Source of the DNA: a virus
IMG/VR virus record: IMGVR_UViG_3300023273_000760
Coordinates: 34,708-98,707 of that record
Strand: one strand, 5' to 3'
Length of the DNA stretch: 64,000 bases
Positions 1-64,000 of this stretch are shown one piece after another. The translations under genes and the position numbers were made by a program. Below the pieces are notes generated by a model. That model saw only the letters and a list, made by a program, of their open reading frames with translations. It was not told the DNA's origin and did no database searches. The first letter of the stretch is position 1, and each line of letters starts with the position of its first letter.

Positions 1-3000
1 ACATTTGATCCTGTTTCAACATATCAACAAGATGACATTGTACAGTATACTAATCAATTCTGGAAAGCAAAAACAACAGTATTTCCAAGTGATGACAGTT
101 TAGCATATCCAAGTTTTGCATCTCATGTTAACGCAGTTGTCGGTACAGATGACGACGGAGTCTATGATAACCTTTGGTTAATTTTACGAGGAAACTTTAC
201 ATTCCAAGAAGAAGTAACTGATCACGTTTTAATTAGAGCCCAATCAGTTCAATACGAAGGAAGTGCAGTTGGCGACAAATTACAGTTAATTTGGAACTCT
301 AAAAATACTAGATATCCATCAGGTGTTAATCCATTTAATGACAGCAATATATTATCATCAGACTTCTTTACAGGAGAACACATCATTGAAGAAAAGGTTG
401 ATGATATACTATTAGTTGACAATACACAAGCAATTCCAGATATTGGAGAAACAATTAGTAGTGATATTGCATTAGGTATTGTTGTATACAAATATACAAC
501 TGGTGACAATAGAACACTTATCTATGTTAATGAAACAAATGGCGATTTTGCAGATGAAGGTACATTAACAGTTGGCGATATTAATATCGGTAGTTACGAA
601 CGTGCAGTACAACAACCTAATGATGATCTTGCAGGTTGGTGGAAAATTCCAGTCGGTCAGACATTTAACGTAACACAAACTATTGAAACTAAACCATATT
701 TAATTGTTCAAGACATTATTAAACAAGCAGAAGTTCGTACAGTTAATTATTGGGAAAATGTTTATAACATTGTAGATGACGCTGATCCTGGAGTTCCGTC
801 ATATATTGAAACATTAACATGGAATAGTGAAGCAGGATATGAAATCTCAGACAAGTGGGTATTCAGATTACCTAAAACACTTGAAAATGATATTACAGCA
901 CCGAACGATGAATTTCAATTTTGGTTTAATGAATATCGTAATGCAGATGGAATTGTACAAGAGCCATCAGTTATTGCTCCTGAATTAGACCACGATTATC
1001 TGAATAGAACAACTCACAGAGTTTATGATATCTGGGACGGTTGGGCGAATGTAAACTTAACTAACTTTGATAATAGTGGTTCGCCAACACCAGGCGATCC
1101 TGACTACAATCCCAATTATGGTAATCCGTATATTCCAGTTGTTGGCGATATTGTAAGAGATAACGATACTCTTGCAACAGGTGAAGTCATGTATGTCGAA
1201 AAGGTGTTTAATAACTTAAGACTCTTCCTTAGAAATACAACAGGAACATGGAAGAAAGGTAGTGAATTTGGGAACATTTCAAGTTTAAGTATAGTTGAAG
1301 GTTCACAAGGTGCAGGAACTATTAGACTTGTTGGTACTACAATAGGAGTATATTTAACAAACAATACAGTGGGTCCACTTATTGTTATTGATAGAGGCGA
1401 AAACCTTACTCCAGGAAGTACTAGAACATTACAAAATTTTGAATACTGGGTTTATAAACAAACAGTAATACAAGGTTCTCCAAGAGAGGCAAATCCACCT
1501 TCATTATCAAATAATGATTGGACTAGAGTCTATAACATACCTGTAACTGAAACAGGGATAGCAAGCGGACTTGTGCGTCAAGGAGCATATGCAGTTTACG
1601 AAAGAAATGCTAGTAACTTCTATGTATTAACAAACGTCTATACAATGCCAGATAGTACTAACTACAAACATCTTGGAGCAACTATAGATTTAATTACTCG
1701 ACCAGATGGAAGTCGTGCAATTTATATTTCAAGTAAGGGTAATAACACATTTGCAGAACCTGGTAGAATTAATATTATTAATTACGATGAGTCACTAGGC
1801 TGGCAATTAGGTTCAGATGAAAACTATCGTGGAGAACACGATCCGACTATTACATATTACGAAGGTGAATATGTAAAATATGCAGAAGAAATTTATCAAG
1901 CAACTACTAATGTTTTACCTAGAGCATTTAATTTAGCAGACTGGGTGTTAGTTGAAACAGGCGTTGACTTAAACGGATACATTCCTAACAATACAGGATT
2001 TATTGTTGGCAATGATAGTGCATTAGAAACTTCTAATCTATTACAGTTTGGATCAAATTATGATGTAAGTAAAAACGGACACGTATTAGCATCAGTAGTT
2101 AAGTATGGCGATCAAGTTGACAGTGCATTAAGTACTCCTAAACTTGCGATTTACAGATTAATTAACGGACAGTTCCTTTGGGATCAGTTAGTTGATTCGG
2201 AGAAAGTAGATATTAACTACGGATCAAGTGTTGCTGTTTCTGATGATGGCAAATTTATTGCTGTAGGTGCAACTAATTGGAGCACAACTTATACAAATGC
2301 TGGTGCAGTTTATCTATATGAATCAATTCACGGAACATTTAGTCTAGTACAAACACTAACTGGTCCAAAAGGATTACCAAATGAAAAGTTTGGTTCTAAA
2401 GTAAAATTTAGTGGAGACAGATTAGTTATTACATCATCAGGCGGAGATTCAACAAGCATAACAGAATTTGATGCAAACTTAACATTATTTGATAACGGAA
2501 CAACGTTGTTTAATACAACACTTACTGATACAGGTGAGATATTTGTATTTGAATTAACAGGAAATAGATATGTTTATGCTGATAAAATTAAAAACTCAGA
2601 TCCAAATGTTGTATACTTTGGTGAAGTATTAGCAGTTAGCAATAATCACATTTATGCAGGATTACCTACTTACTTAAACGAAGAAGAAAATAGTTCTCCG
2701 GGCGCAGTATTTGATTATAGAAGCCCTTCAACAGGTAAGTTATGGACAAGAAAGCGTCAAGCAAGACCAGTTGTTGATGTTAACAAAATTAAAAGTGTTA
2801 GTATTTACAACAAACAAACTAATGTTGTAGATGAGTATCTTGATTATATTGATCCGCTACAAGGAAAAATTGCCGGACCGGCAGAAGTTGAATTATCATA
2901 TAAAACTACATATGATCCTGCAAGTTATAATATTGTAGATGATAGTGTAGTAGGGGTAGTTAAAGATGCTACTATTTTTAATACAGTTGATATAGTTGGT

Positions 3001-6000
3001 AAACTATGGTGGGATATTGATGCTGTAAGATTTATTAATCCTTATAGTAATACTGGAAATATTTTTAGTGTTACAAATCAGTTTAATACAATTTTTCCAG
3101 GTACTGAAGTTGAAATTTATGAATGGGTAGAGACAACATTATTACCAAGCGAATGGGACGAAGATGCAGATACAGAAGAAGGACTTACACGTGGTATTAG
3201 CGGAAAATCTAAATACGGCGACAGTGTATATTCAACTAGAAGAGTATATGACGAACCTGCACAAAAGTTTACAAATTACAATTATTTCTGGGTAAGAAAT
3301 AAAAAAACAGTTCCAGATGTACCAGGTAGATCAATTAGTGGTGCCGATGTTCAAGAATTAATTAGAGATCCTAATGGTCAAGGATACAAATATGTAAACT
3401 TATTAAGAGATAATGAGTGGGCGTTACATAATTTAGGATCAAGTATTACAGGAAAAGATAGTGTTATTAAATTTAGTTATTGGACTATTGATAACCTTGA
3501 ACAGAATATTCATAATCAGTATAATATTATTACTGATGGACTTGGTACAAGTATTCCTAAATCAGACTTAGAAGAAAAATGGTTTGATAGTTTAATTGGG
3601 TTTGACAAACAAGGTAGAGAAATTCCTGACAGACAGTTAGGAAATCAAGACAAATACGGAGTACTAAACAACCCACGACAAACTATGTTTGTTAACAGAG
3701 TTGAAGCACTTAAACAAGCAATTGAAAGAGTAAACATTGTATTAAAACAAAATGTATTAATTGATGATTTTGATTTATCAGATCTAGATAGTAATGATCC
3801 TAAACCAACCCTAGCATCAAGACTTTATGATTTGACAATTGATACAGATTTAGAACTTCAATATGTTTCAGTTAGTAAAGTAAGAACTGCACAACTTAAT
3901 GCAACTATAATTGATGGTAAATTAATTAGAGTAGATATTGTTGACGGAGGAAGAGGCTATAAAACAAATCCAACAGTAGAGTTTGTTACTACAGCAGGAG
4001 AAAATGCTGAAGTTGCTCTTGAAATTAACAGCATTGGATCGGTTATTAGTGCAACAGTAATTAATCAAGGTTCAAATTACAGCAGTACAGACGTAATTAC
4101 CGTACGTAAGTTTTCTGTGTTAGTTAATACAGACACTTCTTATGCTAATAGATGGTCAGTTTACGAGTACGTTGGCGGCAATTATCCGTGGAATAGAATT
4201 ATTAGTCAAAGTTATGATGTAAGAGATTATTGGAGTTATGATAATTGGTATGCAGAAGGTTATAATGAATTAACTAAAGCAGATTTCGTAATTGACGAAA
4301 CATACGAATTAGAATCGTTAGATGACGTTTATGGTCAAATTGTAAAAATTAACAATGTAGGTTCCGGCGGCTGGTTACTTTTACGTAAAATTGACGAACA
4401 AGTAAATGTTGATTATACTATTAACTATGAAACAATCGGTAGAGAAAATGCTACAGTACAACTATCTAAAGCATTGTACGATTATAGCGATGAATTAGTT
4501 GGTTATGATAGTTTTGGATATGATGATAGTGCGTTTGATTTAATACCAGTTCAAGAATTAAGAATTATACTGTCATCATTACGTGATAAAATATTTGTTG
4601 ATGACTTAGCAATTCATTATAATGAATTATTCTTTGCACAAATGCGTTATATTTTAAGTGAACAACCATTTATTGATTGGGCATTTAAAACTTCATTTGT
4701 TAAAGCAAAGCATAATGTTGGTAAACTAAGAAAAGACATTACATTTAATAATGACTTCTTAGAAAGTTATGAAGAATATGTAAAAGAAGTTAAACCTTAT
4801 AAAACTAAAATTAGAGAATACTTATCAACATATGAAGGTGATGATAATACTCAAACAATCGTTACTGATTTTGATTTGCCACCTTACTATAGTGATGCTA
4901 GAGGAAAAATTGTTCCTGTAGATACTAGAGTAGTAAATGATACTGTACAAGTAAACGGTATCACATCTTATCCACAAAAGCACTGGTTAGAAAATGTAAG
5001 TTTTAAAATTAAAGAAATTAATATTTACGAAGCAGGTTCGGGTTATCTAAATGCACCATCAGTTGAAATATCCGGCGGCGGCGGCACCGGCGCTGTTGCT
5101 GAAGCGTACATTGGTAAAAACGGATCTATATCTGAGATTAGAATTACTAATCCGGGTACAGGATATATTTCAGCACCTACTATTACTTTAAATGGTTCTC
5201 CAGGAGATAACGGAACAGTTGCTAAAGCAAGTGCAGTTATTGGAGATTCAAATTTACGTGCTACACACTTAGCCGTTAAGTTTGATAGAGTAACTGGTGC
5301 GTTCTTTATAACAACACTTGATGAAACAGAAACATTTACTGGAACAGGCGGAAGATATAAATTTACTTTAAAATGGCCAGTAGATTTAAGAACAAATAAA
5401 ATTAAAATTACTATCGGAGACGACGAAATACTGTCAAGAGATTATACTATTACTAATGTTAATGACAGTAATGGTAGAACACATGATAGAAAAATAGGCC
5501 AAATTGTTTTTAATACTCCTCCTGCTAATAACAAAACTATAACAATTGAGTATTTTAAAGATATATCATTATTAACTGCGGCAGATAGAATTAACTTATT
5601 CTACAATCCAACTACAGGACAGTTAGCAAATGACTTAGGGCAATTACTTGACGGCATTGACTACGGTGGTGTTCAAGTTAAGAGTTTCAACTTTGGCGGT
5701 GGCTCGGGTTGGAGTGCAGATTCGTGGTTTACTTCTGCATATGATACATATGATAATACATATGAAGATGAAGTATTCCGTTTAAGTGATGACAGTACAA
5801 AAATTTACGACTTTGCTAAAGCATTAGAAACAGGTATTGAATATAATGTTTATAAAAATGGTATAAGAATTGATGATCCTAACTTTGGAACAGGAAATCC
5901 TGTTACAAATCCAAATGCAATCATCCAAAGTATTACTGGAGCAAGCCAAACAGGATTTATTTTAACTGATGATGGTACTATTGTTGAGTCTACGGTAATC

Positions 6001-8178
6001 AAATTTGATGAAGAGATTTTACCAACACAATCAGGCGATGTAATTGTTATTCGCAAAAATACATCAGACGGTTCGTTTATTCCTGATCCAAGAGCATATG
6101 ATACATTAATTACCGGCGGTGACTTAGCATATGCAACTGCTTCAGGTATAAATCCAGAAGATATTGTTATCGACGGTGACGGATTTGTTACACCTACAAC
6201 ATCTAAAGGACCAGAGGAACTTATTCCTGGACAAGTTCTTGATACATTAGATATTAAAGTATACGATAGAGTTGGTGAAGGCGGAAGTAGAATTGAAAGT
6301 GTAGCATATGTTGGAGATAATGTTACAAAGATATTTAACTATGATGGTCAACCACAAAGTAAGTTTGCTATTTTTGTTAAAGTAAACAACATTGTTAGAA
6401 CAGATTATACAGTAGATTATAAAAACAAAACAATAACATTTACTTCAGCACCAGCAATTAATAGTTCTGTAAACATTATTACAATGAGCGGCAATGGTGA
6501 GGAAATATTAGATCTAGATACATTTACTGGAGACGGCTCAACAATTCAATTCCTTACAAGAGTTGACTGGAAAGATGAACTTAACAGTTTAATCACAGTT
6601 AATGGCGAGAAAGTTGATTATATTTTAGAAACAACAGACAGTTCATATGATACTGCTAACAAAGTTGCAATTACATTTGGTCAAGCACCGGCTGAAGGTG
6701 CAGTAATTAATTATGGAATTTATGCAAGTAACGCACAAACATTTAGTGAAATTAAAACTGATAATATTAGATCAGATGGAAGTACATCAACATATGAATT
6801 AAGTTTAACTCCATTTAGTAGTTTACCAGCAAGTCATAACTTAATTGTTAGAGTTGGTGATAACATTCTTAACGCAGGATACAACGAATCATTTATTATT
6901 GATGACAGAGTAGAATATGCATTACGTAACTGGCAACAACCAGGCGGTACATTAGGTGCTAATGATATCTTAGTATTATTGAACGGCGTAGAACTTACAT
7001 ATACTATAGATTATATTTTCCGTCCTGCAAACTCTAGTGTTGAAATTTTTGAAAACGTTAAAGTTCCTGGAGCAAGACTAGATGTGTATGTAACTGTTGA
7101 CGGAGAATACACAGTAAGTGGAAATACAATTACACTTAACACAGTTCCACCTGAAGACGAAATTTTTAGAGTAACACATTTTAGTAGACACGATATTCAA
7201 GAAATTGATCGTAAAAATTATGACATTGTAACAAGAACTACACTAAACTTTGAAAGTGCTGGCGATATTGAATACAATCATTTGAAAGCAGGTCTAATTA
7301 AACTTGAGAGACAAACTATTGATGCTGAGTATGTTTGGATTATTGTTAATGGAAAGATTCAAACACCTAGTGTTGATTATAAAGTAACAAATGACAGATT
7401 CTTTGTGCGTATGGCAACACCGTTAAATGAAAACGATGCTGTTGAAGTAATTCAGTTTGCTGAATCAGGACCAACAGTTTCTAAGTTTGGATTTAGACAA
7501 TTTAAAGATATGTTGAATAGAACAGTTTATAAACGTTTAGGTGATGTGAATAAGTATAGACTACAAGCAGATTTAAAACAGTTTGACAAAGAAATTTTAG
7601 TTGAAAACGGTGAAACCATGTTTATACCTGATAAAGCCAATAATGTTCCAGGTGTTATATTTGTTAACGGCGAGCGTATTGAATATATGGTTAAAGACGG
7701 TAACAGTTTACAACAGTTACGTAGAGGTACATTAGGTACAGGTGTTAGAGACATTCATAATGTAGGAGACGAGTTGTTTGATCAGGGATTCCAACAAACA
7801 ATTCCATACCAAGATAAAACATTAGTTAATACATATGAAGGTGATGGCACTACATCAGAATTTACACTAGATTGGACTCCGGCTAGTGTTAATGAATTTG
7901 AAGTATTTGTTGGTGGCAAGCGTCAACGCAAGAATGCTATGTATATGTTTGACCCAACGGTTGATCAAGATTCACCAGAAGGTGACGTATTGCAACCAGC
8001 GCAATATAGCATTTTAGGTAATACAATGACGCTATTAACTGCACCAGCAGATGGAGTTCGAATAACAGTAATTAGAAGGGTTGGAAAAGTATGGAATGAC
8101 CCTGGAAAAACACTAGGTAAGACAGAAAATGCTATCGCACAGTTCTTAAGAGCGGAAGAGGTTGACTTACCTAAATAA
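1..8178 (+). CDS. Giant virion structural protein (baseplate wedge/tail-associated), 5'-truncated, >2700 aa
   Basis: Frame 1 reads open from base 1 (TFDPVSTYQQDDIVQY...) into the 1189..8178 ORF. Contains FG-GAP-like repeats (YGSSVAVSDDGKFIAVGA..AGAVYLY), GSGY..AP.V.ISGGGG repeats and FTGDGST repeats typical of myovirus baseplate/tail proteins. Confidence 0.75.
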   Translation, partial: TFDPVSTYQQDDIVQYTNQFWKAKTTVFPSDDSLAYPSFASHVNAVVGTDDDGVYDNLWLILRGNFTFQEEVTDHVLIRAQSVQYEGSAVGDKLQLIWNSKNTRYPSGVNPFNDSNILSSDFFTGEHIIEEKVDDILLVDNTQAIPDIGETISSDIALGIVVYKYTTGDNRTLIYVNETNGDFADEGTLTVGDINIGSYERAVQQPNDDLAGWWKIPVGQTFNVTQTIETKPYLIVQDIIKQAEVRTVNYWENVYNIVDDADPGVPSYIETLTWNSEAGYEISDKWVFRLPKTLENDITAPNDEFQFWFNEYRNADGIVQEPSVIAPELDHDYLNRTTHRVYDIWDGWANVNLTNFDNSGSPTPGDPDYNPNYGNPYIPVVGDIVRDNDTLATGEVMYVEKVFNNLRLFLRNTTGTWKKGSEFGNISSLSIVEGSQGAGTIRLVGTTIGVYLTNNTVGPLIVIDRGENLTPGSTRTLQNFEYWVYKQTVIQGSPREANPPSLSNNDWTRVYNIPVTETGIASGLVRQGAYAVYERNASNFYVLTNVYTMPDSTNYKHLGATIDLITRPDGSRAIYISSKGNNTFAEPGRINIINYDESLGWQLGSDENYRGEHDPTITYYEGEYVKYAEEIYQATTNVLPRAFNLADWVLVETGVDLNGYIPNNTGFIVGNDSALETSNLLQFGSNYDVSKNGHVLASVVKYGDQVDSALSTPKLAIYRLINGQFLWDQLVDSEKVDINYGSSVAVSDDGKFIAVGATNWSTTYTNAGAVYLYESIHGTFSLVQTLTGPKGLPNEKFGSKVKFSGDRLVITSSGGDSTSITEFDANLTLFDNGTTLFNTTLTDTGEIFVFELTGNRYVYADKIKNSDPNVVYFGEVLAVSNNHIYAGLPTYLNEEENSSPGAVFDYRSPSTGKLWTRKRQARPVVDVNKIKSVSIYNKQTNVVDEYLDYIDPLQGKIAGPAEVELSYKTTYDPASYNIVDDSVVGVVKDATIFNTVDIVGKLWWDIDAVRFINPYSNTGNIFSVTNQFNTIFPGTEVEIYEWVETTLLPSEWDEDADTEEGLTRGISGKSKYGDSVYSTRRVYDEPAQKFTNYNYFWVRNKKTVPDVPGRSISGADVQELIRDPNGQGYKYVNLLRDNEWALHNLGSSITGKDSVIKFSYWTIDNLEQNIHNQYNIITDGLGTSIPKSDLEEKWFDSLIGFDKQGREIPDRQLGNQDKYGVLNNPRQTMFVNRVEALKQAIERVNIVLKQNVLIDDFDLSDLDSNDPKPTLASRLYDLTIDTDLELQYVSVSKVRTAQLNATIIDGKLIRVDIVDGGRGYKTNPTVEFVTTAGENAEVALEINSIGSVISATVINQGSNYSSTDVITVRKFSVLVNTDTSYANRWSVYEYVGGNYPWNRIISQSYDVRDYWSYDNWYAEGYNELTKADFVIDETYELESLDDVYGQIVKINNVGSGGWLLLRKIDEQVNVDYTINYETIGRENATVQLSKALYDYSDELVGYDSFGYDDSAFDLIPVQELRIILSSLRDKIFVDDLAIHYNELFFAQMRYILSEQPFIDWAFKTSFVKAKHNVGKLRKDITFNNDFLESYEEYVKEVKPYKTKIREYLSTYEGDDNTQTIVTDFDLPPYYSDARGKIVPVDTRVVNDTVQVNGITSYPQKHWLENVSFKIKEINIYEAGSGYLNAPSVEISGGGGTGAVAEAYIGKNGSISEIRITNPGTGYISAPTITLNGSPGDNGTVAKASAVIGDSNLRATHLAVKFDRVTGAFFITTLDETETFTGTGGRYKFTLKWPVDLRTNKIKITIGDDEILSRDYTITNVNDSNGRTHDRKIGQIVFNTPPANNKTITIEYFKDISLLTAADRINLFYNPTTGQLANDLGQLLDGIDYGGVQVKSFNFGGGSGWSADSWFTSAYDTYDNTYEDEVFRLSDDSTKIYDFAKALETGIEYNVYKNGIRIDDPNFGTGNPVTNPNAIIQSITGASQTGFILTDDGTIVESTVIKFDEEILPTQSGDVIVIRKNTSDGSFIPDPRAYDTLITGGDLAYATASGINPEDIVIDGDGFVTPTTSKGPEELIPGQVLDTLDIKVYDRVGEGGSRIESVAYVGDNVTKIFNYDGQPQSKFAIFVKVNNIVRTDYTVDYKNKTITFTSAPAINSSVNIITMSGNGEEILDLDTFTGDGSTIQFLTRVDWKDELNSLITVNGEKVDYILETTDSSYDTANKVAITFGQAPAEGAVINYGIYASNAQTFSEIKTDNIRSDGSTSTYELSLTPFSSLPASHNLIVRVGDNILNAGYNESFIIDDRVEYALRNWQQPGGTLGANDILVLLNGVELTYTIDYIFRPANSSVEIFENVKVPGARLDVYVTVDGEYTVSGNTITLNTVPPEDEIFRVTHFSRHDIQEIDRKNYDIVTRTTLNFESAGDIEYNHLKAGLIKLERQTIDAEYVWIIVNGKIQTPSVDYKVTNDRFFVRMATPLNENDAVEVIQFAESGPTVSKFGFRQFKDMLNRTVYKRLGDVNKYRLQADLKQFDKEILVENGETMFIPDKANNVPGVIFVNGERIEYMVKDGNSLQQLRRGTLGTGVRDIHNVGDELFDQGFQQTIPYQDKTLVNTYEGDGTTSEFTLDWTPASVNEFEVFVGGKRQRKNAMYMFDPTVDQDSPEGDVLQPAQYSILGNTMTLLTAPADGVRITVIRRVGKVWNDPGKTLGKTENAIAQFLRAEEVDLPK

Positions 8179-8181
8179 ATA
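8175..8181 (+). promoter_or_regulatory. T4-late-like promoter box ATAAATA
   Basis: ATAAATA over the stop of the giant ORF, upstream of 8200; the motif recurs at many gene-block starts. Confidence 0.45.
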
Positions 8182-8199
8182 CAATGTAGGAAAACACAA

Positions 8200-8814
8200 A
8201 TGACAGATAATTTATTAGATAAAAACGGAGTGTTAGTGCAGGGTCATATTAAGATATATAACCCCGAGACTAGCGAAATTTACATTGATAAGCGCAATGC
8301 AATTCACTATGAGAATATGAGTATTGCACTTGCTGAATCATTGGCCAACGCAGGACAGGGATTTGTATACGAAATGGCATTTGGGAACGGTGGTACTAGT
8401 GTTGATCCTACAGGCATTATTACATACTTAACACCAAATAGCACTGGTACAAATGCTTCATTATACAACCAAACTTATAAAAAGGTTGTTGATGACAGAT
8501 CAGCAAATAACGTAGATCCAAATAGAAACAAAATTGAAACACGACACGTTACAGGCACTAGTTATACAGATATCTTAGTAAGTTGTTTGTTAGACTACGG
8601 TGAACCAAACGGGCAAGAAGCAAACGATACTGCTACTAATACAGAAAGTTCATTTGTATTTGACGAACTAGGATTAGTAAGTTATAGTCCAACTGGTGAC
8701 GGCAAACTTCTTACACACGTTATTTTCCATCCTGTACAAAAGTCGTTAAACAGATTAATTCAAATTGATTATACAGTTAGAGTACAATCATTAACTGGTT
8801 TTAACGAGGGGTAA
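8200..8814 (+). CDS. Phage virion/baseplate-associated protein
   Basis: 204 aa ORF inside the structural operon; FDELGL and HVIFHPVQKS motifs resemble tail/baseplate proteins. Confidence 0.55.
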   Translation: MTDNLLDKNGVLVQGHIKIYNPETSEIYIDKRNAIHYENMSIALAESLANAGQGFVYEMAFGNGGTSVDPTGIITYLTPNSTGTNASLYNQTYKKVVDDRSANNVDPNRNKIETRHVTGTSYTDILVSCLLDYGEPNGQEANDTATNTESSFVFDELGLVSYSPTGDGKLLTHVIFHPVQKSLNRLIQIDYTVRVQSLTGFNEG

Positions 8815-8818
8815 TTAG

Positions 8819-10888
8819 ATGGCATATACTATTAACTACACTGACATTACTAATAAAGGTAGTATAGTCATTGAGGATAACACAGTTGATACGTCAACTA
8901 GTTTAAGTATCCCAGGAAGATTTACTACTGATTACGGTACGTTAATTGGTCAAAACTTTTTACAACTATTAGAAAACTTTTCAAATACAACAGCACCACA
9001 AAGACCAGTAGAAGGTCAGTTATGGTATGATACATCTATCGGTGTTAACATTCTTAAAATTTATGACGGCACTAACTGGATTGAAGCCGGAGGATTAAAA
9101 AGAGGTGAGTCAGCACCAGATGTTGCTAATTCAGTTGCTGGAGATTTATGGGCAGATACAGACAATCAACAGTTATATTTGTATACAGGTTCAGGTTGGA
9201 TTTTAGTTGGTCCAGAATTTAGTGACGGTTTAGCCGCAGGTGTTCGACCTTCAACATTAACAGGAACAGACAACGTTAATTATACAGCACTTAAAGTTGA
9301 AATAGGCGGCAAAGTACTTGCCATTTATGCTACAAGTGCATTTACTCCAAAGGCAACAATACAAGGATTTAGTTCGCTGAAGGCAGGCTTTAATATGAGT
9401 TCTGCTGATATTACTGGCGCTGGTGTTGCAAAGTATTACGGTATTGCAGAAAAAGCAGAAAGTTTAATTATTGCTGGAGAGGCTAACCCTGTTTCAGCAG
9501 AAAATTTCTTAAGAGGCGATAAAGAGTCAATTTCTTCTAAAGGATTAATTATTAGAAATAACTCAGGTGTACAAGTTGGAAGTGATGCAGTTGTTCAAAT
9601 TGGTATTGAAGGACAGAATGCAATTATTTCAAATAATACTTCTGGTGCAAACATTGACTTAAGAATTAATAATGCAGGTAACCTACAACCTGTTATCAGA
9701 ATTGACTCAACACAAAAAGTTGGTATTAATAACTTATCACCAGCAGAAGCATTAGACGTAACTGGTAATGCTATTATTAGTAACAACCTTATTATTAATG
9801 GAATTGCAGAAGCAGTTAATATTTCAACAGGTGCTATTACAACAAAAGGCGGACTTGGTGTTGCTAAGAGTGCAAGGATTGGAAATGAATTAGAAGTAGG
9901 ATCAACCGCAACGTTTGGCGGATCACTACTTCCAGATACATCAAACACAAGAAGCATTGGATCTGCAATATTAAAATTTGCAGAAGTTAATGCAAATACT
10001 TTTAAAGGTAACTTAGTAGGTAATGTAACTGGAACAGTTACAGGACGTTCAGGAAGTTCAGATAAACTTGCTTCAAGAACAACATTCCAAGTTACAGGTG
10101 ACGTAACTGCTCCGAACATTATTTTTGACGGACAGTATACAGCACCAGGCGAAACTACACTAGTTAAAACATTTGATATTAGTGTTAATAGTACATTTGT
10201 TACTAATAAGCCAAACGTTCCAACATCGAGATTTGATGACGAACTTTTAATTAATAGACTTAATGACGAAAATGGTAGCGGAACAGGTCTTAAAAAAATA
10301 TCAAGAAGTAACTTGTTTAGTGCATTACCAGTTAATCCAGTTGGAATGATAGTTCCATATGCAGGAGATAACAGTACAGCATCAGATTTAAATGGATGGT
10401 TATTATGTGACGGTAGAGAAGAATTTATTGTTGATTGGCCTCAATTGTATGAAATTATCGGAACAAAATATAAAGCAAATCCGGCGTTAGGTAAATTTGC
10501 ATTACCAGACTTACGTGGTAGATTCCCGCTAGGCCAAGACAACATGGGTACACAACAAGGATCAGCAAATAGAGTTACTGATGCTAACGCTGATACACTT
10601 GGCGGCACAGCAGGATTTGAAAAGAAACCAATTAAAGTTGAAAACTTACCAGAACACGAACACGATTTACGTGGACCAAGTGGTACACAATATTACGTAT
10701 CACGTGATGTTCAAGGTGCACCAGTAGATGCAGATGCTACAGTAGCCGATGCTCCAACAGGAACAAATGCAGGACAGAAGTTTCCATTCTCAGGAGGCGT
10801 GGTAAGTACAACAACAGTAGGACAAGATTTTGATATTATGAATCCTTACCTGGCTGTTAACTATCTAATTTACGCGGGGGCAAAATAA
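8819..10888 (+). CDS. Tail fibre protein with C-terminal phage tail-collar domain
   Basis: PVGMIVPYAG...GWLLCDG...LYEIIGTKY...FALPDLRGRFPLG is the tail-collar signature; N-terminus shared with the next two ORFs. Confidence 0.8.
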   Translation: MAYTINYTDITNKGSIVIEDNTVDTSTSLSIPGRFTTDYGTLIGQNFLQLLENFSNTTAPQRPVEGQLWYDTSIGVNILKIYDGTNWIEAGGLKRGESAPDVANSVAGDLWADTDNQQLYLYTGSGWILVGPEFSDGLAAGVRPSTLTGTDNVNYTALKVEIGGKVLAIYATSAFTPKATIQGFSSLKAGFNMSSADITGAGVAKYYGIAEKAESLIIAGEANPVSAENFLRGDKESISSKGLIIRNNSGVQVGSDAVVQIGIEGQNAIISNNTSGANIDLRINNAGNLQPVIRIDSTQKVGINNLSPAEALDVTGNAIISNNLIINGIAEAVNISTGAITTKGGLGVAKSARIGNELEVGSTATFGGSLLPDTSNTRSIGSAILKFAEVNANTFKGNLVGNVTGTVTGRSGSSDKLASRTTFQVTGDVTAPNIIFDGQYTAPGETTLVKTFDISVNSTFVTNKPNVPTSRFDDELLINRLNDENGSGTGLKKISRSNLFSALPVNPVGMIVPYAGDNSTASDLNGWLLCDGREEFIVDWPQLYEIIGTKYKANPALGKFALPDLRGRFPLGQDNMGTQQGSANRVTDANADTLGGTAGFEKKPIKVENLPEHEHDLRGPSGTQYYVSRDVQGAPVDADATVADAPTGTNAGQKFPFSGGVVSTTTVGQDFDIMNPYLAVNYLIYAGAK

Positions 10889-12987
10889 TGGCATATCAGA
10901 TTAACAAAACGAATGGTGATTTATTAGTAGAACTAGTTGATGGACAACTTAATACACAAACAACAGATATTTCTCTAATTGGTCGTAACTATTCAGGCTT
11001 TGGTGAATCTATTAATGAAAACTTTGTCAAGATGTTGGAAAACTTTACCAACACACAAGCACCTGCTAATCCTTTAACTGGACAATTATGGTACGACTCA
11101 AGCGAGTCACGTTTAAAATTATATGACGGCGCACAATTTAAAAGTGCCGGCGGACCTATTGTAAGTCCAACACAACCACAAATGGTTACAGGTGATCTTT
11201 GGATCGACAATTTAAACAACAAGTTATATTTCTATGATGGAACTGATTTAGTTCTTGTAGGACCTCCATATGCAAGTTCAGAAGGACTGTCGGGATTTTC
11301 AACCGAAACAGTTCTTGATAATACACAAAGTAACAGAACAATAGTAAAATTAAATGTAGGAGGTACAACAGAAGCAGTACTTTCTAATATTAGATTTACT
11401 CCAGATTCAAGTAATACTATTAATGGCATTAACGGCGCAGTTGAAAAAGGAATTAATATAATTAATGACGATTTTAAATTCCACGGAACAGCAACGTCAG
11501 CAGATACTATTATTAATGCACAAGGTATTAAGAAAAACGCATCACAGTTTTTACCTACAGATGCTAATGGTGTAACCAATGGAACAATTACTACTATTAA
11601 TAACGGTGGTATTACAATTGGTCCAGAAGATAATATTGTTATTAAAATTGTAAATAACCAAACATTAATTGAAAATACAGTTCGTGATAGAAACTTAGAA
11701 ATTAAAGTTAGAAAAGCAACAGGTTCCACAAGTGCAATTAAAGTTAATACTGCAAATAGTTATATAGGAATTTTTAATAATAATCCTCAAGCAACATTAG
11801 ACGTTGGCGGTGATGTAAAAATTGCCGGTAACCTAACTATATCTGGCGAAACATTCCAAACAGATGTAGAAAACATGAGGATTCAGGATAAAAATATTGA
11901 ACTTGCTATTGCAAGTGATAGTACATTATTAACAGATCCAGAAGTTGATAATGCTGGTTTTATTGTAAAAGCAACTCCGAACGATAAAGAGTTACTTTGG
12001 AAAAATACAACTAATTCTTGGACATCAAATGTTTATTGGGATTCAGACCTAGGGTACAAGTTAAACGGTAACACAGTGTTTAGTGGTACAGAAATGACTT
12101 ACATTGCAAGTGCTCCTGATTTAACATCAGTTGGTACCCTTACTAACTTGAATGTAGATAATGTTAACATTAACGGAAACTTAATTTCATCAGTTGTACA
12201 ACCTTTACAATTAACAAGTGCAACAGCAATTATTGAAATTGTTGATAGCAAAATAATTAGAGGATTAGGAACACCGGCACAAGATACAGATGCGGCAACA
12301 AAACTTTATGTTGATAATGCAATTGATAACGAAGGTGTAGTACTGGCATTAAACATTACTGGATTAGGATATGATCCAGCACAAGGTGGCGGAGCAACAT
12401 TTGCGGCAAAAATTACAACATTGTTAGAAGAAATTGTTCCAGCAAGTACAAAGATTAATGGAGTTCAAGCAAAGATTCATGCAACAGATCAAACATCAGC
12501 ATCAGCATTGTTTACTGCAAGTGATCTAAACACTGCATTAGAAGAGTCAACAGTTGAAGTTGATCATACTGTTTCAGCAAGTTCAAATCTTATTACGAGC
12601 ATTATTAAAGGTACAACAACTACAATTACTACTAATGGTGTTCACAAATACACAGCAGGTAGACAAATTGATATTACAGGTGCTACAGTAAATAGCGGTA
12701 CACCTATGGCTTCGCTAACTGGAACATTTACAGTAGACAGTGTATTGTCAACTACTGAAGCAATTATTTCTGCAAACACAAGTGGTGAAGCAGGAACATA
12801 CGATGCTAATTCAGCAACAGCAACTAGAGTTTCTGAAGTAGGTAATGAGAACGAAAGTGTACTTAAAGACGTAGAATTTAGTGATGTTAACGGTGCAGTT
12901 AGTTTAACTGTTTCAAGATACAAACTAATTTGTACAGTAAACGGGGGCGTATGGACTTATACTAGCGGACAAAGTTCTGCGGTATAA
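10888..12987 (+). CDS. Tail fibre-like protein (paralogue)
   Basis: Shared N-terminal MAY.IN..GRNY.G.GE..NENF..LENF..GQLWYD module; DAATKLYVD fibre motif. Confidence 0.7.
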   Translation: MAYQINKTNGDLLVELVDGQLNTQTTDISLIGRNYSGFGESINENFVKMLENFTNTQAPANPLTGQLWYDSSESRLKLYDGAQFKSAGGPIVSPTQPQMVTGDLWIDNLNNKLYFYDGTDLVLVGPPYASSEGLSGFSTETVLDNTQSNRTIVKLNVGGTTEAVLSNIRFTPDSSNTINGINGAVEKGINIINDDFKFHGTATSADTIINAQGIKKNASQFLPTDANGVTNGTITTINNGGITIGPEDNIVIKIVNNQTLIENTVRDRNLEIKVRKATGSTSAIKVNTANSYIGIFNNNPQATLDVGGDVKIAGNLTISGETFQTDVENMRIQDKNIELAIASDSTLLTDPEVDNAGFIVKATPNDKELLWKNTTNSWTSNVYWDSDLGYKLNGNTVFSGTEMTYIASAPDLTSVGTLTNLNVDNVNINGNLISSVVQPLQLTSATAIIEIVDSKIIRGLGTPAQDTDAATKLYVDNAIDNEGVVLALNITGLGYDPAQGGGATFAAKITTLLEEIVPASTKINGVQAKIHATDQTSASALFTASDLNTALEESTVEVDHTVSASSNLITSIIKGTTTTITTNGVHKYTAGRQIDITGATVNSGTPMASLTGTFTVDSVLSTTEAIISANTSGEAGTYDANSATATRVSEVGNENESVLKDVEFSDVNGAVSLTVSRYKLICTVNGGVWTYTSGQSSAV

Positions 12988-12988
12988 C

Positions 12989-12996
12989 GATAAATA
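12989..12996 (+). promoter_or_regulatory. T4-late-like promoter box GATAAATA
   Basis: Intergenic motif upstream of 13021. Confidence 0.45.
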
Positions 12997-13020
12997 TATA
13001 CAATAAAGGGGTTAGAAACT

Positions 13021-14499
13021 ATGGCATATATTATTAATAAAACCGACGGTTCGCAGATTGCGGTAGTTGAAGACGGTACAGTCGATCAAACTACTAGTCT
13101 TAAACTAGTTGGTAAAAACTATGCTGGTTACGGTGAAATCCAGAACGAAAATTTCGTTCATTTACTAGAAAATTTTTCAAGTGCAAATTCACCATCCAGA
13201 GCAATAGCAGGTCAAATTTGGTTTGATTCAGGAGTAAGCAAACTAAAATTTTATGACGGCACAAAATTTAGAACAACTGGCGGTGCTGAAGTAAGTTCTT
13301 CACAACCATCAGGACTTACTGAAGGTGACTTTTGGTGGGATAATGCAAACAATCAGTTGTATGCAAACACAGGAACAGGTTTTATCCTAATTGGTCCACA
13401 ATCACAAGGTGATACTTTAACTAGTTTTGTTACTGATACAGTAAGAGATATTTCACAAGCACAACGAACAGTTATTAAAGGTACTGTAAACGATGAAGTA
13501 GTTGTTGTACTTTCAGCGTCAGACTTTACGATTGACTCATCCGACCCCGACAATGCCATAACAGGATTTGATGTCATTCATAGAGGTATGACTATGAAGA
13601 ACACAACAAACGCTACACAAGGTGTTACTTCAACTGCTCATAGATGGTGGGGAACTGCTACTAACTCAGAAAAATTAGGCGGAAGAGATGCAAGCGAATA
13701 CGTTGTAAGTATTCCGGGACAAGAATCATCATTTACTGAAATTGTAAGATTTAGTGATACAGGCTTTACTGTTGGTGCATCAAATGATTTAAGAGTTTCA
13801 ATTGAAAATGATAACCAAGGTGTTATTGCAAACGAAGTTGGAACTGTAATTAGATTTAAAGTTGACAACGATCAGTCACAAGTAACAGAACCAATGCAAA
13901 TTAAAGCAGAAGGTATTGTTCCTGGTGCAAACAACACTTACAACTTAGGTAATACTAATAGCAAGTGGAACAACGTTTGGGCAACAACATTTAACGGTAC
14001 AGCAACTACAGCAAACGCAATGGTAGTTGGTCAGAATAACAGAACAGCAAGTACTTCGGCTACTGCTGATACAGTTGCAGTTAGAGACAGTCAAGCAAAT
14101 CTAAATGCAAACCTATTTAACGGTACTGCTACAACAGCACGTTACGCTGACTTGGCAGAGAAATACACAACTGATGACGAGTATCCAACAGGTACTATTA
14201 TGGCAGTTAGTGATAATGAAGACTCAGAAACTACATGGTGCCAAATTGACGGAATGCCAATTGGTGTTATTTCTGCTAAACCTGCTTACTTAATGAATGC
14301 AGATGCAGAAGGTCAAGCGATTGCACTTAAAGGTAGAGTACCAGTAAGAGTTGTAGGACCTGTTAACAAAGGCGACAAACTATACGTAGGTGCTAACGGT
14401 ACTGCACAAAAAGCCAACGAAGGCGAATTAGTAGGTGTTGCACTAGAGTCTAATGATAGACACGAAGAAAAATTAGTAGAAGTTGTACTAAAAGTTTAA
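13021..14499 (+). CDS. Tail fibre/spike protein with C-terminal intramolecular chaperone/autocleavage (peptidase G2-like) domain
   Basis: Same N-terminal module; C-terminal YADLAEKY...GVIS..PAYLMN...ALKGRVPVRVVG..KGD motif. Confidence 0.7.
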   Translation: MAYIINKTDGSQIAVVEDGTVDQTTSLKLVGKNYAGYGEIQNENFVHLLENFSSANSPSRAIAGQIWFDSGVSKLKFYDGTKFRTTGGAEVSSSQPSGLTEGDFWWDNANNQLYANTGTGFILIGPQSQGDTLTSFVTDTVRDISQAQRTVIKGTVNDEVVVVLSASDFTIDSSDPDNAITGFDVIHRGMTMKNTTNATQGVTSTAHRWWGTATNSEKLGGRDASEYVVSIPGQESSFTEIVRFSDTGFTVGASNDLRVSIENDNQGVIANEVGTVIRFKVDNDQSQVTEPMQIKAEGIVPGANNTYNLGNTNSKWNNVWATTFNGTATTANAMVVGQNNRTASTSATADTVAVRDSQANLNANLFNGTATTARYADLAEKYTTDDEYPTGTIMAVSDNEDSETTWCQIDGMPIGVISAKPAYLMNADAEGQAIALKGRVPVRVVGPVNKGDKLYVGANGTAQKANEGELVGVALESNDRHEEKLVEVVLKV

Positions 14500-14512
14500 A
14501 GGGAAGAAGTAA

Positions 14513-15445
14513 ATGGCAGTTGTAACAGCGGCAAGGTATAATACATTACAAGCAAAGGTGGCTAACGTTTTAGGTAACGGAAGCGGTCAATTTGGATATG
14601 GACAAGTGTTAGCAAGTTCACAAGTAGCCGCAGAAACAGTTATCGATTCGACACACATGGCTGATCTGTACACTGATTTAGTTGCAACAAGAGTACACCA
14701 AGTTGGAAGTGTTCCACAGTCTATTGCAACAGTAGCGGCAGGCCAAGTTATCGAAGAAGATTCGGCTGATACTGGAACAGGTAGAGGTATTCTTCAATAT
14801 GAAGATTTAGCAACTACTCTTGAAACAGATAAAGATTTAATTTATACTGTAGATACATCACAAAGCACAATTACTAATAGTAAAACTTCAAGTACTAGAA
14901 CTACTTCATGGTCTGGTATTGTTGATCATGTTGTTACAGTTACTTTTGCAAGTGCTGATGCACGTAGACACTTCTTTAATGCAGGCGGAGAAATTCGTTT
15001 TACAGCAGACTTAGATCCTGATGTTTCAAACGGTAAGAACAACGATTGGAATAACTTATTATCATCAATGGGAACAGTTCTTTTTAAATCAGATGACTGT
15101 ACTTCAAATGGTACTACTCCAGGAACTCCACAAGGTCTTGGAAACTTTGATTTAACATCAACTTATCAACTTGTATTTCAGAAAGACGGAACTGGTGTAT
15201 ATTCAATGAACGATTATAATATCAAAGCAAAAGAGAATACAACAGCACAAATTGAATTTTTAATTGAATTTAGAGACGACGATGTTGGTTCTGATGCTGG
15301 CGACTCAAATAATGATGGCGCAATTAACCCAATTGACGAAAGTGTAACTGGTACATTAGAGAGTGTAGTTGGCGAAAGATTACCAACTGGTCTTTATGTA
15401 GCATTAACTAGTCCAACATTTGCTACAACAAATAACTTAACATAA
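14513..15445 (+). CDS. Virion structural protein
   Basis: 310 aa Thr/Ser/Gly-rich ORF at the end of the structural operon (RHFFNAGGEIRF motif). Confidence 0.55.
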   Translation: MAVVTAARYNTLQAKVANVLGNGSGQFGYGQVLASSQVAAETVIDSTHMADLYTDLVATRVHQVGSVPQSIATVAAGQVIEEDSADTGTGRGILQYEDLATTLETDKDLIYTVDTSQSTITNSKTSSTRTTSWSGIVDHVVTVTFASADARRHFFNAGGEIRFTADLDPDVSNGKNNDWNNLLSSMGTVLFKSDDCTSNGTTPGTPQGLGNFDLTSTYQLVFQKDGTGVYSMNDYNIKAKENTTAQIEFLIEFRDDDVGSDAGDSNNDGAINPIDESVTGTLESVVGERLPTGLYVALTSPTFATTNNLT

Positions 15446-15491
15446 GAATTCCTACTACCTTAGGAACCGTGATGTTGCAAGGCGTCACACT

Positions 15492-15522
15492 AGAGTCACT
15501 TTTTAAGTGACTCTTTTTTTTT
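15492..15522 (+). terminator. Rho-independent terminator of the structural operon
   Basis: AGAGTCACTT-ttt-AAGTGACTCT perfect stem followed by a T run. Confidence 0.85.
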
Positions 15523-15527
15523 GACTG

Positions 15528-15533
15528 TAAATA
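15528..15533 (+). promoter_or_regulatory. Late-type TAAATA box, 7 nt before ATG 15541
   Basis: gTAAATAcagtactATG, no Shine-Dalgarno. Confidence 0.5.
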
Positions 15534-15540
15534 CAGTACT

Positions 15541-15885
15541 ATGGACGAGAAGTTATCAAAAGCCCTTGAATTTGGCAATTATTCTGCTACACTAGAAAAT
15601 CAAAAGCGTATGTTACAAGAAAAATTTGTAACAGATACGATTTATTTCTGCGCAGGTGGACAATTTACTATTACTAAAGAACTTATTAATTATTGCCAAA
15701 CATTACTAGGTAGCGGACAAGAGTCGTTTATATTAATTGATGATAATAGTATTCCTATTGAAATACAAAGTATTGAAAAATTTAAAGAAGAAATTTTTGA
15801 CAAGTACTTTGTTGCTCTTAATGAATATCATACGTCTTATCAAAAATTAACAAAAAGTAGGTCCGTTGACGGATTAGTAGAATGA
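15541..15885 (+). CDS. Hypothetical protein
   Basis: 114 aa ORF, coupled to the next gene by ATGA overlap. Confidence 0.6.
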   Translation: MDEKLSKALEFGNYSATLENQKRMLQEKFVTDTIYFCAGGQFTITKELINYCQTLLGSGQESFILIDDNSIPIEIQSIEKFKEEIFDKYFVALNEYHTSYQKLTKSRSVDGLVE

Positions 15886-16721
15886 CAAATGGGATTCTTT
15901 TATTTGCATACAATAATGAACAAATAGATTACGTTGCTCAAGCGTGTTATCTAGCCAATCGTGTAAAACAGTACATGAACCTTCCTACTACTTTAGTTAC
16001 TGATGATAAAGCAAGGGTTGAAAAATATTATAATGGTAATGAAGTATTTGATAACATTATAGAAGTTTCATCTATTAGATATAATAAAAAACGCTATCAT
16101 GATGGAGCGTTGTCGTTCAAACTTCTTAACTTTAAGAATTTTAATAGAGATAATGCTTATAATGTTTCGCCATACGATCAAACACTAGTACTAGATACTG
16201 ACTATATTATTTCCAATGACTTATTACTAAGTTGTTTTAATAGTGTTAATGACTTAATGGTTTATTCAAAGAGTCTTGATATTTCGGGATGGAGAGAAGC
16301 AGAAGAATTTGATTTAATAAGTGAAACTAGTATAAAATTTTATTGGGCCACAGTTGTGTTTTTTAGAAAAACAAAATCTAATAAAGTGTTCTTTGATCTA
16401 ATAACACATATTAAAGAAAATTATGAACACTATCGAAACTTGTATCAACTTACTAACAGTGTTTATAGGAATGACTTTGCTTTTAGTATAGCAATACATA
16501 TTATGGCAGGACACTATGGATCTGGATTCGTAAAAGAATTACCAGGAAAGATGATTTATAGTACAGGTAAAGATATCTTAGAAAAAATTAAAGATGATGA
16601 ATTAACTTTATTAGTTGAAAAACAAAATAGATCGGGAGAGTATACCCTTTTAAAATCTAAAGGCTTAAACTTACACGTAATGAATAAGTTTAGTTTGAAT
16701 AGGAACATTTCTAATGCCTAA
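15882..16721 (+). CDS. GT-A fold glycosyltransferase-like protein
   Basis: SPYDQTLVLDTD DxD motif and an N-terminal GILLFA strand. Confidence 0.6.
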   Translation: MTNGILLFAYNNEQIDYVAQACYLANRVKQYMNLPTTLVTDDKARVEKYYNGNEVFDNIIEVSSIRYNKKRYHDGALSFKLLNFKNFNRDNAYNVSPYDQTLVLDTDYIISNDLLLSCFNSVNDLMVYSKSLDISGWREAEEFDLISETSIKFYWATVVFFRKTKSNKVFFDLITHIKENYEHYRNLYQLTNSVYRNDFAFSIAIHIMAGHYGSGFVKELPGKMIYSTGKDILEKIKDDELTLLVEKQNRSGEYTLLKSKGLNLHVMNKFSLNRNISNA

Positions 16722-17535
16722 CTTTACTTTTCTTGCACAAAATAATGAACAAGACAATTATGTACGTCAAGCAGAATTACTAGCAATGAGTATTAGAAAA
16801 ACTAATCCAGACAGTAAAATTTGCTTAATAACTAATGAAGACACTGAATGGATTAAAGAAGGACTGTTTGACGATATTGTACCTATTCCGTGGGAAGATA
16901 AAGCAGATGAGCACAAATGGAAAGTACAAAACAGATGGAAAATTTATCATGCTTGTCCATATGACGAAACTTTTGTATTAGATACAGACATGATAGTATG
17001 TCATAACTTAACACATTGGTGGAATTTAATGCAAAATTATGATGTATTTTATACAACTAATGTAACAGATTATAAACAGTGTAAACTTAATGTAACATAC
17101 TATAGAAAAATGTTCGAAGCAAACAACTTACCAAACATTTATGTCGCATTACATTATTTTAAAAAGTCAGAATTTGCAAAACAGTTTTATACTTGTTTAG
17201 AAGAAGTAATGAAAAACTGGGAATACTATTATGAAAGGTATGCACCTAAGAAAATGCAAAAGTTTTTAAGCGTTGACGTATGTACAGCAATAGCAATTAG
17301 AGTGTTAGGTGTTGAACATATAGTTACAAATACTAAACTACCATTTCCTACGTTTGTACATATGAAACCGTATGCACAAAGTTGGAAAATACAAACAACA
17401 AAATGGCAAGACCGTGTTAGTTGCTTTATTGATGATAAACAACAACTTAAAATAGGTGGACATTTGCAGGACACAGTGTTTCATTATACTGAAAAAGATT
17501 TTACGGAGAAATATTATGACAGATTCAATAATTAA
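16714..17535 (+). CDS. GT-A fold glycosyltransferase-like protein (paralogue of previous)
   Basis: CPYDETFVLDTD DxD motif; YVRQAELLAMSIR; FVHMK/FHY. Confidence 0.6.
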   Translation: MPNFTFLAQNNEQDNYVRQAELLAMSIRKTNPDSKICLITNEDTEWIKEGLFDDIVPIPWEDKADEHKWKVQNRWKIYHACPYDETFVLDTDMIVCHNLTHWWNLMQNYDVFYTTNVTDYKQCKLNVTYYRKMFEANNLPNIYVALHYFKKSEFAKQFYTCLEEVMKNWEYYYERYAPKKMQKFLSVDVCTAIAIRVLGVEHIVTNTKLPFPTFVHMKPYAQSWKIQTTKWQDRVSCFIDDKQQLKIGGHLQDTVFHYTEKDFTEKYYDRFNN

Positions 17536-18070
17536 TTTTCCAGTTAAAGTTCAGAAATTTAAAGAACATAGTGTTCTTAAAGAATTATTATTAACAGCAA
17601 TTAATGAACAAAAAGAAGTAGAACATTTAATCGGACCTAATAATGATATTACTCGTTGTGATTGGCAACCTGCAAGATTTAATACTAACCGACGTTGGGT
17701 AAAGGATATAAAAGATCCGTTAACTGAACATATTGCAAAGTGGGCAGAGTCGTTTGGATATGCAAATTTTAAAGTGCTTGAAATTTGGTTTCAACAATAT
17801 GCACAGAACAGTAAACACTCTTGGCACACACATGGCGGAAATTTTACGTGTGTGTATTATCTAGATTTGCCTAAAGATACTCCACGTACTCAGTGGATTA
17901 ATCCTACAACTCTAAATGAAGAAACTTTTTGTGTTGCAGAAGGTGATATTATTATATTTCCAAGTTGGTTAATACATAGAGCACCACAAAATGAATCAAA
18001 AAATATGAAAACAATTATTTCATGGAACATTGAAGTTGGGATATCTGACTTCTACGGAGAAGGTCAATGA
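17516..18070 (+). CDS. Fe(II)/2OG dioxygenase-like protein
   Basis: HTH...CVYY...EGDIIIFPSWLIH...IISWN; start at 17516 has a GGAG RBS. Confidence 0.75.
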   Translation: MTDSIINFPVKVQKFKEHSVLKELLLTAINEQKEVEHLIGPNNDITRCDWQPARFNTNRRWVKDIKDPLTEHIAKWAESFGYANFKVLEIWFQQYAQNSKHSWHTHGGNFTCVYYLDLPKDTPRTQWINPTTLNEETFCVAEGDIIIFPSWLIHRAPQNESKNMKTIISWNIEVGISDFYGEGQ

Positions 18071-18642
18071 CAATGTCTTGGAAAGAAGTTCCGTTAAAGC
18101 CATCACAAACTTGGCTTGATTTTGATTTAGATAGTGGTGTAATAAAAACTATCGGAGCAACACCGTTAAGTAAACATAGTATCGAAGTTGACTATGAGCA
18201 AGTTAAAGATTTAATTGAAGGTAAAGTATATTTTAAACACTTTTTAGTTCAATTTAATCCAACTAGCACAATGTATGAGTTGGTTAATAAGCACGACGAA
18301 AAGAAATACGAATATAACGTTAATTCTAGTTTATATAAAATACAAAAAACTAATAAAGCAGATATTATAATTTGTAAAAATTATAAAAAGAAACAATGGG
18401 AATTAAAGTTTGGTGATTTATTTGCAAAAACATTGCTCAAAAACAACGTTACATTACAAACAGTAAAGCATTTTAGTGTAGTAGAAAAGAATAACCCATT
18501 TGTACTATACAGAACATTAACATTCAATTTAGCGTCAAATAATTTAGTCTTGCAATTTAATGATAATGATGCTATAATAGAATTTGACATTTATACGAAT
18601 AAACTTTTTAACAGTTATGGGATACAAATTGAACAAGATTAA
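18067..18642 (+). CDS. Hypothetical protein
   Basis: 191 aa ORF, coupled overlaps on both sides. Confidence 0.6.
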   Translation: MTMSWKEVPLKPSQTWLDFDLDSGVIKTIGATPLSKHSIEVDYEQVKDLIEGKVYFKHFLVQFNPTSTMYELVNKHDEKKYEYNVNSSLYKIQKTNKADIIICKNYKKKQWELKFGDLFAKTLLKNNVTLQTVKHFSVVEKNNPFVLYRTLTFNLASNNLVLQFNDNDAIIEFDIYTNKLFNSYGIQIEQD

Positions 18643-19516
18643 GATACAAGATGTTGATATTATCTTTCTAAGTTATGATGAGCCTAATGCTGAAGAAAAT
18701 TGGGCAGACTTACAACGGAAGATACCTTGGGCAAAACGTGTACACGGAGTAGAAGGATCAGATGCGGCACACAAAGCCTGTGCAGATTTATCTGAAACAA
18801 AACATTTTGTAACTGTAGATGGTGACACTATTGTCGACCCTAAGTTTATGCAAGTTGAATTAGACTTAGATAAGTTAGGTGTAGACGATGACTATCAATT
18901 TAGTTGGTGTGGTAAAATTGATGTTAACGGACTTATGTACGGCAATGGAAGTTTAAAGATGTGGACAAAAGATTTTGTTAAAAATATGAAGACACATGAA
19001 AACACTGACGGATCAGATGAAACAAGTATTGAATTTTGTTACTTTGACAACTATTATCAATTAAATGAAAACTATAGTAAAAGTATTATTACAGCAACTC
19101 CACATCAAGCATGGAGAGCAGGATTCCGTGAAGGCGTTAAAATGAGTCTGGATAGGGGAAAGCCAACAGAAGATATTAATTCATTATGGTGGCAAAATAG
19201 ACACAGACTTTTTATTTGGCAAATGGTAGGTTGTGATGTTCCTAATGGTATCTGGGCGGTATATGGCGCACGACTTGGAACATATATGAATATGTGTACA
19301 GATTGGGATCATACACAGACAAGAGACTTTACTTACCTCAATGAGTTATGGAAAGAACACGAGACTGTTACAGTCGCAGAAGAATGTAAAGAACTAGGAA
19401 AGAAATTAATTAATGAATTAGAATTACCTATTGCCGTTGTTCCGTTTGATAAATTACAAAGTGAATTTTTTAAGACAGTATACATAAACGGCGATAGAGT
19501 AATTAGGCGTAAATGA
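18617..19516 (+). CDS. GT2-like glycosyltransferase
   Basis: DIIFLSYDE..AH..FVTVDGD (DxD)..AWRAGFRE; paralogue of 27915; exact start uncertain. Confidence 0.6.
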   Translation: MGYKLNKIKIQDVDIIFLSYDEPNAEENWADLQRKIPWAKRVHGVEGSDAAHKACADLSETKHFVTVDGDTIVDPKFMQVELDLDKLGVDDDYQFSWCGKIDVNGLMYGNGSLKMWTKDFVKNMKTHENTDGSDETSIEFCYFDNYYQLNENYSKSIITATPHQAWRAGFREGVKMSLDRGKPTEDINSLWWQNRHRLFIWQMVGCDVPNGIWAVYGARLGTYMNMCTDWDHTQTRDFTYLNELWKEHETVTVAEECKELGKKLINELELPIAVVPFDKLQSEFFKTVYINGDRVIRRK

Positions 19517-19758
19517 AAATAAGATATTATCATAATATTGATGGTTGGCGTTGGCTAGGATTTGTATTAGCAATGGTTAGTGCATTTTTATTAAGTGGCG
19601 GTAATCCTGCAATACAATGGTTAGGATGGGGCATCGCTTGCTTTAGTTGTAGCATATGGATTTACATGGGATGGAAAGATGGTGATACTCCTAGGGCATT
19701 AATGGAGTTAATGTATTTGCTTCTTGCTATAAGAGGCGTTTGGAATTGGATTCAATGA
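19513..19758 (+). CDS. Small membrane protein
   Basis: 81 aa with about three hydrophobic Trp-rich segments. Confidence 0.6.
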   Translation: MKIRYYHNIDGWRWLGFVLAMVSAFLLSGGNPAIQWLGWGIACFSCSIWIYMGWKDGDTPRALMELMYLLLAIRGVWNWIQ

Positions 19759-21122
19759 GTGAATTAGACAGAATTAAAACAGTAATGCCAGAAATTGATA
19801 AAATTTCTCCTTCATTCTGTTTGGCTAAATGGCATCATGTTACTATCTATTTGCAAACAGGCGAAACACACAGTTGTTATCATCCAGCACCTCACAAGAT
19901 TCCTTTAGAAGGATTAATAGATAATCCAAGCCAATTGCATAATACTCCGCAAAAGAAACTCGAACGTAGAGAAATGTTAGCAGGATTAAAACCTAGTGGT
20001 TGTCAATACTGTTGGAACATTGAATGTATGGGTAAAGATTACATTAGCGATAGACATATTAAAACAGCAAGTATTCATACACCAGAACGTATTGAAGAAA
20101 TTACAAGTAATCCTTGGGACTATAATATTAATCCCGAATATATTGAAGTAAACTTTAGTAATGAGTGTAATTTTAAATGCGGTTATTGTCATCCTAAGTT
20201 TAGTAGTAGATATTGGAACGAAATTAAACAACACGGACCATATAAAGATAGTACAGCACATCGTAACGATATTGACTGGATAGAATTATATGAAGAAGAA
20301 TCTAATCCTTATGTAGAAGCATGGTGGAAATGGTGGCCTGAAGTTAGTAAGACATTGAACATCTTACGTGTTACAGGTGGAGAGCCTTTGATGCATAAAA
20401 GTACTTGGAGGCTTTTTGAAGAATTAAAATCAAATCCAAAGCCGCATTTAAATATTGAACTTAACAGCAATATGGGTGTAAAGCCTGCACTAGTTAAAAA
20501 ATTAACACAAGTCGTAAAAGAACTTAGAGAAACTAATTGTATTGCAAGTTTTAAATTATATACAAGTATAGATACATGGAGTAACCGTGCAGAATATACA
20601 CGTACTGGATTAGATTTAAAAATTTGGGAAACAAATTTAGATTATTATCTATCCAACACACCCTGGCCTGTAACATTTATGATTACATTTAACATATTCT
20701 CTGTTACAAGTTTCAGTTCTTTGTTAGAAAAAATATTAGAATGGCGTAAAAAATATAATACAGATGAACAAACAAAATGGCAACGTATAAGGTTTGATAC
20801 GCCATACCTAACTGATCCTATTCAGTTTGATATAAACATACTTCCTAAAGATGAATTCATGCCTTATATGAAAAAGCACTTAGAGTTTATTGTTAATAAT
20901 TTAGATGACACAAACAGAACTAAATTTAGTAGTTTGGAATATGAAAGATTTAGGAGAGTAGTTGACTATATGGAAACAACAAACTATTCTGAGAAAAAAC
21001 TATTAAACGGAAGAAAAAACTTTCATACATGGTTTAGAGAATACGATAAAAGACGCAATACTAATCTTGTAGAAACGTTTCCTGAATTTAAAGAATTTTA
21101 CAATTTTTGTAAAACTTGCTAA
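19755..21122 (+). CDS. Radical SAM protein with N-terminal Cys-rich auxiliary domain
   Basis: CNFKCGYC and GGEP; N-terminal FCLAKW...SCYH...CQYC. Confidence 0.9.
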   Translation: MSELDRIKTVMPEIDKISPSFCLAKWHHVTIYLQTGETHSCYHPAPHKIPLEGLIDNPSQLHNTPQKKLERREMLAGLKPSGCQYCWNIECMGKDYISDRHIKTASIHTPERIEEITSNPWDYNINPEYIEVNFSNECNFKCGYCHPKFSSRYWNEIKQHGPYKDSTAHRNDIDWIELYEEESNPYVEAWWKWWPEVSKTLNILRVTGGEPLMHKSTWRLFEELKSNPKPHLNIELNSNMGVKPALVKKLTQVVKELRETNCIASFKLYTSIDTWSNRAEYTRTGLDLKIWETNLDYYLSNTPWPVTFMITFNIFSVTSFSSLLEKILEWRKKYNTDEQTKWQRIRFDTPYLTDPIQFDINILPKDEFMPYMKKHLEFIVNNLDDTNRTKFSSLEYERFRRVVDYMETTNYSEKKLLNGRKNFHTWFREYDKRRNTNLVETFPEFKEFYNFCKTC

Positions 21123-22233
21123 CTAATTTCTGATTGTGTATTAATACGTCTTCTATATCTTGTAAGTTACAATCATTATTAGCAATGTGTTCAATTAATT
21201 CAAAAATAGCAATTAACCTATCTGTAGGATTTTCAATACTGTCGTAGTCTTCACTCCACAAACTATCAAATGTTTTAAATCCAAGTTCTTTAATATATTT
21301 TAAAGTATGCGGCGGTCCAACCATAACAAACGGTCTACCATATAACATTGCATTAAATGTTTTTTCACTAAAGTTAGCAGTAGGTTGTGCAAAACGTGTT
21401 TCGTTAACAATAGCACACATACTATCTAAATAAAATGCTTCTAGTCCTCTACCTTGAGGAGCAAACACAGGCCATTGCTTCATGCTGGCATCAGTTGTTT
21501 TTGCATTTTTATAATCTAATACATATGGAATATTTTGATTTAATGTATCGATATTTTGTTTAATTATTGTTTCGTAATTAGTACCACTCCATTTGTCTAG
21601 TTCAATCCAAGTGCGGTCCATTAATAATTCATAGTTAGTTTTAAAGTTCCAACTTAAATAACAATCTTTGTCTACAAGAAATGCAGATAGTAAATGACGA
21701 TGTTTAGTATAACGCCAGTTTGGACAAATAAATTTTTTATTATAATTTAAATCAAGTGTAGTATTACCACCACAAAAGAAATCACGTAAAAATATATCCA
21801 TGCAAAATAAGTTTAATGTTGGATAATTTTTAGCATAATATTTTTGTATATTATAATCTCCTGTATATACATTGATATTTTTAATACTGTTCTTTTGTTG
21901 CCAATTAACAATACTATCTAATTCGTCTGCATAAAGATTATCAAATGTATTAAATTCACTATAGAAATGGTTGTTATGGATCGTATCTTTTATATATGGA
22001 CTAACAGGCTCGTACAAGTAGATATCAACACCCTTACTTAATTTTTTATATGTTTTAGGAGACAGTTCTAAACTGTCAAACTGTTTGATATGATTAGTAC
22101 CTGTGTAAACAAAAGTAGGACGAGTTGTATCTTTTAATAAAGATTCACGGAATAGTTCAGTTAACATTCCTTTATCTTTGTTGCGTATATTTTTCTGTGG
22201 AATATTTTTCCAGAATAAGTCCTGGACAAACAT
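21088..22233 (-). CDS. Glycosyltransferase-like protein (GT10/GT-B-like C-terminus)
   Basis: IVNET...FSEKTF..MLYGRPFVMVG...LGFKTF..E.YD motif. Confidence 0.5.
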   Translation of the reverse strand: MFVQDLFWKNIPQKNIRNKDKGMLTELFRESLLKDTTRPTFVYTGTNHIKQFDSLELSPKTYKKLSKGVDIYLYEPVSPYIKDTIHNNHFYSEFNTFDNLYADELDSIVNWQQKNSIKNINVYTGDYNIQKYYAKNYPTLNLFCMDIFLRDFFCGGNTTLDLNYNKKFICPNWRYTKHRHLLSAFLVDKDCYLSWNFKTNYELLMDRTWIELDKWSGTNYETIIKQNIDTLNQNIPYVLDYKNAKTTDASMKQWPVFAPQGRGLEAFYLDSMCAIVNETRFAQPTANFSEKTFNAMLYGRPFVMVGPPHTLKYIKELGFKTFDSLWSEDYDSIENPTDRLIAIFELIEHIANNDCNLQDIEDVLIHNQKLVSKFYKNCKIL

Positions 22234-22724
22234 TAGTAACTTCCTGTAATTTGTAAAGTGTATCTTGGATCTACGCCAATGTTACTTGCGGCGTGTGGAG
22301 CATCGGCATCCCATAAAACATATTCTCCTGCTTTATAGTTTACAACACCAATACCTTCTACTTCAAAGTAATGACCTGGTTTCCAATCTTCTAAAAATAC
22401 AATAGCACGTCTTACATTTTTTCGTTCTTGATTAAACACACGACAATATGTATTAAAATGATCAACGTGTGTAGGCATAATATCTAATGTATCCATTCTA
22501 TAAAACACAAATCCAGGATTATGTAAATTTAATAATGATGCAACTTTTTCTACCCATTCAGGCATTGGATTTTTACTGTCATACATTTTGCCTGTTGTAG
22601 TAGTATGTGTATATCCTTGTTCACGCCAAGCATCTGCTTCTTCACCTGTAATAGGTTGTCTAACGTAATTAAAATCTTTGAAATCATCATTCCAAAGTTT
22701 GCTAATAATCCCTCTATAAAACAT
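22233..22724 (-). CDS. Fe(II)/2OG-type double-stranded beta-helix dioxygenase
   Basis: HVD...HAASN...RYTLQITG facial-triad pattern. Confidence 0.65.
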   Translation of the reverse strand: MFYRGIISKLWNDDFKDFNYVRQPITGEEADAWREQGYTHTTTTGKMYDSKNPMPEWVEKVASLLNLHNPGFVFYRMDTLDIMPTHVDHFNTYCRVFNQERKNVRRAIVFLEDWKPGHYFEVEGIGVVNYKAGEYVLWDADAPHAASNIGVDPRYTLQITGSY

Positions 22725-23682
22725 CTCTATGTGTATCCAGTGTTACGCAGTGAAATCCACCGCCAAGTGTTCTTTGATGTCTTGTTGGCAACATAGCACA
22801 ATCAATACCTTGTGCTTCAAGAACTTTACGTAGTGGCTCCTGATGTTTCTCAAGTGCTACTAACTTAGTATTTACACTAAACAAGTTCATATTAATCCAT
22901 GTACTTGCATTACACCATTTAGGATAGTGACCGATATCAACAGGTTCAGGACACCATAATATATCCCAGTTTCTAAAAGGTTCTGGCAAATCGTCTTTAC
23001 TTTTAATCCTACTTGGGTTAGCAAGTAATAATCCTTCACGTAAGAATGCTATAGTACTATCAATATGCATATAACTATAAACGTCTTGTAATAAATGCAC
23101 TTTGGCTCTATCACCTAATGCATCTTGCAGTAGTGTTGCACCTAGTTTATTTCCGCTATTACTTACAAGATATAAAACGTGATCGTTAGCACGAATAACA
23201 TTTGCGGCATCGAAAGCAGGTTCAAATTCGTTTAATGCAAGTATGTCTTTATTGCCAATGCAGTCAGTGTTATACAATGCACTTTCGTAATAACAACGTA
23301 TTTCTTTAGGATTATTTAAATGTTTTTCAAATGCTTTCCATTCGCCTTTTCTTGCACGAATAGGCATAGGTGTTGCAAGTGTTAAATCTCCATGTACAAA
23401 TACACTATCTCGAGGACAATAATTATAATAATTACAATCAGTAGCATCTGGCCGTACAACCTCAACTGATTCTCCTTTTAAAAAATCTACAAAAACTTCT
23501 AAATCTTCATTTGCTTCATCGATAACTTGTTGCGGATAAGAGCCTTTAATAATTTCTGTTTCGTCAGATTTATCTGCAAAGTTTACACAGCGTAAACTAA
23601 TATCAATGTCATTTGGAATTTTAGCATTATCTGCAATTCCTACAATTACTTTACGAAGTTGTCCCCATTCGTTACTAGACAT
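22714..23682 (-). CDS. Amidinotransferase (pentein family; glycine or inosamine-phosphate amidinotransferase-like)
   Basis: NEWGQLRKVIVG, CPRD, FDAA, HIDST and GGGFHCVTLD with the Asp-His-Cys triad. Confidence 0.9.
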   Translation of the reverse strand: MSSNEWGQLRKVIVGIADNAKIPNDIDISLRCVNFADKSDETEIIKGSYPQQVIDEANEDLEVFVDFLKGESVEVVRPDATDCNYYNYCPRDSVFVHGDLTLATPMPIRARKGEWKAFEKHLNNPKEIRCYYESALYNTDCIGNKDILALNEFEPAFDAANVIRANDHVLYLVSNSGNKLGATLLQDALGDRAKVHLLQDVYSYMHIDSTIAFLREGLLLANPSRIKSKDDLPEPFRNWDILWCPEPVDIGHYPKWCNASTWINMNLFSVNTKLVALEKHQEPLRKVLEAQGIDCAMLPTRHQRTLGGGFHCVTLDTHRDVL

Positions 23683-24355
23683 ATGATTTACGTCCTTCCC
23701 AATGTTCTAAAATTAAATCTTCTAATTCAAGATTACTCATTCGAGAATTTTCGCCTTTTAATTGTTGAATAATTATTTCCATGTTAGAACACCAGTCTTT
23801 TGTTGATTGTTTTAAATGATATCCAAGACTTGGATAAATTGTATTTTCCACATAATCCATATGTTCTAGTACACTAGGGTGTGAGTCATCTTGATATACG
23901 CATTTTGTTTTAGGAAATATATTATTTGAACCTGGCAAATGATTTGGAACACTTGTAATATGCCCATTAAAAATATCTTGTGTAAATTGTTTTATATAAG
24001 CATTGCCTTGTAATATAGCAGTTTCGTTTCTTATGTCGTCGTTTTCTACACTCCAGTGTTTTTGTAGGTATTCGTTTGAATAATAATCACTGTTTAGTAT
24101 GTTGCCTTCAGTAATCCATTTTTCGTCTTTAAGTAAATCAACTCTAGTCCAACTACTCCAAACTATACAAATAATATCTTCTGTCTGAAAACTATGTTTG
24201 CGATTTGCTTCCACTAGTCTACAAGCAATGCCCTGATTCCCCATACCTGCTTTTCCATAGTTATGATTTTCACAGCCTAAATCTTTTGCAACAATATCAC
24301 TCCATGTAGGCCAAATGTATTCGGTATACGAGCAACCAAAAGTAAACAATCTCAT
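23675..24355 (-). CDS. SGNH/GDSL-like hydrolase or acyltransferase
   Basis: LFTFGCSYT block I, G.AGMGN block II, DDSHP block V. Confidence 0.6.
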   Translation of the reverse strand: MRLFTFGCSYTEYIWPTWSDIVAKDLGCENHNYGKAGMGNQGIACRLVEANRKHSFQTEDIICIVWSSWTRVDLLKDEKWITEGNILNSDYYSNEYLQKHWSVENDDIRNETAILQGNAYIKQFTQDIFNGHITSVPNHLPGSNNIFPKTKCVYQDDSHPSVLEHMDYVENTIYPSLGYHLKQSTKDWCSNMEIIIQQLKGENSRMSNLELEDLILEHWEGRKSYV

Positions 24356-24936
24356 TTAAAAACATCCATATCTGGCAGATACGGATAATCATCACTACTC
24401 CATATTTTGCCTTTTTCTAAATCGTTAATTTTATCTAAACCAAGTTGTGCAGTTTCTGGAGTCATATAATAATGATATCCTACAAATTTAATATTTTGTT
24501 CCGCCCAAGGTTTGTCGTCTGTTCGTCCATCATATGCCATTTGTTTTAGAATATTATAATCTCTCTCACTAGGACAAAGTATTGCACCGCCTCTGCCTAA
24601 ACTTAATGCTTTTTTATATTGAAAACTTAAACACATAAACATATTATTAATGTATGAGTGTCTTTCAAACATTGTAGCCGCATCGATTATTCTTGTATTA
24701 CCTAGAGGATAAGATCTAGTCCATTCAATGTCTTGAAATTCCCAATCAAGGCCGAGTTTTTCTAAGGTAAAGGGTATGCTAATATATGTCCTACTTGGAA
24801 CAGTAATTTTAGTTTGTGGCTGTAAGTATCTTAGGCTCAACTCAATAGCATGAGTGCAACTATCTACAGCAACAGCATAAGGAGAACCATAGTACTCTGC
24901 TATTGCTTTTTCAAATTTATTGACGGTTTCAAACAT
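24352..24936 (-). CDS. DegT/DnrJ/EryC1/StrS-family PLP aminotransferase (short form)
   Basis: YAVAVDSCTHAIELSL, IIDAA, SFQYKK (PLP Lys), GRGGAI. Confidence 0.85.
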   Translation of the reverse strand: MFETVNKFEKAIAEYYGSPYAVAVDSCTHAIELSLRYLQPQTKITVPSRTYISIPFTLEKLGLDWEFQDIEWTRSYPLGNTRIIDAATMFERHSYINNMFMCLSFQYKKALSLGRGGAILCPSERDYNILKQMAYDGRTDDKPWAEQNIKFVGYHYYMTPETAQLGLDKINDLEKGKIWSSDDYPYLPDMDVFK

Positions 24937-24941
24937 ACACA

Positions 24942-24949
24942 TATTTATA
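24942..24949 (-). promoter_or_regulatory. T4 late promoter consensus TATAAATA, 5 nt before ATG
   Basis: Minus strand TATAAATAtgtgtATG. Confidence 0.65.
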
Positions 24950-24959
24950 TACGCAGATA

Positions 24960-24966
24960 ATAAGTA
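24960..24966 (+). promoter_or_regulatory. Late-type box ATAAGTA, 5 nt before GTG 24972
   Basis: ATAAGTAtaagtGTG; same geometry as the box before 51155. Confidence 0.45.
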
Positions 24967-24971
24967 TAAGT

Positions 24972-25919
24972 GTGAGTGAAATGAGTTATAACAACATCGT
25001 TATGTGGTCAAAGCATTGGAGTCTAACCAACTTCTTGAAGACTATTGACAATAATCCAAATTCTAATATTGTAATATTAGGTGCAGAAGAATTTAGTATG
25101 TTAGGTTGGGAAAATTATCCTAATCAAAAAAAAGTTAATAAGCATATTAAAGGAAAGAATGTTCATTTTGTTGCAGGACATTTTGGAGGCAACAATAACT
25201 TTTGGCCTAAGTATGGAAATTTGATTGTTTGGAAAAGTTTTTGGCCGGCAAACACAGTTTACGAATTTAACAAATTTAATCATTCAATTTCTAATAAAGA
25301 TATATCAATTCCATTTATTAGTATGAACAACCAACCTTGGCAACATCGTTGTCTAATGATGGATACACTTGCAAAACATAACTTAATTGATAAGGGTAGT
25401 ATTAGTTGGAATAATCTTATTAATGATTATGATTGGAAGTATTGGAAACAAGAACGATTAATTATTGATAAAGAGTATGCTAGTACAACTGCTCAATACA
25501 GTACGTTGCCAAATGATTATAATTTTAGTTTAGTAAGTCTAGTTAATGAATCAACAATGGAAACAATGTTTCCTACAGAAAAGACTTACGCTCCTATATA
25601 TTATAAGAAACCATTTTTGGTTTTTAGTGTACAAAACTATCACAAGATGTTAAGTGAAGAATTTGGATTTGAAATGTATGATGAATTATTTGATTATAGT
25701 TTTGATTCAGAGCCAAATCAAGAAAAACGTGCAGATATGATTGCAATTCAAATTAGAAATTTAGTTAATCAAAACTATAACGATCTTTATAAAAAGGTTG
25801 CACAAAAAGTAGAAAGAAACTATAATAAACTAATAGATATTAGTTTAGATAAAAGTCGTGTTCCAAAAATTGTATTGGAATGCGGTGCGTATAAAAAATT
25901 AATTGAGGTTATGAAATGA
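24972..25919 (+). CDS. Glycosyltransferase-like protein (GT10/GT-B-like C-terminus)
   Basis: LVNES...FPTEKT...KKPFLV...GFEMYDELFDYSFD; paralogue of 21088. Confidence 0.5.
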   Translation: MSEMSYNNIVMWSKHWSLTNFLKTIDNNPNSNIVILGAEEFSMLGWENYPNQKKVNKHIKGKNVHFVAGHFGGNNNFWPKYGNLIVWKSFWPANTVYEFNKFNHSISNKDISIPFISMNNQPWQHRCLMMDTLAKHNLIDKGSISWNNLINDYDWKYWKQERLIIDKEYASTTAQYSTLPNDYNFSLVSLVNESTMETMFPTEKTYAPIYYKKPFLVFSVQNYHKMLSEEFGFEMYDELFDYSFDSEPNQEKRADMIAIQIRNLVNQNYNDLYKKVAQKVERNYNKLIDISLDKSRVPKIVLECGAYKKLIEVMK

Positions 25920-27109
25920 GTATTATTGGATATATTGGTGTAGGTAAATTAGGTGTACCCTGTGCTGAGGAAATTGTTAAGAAAGGTCATAAAGTAAATG
26001 GATATGACATTTCGCCAATTGTTTCTGATTTAATTAATCAGAAAGACACTATTGAAGAAACTGTTAAAGATGCTGATATTGTATTTGTTGCTGTTCCAAC
26101 ACCTCACGATCCTGCATATGATGGGAAACGTCCGACAAGTCATTTAGAACCTAAGGATTTTAATTACGACATTGTTAATACAGTATTAGAAGAGGCAAAC
26201 AAATATATGAATAAAAAACAGTTGCTTGTTTTAATATCAACTGTATTACCTGGAACAACACGTAGAGAATTTGTACAACGTGTAACTAATACTAGATTTG
26301 TTTATAATCCTTACTTAATTGCAATGGGTACTGTAGGTTGGGATATGATTAATCCCGAGATGATTATGATCGGTACTGACGACGGTAGTGAAACTGGCGA
26401 TGCAAAACAGTTACGTGATTTTTATGATACCATAATGGAAAATAATCCTCGTTATGTAATTGGAACATATGATGAGTGCGAATGTATCAAAGTATTTTAT
26501 AACACATTTATTTCAACAAAACTAAGTCTTGTTAATATGATTCAAGATGTAGCCGAACGTCAAGGAAATATTAATGTTGACGTAGTTACTAAAGCACTTG
26601 CTGAATCAACAATGCGTATTATGAGTGATCGTTATATGACAGCCGGCATGGGAGATGGCGGAAGTTGCCATCCAAGAGATAACATCGCTTTACGTTTTAT
26701 GGCAAAAGAACTTAATCTTGATTATGATATATTTGATAGCATTATGACAGCAAGAGAAGTGCAAGCAAAGAACCTTGCTAAATTTGTTGTTAAAACAAAA
26801 GAGAAATATGGTGGAAGTATTTTGTTAAATGGAGTTTCTTACAAACCGGGTGTTTCTTATACTGACGGAAGTTATGCATTATTAGTAGATTACTACATTC
26901 GAGAACTGGGTGAATCGGCAATTTACATTGATCCGTTAGTATCTGAAATCCCAAGTAGTGCATACAATCCTACTGGAGTAATTTTATTGTGCCATCCAGA
27001 ACCATATGTAGAGTATGGAACAGATTCTGTGTTTATCGACCCTTGGAGACAAATGAAACCTGACTCTAACTATATGGTTATTCATTACGGGAATACAAGA
27101 AAGAAATGA
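25916..27109 (+). CDS. UDP-glucose/GDP-mannose dehydrogenase family protein
   Basis: IGVGKLG Rossmann motif, FVAVPTP, STVLPGTT, K..YNTF and GDGGSCHPRD with catalytic Cys. Confidence 0.9.
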   Translation: MSIIGYIGVGKLGVPCAEEIVKKGHKVNGYDISPIVSDLINQKDTIEETVKDADIVFVAVPTPHDPAYDGKRPTSHLEPKDFNYDIVNTVLEEANKYMNKKQLLVLISTVLPGTTRREFVQRVTNTRFVYNPYLIAMGTVGWDMINPEMIMIGTDDGSETGDAKQLRDFYDTIMENNPRYVIGTYDECECIKVFYNTFISTKLSLVNMIQDVAERQGNINVDVVTKALAESTMRIMSDRYMTAGMGDGGSCHPRDNIALRFMAKELNLDYDIFDSIMTAREVQAKNLAKFVVKTKEKYGGSILLNGVSYKPGVSYTDGSYALLVDYYIRELGESAIYIDPLVSEIPSSAYNPTGVILLCHPEPYVEYGTDSVFIDPWRQMKPDSNYMVIHYGNTRKK

Positions 27110-27927
27110 TTTATTCAAAGTCTAAACCTTTATTATATTTTGAGGAAGTTGCAGGAAAGTCATTACATTGGTATTGCGGAGATGATTCTGAAAACTATGT
27201 AATACATAATAAACCAGATTGGAAATATTATTCTACTGCTGACAAGTTAGATTACACTTTTAATAGTTTAGGTTATAGAACTAAAGAGTTAGACAAATTA
27301 GATAATGACTATATTCTTGTTTTTGGATGTAGTTATACTGAAGGCGTTGGGTTATTTGAAAACGAACTATGGTGTAATATATTAGGTAAAGATTTAAACA
27401 TTGACGTTGTTAACTTAGCCAAAGCAGGTACTGGACCTGACATTATTAATATTAACACACAATTATTTGTTAAAAATAAATTTGTTAAACCTCGTGCAGT
27501 TGTAATACAATGGCCACAAGCATCAAGAAAAAGTTTTGGTTATATAGAACGTGAAGGACTATTTAAAAAAGCAATTAGATTAGAAGATAGAAATATTCAA
27601 TGGTCTAATGTTTTAGACGAACCGGCTGACACTTACGAAATGTTAGATTCTCAGTGGTATTTTAAACGTTGGGCGTTAGAAGACGGTCAAATGTTATTTG
27701 AAAATAGTTTACATATTAATAGTGTAAACAACTTATGGAACGCACTAGGCGTTCCAGTCTTTCATTGGACCTTCCAAGGAGACTTTGCTACTTCTTATGA
27801 TAAGGATATGTTTGCTAAACTTAATTTAAAAAATGAAGATAGAGCCAGAGACAATGCACATGACGGTCCGTTGATTCATCAGGAAGTAGTAGATAAAATT
27901 AGGGATAACGTAAGATGTATGATATAG
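27106..27927 (+). CDS. SGNH-like hydrolase/acyltransferase
   Basis: FNSLGYR, VFGCSYTEGVG, NLAKAG, RDNAH. Confidence 0.6.
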   Translation: MIYSKSKPLLYFEEVAGKSLHWYCGDDSENYVIHNKPDWKYYSTADKLDYTFNSLGYRTKELDKLDNDYILVFGCSYTEGVGLFENELWCNILGKDLNIDVVNLAKAGTGPDIININTQLFVKNKFVKPRAVVIQWPQASRKSFGYIEREGLFKKAIRLEDRNIQWSNVLDEPADTYEMLDSQWYFKRWALEDGQMLFENSLHINSVNNLWNALGVPVFHWTFQGDFATSYDKDMFAKLNLKNEDRARDNAHDGPLIHQEVVDKIRDNVRCMI

Positions 27928-28601
27928 TTTTTATTAGTTATGGTGAGCCTCATGCTGATCAGAACTTTGAATTTTTAAAAAGTAAATTTCCAATGGCAAA
28001 GCGTGTAAAAGATATAGAAGGAATACATCAAGCACATATACTTGCGGCAAAGAAATGTTTTACTAAAATGTTTTGGGTAGTGGATGGCGATGCAGTATTG
28101 CAAAACGATTTTAATTTTGATTACGAGGTTTCCGAGTGGGATTTAGAAACAGTTCATGTATGGAGAAGTCTAAATCCTGTAAACAACTTGGAATATGGAT
28201 ACGGTGGGGTTAAACTTCTCCCTAGATCACTCACACTGAACATGGACACCACCGTACCCGACATGACAACAAGTATTAGTAGTAAGTTTAAAGCAATGCC
28301 TGAAATAAGCAACATGACTGTTTTTGACACCGACGAGTTTGCAACTTGGAAGAGTGCGTTTAGAGAATGTGCAAAATTAGCAAGTAGATCTATTAAAGGC
28401 CAAGTAGATGAAGAAACAGAAAAGCGTTTAGAAACTTGGTGTACTGTAGGAAACGGACAATACGGCAAATATGCTATTCATGGTGCTCTAATAGGAAAAC
28501 ATTGGGGAGAACAATATAAAGATGACAAAGAAATGTTATATAAAATTAATGATTTTAAATGGTTAAAAGAACAATTTAATGACTATAGCGATTCCATTTA
28601 A
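27915..28601 (+). CDS. GT2-like glycosyltransferase
   Basis: DIVFISY..GIHQAH..FWVVDGD..YGYGGVKL..WKSAFRE. Confidence 0.6.
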   Translation: MYDIVFISYGEPHADQNFEFLKSKFPMAKRVKDIEGIHQAHILAAKKCFTKMFWVVDGDAVLQNDFNFDYEVSEWDLETVHVWRSLNPVNNLEYGYGGVKLLPRSLTLNMDTTVPDMTTSISSKFKAMPEISNMTVFDTDEFATWKSAFRECAKLASRSIKGQVDEETEKRLETWCTVGNGQYGKYAIHGALIGKHWGEQYKDDKEMLYKINDFKWLKEQFNDYSDSI

Positions 28602-29553
28602 AGATATTAACAAGTTCGGTCAACGCACAATGTTAGACACACAGTTGTTTAATGTTAGTTGGATACTTGGACGTTTTTGTAATTACAAATGTAGTTACTG
28701 CTGGCCATATGCTAATACAGATAAACCTGATCATCAAGACTTAACCGTTTATAAAAATACTATTGATGAAATAAAACGTCAAGCACGAGAAAATGGATTC
28801 ACTGATTTTCATTTTAGTTTTAGCGGAGGAGAACCTACTGCCTATAAATACTTTGGGGAGATTATAGATCATTACTGTAGTGATACAGTACCTGAATATC
28901 AAAGTATACACATGACTACAAATTTGTCACCGGGCAGTAAGTGGTGGAATACTTTTATAAAGAATACTAAGAGTTTACAACGTCGAAGTGTTACAGCAAG
29001 TTTCCATGCAGAGTTTGCTAATGAACAAGAGTTTGGAGATAAATGTCTTCAATTAATGAAGGACGGAGTATATGTTACAATTAATCAAGTTATGGTTCCA
29101 GAGCAGTTTGACGAGTATCTTGAAAGATGTCAAAGATTTGCCGACAGAGGAATCAATGTTACGGTTAAGCCGCAATCAGATCCTACTGCGTCATTTGTGG
29201 TCAATAGTTACACGGAAGAACAGTTAAAAATTATGCAACAAGGATTTCCACAACATATACAAGATGAGGAAGTCTATCAGATTAAATTAACAGATGGCAT
29301 AAAGGAATATTATTTAGATCAAGCAGAACGCTTTAATGCTTTTGACTTTAACAAGTTTAAAGGTTGGACTTGCAATGCAGGGTATCAAAGTTGTATTATA
29401 CGCGGTAATGAAGTTAAGAGAGCATACAGTTGTAAGGAAGAACCCTTAGGCACGCTACAAGACGGTTTTACGCTGTTTAAAGCACCATCTAAGTGCGTTA
29501 CTGATACTTGTGTAAGTAGTGCAGATAGCAAAATACCAAAGGTTCAACGATGA
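28579..29553 (+). CDS. Radical SAM protein with C-terminal Cys cluster
   Basis: CNYKCSYC, SGGEPT; C-terminal FKGWTCNAG...C...C....C. Confidence 0.9.
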   Translation: MTIAIPFKDINKFGQRTMLDTQLFNVSWILGRFCNYKCSYCWPYANTDKPDHQDLTVYKNTIDEIKRQARENGFTDFHFSFSGGEPTAYKYFGEIIDHYCSDTVPEYQSIHMTTNLSPGSKWWNTFIKNTKSLQRRSVTASFHAEFANEQEFGDKCLQLMKDGVYVTINQVMVPEQFDEYLERCQRFADRGINVTVKPQSDPTASFVVNSYTEEQLKIMQQGFPQHIQDEEVYQIKLTDGIKEYYLDQAERFNAFDFNKFKGWTCNAGYQSCIIRGNEVKRAYSCKEEPLGTLQDGFTLFKAPSKCVTDTCVSSADSKIPKVQR

Positions 29554-30158
29554 AAATAGATATCGAAGACATAAAATTTTGGATGGATGCAATTCGTAAC
29601 AGCGAAGATAGAGATAGAATGCTAGATAGTTTTTGGGGAGGACAACTATTTTCTAAAAGATGGTTAGTAGAGCATTTAGAAAAAATTTGTAGAATTCAAA
29701 ATGCAAGTATAGTAATTCATGGCGGCTGGAATGGTGTATTAGCAAGTATGCTTTTTAATAGTAGTGTAGGTATTAAACGTATTATCAGTGTTGACATTGA
29801 TCCTAAGTGTGAACAAATTGCATATACTATTAATAAAAGACATGAAATTGATGGAAAATTTAAAGCAGTAACTTGTGATATGGCAGAATATGAATATGAG
29901 TTCCATCCTGATATTATTATTAATACTAGTTGTGAACATATTACACAAGAAACTTATGACAAGTGGTTAGAAAATATTCCTAACACTCCTACAATTATAT
30001 TACAAAGTAATAATTATAATAAGTTAGAAGAACATATTAATTGTGTTAATAGTATTGAAGAGTTTAAAGATAAATCTAATTTACATGATGTAACAGGCTT
30101 AGAATATAAACCACCTCATGTTGAATACACACGATTTATGTTAGTAGGAAGACCTTAA
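29550..30158 (+). CDS. Class I SAM-dependent methyltransferase-like protein
   Basis: IVIHGGWNG motif I, SVDID, DIIINTSCEH. Confidence 0.65.
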   Translation: MKIDIEDIKFWMDAIRNSEDRDRMLDSFWGGQLFSKRWLVEHLEKICRIQNASIVIHGGWNGVLASMLFNSSVGIKRIISVDIDPKCEQIAYTINKRHEIDGKFKAVTCDMAEYEYEFHPDIIINTSCEHITQETYDKWLENIPNTPTIILQSNNYNKLEEHINCVNSIEEFKDKSNLHDVTGLEYKPPHVEYTRFMLVGRP

Positions 30159-31144
30159 TGTATAAACTAAACGAAATACGAGCAATCCATTTAGAAGTTA
30201 CATCAAAGTGTCAAGCCTCTTGTCCTATGTGTGCTAGAAATTTACAAGGCGGCATACTAAATCCCTTCCTTAAATTAAACGAAGTTGATCTAGGAACTTT
30301 TGTTAACTGGATACCGAGAGATATTGTACGTCAACTAGATCGTTTGTATATGTGTGGTAACTTTGGCGATCCTATTATTGCAAAAGATACACTTGAAATA
30401 TTTAAGTATCTACGTGAAACAAACGAGTCAATTAATTTAAGTATGAATACAAACGGCAGTGCTAGAGATCCTAAATGGTTTAAAGACCTTGCTAAACTAA
30501 ATGTACGTGTTCGATTTGGTATTGACGGATTACAAGATACACATAGCAAATATCGCATTGGTACAGACTGGAATAAAATTATAGAAAACGCAAGGGCATT
30601 TATTAATGCTGGTGGATATGCTATTTGGGATATGTTAATTTTTAGTCATAATGCTCATCAAGTTGATGCTTGTAGAGATCTAGCAGGTACAATAGGCTTT
30701 AAAGAATTTTATAGTAAAAATACAAGTAGGTTTAGAGATGACGAATTACCTGTACTTGATAAAAATGGAAAACAAGTAGATGTATTATATCCAACAGAAA
30801 AAAGTACAGAACAAAAAGATAAAATTAAACAAGTAAAAGCCTCAGAAGAAGTTTGTACTATCAAATGTAAAGTAAAAGAAGAACGTGCAATTTATATAGG
30901 TGCTAATGGAAACTTATTACCTTGTTGCTGGCTGGACCATGATTATATACAACCTACATCAACAAGTAGAATTGACTTTTTAAATCATTTTGCAAATTAC
31001 CCTAATTTGCATAGGAATACTATGCAAGAAGTGTTTTCTTCAAACTTCTTTAATAAAATAGAACAAGGTTGGAAAACTAATCCATTAAAAGAATGTAAAA
31101 AACAGTGTGGAACATATGACAGATTCAAAGAACAATTCAACTAA
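30158..31144 (+). CDS. Radical SAM/SPASM-like protein
   Basis: CQASCPMC, CGNFGDP; C-terminal C...LPCC...C...C. Confidence 0.9.
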   Translation: MYKLNEIRAIHLEVTSKCQASCPMCARNLQGGILNPFLKLNEVDLGTFVNWIPRDIVRQLDRLYMCGNFGDPIIAKDTLEIFKYLRETNESINLSMNTNGSARDPKWFKDLAKLNVRVRFGIDGLQDTHSKYRIGTDWNKIIENARAFINAGGYAIWDMLIFSHNAHQVDACRDLAGTIGFKEFYSKNTSRFRDDELPVLDKNGKQVDVLYPTEKSTEQKDKIKQVKASEEVCTIKCKVKEERAIYIGANGNLLPCCWLDHDYIQPTSTSRIDFLNHFANYPNLHRNTMQEVFSSNFFNKIEQGWKTNPLKECKKQCGTYDRFKEQFN

Positions 31145-32447
31145 AACATTTTGTCCTTTACCGTGGATACACTTAGCAACTCGTCCCAATGGCGATGTGC
31201 GTGTATGCTGTACTGCTAATGCCAGTGGCGCAGGTGTAACTGACGACAAAGAAGTTGGACTTGTAAAACGTGATGGTGTTGCAATGAACGTTCGAGATCA
31301 TACTATTGAAGAAGTATGGAACAGTGAACATATGCGTAATACTAGATTACAAATGTTAAATGGTGAAGTGCCTGCAAGTTGTCGCAAATGCTTTGAAGAA
31401 GAATCAAAAGGAATTAAAAGTAAACGTAACTGGGAAACAGAAGTTTGGAAAGAACGTATTGATGTTGACAGCATAGTAGCACAAACTAATGATGACGGAA
31501 GTTTACCTGTAAACATTCCTTATTTTGATTTACGTTTAGGTAATATGTGTAATCTTAAATGTGTGATGTGTAGCCCGCACGATAGTTCAAGTTGGATTAA
31601 AGACTGGAAGTTACAATATCCGCAATATAAAAATCCTCAACTAAAAGAAGACCAAGGGTGGAATCCTAACTTTGATTATACTTGGTATAAGAAAGGTAGT
31701 TTTCTTGACAGTATGAAAAATCAAGCACAGCATATTAAAGAGTTATATTTTGCCGGCGGTGAACCTTTAATGATTCCAGAGCATTATGATATACTTGAAT
31801 TTATGGTTGCTGAAGGCCATGCAAAAAATTGCATACTCCGATACAATTCAAATGGTACAGAAATTAATGATACAATATTAAAATTATGGACTAACTTTAA
31901 ACAGGTTAAATTTAATTTTAGCATTGATGCTATTCACGAACGTAATGATTATATAAGATATCCTAGTAAGTTTAAACAAATTGAACAAAACTTAAAACTA
32001 TTAGACGATACTCCGGATAATATTATAATTAATATTGCTTGTGCAGTACAAGCATTGAACGTACATCATATTGTAGATTTAGCAGAATGGAAACTACAAC
32101 AAAATTTTAAAAAGATTAATAAAGCACCATTCGGCGCAGGAATAATAGGATTACATTTAGTTTACTTACCTAGTTATATGAACGTTAGAGTATTGCCCAA
32201 AGAGATTAAAGAGAAAGTATCTGCAAAGATAACTAACTTTGCAACACATTTTTTACGTGACTTTGAGTTTAATACAAACCCTTATGGTAAAGAACGTTGG
32301 TTAGGACTTGTTAATTATATGAATGCAGAAGATTGGAGCCACAAACTTCCTGCATTACAAGAGTATTTAAAAATTAGTGATAAAACTAGGGAACAAGACT
32401 TTGTTAGTGTGTTTCCTGAATTGGAGATAGTATATGGACCAAACTGA
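31116..32447 (+). CDS. Radical SAM protein with N-terminal twitch/SPASM-like domain
   Basis: FCPLPW..VRVCC..CRKC, then CNLKCVMC and AGGEP. Confidence 0.9.
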   Translation: MTDSKNNSTKTFCPLPWIHLATRPNGDVRVCCTANASGAGVTDDKEVGLVKRDGVAMNVRDHTIEEVWNSEHMRNTRLQMLNGEVPASCRKCFEEESKGIKSKRNWETEVWKERIDVDSIVAQTNDDGSLPVNIPYFDLRLGNMCNLKCVMCSPHDSSSWIKDWKLQYPQYKNPQLKEDQGWNPNFDYTWYKKGSFLDSMKNQAQHIKELYFAGGEPLMIPEHYDILEFMVAEGHAKNCILRYNSNGTEINDTILKLWTNFKQVKFNFSIDAIHERNDYIRYPSKFKQIEQNLKLLDDTPDNIIINIACAVQALNVHHIVDLAEWKLQQNFKKINKAPFGAGIIGLHLVYLPSYMNVRVLPKEIKEKVSAKITNFATHFLRDFEFNTNPYGKERWLGLVNYMNAEDWSHKLPALQEYLKISDKTREQDFVSVFPELEIVYGPN

Positions 32448-33090
32448 AATTGAAAGAGCATTGCGTTGGCAAAGCCTAGTCAACTTGGGTCATCAAGTTA
32501 AACTTAAATGGCATATCAATCATCACGCTGTTGAACAACAACTAGAGCAGTTTAAAGATAACTGGTGTCCTTATAATGCTAAGAAAGATACACATAACAA
32601 TAGATGGGGATTACCAGTAACTAGTCACACAGGCGATGTTATGGACAATTACCATTTGAATAGTTTTGGACATATGCAAAAATATCATGATGTTGAAATG
32701 AAGGAAGAAAACTTTAACACTCCTACAGAAGTATATCATAAGATCCCCGAACTTAAAAAAATAGTAGATATATTCTCACCCGACATTGGGCGTGTACATT
32801 TATTACGTATAGATCAAGGCGGATTCTTCCCACCACATAGAGATTTTCACGGAACTAGTCCAGAATACTTTAGACTGTTAGTTGTGTTTGGAAGATGTAG
32901 TCCTGAAAACTATGTACAGATGTTAGACGGTAAACCTTTGTACCCAGAAGCAGGATATGTGTACTTTACAAACTTTCAACTAGATCACAGTGTGTTTAGT
33001 TTTAGCGATAACTTGTATAGTCTTATTTTGACAGTAAAACTAAACGAGCGCACACAGAAACTTATACTAGATAACACAATGGCAGAATGA
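32434..33090 (+). CDS. Asp/Asn beta-hydroxylase-like Fe/2OG dioxygenase
   Basis: GGFFPPHRD...G.VYF.N...HSV. Confidence 0.7.
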   Translation: MDQTEIERALRWQSLVNLGHQVKLKWHINHHAVEQQLEQFKDNWCPYNAKKDTHNNRWGLPVTSHTGDVMDNYHLNSFGHMQKYHDVEMKEENFNTPTEVYHKIPELKKIVDIFSPDIGRVHLLRIDQGGFFPPHRDFHGTSPEYFRLLVVFGRCSPENYVQMLDGKPLYPEAGYVYFTNFQLDHSVFSFSDNLYSLILTVKLNERTQKLILDNTMAE

Positions 33091-33992
33091 AATTAACTTA
33101 CCAAGACATAGCAAAAGAAAACTGGTTCCTTGTTAGTTGGACATTAAGTAACAAGTGTAACTATCGCTGTTCCTATTGTCCTGATCATCTACATAACGGT
33201 AGTACAGGTCAACCTCAATGGGAAACAGTAAAACGATTTGTTGAAAATTTTAAAGTTACAGGTAAAAATATTTGTTATAGATTAAGTGGCGGTGAACCTA
33301 CACATTGGAAACATTTTTTAGATCTTGCTAAATTGATAAAAAACCAAGGACACACTTTTAGTTTTTTAACTAACGGTAGTAAAAGTGTAGATTATTATAA
33401 AATAATTTCACAATATACAGATGGATATATTATTTCATATCATCCTGAATACGCAGATCTAGAACATATTAAAAAAGTAATACAAAAAAGTTACTGTCCT
33501 GTATTTGTTAATCTAATGTTGGCCCCTGAGAACTTTGATGAAATGTTTAACATTGCAGAAGAAATTTATTTAAGTAGTGATAATGTTAGCGTATGGCCTA
33601 AAATTATTTTAGATAAATCTAATATAGATGCAATTACAAATACTCCAGCAAAATATACACAGGAACAATTAGATACAATTAAAAATTGGCCTTTCTTTAG
33701 TCAACTTCCAGATACACATTTACATAGAGGCGAATTATTTTTAGATGAACAACCAGTTACTGCAAATGATTTAATAGCCAATGATCAAAATAAATTTTAT
33801 GGTTGGAAATGTTGGGCCGGACTACATATGATTAATGTTGATATGTGGGGTAACATATATAGAGCAGATTGTAAAGAAGGCGGCGCATTAGGAAACATTG
33901 AGCGTTATAAGTTACCAACTGAAACAGTACAATGCGGTAAACAAGTATGTGCTTGTTTAAGCGATATCTATTTAAGAAAAGAGAGTGTCTAG
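33087..33992 (+). CDS. Radical SAM protein (paralogue of 28579)
   Basis: CNYRCSYC, SGGEPT, FYGWKCWAG, CGKQVCAC. Confidence 0.9.
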   Translation: MKLTYQDIAKENWFLVSWTLSNKCNYRCSYCPDHLHNGSTGQPQWETVKRFVENFKVTGKNICYRLSGGEPTHWKHFLDLAKLIKNQGHTFSFLTNGSKSVDYYKIISQYTDGYIISYHPEYADLEHIKKVIQKSYCPVFVNLMLAPENFDEMFNIAEEIYLSSDNVSVWPKIILDKSNIDAITNTPAKYTQEQLDTIKNWPFFSQLPDTHLHRGELFLDEQPVTANDLIANDQNKFYGWKCWAGLHMINVDMWGNIYRADCKEGGALGNIERYKLPTETVQCGKQVCACLSDIYLRKESV

Positions 33993-35057
33993 TTCAGGAC
34001 AAACATCTAGTACGTTTGTACCTCTCAACTTATCAAGTTCTACAGTAAATTCAATAAACTTTTCTAAGTTATTAGGATCATAGTTTTCTGTATATTCAGT
34101 CTTATCTAAAATAAACGTTGGAAGAATTGTTGGATTAAGATATGCAGGCGTTGTAACTACGTTGTTAAGATATAATTCATAATTGTCTTTGCGTACATTT
34201 TCAAACCAACTTCGAATTTCATCTAAGTGACAAACATTATAAGTCATTACAGTTCCAGCAAAAATAACACGATCCATTTTATCAAAGTGTTTTAGATTTT
34301 CTTCAAATTGCTCAAATGTAAAGTTATTACCGCCTCGAATGTACTCGTATAATTTACCTACACCTTCAATACTAATGTGCCATTTAGTTTCTTTAAACTG
34401 TTGTGCAAGTTCGTCAAACTCTAAATCAACAATAGTACCGTTTGTACTAATATCAAGTGTAATATTTTTAGAAAGATCTAATTCGATTAGTTTTTGCATT
34501 ATTTGTTTGTTTGCCGGTTCCATATAAGGTTCGCCGCCTTTAATATTAACATACTGCAAGTTCTTAAAATATTCTGGATATTCAAATAATCTATCAACGA
34601 TATCCGGCGATAGATTTCTATAACCAAAATCTGGCTCATGTATAGGACGTTGAATTCCTAATGAATCAAGTTTAAGATCCTCTTTGATCCAAGCAGTTGA
34701 GTTTACCCCACTACACATACGACATTTTAAATTACAAACATTACTCATATTAAATTCTAAAAAGTAAATGTCATTCTTACCTTTGCTTTCTGGTTTAAGC
34801 ATAGGATTTAATACTTGTTCAAAAAACTTACGCCTGCTATGTCCGTTGGTACTTTCTTTTGCCGTACATTGTAAACAGTTGCTAGGAAACTCTCCGGTTG
34901 CAATTATTTGTTGTGTTAATATTAATCCAGGATGACGAAGTATTGTTGGCAAATCATCTTTAAGTAAATTTCCGTGACGACCTGTGTAAACACAATCAGG
35001 TACAACGTCACCGTTGAAACGTATACTTAAGGCGTGCCAAGGAGCGTAACAGTTCAT
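33972..35057 (-). CDS. Radical SAM protein with N-terminal Cys domain
   Basis: CYAPW..PDC..CLQC; CNLKCRMC; KGGEP. Confidence 0.9.
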   Translation of the reverse strand: MNCYAPWHALSIRFNGDVVPDCVYTGRHGNLLKDDLPTILRHPGLILTQQIIATGEFPSNCLQCTAKESTNGHSRRKFFEQVLNPMLKPESKGKNDIYFLEFNMSNVCNLKCRMCSGVNSTAWIKEDLKLDSLGIQRPIHEPDFGYRNLSPDIVDRLFEYPEYFKNLQYVNIKGGEPYMEPANKQIMQKLIELDLSKNITLDISTNGTIVDLEFDELAQQFKETKWHISIEGVGKLYEYIRGGNNFTFEQFEENLKHFDKMDRVIFAGTVMTYNVCHLDEIRSWFENVRKDNYELYLNNVVTTPAYLNPTILPTFILDKTEYTENYDPNNLEKFIEFTVELDKLRGTNVLDVCPELDTLFS

Positions 35058-36190
35058 AGTACAGCCACCGTTTCTATGTCCAACCAATCGTTAACAGTAA
35101 CTAGTGTTGAACTATCATCGTGTGTATTATAAACGATTGTGTGTATTTTGTCTTTGTAAATTACAGGACGCCCAAACATTAAATTATCTGGATATGTTTT
35201 TGAAATCCATATTCCGTTAGGGTCTACTTTATATAAAGAACATCCAGGAGTTCCTGCTGGTAAGAAATAAGCATAGCCTTTAAAAGCAATACCGCTACGA
35301 TATCTAAACTTACCACCGTAAGTTTCTTTTATACTAAATTGAAAACTTTCTTTAGTAACAGTATTAAACACTACACCTTTATTACTTTCTCCATGTTCTG
35401 TTCCGTATGGTAATCCAATAATAACATCGTCAACTAGTACTTGTGCATTATATTTTTTAGCAAAGTCGTCAACATTTAATTTATGTAGTTGGCATTCTTT
35501 TGTTTTTGTATCAAACTCAATTACTTCGTTTAGTCCTGGAGTTTCTCCGAACGGTAAACTAAAAAGTTTATCGCCTACAACAACAGCATCGGTATACTTG
35601 CGTGATACTTCTGGTAAGTCTAGTTTGTGCTTAATTACTTTCTTGCCATTAAACTCTAGTATATTTGAATAGTGAACACTTTCACCTCTTGGCATACTGT
35701 AATAACTTCCGTTACAATACACGGTACCCATATGTGCTTTCTTTTCGTTTGTATCTACTTCAACGGTTTTAACTTTATTGTCTTTGATATAAATTAAGAA
35801 TTGTGTATCTTCGTAGCCTAGAGGAAAACTACAAGCAGTGTTACCGTGACTAGCAACACTATAGAATTGTCCCTTACCTGTTTTATCTAGTGTATGGTAT
35901 ATTGGCTTTTTATCTTTTAGTTGTACAACAACATTTAGGTCATCGTAAATGCCATATGGAATAAGCCATACGCTGTCGTCAGTAACTCCTACAGCATTAA
36001 ATTTACTAGTTGCAGGTGGCACGTTATCTAAAGGAATAAGAGTAGTGTGGTTTTTATGGAAAGCACACATATCATAATCTTCATTGTTCTTAGTACCAAA
36101 CGGCGGACTAATTAGTTCGTCTTTGTTTACTTCTAATACAAGATGTCTAATACGTGCTTCTTTATAAAAATCTTCAAATGCTTTATACAT
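35054..36190 (-). CDS. Beta-propeller repeat protein
   Basis: Recurrent hydrophobic-P(Y/F/R)G blades (LIPYG, SFPLG, SMPRG, SLPFG, GLPYG, FLPAG). Confidence 0.6.
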   Translation of the reverse strand: MYKAFEDFYKEARIRHLVLEVNKDELISPPFGTKNNEDYDMCAFHKNHTTLIPLDNVPPATSKFNAVGVTDDSVWLIPYGIYDDLNVVVQLKDKKPIYHTLDKTGKGQFYSVASHGNTACSFPLGYEDTQFLIYIKDNKVKTVEVDTNEKKAHMGTVYCNGSYYSMPRGESVHYSNILEFNGKKVIKHKLDLPEVSRKYTDAVVVGDKLFSLPFGETPGLNEVIEFDTKTKECQLHKLNVDDFAKKYNAQVLVDDVIIGLPYGTEHGESNKGVVFNTVTKESFQFSIKETYGGKFRYRSGIAFKGYAYFLPAGTPGCSLYKVDPNGIWISKTYPDNLMFGRPVIYKDKIHTIVYNTHDDSSTLVTVNDWLDIETVAVL

Positions 36191-37406
36191 TGTTTAAATC
36201 TATTGTGTTTAATACAGTGCCGGATATTGTATCAAAAATTAATACTGTTTGAAATGTTTCACTTTCACCGTATGGAAATGCAAAAATTGTGTCTTGTACC
36301 ATTACACAATCATTATACTTTTCTATAGTTGTACTGTCTTTAAAATGATCACCGATATCTATAGTATATGTACTATCGTCTTTTGTATCAATAACCAATA
36401 CTTCTGCTAAATCGCCCTGGCTCTTCCAAGTATCTTCAGGTTCACAAACACAACCGCCTCTTGGAATATAATAAATTTTCCCTTGACTATTTTCTAACCC
36501 AGTAAAATATTTTTTACTTTCTTTTCCTATGTCTAAATTTTTAATATACCAATCATCTGTAACACTGTTGATCACCAGCATCTCACTCCAGTCTTCATCG
36601 TGACCTGCTGGAGGAAAATAAACTTTTCCGTTTTTTGCAACAGTATGTGAGTAGTATTTTCTACTAGTTTGTTGTTGTTTTGTTTTTACACCTTGCCAAC
36701 CTTTTCCGTCAAACTTTGCTAGAATGTCAAACACAGGACTTTCGCTATATGGTGGTGCATATAATTTGTTACCCACTTTTGCTAGTGTGGTAAACTTTTT
36801 ATTACAGGTTCGATCCTCATCGTAGTCTACCCACCAAGAACTCATATCAATTAATTTATAACTGCTATTAAAACAATCATACTCTAATCTATAAGGAAAG
36901 AATGTGTCGTGATTTTCACCTCGGGGCATTCCGTAAATAATACCATCTACCATTTGTGTAGTGTGCCACATTTTAGTATCAGTAACAGGAATGTCTAAAC
37001 TCATCATTTTAAAGTTATGCGATTTCATATTGAAGTCTAGTACATAGGTAAACGGTTCGTGTTCCCCGTAAGGAATAGCAATAATTCTATCACCGTAAAC
37101 GTGTCCTTGTACATACTTGCCTCGTCCTTTTATTCTTAAATCAATATAATCAACACTGTCGTCTTTTGTGTCTACAATTAGTATACGGCTTTCGTTGTAG
37201 GGCAAGAAATATATTTTGTCACGGTGTACAATACCTTTTTGCCACTTTTCTGTAGAGTTATCTACGTCTAATTTAATCTTCTCTATGCGATATGTTTTCG
37301 GATCCATCTTGAGCATATAATCAAGAGATTCTGTAAGTCCGTAAGGAGGAACATAAATCATTCCATTGCTACCTACTGTAGCATAACTAAATGCTTGCGG
37401 TGTCAA
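36183..37406 (-). CDS. Beta-propeller repeat protein (paralogue)
   Basis: About 8 repeats (NGMIYVPPYG, KIYFLPY, IIAIPYG, IYGMPRG, LYAPPY, NGKVYFPPAG, KIYYIPRG, IFAFPYG); TTG start after GGAG. Confidence 0.65.
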   Translation of the reverse strand: MTPQAFSYATVGSNGMIYVPPYGLTESLDYMLKMDPKTYRIEKIKLDVDNSTEKWQKGIVHRDKIYFLPYNESRILIVDTKDDSVDYIDLRIKGRGKYVQGHVYGDRIIAIPYGEHEPFTYVLDFNMKSHNFKMMSLDIPVTDTKMWHTTQMVDGIIYGMPRGENHDTFFPYRLEYDCFNSSYKLIDMSSWWVDYDEDRTCNKKFTTLAKVGNKLYAPPYSESPVFDILAKFDGKGWQGVKTKQQQTSRKYYSHTVAKNGKVYFPPAGHDEDWSEMLVINSVTDDWYIKNLDIGKESKKYFTGLENSQGKIYYIPRGGCVCEPEDTWKSQGDLAEVLVIDTKDDSTYTIDIGDHFKDSTTIEKYNDCVMVQDTIFAFPYGESETFQTVLIFDTISGTVLNTIDLNNV

Positions 37407-37842
37407 ACTTATCTCCAAAGGCACTTTTTAAATCACTTTTTAGTTTTGTTAATACTTCTTTAGGATTATAAATGCCAACGTTATCCCAATCAACCATATA
37501 CATATTATCTCCGTCGATTATAATATTACTTAGCACCCAATCTCCATGTGCATACGGTTCAGTTTCTTTTATATTACTAACACAAAAATTATAAATTTTA
37601 TCTATAAATTCTGGAGTATGTTCAAACGTATTTGCAGGAGTGCCTGGAATAATATTAAAGCAAATATACATACTACTATCTTCAATGCCGTGCGATTGTA
37701 CATAACCGGGCATTATATTATTTAGAACATCGACGTGCCATTCTAACCATTCCTCGTCAATGTAGTGCCAAACTTTTTTATAACAGTTGTTAAGTTTATA
37801 AACCCTACGTGCTTTTTCTTTGTTTACTTTAACTAATTCCAT
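37387..37842 (-). CDS. Small APH/choline-kinase-like phosphotransferase
   Basis: HGDWVLSN (Brenner motif) and VDWD metal-binding motif. Confidence 0.7.
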   Translation of the reverse strand: MELVKVNKEKARRVYKLNNCYKKVWHYIDEEWLEWHVDVLNNIMPGYVQSHGIEDSSMYICFNIIPGTPANTFEHTPEFIDKIYNFCVSNIKETEPYAHGDWVLSNIIIDGDNMYMVDWDNVGIYNPKEVLTKLKSDLKSAFGDKFDTASI

Positions 37843-38863
37843 ATGCTTGTGCTACTTCTGGTAAGTAGTCCTTAATATTTACACGTCTAAAGTTATCTAG
37901 TTTTGTAATTTCTTCAACAAAAATTCTTTGTTGATTTGTATCAGCAGGTTCACTAAACCAGTTTGTGTTAATTTTAAATTGTTCTTTTAAACTATCTGGA
38001 GCATTTTTAACGTGTAACCAATCGGGTTGAGAAAGGTAATTTTCCCAGACCTGCAAATTGTGTTTATCACTCCATTCTAATAATTCGTTATGGTATGCAC
38101 TGTTCAGTATACTTAAACACGGAGCAATATCTGTCTTATACATATCTTTATAACGCAATGTATTTTCTTCTACAGTTTTCCAATCTGCGCCGTACCTAAT
38201 GTATTCAATTCTTTTCCCTACAGAGTCCATACTTACACTCATTATAACACGATTAAAGCGTTTGAGCAAGTTGTGTACACGAGGATTAAATAAACTTCCG
38301 TTTGTATTAAACCGTATAGTAACACTTGAGTCTAGTCTTTCTAAAAACTGTGGCAAGTGTTTAACCATCATAGGTTCGCCTCCTGTCAGGTAAACTTCTT
38401 TTAATGGCAAGTTTTCAAAGTAGTGTAAAAATTTTTCATCATACCAGTTGTAATTTTTTACATCTAGTACAGTATGATATGGATTTAAGTTTTGTCTAGC
38501 CATTTCTGCGGCTTCTTCTGCAATGCTACTACTTGCACCACTATGACAACTTATACATTTAAAATTACAACTATTACCAAAACGTAAATCTAAGTGTGTT
38601 ATATCAGGACCGTAAAAGTCCTTTTGTTGACGTCTGCTAGGTATTCCTGCTTCTTCATGTTTCTTGCAAGTAATACAAGCATCAGGCCATTCGTCTTTTG
38701 CTAGAAGTTCTTTAGCATTTATAACAGGTTGACTGTTAAGCCATTGTTGCGGAGTATGTGTATGCACAGTTTCTACATTATCAGGCTCGTTACTAGTACA
38801 GCATAATCGATACTGTCCGTTTGCCGCAATGTATACGTGACTTTCTAAAAGTTTACATCTCAT
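37829..38863 (-). CDS. Radical SAM protein with N-terminal Cys domain
   Basis: C...YRLCC..CITC; CNFKCISC; TGGEP. Confidence 0.9.
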   Translation of the reverse strand: MRCKLLESHVYIAANGQYRLCCTSNEPDNVETVHTHTPQQWLNSQPVINAKELLAKDEWPDACITCKKHEEAGIPSRRQQKDFYGPDITHLDLRFGNSCNFKCISCHSGASSSIAEEAAEMARQNLNPYHTVLDVKNYNWYDEKFLHYFENLPLKEVYLTGGEPMMVKHLPQFLERLDSSVTIRFNTNGSLFNPRVHNLLKRFNRVIMSVSMDSVGKRIEYIRYGADWKTVEENTLRYKDMYKTDIAPCLSILNSAYHNELLEWSDKHNLQVWENYLSQPDWLHVKNAPDSLKEQFKINTNWFSEPADTNQQRIFVEEITKLDNFRRVNIKDYLPEVAQAYGIS

Positions 38864-39723
38864 AGCATATGAGCCTTATGCATTAAATCATGTACATTAT
38901 CTGTAACTTCTGTTAATTCAACACTTACAATATTTTTATATTTGCTTAACATTCTTGTCCAAGAGTCTCTGTTTAAATTATATACATTGTTCCAATCTAA
39001 TGGCATAACTAATTTTCCAACAACAATGTATCCTAACGCCATATCTAATGTAATTGGCTTATCTGTATTTTTCTTATACCAATCAACAAAATGTTTTGTA
39101 ACTGTAAACGGAGTATCGTATGCAGAACGATATAACATATATCCCTCGCAATTAATATGTTGTTGGGTAACTACTTCGTTAATCCTATCACCTTCGCCTC
39201 TGCCACAAATTTCTAACCAATGTTTACCTAGTGTATTGTAACCCATACACAGGTCTCCAAAGTTTCTGTCCATTCTAAAGTATAATAGATCTTCGTTTTC
39301 AATTGGCAACGTAGTAGCGCCTTCAAATCTAAAAAAACTATTAAGACGGGGCGAGTCTTGATTACTTAAAAATTGTTCATAAACGTGTATTAATCTATTT
39401 AACCTATCGTAATCTTCTGAATGATTTTTATTTTCTATAAGTTTGTGTAATTCGCTTAGAGAAGCATTTGGATCAATATTTAAATTAGTTGTAATATTTA
39501 CAATTTCTTGCTTTAATTCTTCTTCATCTTTTGTATCTAATACAAAACTTGTTTCCTGTACTAGTGGTTTATTAATATTTTGTTGTAACAAATACAAAAA
39601 TTTGTTTGCTGGGTGATGATCGTATAGCACATATGTTAATGGTAATAACTTCTCGCCGTTAGAATATGTTACGGTAATACCAGGCTTATTACAATATATT
39701 TTTTCAGGCAATAAATATTCCAT
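38860..39723 (-). CDS. Hypothetical protein
   Basis: ORF; likely start MEYLLP at 39723 because the upstream part overlaps the + strand rSAM gene. Confidence 0.55.
   Translation of the reverse strand: MEYLLPEKIYCNKPGITVTYSNGEKLLPLTYVLYDHHPANKFLYLLQQNINKPLVQETSFVLDTKDEEELKQEIVNITTNLNIDPNASLSELHKLIENKNHSEDYDRLNRLIHVYEQFLSNQDSPRLNSFFRFEGATTLPIENEDLLYFRMDRNFGDLCMGYNTLGKHWLEICGRGEGDRINEVVTQQHINCEGYMLYRSAYDTPFTVTKHFVDWYKKNTDKPITLDMALGYIVVGKLVMPLDWNNVYNLNRDSWTRMLSKYKNIVSVELTEVTDNVHDLMHKAHML
39711..39717 (+). promoter_or_regulatory. Late-type box ATAAATA, 6 nt before ATG 39724
   Basis: ATAAATAttccatATG, lying within the opposite-strand gene. Confidence 0.5.
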
Positions 39724-40695
39724 ATGCAAATAGTTTCTCTTACAAACCACCATCCAAAAAATCGAGTTGATATCAACTTTCAAATGGGTAACACTTGTAA
39801 TTATGCCTGTTGGTACTGTTTCCCTGGCAGTCATGAAGGCACATATCGCTGGCCTGATCTGGATTTAGCAACTAAAAATTTAGAACATATTATTAACTGC
39901 TATAAAGAAATTGGTAAAACAGAATTTCAAATAGACCTAATTGGCGGGGAACCTACACTATGGCCAGAGTTAATTAAATTTACACAACACTTTCGTAACC
40001 TTGGATGTACGTTTCATTTGAGTACAAACGGTAGCAGAACTTTATCATGGTGGGAGAAAAATGGCGGTGAGTTTGACACTGTTTACATTAGTTGTCATCA
40101 CGAACGTATTGATGTAGAACACGTTAGTAAATTAGCAGATATGTTATGGAGCAAACATAACAATGTTATTTGTGATGTGCTTATGGATACAAAGGATTGG
40201 GATACTTGTGTAACTATTGTAGATAGATTGTTAGAAAGTGAAACAAGTTTTCCTGTAAATGTTAAACCTATTAAATTAGGAAATACAACACAAGACACAA
40301 CATATGAACAGTCGCAGTATCTACTAAACCAACGTAAAAGAAATCCTAAGCAAGACGAAATTTTTAAACCTAAGAAATCTAAACCTCCAGTGTTATTAAC
40401 ATATGAAGATGGTAGTACACAAGAAGTATCAAAAAACTATGTTCTAATAAACAATTTAAATAACTTTAAAGGTTGGAGTTGTAATTTAGGAGTAGACACT
40501 GTGTTTATAAACTTTGACGGAAGTATAGGCAGTGTGTGCGGAAATAATATTTTAGGATTTAAATCTGGAGAGTATAATTTATATGATCCTAAACTAGCAG
40601 AAAAATTTAAGCCTATTATAAAACCGGTTACTTGTGAAAAAGAAAAGTGTATGTGTCAAGTAGGATTTTTACTTCCTAAACACCGCAAGTTTTAG
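39724..40695 (+). CDS. Radical SAM protein (paralogue of 28579/33087)
   Basis: CNYACWYC, IGGEPT, FKGWSCNLG, CEKEKCMC. Confidence 0.9.
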   Translation: MQIVSLTNHHPKNRVDINFQMGNTCNYACWYCFPGSHEGTYRWPDLDLATKNLEHIINCYKEIGKTEFQIDLIGGEPTLWPELIKFTQHFRNLGCTFHLSTNGSRTLSWWEKNGGEFDTVYISCHHERIDVEHVSKLADMLWSKHNNVICDVLMDTKDWDTCVTIVDRLLESETSFPVNVKPIKLGNTTQDTTYEQSQYLLNQRKRNPKQDEIFKPKKSKPPVLLTYEDGSTQEVSKNYVLINNLNNFKGWSCNLGVDTVFINFDGSIGSVCGNNILGFKSGEYNLYDPKLAEKFKPIIKPVTCEKEKCMCQVGFLLPKHRKF

Positions 40696-41671
40696 AACAG
40701 ATATCATATCTATTTTCGTTATTCCAACTTTCAGGCAAATACTTATTAAACCATTCACTGTTTAGTATTTCTTCTAAACTATAATCGTTTACACTTAACC
40801 AATCAATACTTGCTACATCTACAGCATAAGGACTGTCTGGGTTACGAGGATATCTATCACTTAAAAAATAACAGCAAGGAAATACTTCGCCCATGTGACT
40901 AATTTGTATTTTACGTTTTGTTTGCCATTTGCATTTAATAGTTGTTTTAGAAAAGTCTGTAATATTTTTAATACGTTCTACATTGTCAAGGTGTTTTGAA
41001 TCGTATTTTATTTTACGTGCAGATTCTTTTTTGTTTGCTTTAAAACTTTCTATTGCTTTATTAGTCAAACTATTAATAGCACTAAAAGTATGTCCGCCAT
41101 TAATTTCAAAGCGTTTAAACCCCATATCAATACTTAATTGTTCACACTGTTCAATTTGATGTGCATTGTGTTCAAACACTAGCATACGCCAACGTGCCAT
41201 ACCACCTGCTTTAATAAATGTACTAGCATTAGACATTACTTTATCCCATATTACGCCTCTGCGATATAAATGGTTTGTATCTTCGAGTCCGTCTATACTA
41301 AATGTAACATGACTGCCAAACGGAAACGGTTGTAGTACATTTGCTAATTCTGCCCATTGTGTTCCTAATCCTCCGTTTGTGTGTATAACAACTACGGGCG
41401 GATTTTTATAACCTGCTAGGTGTTCTAGTGCCGGAATTAAATTTGGATTAAAAATTGGATCACCGTAACTACCGTTAAAGATAACTTCTTTAATTTTCAG
41501 GTCTGGAGTGAAGATATTGCGCCAAGTATCTAAAGTCATATGCTCTAAAGGCATACGTGGATTTACTGTAACACCTCCCAAATTTCTACTGCAATTTCCG
41601 CACATTGAATTACAATGACTTGTGAAATCTATTACAATCGTATCTACATCGTCTGGGTGCAAGTAAGGCAT
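40676..41671 (-). CDS. Radical SAM/SPASM-like protein (paralogue of 30158)
   Basis: CNSMCGNCSRN, GSYGDP, FSIDGL, VFPCC, CSKTC. Confidence 0.9.
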   Translation of the reverse strand: MPYLHPDDVDTIVIDFTSHCNSMCGNCSRNLGGVTVNPRMPLEHMTLDTWRNIFTPDLKIKEVIFNGSYGDPIFNPNLIPALEHLAGYKNPPVVVIHTNGGLGTQWAELANVLQPFPFGSHVTFSIDGLEDTNHLYRRGVIWDKVMSNASTFIKAGGMARWRMLVFEHNAHQIEQCEQLSIDMGFKRFEINGGHTFSAINSLTNKAIESFKANKKESARKIKYDSKHLDNVERIKNITDFSKTTIKCKWQTKRKIQISHMGEVFPCCYFLSDRYPRNPDSPYAVDVASIDWLSVNDYSLEEILNSEWFNKYLPESWNNENRYDICSKTCGV

Positions 41672-41676
41672 AAGTA

Positions 41677-41684
41677 TATTTATA
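41677..41684 (-). promoter_or_regulatory. T4 late promoter consensus TATAAATA, 5 nt before ATG
   Basis: Minus strand TATAAATAtacttATG. Confidence 0.65.
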
Positions 41685-41703
41685 GATAACTGCGTACTTA
41701 ATT

Positions 41704-42999
41704 ATGAAACAAGAAACATTATCAGAAGCAATAAAAAAAGCCAACCTTGGCGACAAGGTAATGGACGATAATGCTATGTGTGCAATGAAATGGATTCATT
41801 GTTATGTGCACCTCAGCGAAGGTATTGTAAAGAATTGCCACAACGTACCACAACGTTTTATCACACAAGAAGAACTAGACAAGTATGGTAAAGATGTGTT
41901 TATGAAACATCCATACGAACTAGAGCGTAGACAAGAAAAACTAGACAACATAAGACATAAAGATTGTAGTGCTTGTTGGCGCAACGAAAAACGCGGAGTA
42001 AGAAGTCCAAGATTACCCGGAAAGTATTTTGAGTTTCATCGTGAGCGTTTTGAAAATCCTGCAGATATATTAGAACCGTTACCTAGTCAACTTGAAGTAT
42101 ATTTTAATAACACTTGTGATTTAAAATGTCAATATTGTAACGATGTTTTTAGCAGTCAGTGGGAAGTTGAGAATCGTAAGTTTGAAGTAGCACCAAGACA
42201 AAAACATACAGCACCAGATGGCTTTGCAGATACATTTTATGAATGGTTAGATGATGCTGTTGACAACGTGTTACAATATTATATTTTAGGTGGAGAGCCT
42301 TTAATACAAAATGAATTGTATGATTATCTTGATAGACTAATTGAATTATTTAGAAAGAAATCAAACAAGTTTAATATTAAACCTGTTATTATTTTAATTA
42401 GCAACGGCAACACTCCAGAAGCATACCTAAACAAGTGGTTTGAAAAGGCTACTGAGTTAGAAAAATATGCCAGTGTTCAAATGGATATTAGTATGGAAAG
42501 TTACGGAGAAAAAGCAGAATTTATTCGTACTGGCTTAAACTGGAATAGATTTGCCAGTAATGTAAAACGTATTATGGAGTTTGCAAAAGGTAAAGATTTT
42601 AGATTAAGGTTTAGTACAACTCACAGTGCTTTAAGTATTACAAGTTGTTTAGATTTTTTACAATGGTTAAAACAATTAAAAGAAGAAACAGGATGCGATG
42701 TTGATTTAATTAGAAGCAATGTTTCATATCCAGTGCAACTAGCACCGTGGATGCTAACAAAAGAATTTAAACCTTACATTAATGACATTGTTAAATGGAT
42801 TAATAAACAAGCACCTGAATGGAATTACTATGCTGACTTTATGAAAACAATTAAAAAGAGTTTTGGAAAACATTCAAACTCAGATAAGATTGAAGTTGTT
42901 AAATGGGTAGAGCGTACAAAGATAAGACGTAACTTAGATTTAGTAGAAACATTCCCTGAACTAGAATCGTGGTATAAGTATTGTCAAAATCACCGCTGA
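41704..42999 (+). CDS. Radical SAM protein with N-terminal Cys domain (paralogue of 19755)
   Basis: CAMKW..NCH..CSACW; CDLKCQYC; LGGEP. Confidence 0.9.
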   Translation: MKQETLSEAIKKANLGDKVMDDNAMCAMKWIHCYVHLSEGIVKNCHNVPQRFITQEELDKYGKDVFMKHPYELERRQEKLDNIRHKDCSACWRNEKRGVRSPRLPGKYFEFHRERFENPADILEPLPSQLEVYFNNTCDLKCQYCNDVFSSQWEVENRKFEVAPRQKHTAPDGFADTFYEWLDDAVDNVLQYYILGGEPLIQNELYDYLDRLIELFRKKSNKFNIKPVIILISNGNTPEAYLNKWFEKATELEKYASVQMDISMESYGEKAEFIRTGLNWNRFASNVKRIMEFAKGKDFRLRFSTTHSALSITSCLDFLQWLKQLKEETGCDVDLIRSNVSYPVQLAPWMLTKEFKPYINDIVKWINKQAPEWNYYADFMKTIKKSFGKHSNSDKIEVVKWVERTKIRRNLDLVETFPELESWYKYCQNHR

Positions 43000-43005
43000 T
43001 AAATA
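42998..43005 (+). promoter_or_regulatory. Late-type box GATAAATA
   Basis: 10 nt upstream of ATG 43016. Confidence 0.45.
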
Positions 43006-43015
43006 TAGGTACAAC

Positions 43016-43795
43016 ATGAAGTACATATCAAATTACAACCCAACACTAATTACACCACAATTCGTAGATGGACTAGAATATGACATTATTGAACTTCCGT
43101 GGAAACTAGACGTAGATAAACTACAGGAGTGGTACAGAAAAGTAGACAGTACATATGACAACTTATATTTTAGTTGGCGTAAAGAGCAATATCTTAAAGA
43201 CAAGTATCATTTAAAAAATATTGAAACAGCATTTGCTGGTGAAGTAGGAACTGAAGGTAGAGGTGTACACGATGAAGGGTATCATATTGTGCGTTACATT
43301 AAAGAACAGTTTAAACACCCAGAAGAAATACTTGTAATGGAAGTTAGTTGGCCTGTTGAAAAAGAAATTCCATGTCCGCCTAAATGGGCAGGCAGAGAAG
43401 ATTTATATCCTGAACTTTCTACTAATGCACCTAAACGTGTGCAAGAAAAATTTAAGTTTGGGTATTTTAAAGAACTAGTAGAATACTTTGGAGAAGATAT
43501 TTTGCGTGATGTTAGTATTAGGAAACATCAACCAAATGCAGTATTAGGAAAGCATATAGATGGTCCTAATGTACAGAGATTACATATTCCTGTGACTACC
43601 GGCGAAGGTGCTATATTTGCATACGGAGAAAACTTGGAAAGAGAATATAACTTACAGTTAGGTAAAGCATATATTATTAACGCCGCAGTGCCACACGGTA
43701 CATTTAATCGTAGCGGTATTGATCGCAGTCATTTACAAAGCAAGCCACATACAGATGCTATTGTTAGAATGTGTAATATGGAGATAGTGCTTTGA
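43016..43795 (+). CDS. Asp/Asn beta-hydroxylase-like Fe/2OG dioxygenase
   Basis: KHID..RLHIPV..GKAYIIN..PHGT.N..RSH. Confidence 0.75.
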   Translation: MKYISNYNPTLITPQFVDGLEYDIIELPWKLDVDKLQEWYRKVDSTYDNLYFSWRKEQYLKDKYHLKNIETAFAGEVGTEGRGVHDEGYHIVRYIKEQFKHPEEILVMEVSWPVEKEIPCPPKWAGREDLYPELSTNAPKRVQEKFKFGYFKELVEYFGEDILRDVSIRKHQPNAVLGKHIDGPNVQRLHIPVTTGEGAIFAYGENLEREYNLQLGKAYIINAAVPHGTFNRSGIDRSHLQSKPHTDAIVRMCNMEIVL

Positions 43796-44487
43796 AAGAA
43801 CTAGAACAGTACTGGCAAGAAAACAACAAGGAATACGAATTTAAGTATCCAGAGCAGTTCGATCCTAAATGGATTGTAATGGAAAGTGGCTGGCCTTTTT
43901 TTAAATTAAGTGCATTAGACAATCAACCTTGGAAAGAGATGCACATTGAGGCAGAAGCGTTACTTGAATATTTTAAAGATCACAGAACTGACTATGGAGA
44001 AGGTTGGAAGAGTCTTACACTACACGGACTTAGTGAAGATACACAAACACTAAACAGTTATGGCGATCGTGCTGAAACTATCAAACAGTTGGACTGGACT
44101 TGGGTAGCAGAACAATGCCCTGTAACTAAAAAGTTTTTAACAGATGTGTGGCCTGCAGAGTTTTTAAATCGTGTGCGTTTTATGTTACTAGAGCCGGGTG
44201 GATATATACTTCCGCATCAAGATAGAGCCGATGAGGAAAAACGTTTAAGTGTTTGTAACATCAGTTTAAACAATCCAGAAGGTTGCGAGTTTGTAATGAA
44301 AAATCAAGGGCGTGTACCGTTTGAAGATAAAGGCAGTGCGTTCTTAATGGATATTTCAAATGTACACAGTGTATGGAATCGCAGTGATGAGCCTCGTATT
44401 CATATGATTATTCATTATGAACTAGGTAAACGTATTCGCGACTTTTTCTATGTGCTAAGACAAAGTTATTATACTAATAGAGGTTAA
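43792..44487 (+). CDS. Asp/Asn beta-hydroxylase-like Fe/2OG dioxygenase
   Basis: RVRFMLLEPGGYILPHQD..HSVWN...RIHMI. Confidence 0.8.
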   Translation: MKELEQYWQENNKEYEFKYPEQFDPKWIVMESGWPFFKLSALDNQPWKEMHIEAEALLEYFKDHRTDYGEGWKSLTLHGLSEDTQTLNSYGDRAETIKQLDWTWVAEQCPVTKKFLTDVWPAEFLNRVRFMLLEPGGYILPHQDRADEEKRLSVCNISLNNPEGCEFVMKNQGRVPFEDKGSAFLMDISNVHSVWNRSDEPRIHMIIHYELGKRIRDFFYVLRQSYYTNRG

Positions 44488-44488
44488 C

Positions 44489-45958
44489 GTGAAAGATTGG
44501 AATAGTATTACCGTAGATAGATATTGGGAACAAATTAAAGTACCCAATGATGTTGCTATTGGCATATTAGATATCTCACGCGATATTGATAGTCGTACTG
44601 TTGCTAAACGCAGTTTTGATATGACTTACTTTTATGTTAATCGTATGATTAAAATGGGTATGTGTACTTTTGTTGGGTTTGAAAAACGTGTAGAAACTAT
44701 ATTAGAAAATGCTCTAGCAAAAAACAAAAAGTATTGTATGGTTGCTTGTCAAGGTTTATTGTTATATAGAGGTCCTAGTTTAATTACACAGAGCCTACAT
44801 TATGCAGACAACAATCCAAACTTTTTTGTTGTAGGGCATATTATGGACAAAACAAAACAGCACTATCTAACTAAAGGTGCTTATCCAGGTTTACACAGAC
44901 AATATCTATTTGTTAATTTAGAAACTTGGAAACAGTTAGGTAAACCAGCCTTTGATGAAATGGGAATATTCAAAGATAGAAAACCTGTACTACAAAATTA
45001 TCAATTAAGCAATGAAACTGTACACAGTGATTATACGCCTGATTGGATACAAGGTACGCAAGGTGAAACAGAATATCAAATAACTTCTGATGGAAGTAAC
45101 TGGATTGATATTGCTTGTCGTAACGGAATACGTATTGATAACTTAGATAATGATATGCGTGACTGTAAAGTATTTCTATATCCTTATAGCGATACAAAAG
45201 AGTTAGAGGAAGTATGGTATGATAAAGACATTAACAAAATTGATAAACTTTCTAACCAATCGCAAAAAGCCTGGCTTAGAAAACTACAGTACCAAGAGTA
45301 CATTGAAAAAGACAGAGTGTATGCGTTTAACACAGAAACACTATCTGCTGAAGGAGTAAGAACAAATGGAAAAGTTATAGATCATTTGTTTACTGCCGCG
45401 GCAGGTTTTAAACCTCTTGCTATATTAAATGCTAACGGGTTTCACAATAGTACAACAGTACATTATTTTGATTGGTGCAAATCAAGTTTAAACTATAAAA
45501 AGCATTTATTAGAAACTTGGGACGGTTATGATTTAGATAAATGGTTATTAGAACACGACTTAGATTATAACTTTAGTTCTACATATAGAGGAAACTATAA
45601 ACAGTTTTGGGAACAAGAATTAAAAGACTTTGGTGGTAGTTTAGCATTTCAAAGACTCTGGGAAAGATACAAAAAATTAAAACATGAATTTCATGTTATT
45701 GATATTGTAAACGAAAGCGATAAACTGTTTGATGAAATTAACAAAACACACGGTACAAAGGTATTATGGACTACTAACATTTGGAGTAGTGAAATGTTAC
45801 ACTGGAATGTTGAGCCAGAAGTAATAGAACAAAAGTGGTTAGAGTTTGAAAAGCGTGTACCAGATGATTTAGTTTTATATGGACATGATTACGTAGCAGT
45901 TGATATGAACACAAGATTAAGGAGTGGTGTAAAACTAACACACTTGCATTATGATTAA
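44489..45958 (+). CDS. Hypothetical two-domain protein (possibly GT-like N-terminus, Rossmann/methyltransferase-like C-terminus)
   Basis: 489 aa ORF; weak motifs only (VGHIMD, LHRQYLFVNL, TAAAGFK..VHYFD). Confidence 0.4.
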   Translation: MKDWNSITVDRYWEQIKVPNDVAIGILDISRDIDSRTVAKRSFDMTYFYVNRMIKMGMCTFVGFEKRVETILENALAKNKKYCMVACQGLLLYRGPSLITQSLHYADNNPNFFVVGHIMDKTKQHYLTKGAYPGLHRQYLFVNLETWKQLGKPAFDEMGIFKDRKPVLQNYQLSNETVHSDYTPDWIQGTQGETEYQITSDGSNWIDIACRNGIRIDNLDNDMRDCKVFLYPYSDTKELEEVWYDKDINKIDKLSNQSQKAWLRKLQYQEYIEKDRVYAFNTETLSAEGVRTNGKVIDHLFTAAAGFKPLAILNANGFHNSTTVHYFDWCKSSLNYKKHLLETWDGYDLDKWLLEHDLDYNFSSTYRGNYKQFWEQELKDFGGSLAFQRLWERYKKLKHEFHVIDIVNESDKLFDEINKTHGTKVLWTTNIWSSEMLHWNVEPEVIEQKWLEFEKRVPDDLVLYGHDYVAVDMNTRLRSGVKLTHLHYD

Positions 45959-47027
45959 AACAGTTACATATTCTAAACAAGGTATACTAGACTATGTTAA
46001 AAATATTGACATAGCAAATACACCTGACTATTTTATAAGTGTGTCAACAAGTCACGGACCAGAAAGTTTTCGTTTATTTGAAGGTGCGTATCATAATGTT
46101 ATTAGTTTGTTTTTTGATGATGTAGAAGTAGATTGTTGGAAAGACATAGAAGATGGCAGACGTGTTTGGTGTAATGCTATGACAGAACAGCAAGCCACAG
46201 AACTGTTAAGTTTTATTAACAGTATTCCAAATGACACAACAGTACATATTAATTGTAGTGAAGGACAGTCCCGCTCACCCGCTATTGCACAGTTTATTAA
46301 TGAACATAGAAACAATGTAAAAGAAAATAATCCTCTAGTTAATCAACACGTATTAAAACTATTACAGGAAGCAACAGGGTATAAACGTTATATTGAAAAA
46401 CATGACGAAGTAAAGTTAGGTTGGAAAATTAAAAAATGGTTCCCAGTTGATATTAATAAAATACAAAATTGGTATTATAGTTTAGAAGAAAGATACAGTG
46501 ATTGGAAATTTATTGTAGGAGAAAATCATCATATATGGAAATTTCCTATTACAGACCCAGAAGGCAAAACAGGACATCGCTTAATGGATGATACAGCATA
46601 TTATACACTTTGTTGGAATAGTGATGAGCCAGGCCCTAAGCCATTTGAACAAGGGTGTGCTAAAGACGAATATAAAGATAATGATGATGACAATCTAAAT
46701 CCTCGTATGTGCTTTGACGGTTATGCTTTAGACATTGTACAAGGTTTACCTGTACGTAGTAAAAAATGGTTAGTAACTATTCACACTCCGGGTACTAAAC
46801 TAATTACACATCAAGACGCACCAGACAAGATTAGAGTACATATTCCTATACACACAAATAATAATAGTAATTGGATAATTGACGGTGAAGAATATCATAT
46901 GGAACCCGGCTGGGCATATCTTGTTAATACAACAGTTCCACACAGTGTAGAGAACAAAGGGTCTACTGATAGAATACATTTATATGGTAAAGTATGGACA
47001 GAAGATGTAAGGAAGTTAAACTTATGA
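45951..47027 (+). CDS. Fusion: Cys-based (PTP/DSP-like) phosphatase + Asp/Asn beta-hydroxylase-like dioxygenase
   Basis: N-terminal LFFDD and VHINCSEGQSRS (CX5R); C-terminal HQD..RVHIP..PHSVEN..RIH. Confidence 0.75.
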   Translation: MIKTVTYSKQGILDYVKNIDIANTPDYFISVSTSHGPESFRLFEGAYHNVISLFFDDVEVDCWKDIEDGRRVWCNAMTEQQATELLSFINSIPNDTTVHINCSEGQSRSPAIAQFINEHRNNVKENNPLVNQHVLKLLQEATGYKRYIEKHDEVKLGWKIKKWFPVDINKIQNWYYSLEERYSDWKFIVGENHHIWKFPITDPEGKTGHRLMDDTAYYTLCWNSDEPGPKPFEQGCAKDEYKDNDDDNLNPRMCFDGYALDIVQGLPVRSKKWLVTIHTPGTKLITHQDAPDKIRVHIPIHTNNNSNWIIDGEEYHMEPGWAYLVNTTVPHSVENKGSTDRIHLYGKVWTEDVRKLNL

Positions 47028-47638
47028 AAGTTGTAATTACTGGAGGTAGAGATAGCGGAATTAAACCTGGTGTACATACTATGAACAGTTGGTTACATGA
47101 TTACTTTAGTGAAGGTAATGAAGTAATACAATTGAGTAGAGAAACAGGATATGATTTTGATAAAGACTACGACAAGTGTGTTGAGATAGCAAGAACAGCA
47201 GATATATTTGTCAATAGTGCTTGTGTTAACGATTATCAAATTCGCTTCTTAAATGACGTTTACGGTTATGTTCCCTACTTATTAACTATTGGAAGTATTG
47301 CAGGTGAATTCTTAGAAGTTCCTCAAGGATATGATAATCATCCTAACTATGTTGAAGTTAAGAATAAATTAAAGCAACGTTGTAAATGGATCCAACTAGA
47401 ACAAATGGATAATCAAACAACTAAATTATTACATTTGAATATTACAGAAACACGTGATCCTAAGTATAATATTATAGGATTAGAAAAAACAGATTTAAAT
47501 AAGGTACTAGACTTTTGGTTTGAGAATCCTATTATGTCAAATATTGATATGAGATTCTTTACAGAAAGTTATCATAAAGAATATAAACGCAATAAAGTAC
47601 AAAGGATTATAGATCACTACAATGATAAGAGAAGTTAA
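47024..47638 (+). CDS. Short-chain dehydrogenase/reductase-like protein
   Basis: MKVVITGG, DIFVNSA, IGS and YVEVK (YxxxK). Confidence 0.65.
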   Translation: MKVVITGGRDSGIKPGVHTMNSWLHDYFSEGNEVIQLSRETGYDFDKDYDKCVEIARTADIFVNSACVNDYQIRFLNDVYGYVPYLLTIGSIAGEFLEVPQGYDNHPNYVEVKNKLKQRCKWIQLEQMDNQTTKLLHLNITETRDPKYNIIGLEKTDLNKVLDFWFENPIMSNIDMRFFTESYHKEYKRNKVQRIIDHYNDKRS

Positions 47639-48212
47639 AACACTTAACACAACAGTTGACATTAATGAATTGCAAGACTACTATAAGCAATTAGTAAATA
47701 GTCACCAAGACTTGTGTTGGAGATATAAAGATAATGTTAGTGAAGGCGTTGGCGGACACGTACTTGACAATGCTTATGGTTGGGCATTACAAAGTAATCT
47801 TGATGATTTAACATTACCTTGTCCTCCGTACAATGTTACTGAAGAACGCAAAATGCATCCTTATAAAGATACTAAATTAATGTTTGGCATTGCTCGTAAA
47901 TTACAAGATGCGTTTCCATTTGCACATCAGTTTAGTGTAGTTGTACACCCTCCAGGAACTTTTATTAACTTTCATAGCGATAGCGATAATTATTTAAAAG
48001 TACATATTCCTATTGAAACTAATAGCAAAGCATATTTTCAATTTCAACCAATGCGTAGATTTGTTTTGCCAGCAGACGGAAGTATGATTCTAGTAAATAC
48101 TAATATCAAACACGGTACATACAACGAAGGTGATACAGATAGAGTACACTTATTTTTTAAGATACCTATTGATAAAGAGAATGAAGTAGTAGGAATGGAA
48201 GGTAAGATATGA
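47622..48212 (+). CDS. Asp/Asn beta-hydroxylase-like Fe/2OG dioxygenase
   Basis: HSD..KVHIPI..KHGTYN..RVHL. Confidence 0.75.
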   Translation: MIREVKTLNTTVDINELQDYYKQLVNSHQDLCWRYKDNVSEGVGGHVLDNAYGWALQSNLDDLTLPCPPYNVTEERKMHPYKDTKLMFGIARKLQDAFPFAHQFSVVVHPPGTFINFHSDSDNYLKVHIPIETNSKAYFQFQPMRRFVLPADGSMILVNTNIKHGTYNEGDTDRVHLFFKIPIDKENEVVGMEGKI

Positions 48213-48916
48213 GAGTAATACAAAATTACGATCCTAAAGATATTACAATGGATTTATTGTATAATGACGACTCGTGGGGTGCTATTGAATTAAATGTCAA
48301 ACTAGATGTTTATGAATTGCAATCTTATTATAATACTATACAACAAGAACACAACTATCAATATTTTGACTTTCAAAACTTTCCTGAGCGGTTAACTATT
48401 GAAGTTAGTAAGCAGTATATGGAATTAGGTTACTGTGGATACTATTGCGGACCAATTAGCGGATATACTCTTGCTTGGCCTAAAGAAAGATACGAACCAC
48501 TGCCGCCACCTAGTCAAGCAAATGTAGATATGTTTCCTGAAACACTCGATCCAGAGTTTTATGAAAAGTGTAACGTGTTACCTCGTTTTAGATTTGGCTA
48601 TATGAATACACTAATTGATATGTTAGGTGAAGACAGTTTTAAGCAGTGCATTATTACAGAACACGGACCTAGTGCAACTATTCAAACACATAAAGATTCA
48701 AATGCTAAGAAGTTACACATACCACTAAGAACAAATTCACAAGCGGTGTTTACCTTTGGTGAAAACAGAGAATTAAAATTTAATATGCGTGTAGGTAAAG
48801 TATACATTCTAAACACCAGTGCTTTTCACGGTACTGAAAATTTTGGTGATACTCCTAGAGCACATTTTATTACTCGTGTTGACGAAACAAAAATACAGGA
48901 TATAATTGCTTTATGA
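48209..48916 (+). CDS. Asp/Asn beta-hydroxylase-like Fe/2OG dioxygenase
   Basis: HKD..KLHIPL..GKVYILN..FHGTEN..RAH. Confidence 0.75.
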   Translation: MRVIQNYDPKDITMDLLYNDDSWGAIELNVKLDVYELQSYYNTIQQEHNYQYFDFQNFPERLTIEVSKQYMELGYCGYYCGPISGYTLAWPKERYEPLPPPSQANVDMFPETLDPEFYEKCNVLPRFRFGYMNTLIDMLGEDSFKQCIITEHGPSATIQTHKDSNAKKLHIPLRTNSQAVFTFGENRELKFNMRVGKVYILNTSAFHGTENFGDTPRAHFITRVDETKIQDIIAL

Positions 48917-50013
48917 ATGTAACTATTGTAGGCGGCGGAACAGCAGGTTGGATGACAGCCGCATATCTTTCTAAAAAAACTGATTGGAATATTACAGTTA
49001 TTCAAAGTCAAGATATACCTATTATAGGTGTAGGCGAAAGCACACTTCCAAGTATGTATGACTTTATTCAAGAGTGTGGTTTAACAGAACAAGATTTATT
49101 TGATAACTGTGATGCTGTCCGTAAGTACACAATAAAACATAAAAACTGGCACGGCGAAAGTTGGTTCCATCACTTTTGTTTTAATGAAGCAGAACACGAT
49201 GAACAAATGCGTTGGATGGAAAACTATGAGTTACCAGATAAAAAATGGCGCCATGCTTATCACATAGATGCAAATAAACTTGGTATTATGTTGCGTGACA
49301 AAGTAGCATTACTAAATGGTGTTAAATTAGAAACACGTACACTAGAAACTATTGACGATTTACAAGCAGATTTAATTATTAATTGTACAGGGTTTAATAA
49401 ACTATTTCCTAAAAAAGAATATGTAAAAACACGTCTTAAAAACAACTGTGCAGTAGTAGCACCTAGTTACGATAAAGAATTAAAATATTACACAGAAACA
49501 ACTGCTATGAGTAACGGGTGGATGTGGAATATTTACTTACAAAATCGTATTGGTAATGGATATGTCTTTAGTACAGAACATCAAACAGTTGAAGATGCTA
49601 AACGTGAATTTATTGAAACGTGTCCTTATACTCTTGAACTAGATAAAATGCGAGTAATACATTGGGAAAGCAAATACTGTTTAACTCCGTATCAAGATAA
49701 TATTTTAAGTATTGGATTAAGTGCCGGATTTATAGAGCCTTTAGAAGCACAAGCAATTTGGTTAATACAATATCAAATCGAAATGCTAGTAAAATTATAC
49801 GGCAAACAAAAAGTTTACAATAGACAATGGATTAAAGTTGTAAAGCATATTGAAGATTTTCTTGCATTGCACTACGAAGCAACAAGTAAAGACACACCCT
49901 ATTGGCAAAATCAAGTAAAAGAAATTAAGATTAAAAAGAAACCGTTTACTATCTTTGATGAATATAGTTTTAGGTGTTTAGCCAACGGTTACGCTCTTCC
50001 TCATACTTCTTAA
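48913..50013 (+). CDS. Flavin-dependent halogenase (tryptophan halogenase family)
   Basis: GGGTAG, IGVGEST, Lys in DAVRKYTI, GWMWNI (WxWxI), GFIEPLEA. Confidence 0.85.
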   Translation: MNVTIVGGGTAGWMTAAYLSKKTDWNITVIQSQDIPIIGVGESTLPSMYDFIQECGLTEQDLFDNCDAVRKYTIKHKNWHGESWFHHFCFNEAEHDEQMRWMENYELPDKKWRHAYHIDANKLGIMLRDKVALLNGVKLETRTLETIDDLQADLIINCTGFNKLFPKKEYVKTRLKNNCAVVAPSYDKELKYYTETTAMSNGWMWNIYLQNRIGNGYVFSTEHQTVEDAKREFIETCPYTLELDKMRVIHWESKYCLTPYQDNILSIGLSAGFIEPLEAQAIWLIQYQIEMLVKLYGKQKVYNRQWIKVVKHIEDFLALHYEATSKDTPYWQNQVKEIKIKKKPFTIFDEYSFRCLANGYALPHTS

Positions 50014-50518
50014 CATCAATTCTCCATATTCTTTGGGGAACATAAAACAGCATAGCACTTTGCTCTAATTTCCAAATGCCAGTCTTTGCTAACATAGGCA
50101 TCATAGTATCGTTCATGCGTTTACTTTTACCACCGTCGTTGTTGATGTTAGTTGTAATGTAAAGTTCGGCATCTGGGTTTTGTCTAGTTGCCCAAGTAAT
50201 TTGTAATGGCAACAAATGACTTAAATGTATTCCTGTTTTAAATATATTACGTCCAACACCTAGTGTGTAGCCTGGCAACTGTGCGCCTCTAAATAAAAGT
50301 CTATAAGCATTAGGAGATACTTCTGGTAATTTGTGTGCACCAGCAATACTAACAATTTTATCTCCATCAAATGCCGCACACCAAAAAGGACACCAGTCCC
50401 ATTTCATTTTTTCTAATGATGTGTTATTACTGAAGTCTTGAGAATTACAAAATTCTTCTACTGCGGGTTTGTCATTATTAGTTAATGCTCTAAACTTTAG
50501 TTTTCCAAGTTTGTCCAT
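49970..50518 (-). CDS. Putative GNAT-like protein
   Basis: FWCAAFDGDKIVSIAGA and RLLFRGAQLPGY strands resemble a GNAT core; weak. Confidence 0.4.
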   Translation of the reverse strand: MDKLGKLKFRALTNNDKPAVEEFCNSQDFSNNTSLEKMKWDWCPFWCAAFDGDKIVSIAGAHKLPEVSPNAYRLLFRGAQLPGYTLGVGRNIFKTGIHLSHLLPLQITWATRQNPDAELYITTNINNDGGKSKRMNDTMMPMLAKTGIWKLEQSAMLFYVPQRIWRIDVKKYEEERNRWLNT

Positions 50519-51155
50519 TTGTTTCTTTTGCTCTCTTAACAAATCTTACAGGGTTCATTTCAAACAGATCTCCTGTTGCTTTTCCGTTTATATAACACTC
50601 ATGTAAACTACTGAAACTAATTGGATAAAACATCACATGATCATCTTTTATGGTATTTAAATCAAATGATGTACTGTTATAACCAATCATTACCGGTGGA
50701 GGAAACTCAGTCATACCATACCAATTTGCTACAGTTTGGACACCACGTTCTCTAAACGCATCTATAAAACTTTGTTCTATTTTGGAACTACCTGTAACCA
50801 TATAACGTACACTGCTCATATCTAACTGTTTAAATGCTTTAGTGTTACTTAATAGTTCTAAATGCCGCGGTATTAACGCTATAACCGTCGGTTTAACGCG
50901 GTTAAACAGTTCAGGGTAGGTGTAGGTACTAAAGTTGCTAGAAACGTGCTGTGCGCCGCTTAAAAACGCAGGAAGAGCGGTGATTGTGTAGTGGGCAATA
51001 GTGTTTGCAGGGAACACATCGAGTACTATATCGTCTTTGGTAAGTCCAATTTCTTTTATACTTTTGGTTGCACATTCTTTTATATAATCCCAAGAATGTT
51101 TAACCTCTTTTGGTTCGTCGGTACTACCAGATGTGAATAGTGTAAGAGTGCTCAT
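50490..51155 (-). CDS. Truncated ANL/AMP-binding (acyl-CoA synthetase-like) core
   Basis: FTSGSTDEPK (A3), WYGMTE (A5), TGD (A7). Confidence 0.75.
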   Translation of the reverse strand: MSTLTLFTSGSTDEPKEVKHSWDYIKECATKSIKEIGLTKDDIVLDVFPANTIAHYTITALPAFLSGAQHVSSNFSTYTYPELFNRVKPTVIALIPRHLELLSNTKAFKQLDMSSVRYMVTGSSKIEQSFIDAFRERGVQTVANWYGMTEFPPPVMIGYNSTSFDLNTIKDDHVMFYPISFSSLHECYINGKATGDLFEMNPVRFVKRAKETNGQTWKTKV

Positions 51156-51160
51156 ACACT

Positions 51161-51167
51161 TACTTAT
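51161..51167 (-). promoter_or_regulatory. Late-type box ATAAGTA, 5 nt before ATG 51155
   Basis: Minus strand ATAAGTAagtgtATG. Confidence 0.45.
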
Positions 51168-51198
51168 TTTAAAAAGTTTTTGGTAAAGTTAATGCTGG

Positions 51199-52494
51199 TT
51201 AGTACAGTGCGTTCCAAGCAACACCATCATAGTATACTGGATAACTTACAGCACCGCCTTTTGATGCTGGATCCCAGTTAGTACCGTCAGCAATAACAAT
51301 CATTCCTTCTACTGCTGTAGGAGCACTTGTTTGTGGTGCTAGTTTCATAAACCCGTTTACGTCTAAGTGTGCATCTGCAACGTGTACTGCCGCTTGGTTA
51401 ATAGCAAAGTAACCACGTGCATCAAAAGATGCCGCAACCAATGAAGGTGCTGTACCTGTTCCTGCATTGTTAAGGAAAATAATTTTACCTTTAGCAGTAT
51501 CATTGGCAACTGTTTCATTATTGTCAACAGTTAATGCAATAATTGCGTTTGGAACATTACCTTCAGTGCCGCTACCGTCAACATCTGGATCAACTGATCT
51601 AGAACTTAAAACGCCAACATAATCACCTGCTGTTGCTTTAACAGGAGTAACCATATCGCCGTGACGTGCAGTAAATGTAAACTTGGCACTATCATTAATG
51701 CCAGTACCTGCAATGTTAACAATTTCAATTGGCTCAGATCCGTCTGCGTTAACAACCTGGAATACGTTAGAAACTACATCGTTAATATCGCCAATACGAA
51801 CTTCATTAACACCTTGAACTGTAATCTGATTATCAACAATGTTCATTACACCATTAAACAGTTTAACAGTACCGTCTGTTCCATCAATGATTGTACTAGA
51901 ATCTTCAGCAAATACAGAACCTTGTAGATCTGCATTTAGTTGTGTAATTTGCAAAGCATTAAGATCAAGATCGCCTGGCTTCCATTGAGCGGCAAGATTA
52001 TCCCAAGTAAGGATTTGTCCGTTGATAGGAGCGTCTGCACCTGATGTACTTACATCACCTAGACCGTCAATACTCTTAGATGCTAATTGTGCATCAAGAT
52101 CAAATGACAAAAATGCTTCATCACCTACAACCCAGCCACCTGCACCACCGTTAGCACTTGAATCGTATTTTAAAATTTTGTTAGTAGCAACACCAGATAC
52201 AGCATCAACATTAGTTAAATCATTTAGTTCTTGTGCAATATTAAGTGTTTGTGGTTCCCATGTGTTTCCAGTAGTGTTCCACGTTAGCACTTGTCCGTTA
52301 GCAACACCAGCAGTAACAACATCGGTTAAGTCATTTAATCCTACGTCTGGATTAATAAGTGTACCTGTTGATGATGATCCATCGCCAACGTATAATTTAC
52401 CTGTGTCGGTAGTGTAAATGGGTTCACCCGTTGCTGAGGAGCCTACTAGGGCGTCTAACTCGGCTTGTGTACCTCTTCTAAATTTAAGTGCCAT
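51199..52494 (-). CDS. Tail fibre/virion appendage protein
   Basis: N-terminal LKFRRGT...GEPIYTTDTGKLYVGDG (Mtd-N/hyaluronidase-N-like); LNDLTDV..GQVLTW repeats; AGGAG RBS and CATAAATA box upstream. Confidence 0.75.
   Translation of the reverse strand: MALKFRRGTQAELDALVGSSATGEPIYTTDTGKLYVGDGSSSTGTLINPDVGLNDLTDVVTAGVANGQVLTWNTTGNTWEPQTLNIAQELNDLTNVDAVSGVATNKILKYDSSANGGAGGWVVGDEAFLSFDLDAQLASKSIDGLGDVSTSGADAPINGQILTWDNLAAQWKPGDLDLNALQITQLNADLQGSVFAEDSSTIIDGTDGTVKLFNGVMNIVDNQITVQGVNEVRIGDINDVVSNVFQVVNADGSEPIEIVNIAGTGINDSAKFTFTARHGDMVTPVKATAGDYVGVLSSRSVDPDVDGSGTEGNVPNAIIALTVDNNETVANDTAKGKIIFLNNAGTGTAPSLVAASFDARGYFAINQAAVHVADAHLDVNGFMKLAPQTSAPTAVEGMIVIADGTNWDPASKGGAVSYPVYYDGVAWNALY
51960..52340 (-). 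repeat. Three degenerate ~40-55 aa fibre repeats (coordinates approximate)
   Basis: LNDLTDV..NGQVLTWN..WEP / LNDLTNV..NKILKYD..W / IDGLGDV..NGQILTWD..WKP. Confidence 0.6.
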
Positions 52495-52562
52495 ACTTGC
52501 TAACTCCTGATATCTGTTTGCTATATGTATTTATGCGAATTGACATCTTTCTTTATTCTTAC

Positions 52563-52880
52563 TTATTTACGCATTTTAGCGTTTTTTAAGGCTTTAGTAA
52601 CGCCTTTTTCAACATCAAGTTTGATCTTTTTACTGTCAATAGCGAAGTTAACGCCTGCAATCTCCGCGCCGTATGTATCAAATAATTCACGAATTTCCTT
52701 ATTGAAGGACGTTTGAGTAGCATTGGTTTTTGTTTCTATAATCCATATTTTCTTGTTCTTGAAGCGAACTTCAATATGTTCTAGGTACTCTAGAGGTATT
52801 GAATCAATTTCAATACCCCTGAATACTTCTGGCCAATGTCTGATTACGTCTTCAGGAAGTTTAAGTTTCCTGGACCCCAT
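52563..52880 (-). CDS. Hypothetical protein
   Basis: 105 aa ORF in a co-oriented block. Confidence 0.6.
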   Translation of the reverse strand: MGSRKLKLPEDVIRHWPEVFRGIEIDSIPLEYLEHIEVRFKNKKIWIIETKTNATQTSFNKEIRELFDTYGAEIAGVNFAIDSKKIKLDVEKGVTKALKNAKMRK

Positions 52881-52885
52881 CTAAG

Positions 52886-53488
52886 TTAAGCCTTGGCTTT
52901 TTTCTTAGTAGGTACAAGTTCCTCTGCTTGACGTCTTAGTTCTGCCGCTTCTTTACTTAATCTATCTGCTTGTGAGCGATATGATTTAGCAAGTGCTTCG
53001 TCACTTAACACATCTTCGGTTTGTTGAACATCAATTGGCTCTCCTGAAGGAGCAGTTACGTCACCAGTTGGTACTGATTGAGTAGTCTCTTTAGCCGTAC
53101 TACCATCTGTGATAGCAAGGTCATCAATTGAAACACCTTTTTGTTCAGCAATGATTTTGTTCAACTCGTCTAACGAAACTGATGTAGTGTTAGTTGGAGT
53201 CATTTCAACATCTTTAGTAGGAACTTTAAGAAGTTTGCCTTGAGTATGAAACTTAGCCAACATAATTGAACCATCGCTTAAACTTGTACGAGCCATTGCT
53301 TCGGCAAGTTCGTTTGCTGATTGACCAGTTGGTGACTCAATTAACTGCATTAAAATGTCGTGATCTGAATCTGTTAGGTTTTCAGTTGACACAATCAATG
53401 CATGATTAGAATCACCAGGAAGAGTTCTGTACGCAACAGCAACTTTCCTTTTGTTTGTTTTTAATCTTCCAATATGCTTAATAGCCAT
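52886..53488 (-). CDS. Hypothetical protein
   Basis: 200 aa ORF with GGAG RBS; C-terminal coiled-coil-like segment. Confidence 0.65.
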   Translation of the reverse strand: MAIKHIGRLKTNKRKVAVAYRTLPGDSNHALIVSTENLTDSDHDILMQLIESPTGQSANELAEAMARTSLSDGSIMLAKFHTQGKLLKVPTKDVEMTPTNTTSVSLDELNKIIAEQKGVSIDDLAITDGSTAKETTQSVPTGDVTAPSGEPIDVQQTEDVLSDEALAKSYRSQADRLSKEAAELRRQAEELVPTKKKAKA

Positions 53489-53489
53489 T

Positions 53490-53798
53490 TTATTTCTCCG
53501 TTACAGGTTCGCCAGATAATGCCGCTGATGCATCAGCACCTGAGACTGGAACATCTTTCTGGACAGGTTCTTTTTCAGCCGCCTTAGCCGCGTCTGCCTG
53601 TTGTTTTTGTACTGACTGTAAAAATGTATCTAACTTATTATAAGTTGTACCTACAGCCGCTAATTCGTTGGCCTTAAATGCGCCACGTTGTGTAGCCACA
53701 TCAATTACTGTTCTAAGAGTGTTTAGATCTTGAACGGTTAATTCAACTGCACCTGTGGCCGGTCCTGGTGCTGTTGCTTGTGTTGTTGTATCAGACAT
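53490..53798 (-). CDS. Hypothetical protein
   Basis: 102 aa ORF with AAGGAG RBS. Confidence 0.65.
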   Translation of the reverse strand: MSDTTTQATAPGPATGAVELTVQDLNTLRTVIDVATQRGAFKANELAAVGTTYNKLDTFLQSVQKQQADAAKAAEKEPVQKDVPVSGADASAALSGEPVTEK

Positions 53799-53838
53799 AT
53801 GTCTTCTCCTTTGTTTAGTAATGTATATACTTTATTAC

Positions 53839-54114
53839 TTATTTGTATTTTAAAAGAGGACACGCCAAAGCGAAATATGAAAGTTCCTTTGGATCCTCAA
53901 AACCGATTCTTAATCGGTGTTCTAAAGTATTATTCTGTTGTATTTGGATACTTTTACCAATGTAAAATCTACTCTTACAATGAGTGAGTATCCAATTTGT
54001 TAGTGCCTTTTCTAGATTATAATTTGGATGAATATCTAAGTACTCTAAATGAGGTCCTGGATATTCTAAACGTCTTAGTTTAAAATAGTTAAGCGGATTT
54101 GGTTTCAACTTCAT
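53839..54114 (-). CDS. Hypothetical protein
   Basis: 91 aa ORF overlapping the end of the VWA gene. Confidence 0.55.
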   Translation of the reverse strand: MKLKPNPLNYFKLRRLEYPGPHLEYLDIHPNYNLEKALTNWILTHCKSRFYIGKSIQIQQNNTLEHRLRIGFEDPKELSYFALACPLLKYK

Positions 54115-55369
54115 AGTGTGTAGTTACTCCGAACGGTGCTTGTGTTTCTTTATTATGATGACTATGAATAACAAAGATAGTATCACAATAGTCAGGATCT
54201 CCCCAACCATCCCAAGTATATCCGTCAGTAAACATAATAAATTTCTTAGGAACAATATCGTTTTCTTTCATGTAATTCCAGTTACACATAAAGTCTGTGC
54301 CACCACCACCTACAACTTCATAAGATGTTAAATCGTTTGAAGATGCATCAAAGTCTGCTTCATTATAAACTTCTGTATCAAAGCACCAAACTTTAATATT
54401 AAAATCTTGGTATTGATCCATAATGCCTTGTACTTCTGAAAGAAATATCTTTGCTTGTTCGTCGCCAATTGAACCTGACATATCAATAGCAACACAAATA
54501 TCAATAGTATCTTCAAAGTTCATACCAGGAAGAATAGCACCAGTATGCCAGCCTTTACGTGAAGGACGACTAAACGTAAAATCGTTCTTAATAGTTGATT
54601 GTATCTGTTGCTGAAGTAACTCTCTCCAGTTCATTTTAGGTTCAGTTAGATCTTGAATGATACGTGCAATTTCAGCAGGCATATTTCCAGCACCAGAACT
54701 TTGTGCTGAACTGATCATTGACTCTTTAATTTCATCTCGGATTTTACGTAGTTCTTCTTTGCTATAACTAGGTTTACCTTCACCTTTTTTATCACTATCT
54801 CCAGACTTGCTTTGACCTTGATTAGTACCATCTTGTTCCCAATCAACGTGCTCGTCAAGTAATTGACCTAGTTGTTTAAGTTCTTCTTCATCATATTTTT
54901 TATATAGTTCATCATAGATTTCTTCTGATGACATCGGATCATATTTAAAATCTTGATAAATTTGAATGTCTGCAGGCTTTTCACCAATCTTATCACGAAC
55001 AAGAATGTTGTTAACTTTGTAGTCAGCCGCAATATTATGAACCATAGGATCACGTTTTTCTCTACGACCCATATGATCGTAAACGCAGTGTAGGATTTCG
55101 TGTGCAATTACAAACTCGATATTTTTGTTTGTAAGAGTTGAAAAGAACGCAACATTATAAAACAAGTTACGTCCATCTGTAGCGGCAGTTGGACACCAAT
55201 CACTAGCGTCTTGTATCTTAAGACGTGTTGCCATATTACCAAAAAATGGGTGACGAAGTAGCAAACCTACTCTTGCAACAATAATTTTATCAAGAACTTC
55301 TGCACGAAGTTCGTCAGTAATTTCAACTTCTACTTTAGTTGCTTTTTCTAAAACAGTTGTATTTGCCAT
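54089..55369 (-). CDS. Metallopeptidase-like + VWA domain protein (DUF2201-like), MoxR partner
   Basis: TAATDG, HEILH (HExxH), AIDMSGS MIDAS, GGGGTDF, FTDG. Confidence 0.85.
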   Translation of the reverse strand: MANTTVLEKATKVEVEITDELRAEVLDKIIVARVGLLLRHPFFGNMATRLKIQDASDWCPTAATDGRNLFYNVAFFSTLTNKNIEFVIAHEILHCVYDHMGRREKRDPMVHNIAADYKVNNILVRDKIGEKPADIQIYQDFKYDPMSSEEIYDELYKKYDEEELKQLGQLLDEHVDWEQDGTNQGQSKSGDSDKKGEGKPSYSKEELRKIRDEIKESMISSAQSSGAGNMPAEIARIIQDLTEPKMNWRELLQQQIQSTIKNDFTFSRPSRKGWHTGAILPGMNFEDTIDICVAIDMSGSIGDEQAKIFLSEVQGIMDQYQDFNIKVWCFDTEVYNEADFDASSNDLTSYEVVGGGGTDFMCNWNYMKENDIVPKKFIMFTDGYTWDGWGDPDYCDTIFVIHSHHNKETQAPFGVTTHYEVETKSA

Positions 55370-55371
55370 TA

Positions 55372-55392
55372 TGTATTCCTCTCAGTGCCTTA
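55372..55392 (-). promoter_or_regulatory. Conserved leader/RBS motif TAAGGCACTGAGAGGAATACA (copy 1)
   Basis: Near-identical to 56617-56641. Confidence 0.6.
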
Positions 55393-55402
55393 TTATGTAT
55401 AT

Positions 55403-55431
55403 ATTATAGTATATTTAAGATGGAAAGTCAA
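55403..55431 (-). promoter_or_regulatory. Sigma70-type promoter of the VWA gene
   Basis: TTGACT-17 nt-TATAAT. Confidence 0.75.
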
Positions 55432-55436
55432 CCCCT

Positions 55437-55524
55437 AAAAAGATTGGGGAAACAGTGCTGTGAAAGGACTTACCAGCATAGCCGTTGCCTTTCTCAATGT
55501 TTTGGAACAACACTGCTCCCCCAA
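55437..55524 (-). ncRNA. Structured RNA element/complex terminator after the MoxR gene
   Basis: 17-bp helix with three G-U pairs (minus strand only) enclosing GAAAGG/CCUUUC and CGGC/GCUG stems, followed by UCUUUUU. Confidence 0.5.
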
Positions 55525-55528
55525 AAAG

Positions 55529-56614
55529 TTAAGAAGCCTGTGCGGCAGTTACATACTTGCCGAATTTTTCATGGAACTCATCAAAACATTCAACTTCATC
55601 TGGATCGATTGGAAGTTGATATTGGGTAAGAGCAAGTTTGATGCCCATTACTACCAATTCTGTATCAAAGTTATCCATTGCAAAACGTAAAAAGTTATCA
55701 ACCATGTCGTTGAACTTTTTGTCGTTTTTGTCACTGGCTTCTTTTAGTTCATAGCAAAGTGAAACAGTCAAGGAATACATGGCACTGATTTCTCTAGTTT
55801 TCAATTCTTTCACCTTACCTGCTAAAATCTCTGAAGGATTAGGCAAGTCTGATGCCATCTTACGATGGGCCATAAACTTAACAGCAAGGCCTTCGCCTAC
55901 TGCACCACTAACTAAATCAGTAGTGGTATTCTCGTCATCATCGTCCTCAAGAAGTTCGGACACAAATGACCAAGAACGCGGTGTAGCAAATGAACGACTT
56001 GGCGACTTAGGATCAAAGTCATACAAGTCTTTCTTGCTATATGTTAGATAACCGACAACATCTGTGTGAATGTTGTTTGCAGTTGCCCAACTAAACCAAT
56101 CGTCAAAATCAACCTTAAGTTCTAAGTGAACAAAACGATTAGCAAGTGGCGCCGGCATCCTGTATGTGACGCCTTTATCTGCGTCTCGGTTACCCGCGGC
56201 TACAATTAGTACATTGTCCGGCAACACATATTGTCCAACTCTACGGTTAAGGATCAATTGATATGCCGCGGCCTGTACTGCTGGTGCCGCAGAATTCATT
56301 TCGTCTAAGAACAAAATAATGTTCTTATGTTTTTTAGCCAACTCAGCAGTTGGAAGTTCTTGCGGTGGTGCCCATTTCATTACATTGTCGTTTGCCGCAT
56401 AGTAAGGAATACCTTTAATGTCTGTAGGTTCCCAAAGTGACAAACGAACGTCAATGACGTGTGCGTCTAAGTAATCACCAATTTGGTGAATAATGTCTGA
56501 TTTACCAATACCTGGTGCGCCCCATAAAAATAATGGACGTTTCTTTTTGAATGCTCTAATAATACTCTTCTTTGCATTATTAGGACTAACAGTGCGAGTT
56601 GCGATATTTTCCAT
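55529..56614 (-). CDS. MoxR-like AAA+ ATPase
   Basis: GAPGIGKS Walker A, LFLDE Walker B, AAGN sensor, LANRF Arg finger, TPRSW. Confidence 0.9.
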   Translation of the reverse strand: MENIATRTVSPNNAKKSIIRAFKKKRPLFLWGAPGIGKSDIIHQIGDYLDAHVIDVRLSLWEPTDIKGIPYYAANDNVMKWAPPQELPTAELAKKHKNIILFLDEMNSAAPAVQAAAYQLILNRRVGQYVLPDNVLIVAAGNRDADKGVTYRMPAPLANRFVHLELKVDFDDWFSWATANNIHTDVVGYLTYSKKDLYDFDPKSPSRSFATPRSWSFVSELLEDDDDENTTTDLVSGAVGEGLAVKFMAHRKMASDLPNPSEILAGKVKELKTREISAMYSLTVSLCYELKEASDKNDKKFNDMVDNFLRFAMDNFDTELVVMGIKLALTQYQLPIDPDEVECFDEFHEKFGKYVTAAQAS

Positions 56615-56616
56615 TT

Positions 56617-56641
56617 TGTATTCCTCTCTTTCAGTGCCTTA
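56617..56641 (-). promoter_or_regulatory. Conserved leader/RBS motif TAAGGCACTGAAAGAGAGGAATACA (copy 2)
   Basis: Repeat of 55372-55392. Confidence 0.6.
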
Positions 56642-56663
56642 GTTAATTTCTAACTATGTTTAT

Positions 56664-56691
56664 AGTATAGCATCACTAGGATAAAAGTCAA
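56664..56691 (-). promoter_or_regulatory. Sigma70-type promoter of the MoxR gene
   Basis: TTGACT-16 nt-TATACT with TGn extension and an AT-rich upstream tract. Confidence 0.6.
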
Positions 56692-56725
56692 CCGGTTTTT
56701 TATATATTTTGGTGAAAAAAATAGA

Positions 56726-57118
56726 TTAAGATAGTTCTTCGTCTGCTCGTTTTAATGCTTTAGTTAAGCCGTATTTCTTAACATCACCACTAAAAAGATG
56801 TAATTCGAGTGCTTTCTTTTCGTCAAAAACTACTATCATTCTGTTAGTCAAGTAGTATGGACACGTAATAAATTGGTCTAACCAAATTACTGTGTTAGTT
56901 GTAAGTTCAAAATCTTGTGGGAATGGAACCTCATAGTCTGTGATTCCTATTTTTTCTGTAAGAAATAAGTAGCCTTTATCAGTAAGACGCAAGCCACCTG
57001 TTTCTTTTACTCTAGTATTTTGCCACCAAACAGATAGATACTGTTTCATAGTGGCTTCATTAATACTAATGTCTGCTTGTTTTAAGAAAACTTTTGTATA
57101 GGTTTCTTTCCAGTTCAC
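56726..57118 (-). CDS. Hypothetical protein
   Basis: 130 aa ORF coupled to the nuclease gene. Confidence 0.6.
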   Translation of the reverse strand: MNWKETYTKVFLKQADISINEATMKQYLSVWWQNTRVKETGGLRLTDKGYLFLTEKIGITDYEVPFPQDFELTTNTVIWLDQFITCPYYLTNRMIVVFDEKKALELHLFSGDVKKYGLTKALKRADEELS

Positions 57119-57540
57119 TTTACCTTGCCTTCGCGTAGAAGTTTTTCTCTATTAGCCATATGCTTCATTTGTACTTCTTCTTTGCTTCCACCGAAGTATG
57201 CAACAGCATGACCTTCTTCTACAAGAATGTCTGTTACCATACGTCCGTCATTAGAAACAAAGTCTCCTAAGATACGTCCGAACTTGCCTTTCATATCTTC
57301 GCCATTCTTATTAACTTGTGTTTTTAGAATAGCAGTTTTATCTAGTAATTCTTTAAGACGTGCTTTAGAAGCAAGTCCGAATTTCTTTTCTACTTTGTCT
57401 CTGGTTCTTGATTCTGGTGTGTCTATGCCCATGATACGGACACGTTCATCTTTTAACCATACTCCAAATCCTAAGTCTATGTCTACGTCTACTGTATCGC
57501 CGTCCACGACTTTTACTACCTTTACTTTATATTCGTACAT
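57115..57540 (-). CDS. Thermonuclease (SNase-like)
   Basis: VVDGDTV, RVRIMGIDTPE, KFGRILG. Confidence 0.85.
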   Translation of the reverse strand: MYEYKVKVVKVVDGDTVDVDIDLGFGVWLKDERVRIMGIDTPESRTRDKVEKKFGLASKARLKELLDKTAILKTQVNKNGEDMKGKFGRILGDFVSNDGRMVTDILVEEGHAVAYFGGSKEEVQMKHMANREKLLREGKVK

Positions 57541-57564
57541 ATTGCCCTCCGCCCTGTTATTGTA

Positions 57565-57855
57565 CTATATTTCTTTAACTACATCTCCGTCTACTAATCT
57601 TACTACAGAAAATTGATCTGTGTTAAATAAATCGTTTAATTTTTTCGCTAAGTTATGTGCGTGTCCTGGATTTGAAAAAGATACTTTTTTGTATTTAGGT
57701 CCAGGAAAATTTGTTAGTGAATTTTGAGTTTTTAAGTTAAAAGGCTTACTTTGATAAAACACTGCCCAAATGGCTTCCGCGGCGAGTATCTGATCGCTCT
57801 TATATGTTTTCTTATCTATGTGTTCTAACAATACTGTTGGTTTAGGTCTTGACAT
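57565..57855 (-). CDS. Hypothetical protein
   Basis: 96 aa ORF (MSRPKPTVLL..PGPKYKK); GATAAATA box upstream at 57891-57898. Confidence 0.65.
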   Translation of the reverse strand: MSRPKPTVLLEHIDKKTYKSDQILAAEAIWAVFYQSKPFNLKTQNSLTNFPGPKYKKVSFSNPGHAHNLAKKLNDLFNTDQFSVVRLVDGDVVKEI

Positions 57856-57898
57856 AAAATATACGTATTCCTTTTAGTTAACTACGTATATATTTATC

Positions 57899-58516
57899 TT
57901 ATTTCTCAGTAATTGTTATGTTAAATGCCGTCGTTATACGAGGTTCTGTTGTTGTTTGTTTAGGAATACTATGGTTTAAATAGGGTGGAAAAAATATCAT
58001 ATCGCCTTCTTGTGCGTTAGCATATACGACTTCTTTTGGCCATAGATTAGGTAGTTTTTCTACTACAGGAGTAGGTTGTGTACTTCTAATACCATCTTGT
58101 GAAGGGTTATAAAATACAGTAGGAGTGTGTATTGCAGTATCATATTTTACATAATGTACTGCACAAATTTGTATGGTGCGAGGACTTGATAGATGGTTAT
58201 GTGTTTCTCCCCAGCCATCTTTACCAGTTACGTTATACCAAGCATCAATACCGATAGTCCAGTGATACTTGTCAGTATTAAATCCGTAATGACTAATAAA
58301 TTTACTTATTGTAGGTTCATATTTTACAAACAGGTCATCCCAGTCTACTGCACGAGCACCTGGAAAATAATCGCTGTATACATTGCAAAAATCGCAATTA
58401 GGACCTTTAGTATTGAATTCGCTTTCTATATTTGAAACAAAGAATGATTTGATTTCGTCATGCTTATCAACCTTTACTTTATAGATATCAGTTGAAAAGA
58501 GTGTTTGTGTTTCCAT
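57899..58516 (-). CDS. Fe(II)/2OG dioxygenase-like protein
   Basis: AWYN..HNH..AVHY..EGDMIFFP.YL.H..RITTAFN. Confidence 0.8.
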   Translation of the reverse strand: METQTLFSTDIYKVKVDKHDEIKSFFVSNIESEFNTKGPNCDFCNVYSDYFPGARAVDWDDLFVKYEPTISKFISHYGFNTDKYHWTIGIDAWYNVTGKDGWGETHNHLSSPRTIQICAVHYVKYDTAIHTPTVFYNPSQDGIRSTQPTPVVEKLPNLWPKEVVYANAQEGDMIFFPPYLNHSIPKQTTTEPRITTAFNITITEK

Positions 58517-58767
58517 TATTCTTTAAAGCCACCACCGTCCATCTCTAAATTGACGACTTCGTTTTCTTGACGAGTGGCATTATCGGCCACGAGTCTTTCT
58601 AGTTCTCCATGGAGTCTAGATTCAACTTGGCCGATTGTAAGTGCAAGTATTTCGGCTTGTTGCATATTAAGTTTAACATCTTTAGCATTAGATAATTTAG
58701 CAGACTTTACTTGCTGAATAAATTGTTCTAATGGACTTGTATTAATCGGTTCTTTTTGCATCTGCAT
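58516..58767 (-). CDS. Hypothetical protein
   Basis: 83 aa ORF with coupled overlaps. Confidence 0.55.
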   Translation of the reverse strand: MQMQKEPINTSPLEQFIQQVKSAKLSNAKDVKLNMQQAEILALTIGQVESRLHGELERLVADNATRQENEVVNLEMDGGGFKE

Positions 58768-59230
58768 TTGCCTTACTTAATTCTTGTCGCATTGTTAATT
58801 CATCTTTAAATGGACCTTTAGAAGTATAACCTTCAATAGTCATTAGTTTAGGACAAAAACTTCTTACCCAACCTTTATCGAATTTAATAATATAGTAACC
58901 TGCACAATATAAACTTTTACTTTTTTTACTCTTAGTAAACAAAGGAAGTTTACGTTTTACATCATACATTGCATTGTGTGGAATACAACTAGTTGGAAAT
59001 CCTTGAACTTCTTTTTCTTGGGGTGCCTTAGTTGAAGTGTCTTTAACTCCCCATTCGATTTCAATATCGCTAGTAAGTTGTTTTTCGTTTTCGTAAAACT
59101 TAGTATGTGTATTACAGCAATACATATATGTCTTATCTTCTTGACGTGATAACGTACCAATACGTTCCCCGTCTTCTTCAATAATCCAGAATTTGTTTGC
59201 AACGATTGGGTTTGCTTTTAAATGTGTCAT
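58742..59230 (-). CDS. Hypothetical protein
   Basis: 162 aa ORF with AGGAGG RBS. Confidence 0.65.
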   Translation of the reverse strand: MTHLKANPIVANKFWIIEEDGERIGTLSRQEDKTYMYCCNTHTKFYENEKQLTSDIEIEWGVKDTSTKAPQEKEVQGFPTSCIPHNAMYDVKRKLPLFTKSKKSKSLYCAGYYIIKFDKGWVRSFCPKLMTIEGYTSKGPFKDELTMRQELSKANADAKRTD

Positions 59231-59760
59231 TACATTGCCTCCTTAAAAGTTTCAGAGTCTATGACTCTTACATTTATATCTGTATTGGCCGCGATAGCCG
59301 CATACAATCTTGTACGTCCATCAATTACAAAAGTTTTACCTTCTGTAGTCAGTAGCATTGGTGGTTCGCAATCTCCATTGATTACAGAGTCGATTATTTC
59401 TTCTAGATCAAACTCACGTTCTCTCATATGGCGTTTATCACGTTTTAACATAGACTTCACGAATGTATTTCTATAGTCTTCTGTACCGCTTGCTTCTTCA
59501 ACTTCCTTTAGAGTATATTCATCCTCAGGTAAGTTTAGCAAGTTATTTAACCTTTTAATTTCGCTAATTTTTAGATTTTGGACAGATAGATTATCAATAA
59601 TTCTACCCATCAGTTTACATACAAAGTCTCTTTTATGGTTATCCATTGGATTATCGGTACCAGTATCAAATGGTAAATTTTCTACAAATTTGATAATTTC
59701 TGGGTCACGTTGGCCGAATAATTCGTATGCATAAAAGTATCCTACTTCTTCATATATCAT
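59230..59760 (-). CDS. Protein with C-terminal ParB/Sulfiredoxin-like domain
   Basis: PPMLL..FVIDGRTRLYAA..INVRVI. Confidence 0.5.
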   Translation of the reverse strand: MIYEEVGYFYAYELFGQRDPEIIKFVENLPFDTGTDNPMDNHKRDFVCKLMGRIIDNLSVQNLKISEIKRLNNLLNLPEDEYTLKEVEEASGTEDYRNTFVKSMLKRDKRHMREREFDLEEIIDSVINGDCEPPMLLTTEGKTFVIDGRTRLYAAIAANTDINVRVIDSETFKEAM

Positions 59761-60740
59761 GCTTCATACCTTGCTTGTAAAGGTTCACTATAAGCCTGCA
59801 CTTGATCTACAATTCTTTGTAAATCGTGCTTTGCACAAAATTTCATAAGTCTTAATCCAACTTGCGATACTGCTTCTACCTTAGTTGCTGTTGCAATAGT
59901 TTCTGCAATTTTAACTTTAATATCATCAGGCTGTGCAGATAAATCACAAAGTGTTACATTTCTAGTATAATCATCTAGTACACGATGCTCAACACCGTCA
60001 TGATCTACCCAACGTTGTAGCATCATGTTATTCCAATTATAACCTTTACTATCTTTATCAGCATAGGCTTCTGTAAGACCTACTTTGTTCTTAGTACCTT
60101 TAACACGTACACCAGGATATGCACTAAACACATTGTCACTAGTATCGCCTCGCATACACTTTTCAAATAGTAACCATTGTGGATCAGGAGCACCTTTAGG
60201 CTGTTTAGTTTTCTTATCAATTACAGGTTGACCTTTTTTGTCAAAGTAACCTTCGTGTGTAATTGTAACATCTTGAATACCGTTATATTGTTTAACATTA
60301 GGTGCAATAAGTTGTGCAAAGTCACCGTCGGTTGAAATAATAACATGATTATCGTTAGGGTGTGATTGCACCCAACCTGCAATTAAATCATCTGCTTCAA
60401 GTTCAGGATGTTGTAAAACAGTACAGTTAGTTTTTGTAGTTACAAAATCTTTAAACTCGTCAAACATTTCCCAGAAGACTTCCTCTTCTTCTTGCTGACT
60501 TGCAGTTAGTGCCGCACGAGCATCGCTTCTATTTCTTTTGTAAGGCTCGTAATAATCTTTACGCCAACTACGTCCTTCTAAGCAGAACACAACATGACTA
60601 CCATCAAACTCTTGCCAAGCCTTTTTCAAACTACTAAGAGTAATATGAAATGCCATACCTACTTTATCTGTAAGGTTACCACGAATAACGTGCCTTGCTC
60701 TAAAGAATGTATTTGCTGTATCTACTAGAATATATGTCAT
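59757..60740 (-). CDS. rnh: T4-type RNase H / 5'-3' exonuclease (FEN fold)
   Basis: LVDTAN, YKRNR, LEADD, STDGDF, GDTSDNV. Confidence 0.85.
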   Translation of the reverse strand: MTYILVDTANTFFRARHVIRGNLTDKVGMAFHITLSSLKKAWQEFDGSHVVFCLEGRSWRKDYYEPYKRNRSDARAALTASQQEEEEVFWEMFDEFKDFVTTKTNCTVLQHPELEADDLIAGWVQSHPNDNHVIISTDGDFAQLIAPNVKQYNGIQDVTITHEGYFDKKGQPVIDKKTKQPKGAPDPQWLLFEKCMRGDTSDNVFSAYPGVRVKGTKNKVGLTEAYADKDSKGYNWNNMMLQRWVDHDGVEHRVLDDYTRNVTLCDLSAQPDDIKVKIAETIATATKVEAVSQVGLRLMKFCAKHDLQRIVDQVQAYSEPLQARYEA

Positions 60741-60746
60741 TGTTTT

Positions 60747-60775
60747 ATTATACTACCCTTTTGTTTGTTTGTCAA
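60747..60775 (-). promoter_or_regulatory. Consensus sigma70 promoter, 6 nt before the rnh ATG
   Basis: TTGACA-17 nt-TATAAT-aaaaca-ATG. Confidence 0.8.
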
Positions 60776-61463
60776 CCTGTTGTTGTGATTTACTTTGAAT
60801 ATCTTCTAAGATATCTTTATTAATAAATGGAACAGCATTAAAAAACTCTGCATCAAAAGATCCAGTTAGTCGTAAATCAAATGCTACACTTACTCGAACA
60901 TCGTCTTTAGTATACTTTTCTACATAGTGTGGTACGCAACTTGGAAAAATTACACAACCACCTTTTTTATTTGGTAATGCAATTTTTGATTCAGGATCAA
61001 ATGCAGAATGATAAACAGTTTTAGTTTCATAATCATCAAGATGTACATTACCACTCAAGTACGAATCAGGTTGAGCACCATGGGCGTGTGAATCCATACC
61101 TTCATCTTTTCGTAAGATATTTGCCCAACAAACAATTTGTAGATCTTTTAATTCTAATTGCTGTTGTTTAACATACTCGAGATATGAGTATCTTAAGAAT
61201 GTTAGCAATTCACTAAAAGCCGCCTCTTCCATCTTTAAAAGATTATAACGTCCAAAGCGTGTAGTGATATGATTTTCATCTAATCCAGTACCACCGCTAT
61301 TAGAATATTCTAAATTTAAAATAGTTTTTTCATTGTTTACAATCCACTCACGACATTTATCAACATGATCGAGATCAGTCCAGTTTGTTAACCAAAGTGG
61401 AATATTCCAACTTGGTGCAAACTCTGTTAGAGGGTGGTAACTTTTAATTCTAATTAATGACAT
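60753..61463 (-). CDS. Fe(II)/2OG dioxygenase-like protein
   Basis: CWAN..HAH..LSGNVHL..IFPSCVPH..RVSVAFD. Confidence 0.8.
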   Translation of the reverse strand: MSLIRIKSYHPLTEFAPSWNIPLWLTNWTDLDHVDKCREWIVNNEKTILNLEYSNSGGTGLDENHITTRFGRYNLLKMEEAAFSELLTFLRYSYLEYVKQQQLELKDLQIVCWANILRKDEGMDSHAHGAQPDSYLSGNVHLDDYETKTVYHSAFDPESKIALPNKKGGCVIFPSCVPHYVEKYTKDDVRVSVAFDLRLTGSFDAEFFNAVPFINKDILEDIQSKSQQQVDKQTKG

Positions 61464-61831
61464 TATTTGACCTCCGATTTACCGTCACCTAAATTTTTTG
61501 TATTAATAAAACCTGCTCCTCGATTAGGATCATGTCCTTCGTCTTCGAGTACATTTCTAGCAAGATCTTTAAACCACAAATCAACAATTTCTTCATTGCT
61601 CTCACCAGCATAACCAGCATCAAGCAGTTGCTCAATAAATTCATTATTCCAATCGAGTTCAAAGAATCCGTTTCGAATGTTGTCTTTATTAACTTGTGTA
61701 TCAAGTACGCCAACCCAAGGTTTTTTAGCCTTAGTTGCCGCCTCCTTCTCTTTCATCATTAAGTCACGATGAGAAAGTTCTGTTGTATTAGTTTGTTTCT
61801 TTTTAAACATATTTTTAAGTTTATCCATCAT
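61463..61831 (-). CDS. Hypothetical protein
   Basis: 122 aa ORF (PWV.V..GFFELDWN) with AAGGA RBS. Confidence 0.65.
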   Translation of the reverse strand: MMDKLKNMFKKKQTNTTELSHRDLMMKEKEAATKAKKPWVGVLDTQVNKDNIRNGFFELDWNNEFIEQLLDAGYAGESNEEIVDLWFKDLARNVLEDEGHDPNRGAGFINTKNLGDGKSEVK

Positions 61832-61885
61832 AATAGTCCTTTCTCTCTTAATTCATCATCAAGAGGTTTACTTGAGTGTTTTTTC

Positions 61886-62770
61886 TTAAGTTCCCCATGC
61901 GTTGCCGAAGATGTCGACGTGTAGTCTTGGGGTGTAACGCCAGCCCCGCTCCATTGCCAATTCTGCGACTCGTCTAGTGTTGAGGGTGTATTCTTCCGAT
62001 CTGCCCCCCAACGGCATGATATAAACTGGAACATCGATCCCAGCGTCACGATATTCTTGAACCGCTTTGGTAACTTCATCCACGTCCATGTTATCAGCAA
62101 CAACAAATTTAAAATACATATTACTATTAGGTACATCAAAGTAACTACGAGCAATATCGGGATTGATAGCATCACCCCAAGACTCTCCGCTAACGGAAAG
62201 TTTCGGACTGCAACTAAAAGTGACTTCAAATCTGTCTTGAGTTTCCAAGTATTGTTTGAAATCATTGTGTAAAGTTTGTGTTGTATTTGTTTCAAATGTA
62301 ACATTTTTTAAGTCTCGCATTCTTGGGTGTTCGAATAATTCCTTGTAAAATCGTTGCCAACCTAACAAAGGTTCACCACCCGTTAAGATAAAGTGTACAT
62401 CTTGACCATTATTCATAGTCCACTTGCCTTCTGGAGTTAAACTAAGAATATGCTCTACTACTTCATCAACAGTTTTATCTTTCATAAACTTTTTAAATTC
62501 AGGATAGATACTTGCATATGTGTCACAACCTGTATGCACAATAGGCAACTCATGAAAAGTGTCTACCTTCTCAGTAACACCTTCATCTAAAAGTTTACGT
62601 ACCTCTGGGTTATACTTAACACCAGTTTCTCTCATTGGAGTACCTCTAGGCAACCCAAAGTTCATACAACGAAAGTTACAACCAAATGTTCTTAAGAACA
62701 CACTAGGGACTCCAACAAACTTGCCTTCGCCCTGTACACTATAAAATGCTTCTGAATATCTTAGTTTCAT
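61886..62770 (-). CDS. queE: 7-carboxy-7-deazaguanine synthase (radical SAM) with a long insertion
   Basis: EAFYSVQGEG..G.PSVFLRT.GCNFRC...CDT, TGGEP, ETN, SPKL, PRLHV. Confidence 0.85.
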   Translation of the reverse strand: MKLRYSEAFYSVQGEGKFVGVPSVFLRTFGCNFRCMNFGLPRGTPMRETGVKYNPEVRKLLDEGVTEKVDTFHELPIVHTGCDTYASIYPEFKKFMKDKTVDEVVEHILSLTPEGKWTMNNGQDVHFILTGGEPLLGWQRFYKELFEHPRMRDLKNVTFETNTTQTLHNDFKQYLETQDRFEVTFSCSPKLSVSGESWGDAINPDIARSYFDVPNSNMYFKFVVADNMDVDEVTKAVQEYRDAGIDVPVYIMPLGGRSEEYTLNTRRVAELAMERGWRYTPRLHVDIFGNAWGT

Positions 62771-62955
62771 TCTTTCACCTGTACCAATGGCTCATTATAA
62801 TATGCGTCGTGATAATCACCATTTTTTTGAAATTGTCGAATAGTAGTATCTTTAACAAGCATACCATCTTTAACTGTGTAGGTAGTGTATTCTACTTTGA
62901 TTACACCTTCCTTGCTTCTTTCAATATGTGATTTCATAGGTCCTTCTGTTATCAT
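62767..62955 (-). CDS. Hypothetical protein
   Basis: 62 aa ORF filling the folE-queE gap with ATGA overlaps on both sides. Confidence 0.6.
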   Translation of the reverse strand: MITEGPMKSHIERSKEGVIKVEYTTYTVKDGMLVKDTTIRQFQKNGDYHDAYYNEPLVQVKE

Positions 62956-63638
62956 CTTGGTGCAAACTCCTGTTGTAATTTAATATTATCCATAAACTCT
63001 TTTTTAGTTCCTGCATCTTCTTTAAAACTACCTTTTAGTACAGTTGTTTGAGTTAATGAACTATGCGCCATAATGCCTCTATTTTCACAACAACCATGTG
63101 TTGCTTGAATGTATACACCTAAGTGTTTTGCATTAGTAGCCTTTTCAATTTCACGTGCAATATCATTTGCAAGTTCTTCTTGTAGTGTACCACGTCTAGC
63201 ACACCACTGTGCAATACGTGTATACTTAGAAAGTCCAATTACTTTTCCATTAGGAATAACGCCAATATATGCTACTCCTGTTACTGGTTGATGGTGATGC
63301 GAACAAACACTTTTAAGTTCGCTTCTTACAACAAGCATACCTGTGTAAGCATTTTCACCTTCGTTTGGAAACGCTGTTGCTGTAGGAATCTTATCATAAC
63401 GTCCTTGCATTAGTTCATTGTAATACATTTTTGCAAGACGTTTAGCAGTACCATGACTGTTAGGATCGTTTTCTCTATCGATAATAAGTGCGTCTAGAAC
63501 GCCTTCAAACTTTTCCGCGGCTTCGTCAATTAGTTTTTGTTTTTCACCTTCATAGATGAATTCACTAATATTGTCACCTGCCCAATAACGCTTGTTTGCG
63601 TCCTTAATTCTGCGTGTTACTTCTTCATATTTTTTCAT
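62952..63638 (-). CDS. folE: GTP cyclohydrolase I
   Basis: TAKRLAKMY, SVCSHH, IGLSKY.R, LQEEL, HGCCENRG. Confidence 0.92.
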   Translation of the reverse strand: MKKYEEVTRRIKDANKRYWAGDNISEFIYEGEKQKLIDEAAEKFEGVLDALIIDRENDPNSHGTAKRLAKMYYNELMQGRYDKIPTATAFPNEGENAYTGMLVVRSELKSVCSHHHQPVTGVAYIGVIPNGKVIGLSKYTRIAQWCARRGTLQEELANDIAREIEKATNAKHLGVYIQATHGCCENRGIMAHSSLTQTTVLKGSFKEDAGTKKEFMDNIKLQQEFAPR

Positions 63639-63681
63639 TTACTTCTCCGAGTTATAGACGAGGATGTCTACTATGTTTTAC

Positions 63682-63710
63682 ATTATATACTTTATTTAGG
63701 TTTTTGTCAA
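63682..63710 (-). promoter_or_regulatory. Consensus sigma70 promoter of the folE-queE unit
   Basis: TTGACA-17 nt-TATAAT; the spacer also contains TAAATA. Confidence 0.8.
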
Positions 63711-63723
63711 GTATATTATGCAC

Positions 63724-63927
63724 TTAAAAATACTTTTTGAGCATTTCAATTTGATCATCGTATTCTGCTACAATGTTCAATTCTTTTTCAATTGCTTCCA
63801 AAATGTCTGGATGTTCGCCAACTCCTGCGGCTCTTTCCAAATATACTTCGACATTCATTTTGTGTTTTGCAATATGACCTTCTGCGTGTTTAATCATAGC
63901 CGCAATCATGTTTTCTCTATTATACAT
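63724..63927 (-). CDS. Small hypothetical phage protein
   Basis: 67 aa ORF with a GVGEHPDI motif and AAGG RBS. Confidence 0.65.
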   Translation of the reverse strand: MYNRENMIAAMIKHAEGHIAKHKMNVEVYLERAAGVGEHPDILEAIEKELNIVAEYDDQIEMLKKYF

Positions 63928-64000
63928 TAGTTTACCTTTCCAATTTGTGTTATAAATTCCTTTGCAATAAGAGTGTGTGCTTCTTTATTGAAGTGTTCGT
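63927..64000 (-). CDS. 3' end of an upstream gene (SGNH-like C-terminal H.N...H pattern), partial
   Basis: Minus frame EHFNKEAHTLIAKEFITQIGKVN* with TAATG overlap into 63927. Confidence 0.4.
   Translation of the reverse strand, partial: EHFNKEAHTLIAKEFITQIGKVN

Follow-up and report, generated by a model that had tools for sequence, protein, structure and literature searches.

A tail-fibre-linked island of radical SAM and predicted sugar-tailoring enzymes in an uncultured marine jumbo phage

Published readings of the sugar genes in large cyanophages (P-SSM2, S-SCSM1 and S-SCSM2R) favour modification of the cell surface (PMC12801897). The authors who described S-SCSM2R call three of the genes considered below "antibiotic synthesis genes", and Iyer et al. 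proposed secondary metabolites for the dioxygenase/halogenase array of Syn9. In addition, beta-hydroxylase operons have been predicted to encode tail-collar proteins as presumed substrates (PMC2938197). In the papers that we found, no product is described for an island of the type reported here.

We analysed a window of 64,000 nucleotides (positions 34,708 to 98,707 of IMG/VR record IMGVR_UViG_3300023273_000760); all coordinates below are positions in this window. A preliminary description, made from the sequence alone, had claimed that positions 15541-51155 form an island of about 40 contiguous genes, mostly modifying enzymes, between tail-fibre genes, with a T4-late-like box ahead of most cassettes. 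This observation was confirmed. The region holds 42 ORFs in eight co-directional cassettes and is 99.8% coding. Its GC content is 32.8%, as compared with 35.8% for the rest of the contig. However, the cyanophage framing implicit in that description is wrong: the phage is not a cyanomyovirus but a T4-like jumbo phage, and its nearest cultured relatives are jumbo myoviruses (PA5oct, Atu_ph07 and RsoM2USA).

Next, we verified the enzyme families. Exactly ten radical SAM genes in three families (A, B and C) are present, as had been claimed, at 19740, 28579, 30158, 31107, 33087, 33972(-), 37829(-), 39724, 40676(-) and 41704. All ten possess CxxxCxxC. Nine pass the Pfam PF04055 cut-off and 40676 scores 29.2 against 29.5 bits. 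About eight cupin/2OG oxygenases were found, again as claimed: 17456, 43016, 43792, the C-terminal half of 45951, 47622 and 48209 are supported by Pfam, 32434 is a BLAST paralogue of 43792, and 22233 has HxD...H and a homologue in S-SCSM2R that is annotated as a 2OG oxygenase. Of the six glycosyltransferase-like genes, 18584 and 27915 have a GT-A / nucleotide-diphospho-sugar transferase fold by structure prediction and comparison (AF2 pLDDT 92; Foldseek probability 1.0; VIA Z 9.3-11.4), 15882 and 16714 match GT8 glycogenin weakly, and 21088 and 24972 rest only on a GT10-like NE...EK motif. The kinase (37387), CX5R phosphatase (N-terminus of 45951), SDR (46994), SGNH (23675 and 27106) and methyltransferase (29550) assignments are supported by motifs only.

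The left flank consists of three paralogous tail-fibre genes at 8819-14499(+) (8819-10888, 10888-12987 and 13021-14499), of which the first has a tail-collar domain (Pfam Collar, E 4e-13). Their N-termini are 32-38% identical, and NATAAATA boxes lie at 8174 and 12989. They are followed by a gene for a 310-aa Thr/Ser-rich fibre-associated protein (14513-15445, +), a candidate acceptor. This gene is conserved in four related contigs (G001-G004), and the C-terminal part of its product matches RsoM2USA_355, which precedes a smaller version of the island in that phage. A terminator hairpin with a T-run and then a TGTAAATA box (15492-15533, +) lie ahead of the first island gene; a GTAAATA box is conserved here in G001-G003.

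The island starts with a core gene (15541-15885, +) for a 114-aa protein without Pfam or PHROG match, which is conserved in G001-G004 and in RsoM2USA_354 (34%). Two paralogous core proteins with a DTD motif (15882-16721 and 16714-17535, +) match glycogenin in a profile search against PDB (E 0.007), and RsoM2USA_353 and _352 are 34-36% identical to them. The variable gene 17456-18070(+) encodes a 2OG-Fe(II) oxygenase (Pfam 2OG-FeII_Oxy_5, E 1.8e-9). The next gene (18067-18642, +), for a 191-aa protein, is conserved in G001-G003 and gave no family match. The core GT-A-fold protein at 18584-19516(+) is a paralogue of 27915 (BLAST E 5e-20) and RsoM2USA_350 is 43% identical to it. The variable gene at 19513-19758(+) encodes an 81-aa protein, the only clearly hydrophobic small protein, although 38860 and two others have single TM-like segments. 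The core gene 19740-21122(+) encodes a radical SAM enzyme of family A (N-terminal twitch, NF033640; 306 bits against an NCBIfam cut-off of 170), to which RsoM2USA_349 is 38% identical.

On the minus strand, an amidinotransferase cassette (21088-24949) lies under an exact TATAAATA box. It encodes a DegT-family protein (24352), which is only 196 aa but possesses the SFQYKK lysine motif, an SGNH-like protein (23675), an amidinotransferase (22714) that matches StrB1 (PDB 1bwd) at E 1.7e-109, the cupin/2OG protein (22233) and the GT10-like protein (21088). Homologues of four of these five genes (not 23675) lie in two Bdellovibrio loci (L100 and L137), and three of the genes are found in the cyanophage S-SCSM2R. 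In S-SCSM2R, however, the cassette sits among small, mostly unnamed genes rather than next to fibres. Therefore, fibre linkage is not universal for every sub-block. The GT10-like paralogue of 21088 at 24972-25919(+) gave no PDB match. The following core gene (25916-27109, +) encodes a UDP-glucose/GDP-mannose dehydrogenase family protein (Pfam E 7e-17 and 9e-16), which is 44-55% identical to proteins of Bdellovibrionota loci. The SGNH-like / DUF6473-like protein at 27106-27927(+) shares the FGCSYTEG motif with 23675.

A five-gene core module lies at 27915-32447(+): GT-A (27915), radical SAM B (28579), class I methyltransferase-like (29550), radical SAM C with SPASM (30158) and radical SAM A (31107). 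At least three of these five genes lie within 2-13 kb (mostly 2-6 kb) in 16 bacterial loci. The module is followed by the cupin hydroxylase-like 32434-33090(+) (HRD motif; BLAST E 1e-4 to 43792) and a core radical SAM gene of family B at 33087-33992(+) (Pfam E 1.4e-10). The minus-strand cassette at 33972-39834 contains 38860, which has no assigned function, radical SAM A (37829), an APH-like mini-kinase (37387), two repeat proteins with a propeller-like G-IY-PPYG motif (36183 and 35054) and radical SAM A (33972); 35054, 36183 and 38860 are variable. Further radical SAM genes are the variable family B gene with its AATAAATA box (39710-40695, +), the core family C gene with SPASM under an exact TATAAATA box (40676-41684, -) and the variable family A gene (41704-42999, +; NCBIfam 221 bits). 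The radical SAM enzymes resemble solved enzymes only in the core domain, and these include peptide-modifying enzymes (TvgB/8vpo, SkfB and anSME) as well as nucleotide-acting ones (viperin, MoaA and BlsE).

In the second half of the island, a hydroxylase array (42998-48916, +) lies behind a GATAAATA box. It encodes AspH-like cupins (43016, 43792 (core), the C-terminal half of 45951, 47622 and 48209; Pfam Asp_Arg_Hydrox, E 5e-4 to 7e-15), the Rossmann-like 46994 and an orphan core protein (44489), which has more than 170 unnamed relatives. A 366-aa flavin-dependent Trp-halogenase family protein (48913-50013, +; Pfam E 8e-72) is 27-31% identical to cyanophage halogenases and is absent from G001-G005. 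At the right end (49970-51155, -), a 221-aa AMP-binding protein (50490-51155; Pfam E 5e-22), which starts at the TSGST-EPK motif, and a 190-aa protein (49970-50542) are co-directional with and directly downstream of an Mtd_N-type tail-fibre gene, and the 43-nt gap has no hairpin. The same order is found in a more distant related contig, G005. The Mtd_N fibre gene (51199-52494, -; Pfam E 1.2e-10) forms the right flank, with a CATAAATA box at 52535 (51199-52542 in total) that is conserved in G001, G002 and G005.

We then examined the promoter motifs. Exact TATAAATA is rare (3 matches against 12.8 expected). The relaxed NATAAATA occurs 16 times in the 98.7 kb contig, and 13 of these lie within 36 nt upstream of a same-strand ORF start. 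These include baseplate and fibre genes and four island cassettes, and a 7/8 box precedes 15541; in total, five of the eight island cassettes are headed by such boxes, and relatives conserve them. A gp55-like gene is suggested only by reading of an N-terminal sequence. Perfect sigma-70 consensus sites occur only beyond 55 kb, although an 11/12 sigma-70-like site (48879-48906) precedes the halogenase gene. Late expression is probable, but the timing rests on a promoter motif only. The box lies 0-11 nt from some start codons, which would imply leaderless or mis-called starts.

To test whether the island stays linked to tail genes, we compared related contigs. Gene order and position between the fibre genes are kept in G001, G002 and G004, and in G003 as far as that contig reaches, because it ends inside the island. 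In G005, the right-hand junction with the Mtd_N fibre is kept. Eighteen core genes are shared by G001, G002 and G004. Among cultured phages, only the Ralstonia jumbo phage RsoM2USA has block 1, as a fibre-linked mini-version (ORF355 to ORF347) placed directly after a fibre-like gene in the structural module, and the adjacent ORF356 is an MS-confirmed virion protein. The same enzyme families also form islands in Bdellovibrionota, including a cultured isolate, together with at least five GT2 genes, epimerases, sugar dehydrogenases, YdjC and a polysaccharide lyase. These bacterial islands are not next to fibre-like genes; therefore, the chemistry is not intrinsically tied to virions. The Bdellovibrionota islands, the mini-version in RsoM2USA and the amidinotransferase cassette in S-SCSM2R are new findings of this work.

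Several other explanations were considered. One unlikely possibility is that the island makes a modified sugar that is added to host LPS, capsule or surface proteins during infection, which could block adsorption of other phages or of progeny to debris, or change grazer recognition. The published readings of cyanophage sugar genes favour such an idea. The Bdellovibrio island contains GT2 proteins with C-terminal TM-like segments, a layout that resembles polyprenol-phosphate sugar synthases, and G005 carries what look, from N-terminal sequence only, like KdsA-/KdsB-type genes near its island. However, the phage island has no initiating phosphoglycosyl transferase, flippase, polymerase, ligase or any polytopic membrane protein, and late-type boxes and the position inside the fibre module fit poorly with superinfection exclusion. 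It is equally unlikely that the island is a biosynthetic gene cluster for an aminoglycoside-like guanidino pseudo-oligosaccharide, or another tailored metabolite, that is released at lysis and might act against competitors or other phages. The enzyme mix (the StrB1-like and DegT proteins, kinase-like and phosphatase-like motifs, glycosyltransferases, radical SAM enzymes and a halogenase) resembles streptomycin-type clusters, Bdellovibrionota arrays include carbamoyltransferases, and the proposals of the S-SCSM2R authors and of Iyer et al. point in this direction. In contrast, Pfam scans of the island ORFs found no sugar-phosphate cyclase or inositol-phosphate synthase, the island has no NRPS, PKS or carrier protein and no resistance or export gene, and the conserved placement between fibre genes and the structural-type boxes are unexplained by this reading.

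Less likely still, the radical SAM enzymes may act on fibre or other virion polypeptides themselves, like SPASM/twitch peptide maturases (for example epimerisation, C-C cross-links or methylation), and the sugar genes would be a separate function. The SPASM/twitch architecture, the best PDB matches (TvgB (8vpo), SkfB and anSME) and the tail-collar prediction (PMC2938197) are consistent with this idea, and Asp/Asn beta-hydroxylases are protein-directed in characterised cases. However, there is no precursor peptide, for which the 99.8% coding island leaves no room, and no RRE-type domain was detected by Pfam. Fibres have 0-1 Cys, which excludes thioether links. Moreover, the radical SAM trio travels with a GT-A and a methyltransferase, and in Bdellovibrionota with many GT2 genes. 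Similarly doubtful is the idea that the region is a hyperplastic dump of independently useful auxiliary genes that happens to lie between fibre genes. More than half of the ORFs are variable among relatives, the halogenase is unique to this contig, the GC content is lower, and cyanomyoviruses are known to have such regions (PMC12801897). Nevertheless, 18 genes are kept in order across relatives that have diverged to 40-90% identity, each radical SAM paralogue has its own orthologue in relatives, multi-gene modules recur together in Bdellovibrionota and RsoM2USA, translational coupling is tight and promoter boxes are shared. Addition of sugars or guanidino groups to phage DNA bases is very unlikely: although GTP cyclohydrolase I and a QueE-like gene lie 11 kb away, the radical SAM enzymes show weak core similarity to viperin, MoaA and QueE, and Campylobacter phages, which carry modified guanine DNA, have distant amidinotransferase homologues, Pfam scans, which left about half of the island ORFs unmatched, returned no base hydroxymethylase, DpdA/TGT, nucleotide kinase or other DNA-metabolism family, and the island has structural-type boxes rather than the sigma-70 consensus sites of the early region.

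The preliminary description interpreted the island as a late-phase pathway that builds and tailors a glycan or protein modification on virion proteins (or remodels the host surface), rather than scattered auxiliary genes; this interpretation is partly supported. A single conserved unit and a coherent sugar-tailoring pathway are well supported, the latter by the StrB1-like, DegT, dehydrogenase and GT-A assignments and by the Bdellovibrionota islands. In contrast, there is no direct evidence for any glycan or modification on virions, and virion proteins as the acceptor remain an inference from position, promoter type and the lack of membrane or export genes (no polytopic membrane protein, flippase, polymerase or lipid-carrier transferase was found in the island). 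What our analysis shows is the enzyme families, the synteny, the promoter motif and the cellular counterparts, whereas the order of steps, the radical SAM substrates, the late timing and the acceptor are inferred. We tentatively assign a probability of about 0.45 to the following proposal. Soluble enzymes would take nucleotide-sugars from the host pool, and these would be oxidised by the UDP-sugar dehydrogenase-like 25916, transaminated by 24352 and amidinated by 22714, which would give amino or guanidino sugars. The sugars would be transferred by GT-A-type proteins (18584 and 27915, and possibly 15882 and 16714) and then tailored by the methyltransferase-like protein and the three radical SAM families, which could carry out C-H chemistry such as oxidation, epimerisation or deoxygenation. 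The second half of the island would add side-chain chemistry by AspH-like hydroxylases, in this phage a halogenase, and a small adenylating enzyme. The most likely acceptors are virion surface proteins, above all the fibres encoded on either side, and the decoration would alter adsorption, stability or recognition.

The window corresponds to bases 34708-98707 of a 98.7 kb linear IMG/VR contig, which CheckV rates as 28% complete. Genes upstream of the window look like the T4 major capsid, portal, late sigma factor (gp55) and baseplate genes, as judged solely by reading their N-terminal sequences. The window itself begins with a giant open frame of more than 2,725 aa (1-8178, plus strand); the 2,329-aa ORF from the ATG at 1189 contains no cysteine. 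This frame is conserved in relatives and, by size and position alone, may correspond to the >288 kDa virion protein ORF361 of Ralstonia phage RsoM2USA. Megablast of the island against 50,697 phage records found no match. Initially, the phage was taken for a cyanomyovirus. However, its MoxR-type ATPase and its fibre N-terminus point to the jumbo myoviruses PA5oct, Atu_ph07, Phosso, SCTP-2, XaC1 and RsoM2USA, and thus the phage is not a cyanomyovirus. The ATPase is 51% identical to that of PA5oct-type jumbo phages and is paired with a VWA/DUF2201 metallopeptidase-like gene (54089-56614, minus strand). Relatives of one island protein lie on environmental contigs of up to 356 kb, which fits a genome of about 350 kb. 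An attempt to assign a host gave no result, because no tRNAs were found and the GC content differs from that of the Bdellovibrionota loci described below.

Between 15541 and 51155, we counted 42 ORFs in eight co-directional cassettes (ORFs are named here by their window coordinate). Most of them overlap by a few bases. The stretch is 99.8% coding, the only gaps being 95 and 43 nt, and its GC content is 32.8% as compared with 35.8% elsewhere. The tailoring-enzyme island between tail-fibre genes that was claimed in the preliminary description is real. All ten radical SAM genes claimed there were confirmed by Pfam and by the CxxxCxxC motif. They fall into three old paralogue families. Family A has five genes, in which a four-Cys twitch-like module precedes the SAM barrel. 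All five score 221-422 bits against NCBIfam NF033640 (N_Twi_rSAM), for which the curated cut-off is 170 bits, and four N-terminal Cys are invariant, along with CxxxCxxC and GGEP. Family B has three genes of about 300 aa. Family C has two genes with a C-terminal SPASM domain. The Pfam SPASM domain was found in 30158, 31107, 33972 and 40676.

About eight cupin/2OG oxygenases are supported: six have Pfam hits, and two rest on paralogy or on motifs plus an annotated homologue. ORF 22714 is a full-length relative of the streptomycin enzyme StrB1 (PDB 1bwd, E 1.7e-109). ORF 24352 is a conserved short DegT-type protein (E 9e-19), which keeps the SFQYKK lysine motif, and 25916 belongs to the UDP-glucose/GDP-mannose dehydrogenase family. 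ORF 27915 and its paralogue 18584 have a predicted GT-A / nucleotide-diphospho-sugar transferase fold with a DGD motif. The AF2 model has pLDDT 92. The Foldseek hits, among which is A64R of chlorovirus PBCV-1, are overwhelmingly GT-A-type sugar enzymes at probability 0.96-1.0, although the TM-scores are low (0.3-0.46). VIA gave Z 9.3-11.4 over residues 1-137. ORFs 15882 and 16714 match glycogenin (GT8) only weakly (E 0.007). A halogenase (E 8e-72) and a 221-aa AMP-binding protein close the island. The kinase, phosphatase, SDR, SGNH, methyltransferase and GT10-like labels rest on motifs only. No island ORF is a polytopic membrane protein; there are only an 81-aa hydrophobic ORF and isolated single TM-like segments. 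None of the ORFs with a Pfam match belongs to a DNA-metabolism family, although about half of the ORFs matched nothing.

Several further searches gave little. PHROGs returned almost nothing for 20 unannotated ORFs, and profile searches against PDB sequences returned nothing for 27915/18584, 29550, 44489, 21088/24972 and 35054/36183. The radical SAM profiles matched solved enzymes only in the core domain, and therefore no substrate could be assigned from them. ORF 44489 (44489-45958, plus strand) represents an orphan 489-aa family, which always sits next to the AspH-like hydroxylase in phages and in Bdellovibrionota. A large homologue search for this protein returned only unnamed proteins without Pfam domains, in more than 170 clusters, and its AlphaFold model was too poor to search (pLDDT 56).

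Next, we tested whether the island is one unit. A scan of IMG/VR with radical SAM 31107 returned 43 loci, and their neighbours are the same island genes. In three long contigs that span it (G001, 156 kb; G002; G004), the island lies in the same place: to the left are three fibre paralogues plus the homologue of 14513, the gene that precedes the island, and to the right are the Mtd_N fibre and the VWA/MoxR pair. A fourth contig, G003, shows the same left junction and gene order but ends inside the island. The island length is 30-33 kb in G001, G002 and G004. Eighteen ORFs are kept at 40% identity or more in these three contigs, whereas the rest vary and the halogenase is unique to the present contig. 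Each radical SAM paralogue has its own orthologue in the relatives at 42-97% identity, while the paralogues are only 21-29% identical to each other. Therefore, the family expansion predates these phages. A more distant lineage, G005, keeps the radical SAM/hydroxylase half and the junction of the AMP-binding gene, 49970 and the Mtd_N fibre.

The preliminary description stated that most cassettes start with a T4-late-like box. Exact TATAAATA is rare, with 3 matches against 12.8 expected, and only the relaxed NATAAATA/TAAATA box supports this claim. NATAAATA occurs 16 times in the contig, and 13 of these lie 0-36 nt upstream of a same-strand ORF start, where by our estimate chance would place about 0.3. 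These boxes head baseplate and fibre genes and the island cassettes at 24942 (minus strand), 39724 (plus strand), 41671 (minus strand) and 43016 (plus strand). A TGTAAATA box precedes 15541. The boxes are conserved at the same positions in G001-G004. The divergent genes 38860 (minus strand) and 39724 (plus strand) probably start back to back at CATATG (39721-39726), and each promoter would then lie inside the other gene. Perfect sigma-70 consensus promoters occur only in the region beyond 55 kb: perfect (12/12) or near-perfect sites lie directly upstream of genes in this early-type region, at 63710-63682, 60775-60747 and 55431-55403 (all minus strand). The only strong site of this type inside the island is an 11/12 sigma-70-like site (48879-48906, plus strand), which ends 7 nt before the halogenase start codon. 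The AMP-binding gene follows the Mtd_N fibre gene on the same strand, with a 43-nt gap and no hairpin. Late timing is therefore a reasonable inference from the promoter motif, not a result.

Cellular counterparts of the island were then sought. A scan of 185,579 species genomes with the family A alignment gave 344 relatives, and most of the best 80 (about 70) are from Bdellovibrionota, at 30-51% identity. NF033640 is absent from 14 model genomes. In contrast, it has 7-20 copies in each of five genomes searched, four Bdellovibrionota and one Parcubacteria MAG, often in 13-30 kb arrays mixed with the two other radical SAM families (loci L072, L116, L148-L151 and others). These loci also hold homologues of 29550, 27915/18584, 25916, the short DegT, 21088, the amidinotransferase (45%), 43792 and 44489. 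At least three genes of the module consisting of radical SAM 28579, 30158 and 31107, GT-A 27915 and methyltransferase-like 29550 cluster within 2-13 kb, mostly 2-6 kb, in 16 bacterial loci, and the full radical SAM trio is present in 13 of them. In the isolate Bdellovibrio sp. HCB2-146, a ~37 kb island (G006 C1:1858-1895 kb) interleaves these genes with at least five GT2 genes, two sugar dehydrogenases, epimerases and a polysaccharide lyase. A related MAG locus adds YdjC and a GT2. A Pfam tally of 85 genes around the Bdellovibrionota arrays showed no constant partner: the flanks are housekeeping genes at different chromosomal sites. These islands are the strongest evidence that the radical SAM half belongs to glycan chemistry. 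In addition, a locus in a MAG labelled Rickettsiales (L077, MED657) has 34% GC, about 13 radical SAM genes among 19 co-directional ORFs and a 27915 homologue at 62% identity. This locus is possibly a phage contig binned into a bacterial MAG.

Among cultured phages, only RsoM2USA, a soil jumbo phage, has block 1 of the island. Its ORF355 to ORF347 (locus L153:2772-10376) run in the order fibre-like, 15541-like, two GT8-like, one unmatched ORF, GT-A, radical SAM A, GT-A and methyltransferase-like, at 34-45% identity. This mini-island directly follows the fibre-like gene and lies in the structural module, next to the MS-confirmed virion protein ORF356 (PMC8504454). All of these genes are annotated as hypothetical. 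Synechococcus phage S-SCSM2R (ORF302-310, locus L152:7004-13757; PMC12801897) has homologues of the short DegT (54%), 22233 (29%) and the amidinotransferase (64%), set among genes annotated as radical SAM and glycosyltransferases. There, the cassette lies among small, mostly unnamed genes and has been published as 'antibiotic synthesis' and 'cell wall' genes; the authors call three of the genes 'antibiotic synthesis genes' and say that the reason for them is unclear. Their virion preparation contained a different amidinotransferase and a 2OG oxygenase. Both phage cassettes are far smaller than the island (about 8-10 genes).

The interpretation offered in the preliminary description, a late pathway that builds and tailors a decoration on virion proteins, is supported only in part. 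We consider it likely that the island encodes a coherent sugar-building and sugar-tailoring pathway. The full reading, that the product decorates virion proteins, is more tentative, and we place its probability at about 0.45. Oxidation of a nucleotide-sugar, transamination, amidination, transfer by GT-A proteins, hydroxylation by AspH-like cupins and halogenation each have support at the level of the enzyme family. In contrast, the order of the steps, the action of the radical SAM enzymes on sugar C-H bonds, the late expression, the acceptor and the presence of a glycan on any virion protein are inferred. No modification has been observed, the Bdellovibrionota islands are not fibre-linked, and the radical SAM enzymes resemble peptide-modifying and nucleotide-modifying enzymes about equally, and only in the core. 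Virion acceptors are nevertheless suggested by the conserved position inside the fibre module in two very distant phage lineages, by the promoter boxes shared with structural genes and by one block that is operon-like with a fibre gene. Moreover, there is no lipid-carrier or export machinery and no room for a precursor peptide, and tail-collar proteins have been predicted as substrates of beta-hydroxylase operons (Iyer, Abhiman, de Souza and Aravind 2010, PMC2938197).

The island works most like virus-encoded virion glycosylation systems, but its size and radical SAM content go far beyond them. Such systems include the capsid glycosyltransferases of chlorovirus PBCV-1, the fibril glycan clusters of mimivirus and the capsid/tail glycosylation of mycobacteriophages. 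There as here, the virus carries its own soluble GT-A enzymes (predicted here) and sugar-modifying enzymes, the genes sit with structural genes and no host membrane export pathway is needed. However, those systems have a few to about a dozen genes and no radical SAM enzymes, whereas the present island has 42 genes with ten radical SAM enzymes, an amidinotransferase, hydroxylases and a halogenase, and no glycan has been observed. The hydroxylase/halogenase end resembles the Syn9-type cyanophage arrays (PMC2938197), in which several distantly related cupin/2OG hydroxylases lie in tandem with tryptophan halogenases in a T4-like phage, likewise with no known product. In the island, five AspH-like domains at 22-31% mutual identity and the flavin Trp-halogenase lie at 43016-50013. 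The Syn9-type array is found in cyanomyoviruses, lacks the radical SAM and sugar half and was read as secondary-metabolite synthesis, whereas here the hydroxylases belong to the Asp/Asn beta-hydroxylase family and lie next to a fibre gene. The amidinotransferase cassette resembles streptomycin-type aminocyclitol/aminosugar tailoring (StrB1 amidinotransferase, StsC/DegT aminotransferases, BtrN-type twitch radical SAM dehydrogenase) in its logic of oxidation, transamination and amidination, and kinase-like and phosphatase-like motifs are present. However, no cyclitol-forming enzyme, resistance gene or exporter was found, and the radical SAM enzymes are not BtrN relatives (E 0.006, core only). 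Nishimura et al. (2017, PMC5332604) noted the marine T4-like environmental viral genome TARA_ERS488813_N000010, which has an exceptional number of radical SAM genes (12) and possibly the same kind of island. It was discussed only as Fe-S cluster demand, and no synteny, fibre linkage or function was proposed. Literature searches on an N-terminal twitch radical SAM family, on Bdellovibrio radical SAM clusters and on radical SAM genes in marine jumbo phages found no paper that describes the island, its fibre linkage, its Bdellovibrionota counterparts or a product.

Among the alternatives, remodelling of the host surface and synthesis of a free aminoglycoside-like metabolite survive best, although both are unlikely. 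Against a surface polysaccharide locus of the Wzx/Wzy or ABC type, the island has no initiating phosphoglycosyl transferase, flippase, polymerase or exporter. A streptomycin-type cluster would account for the amidinotransferase and the DegT-type aminotransferase. However, no sugar-phosphate cyclase or inositol-phosphate synthase family was found by Pfam in any of the 42 ORFs at E <= 0.01, although orphan ORFs cannot be excluded. Direct radical chemistry on proteins is less likely still: the SPASM or twitch domains expected of RiPP maturases are present, but the island leaves no free small ORF for a precursor peptide, and the Pfam scans found no protease or ABC transporter family. It is equally doubtful that the region is merely an incoherent hyperplastic one. 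DNA modification is the weakest alternative. No DNA-metabolism family was returned for those island ORFs that matched any Pfam family, about half having matched none. GTP cyclohydrolase I (62982-63512; E 1.4e-42) lies next to a radical SAM gene with a QueE-like N-terminus; the pair (61886-63638, minus strand) probably represents a 7-deazaguanine DNA modification pathway and is outside the island.

A more speculative possibility, which we regard as less likely than not, is that the three radical SAM families (one with the twitch domain at the N-terminus), together with a GT-A protein and a methyltransferase, form an undescribed class of radical-based glycan-tailoring machinery, which is shared by Bdellovibrionota and jumbo phages. 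In the phage, this machinery would build a chemically unprecedented decoration on tail fibres: guanidinylated, radical-modified, hydroxylated and, in some phages, halogenated.

The counterparts identified here make the question testable in three cultured systems, RsoM2USA, S-SCSM2R and Bdellovibrio sp. HCB2-146. If the proposed reading is true, it would assign a first biological context, glycan tailoring, to three uncharacterised radical SAM families, including NF033640. It would also mean that a widespread marine jumbo-phage lineage spends roughly a tenth of its genome on chemically decorating its own particles; relatives of one island protein occur in more than 170 protein clusters. Virion decoration of that kind would bear on adsorption, host range, particle stability and recognition by grazers or defences.
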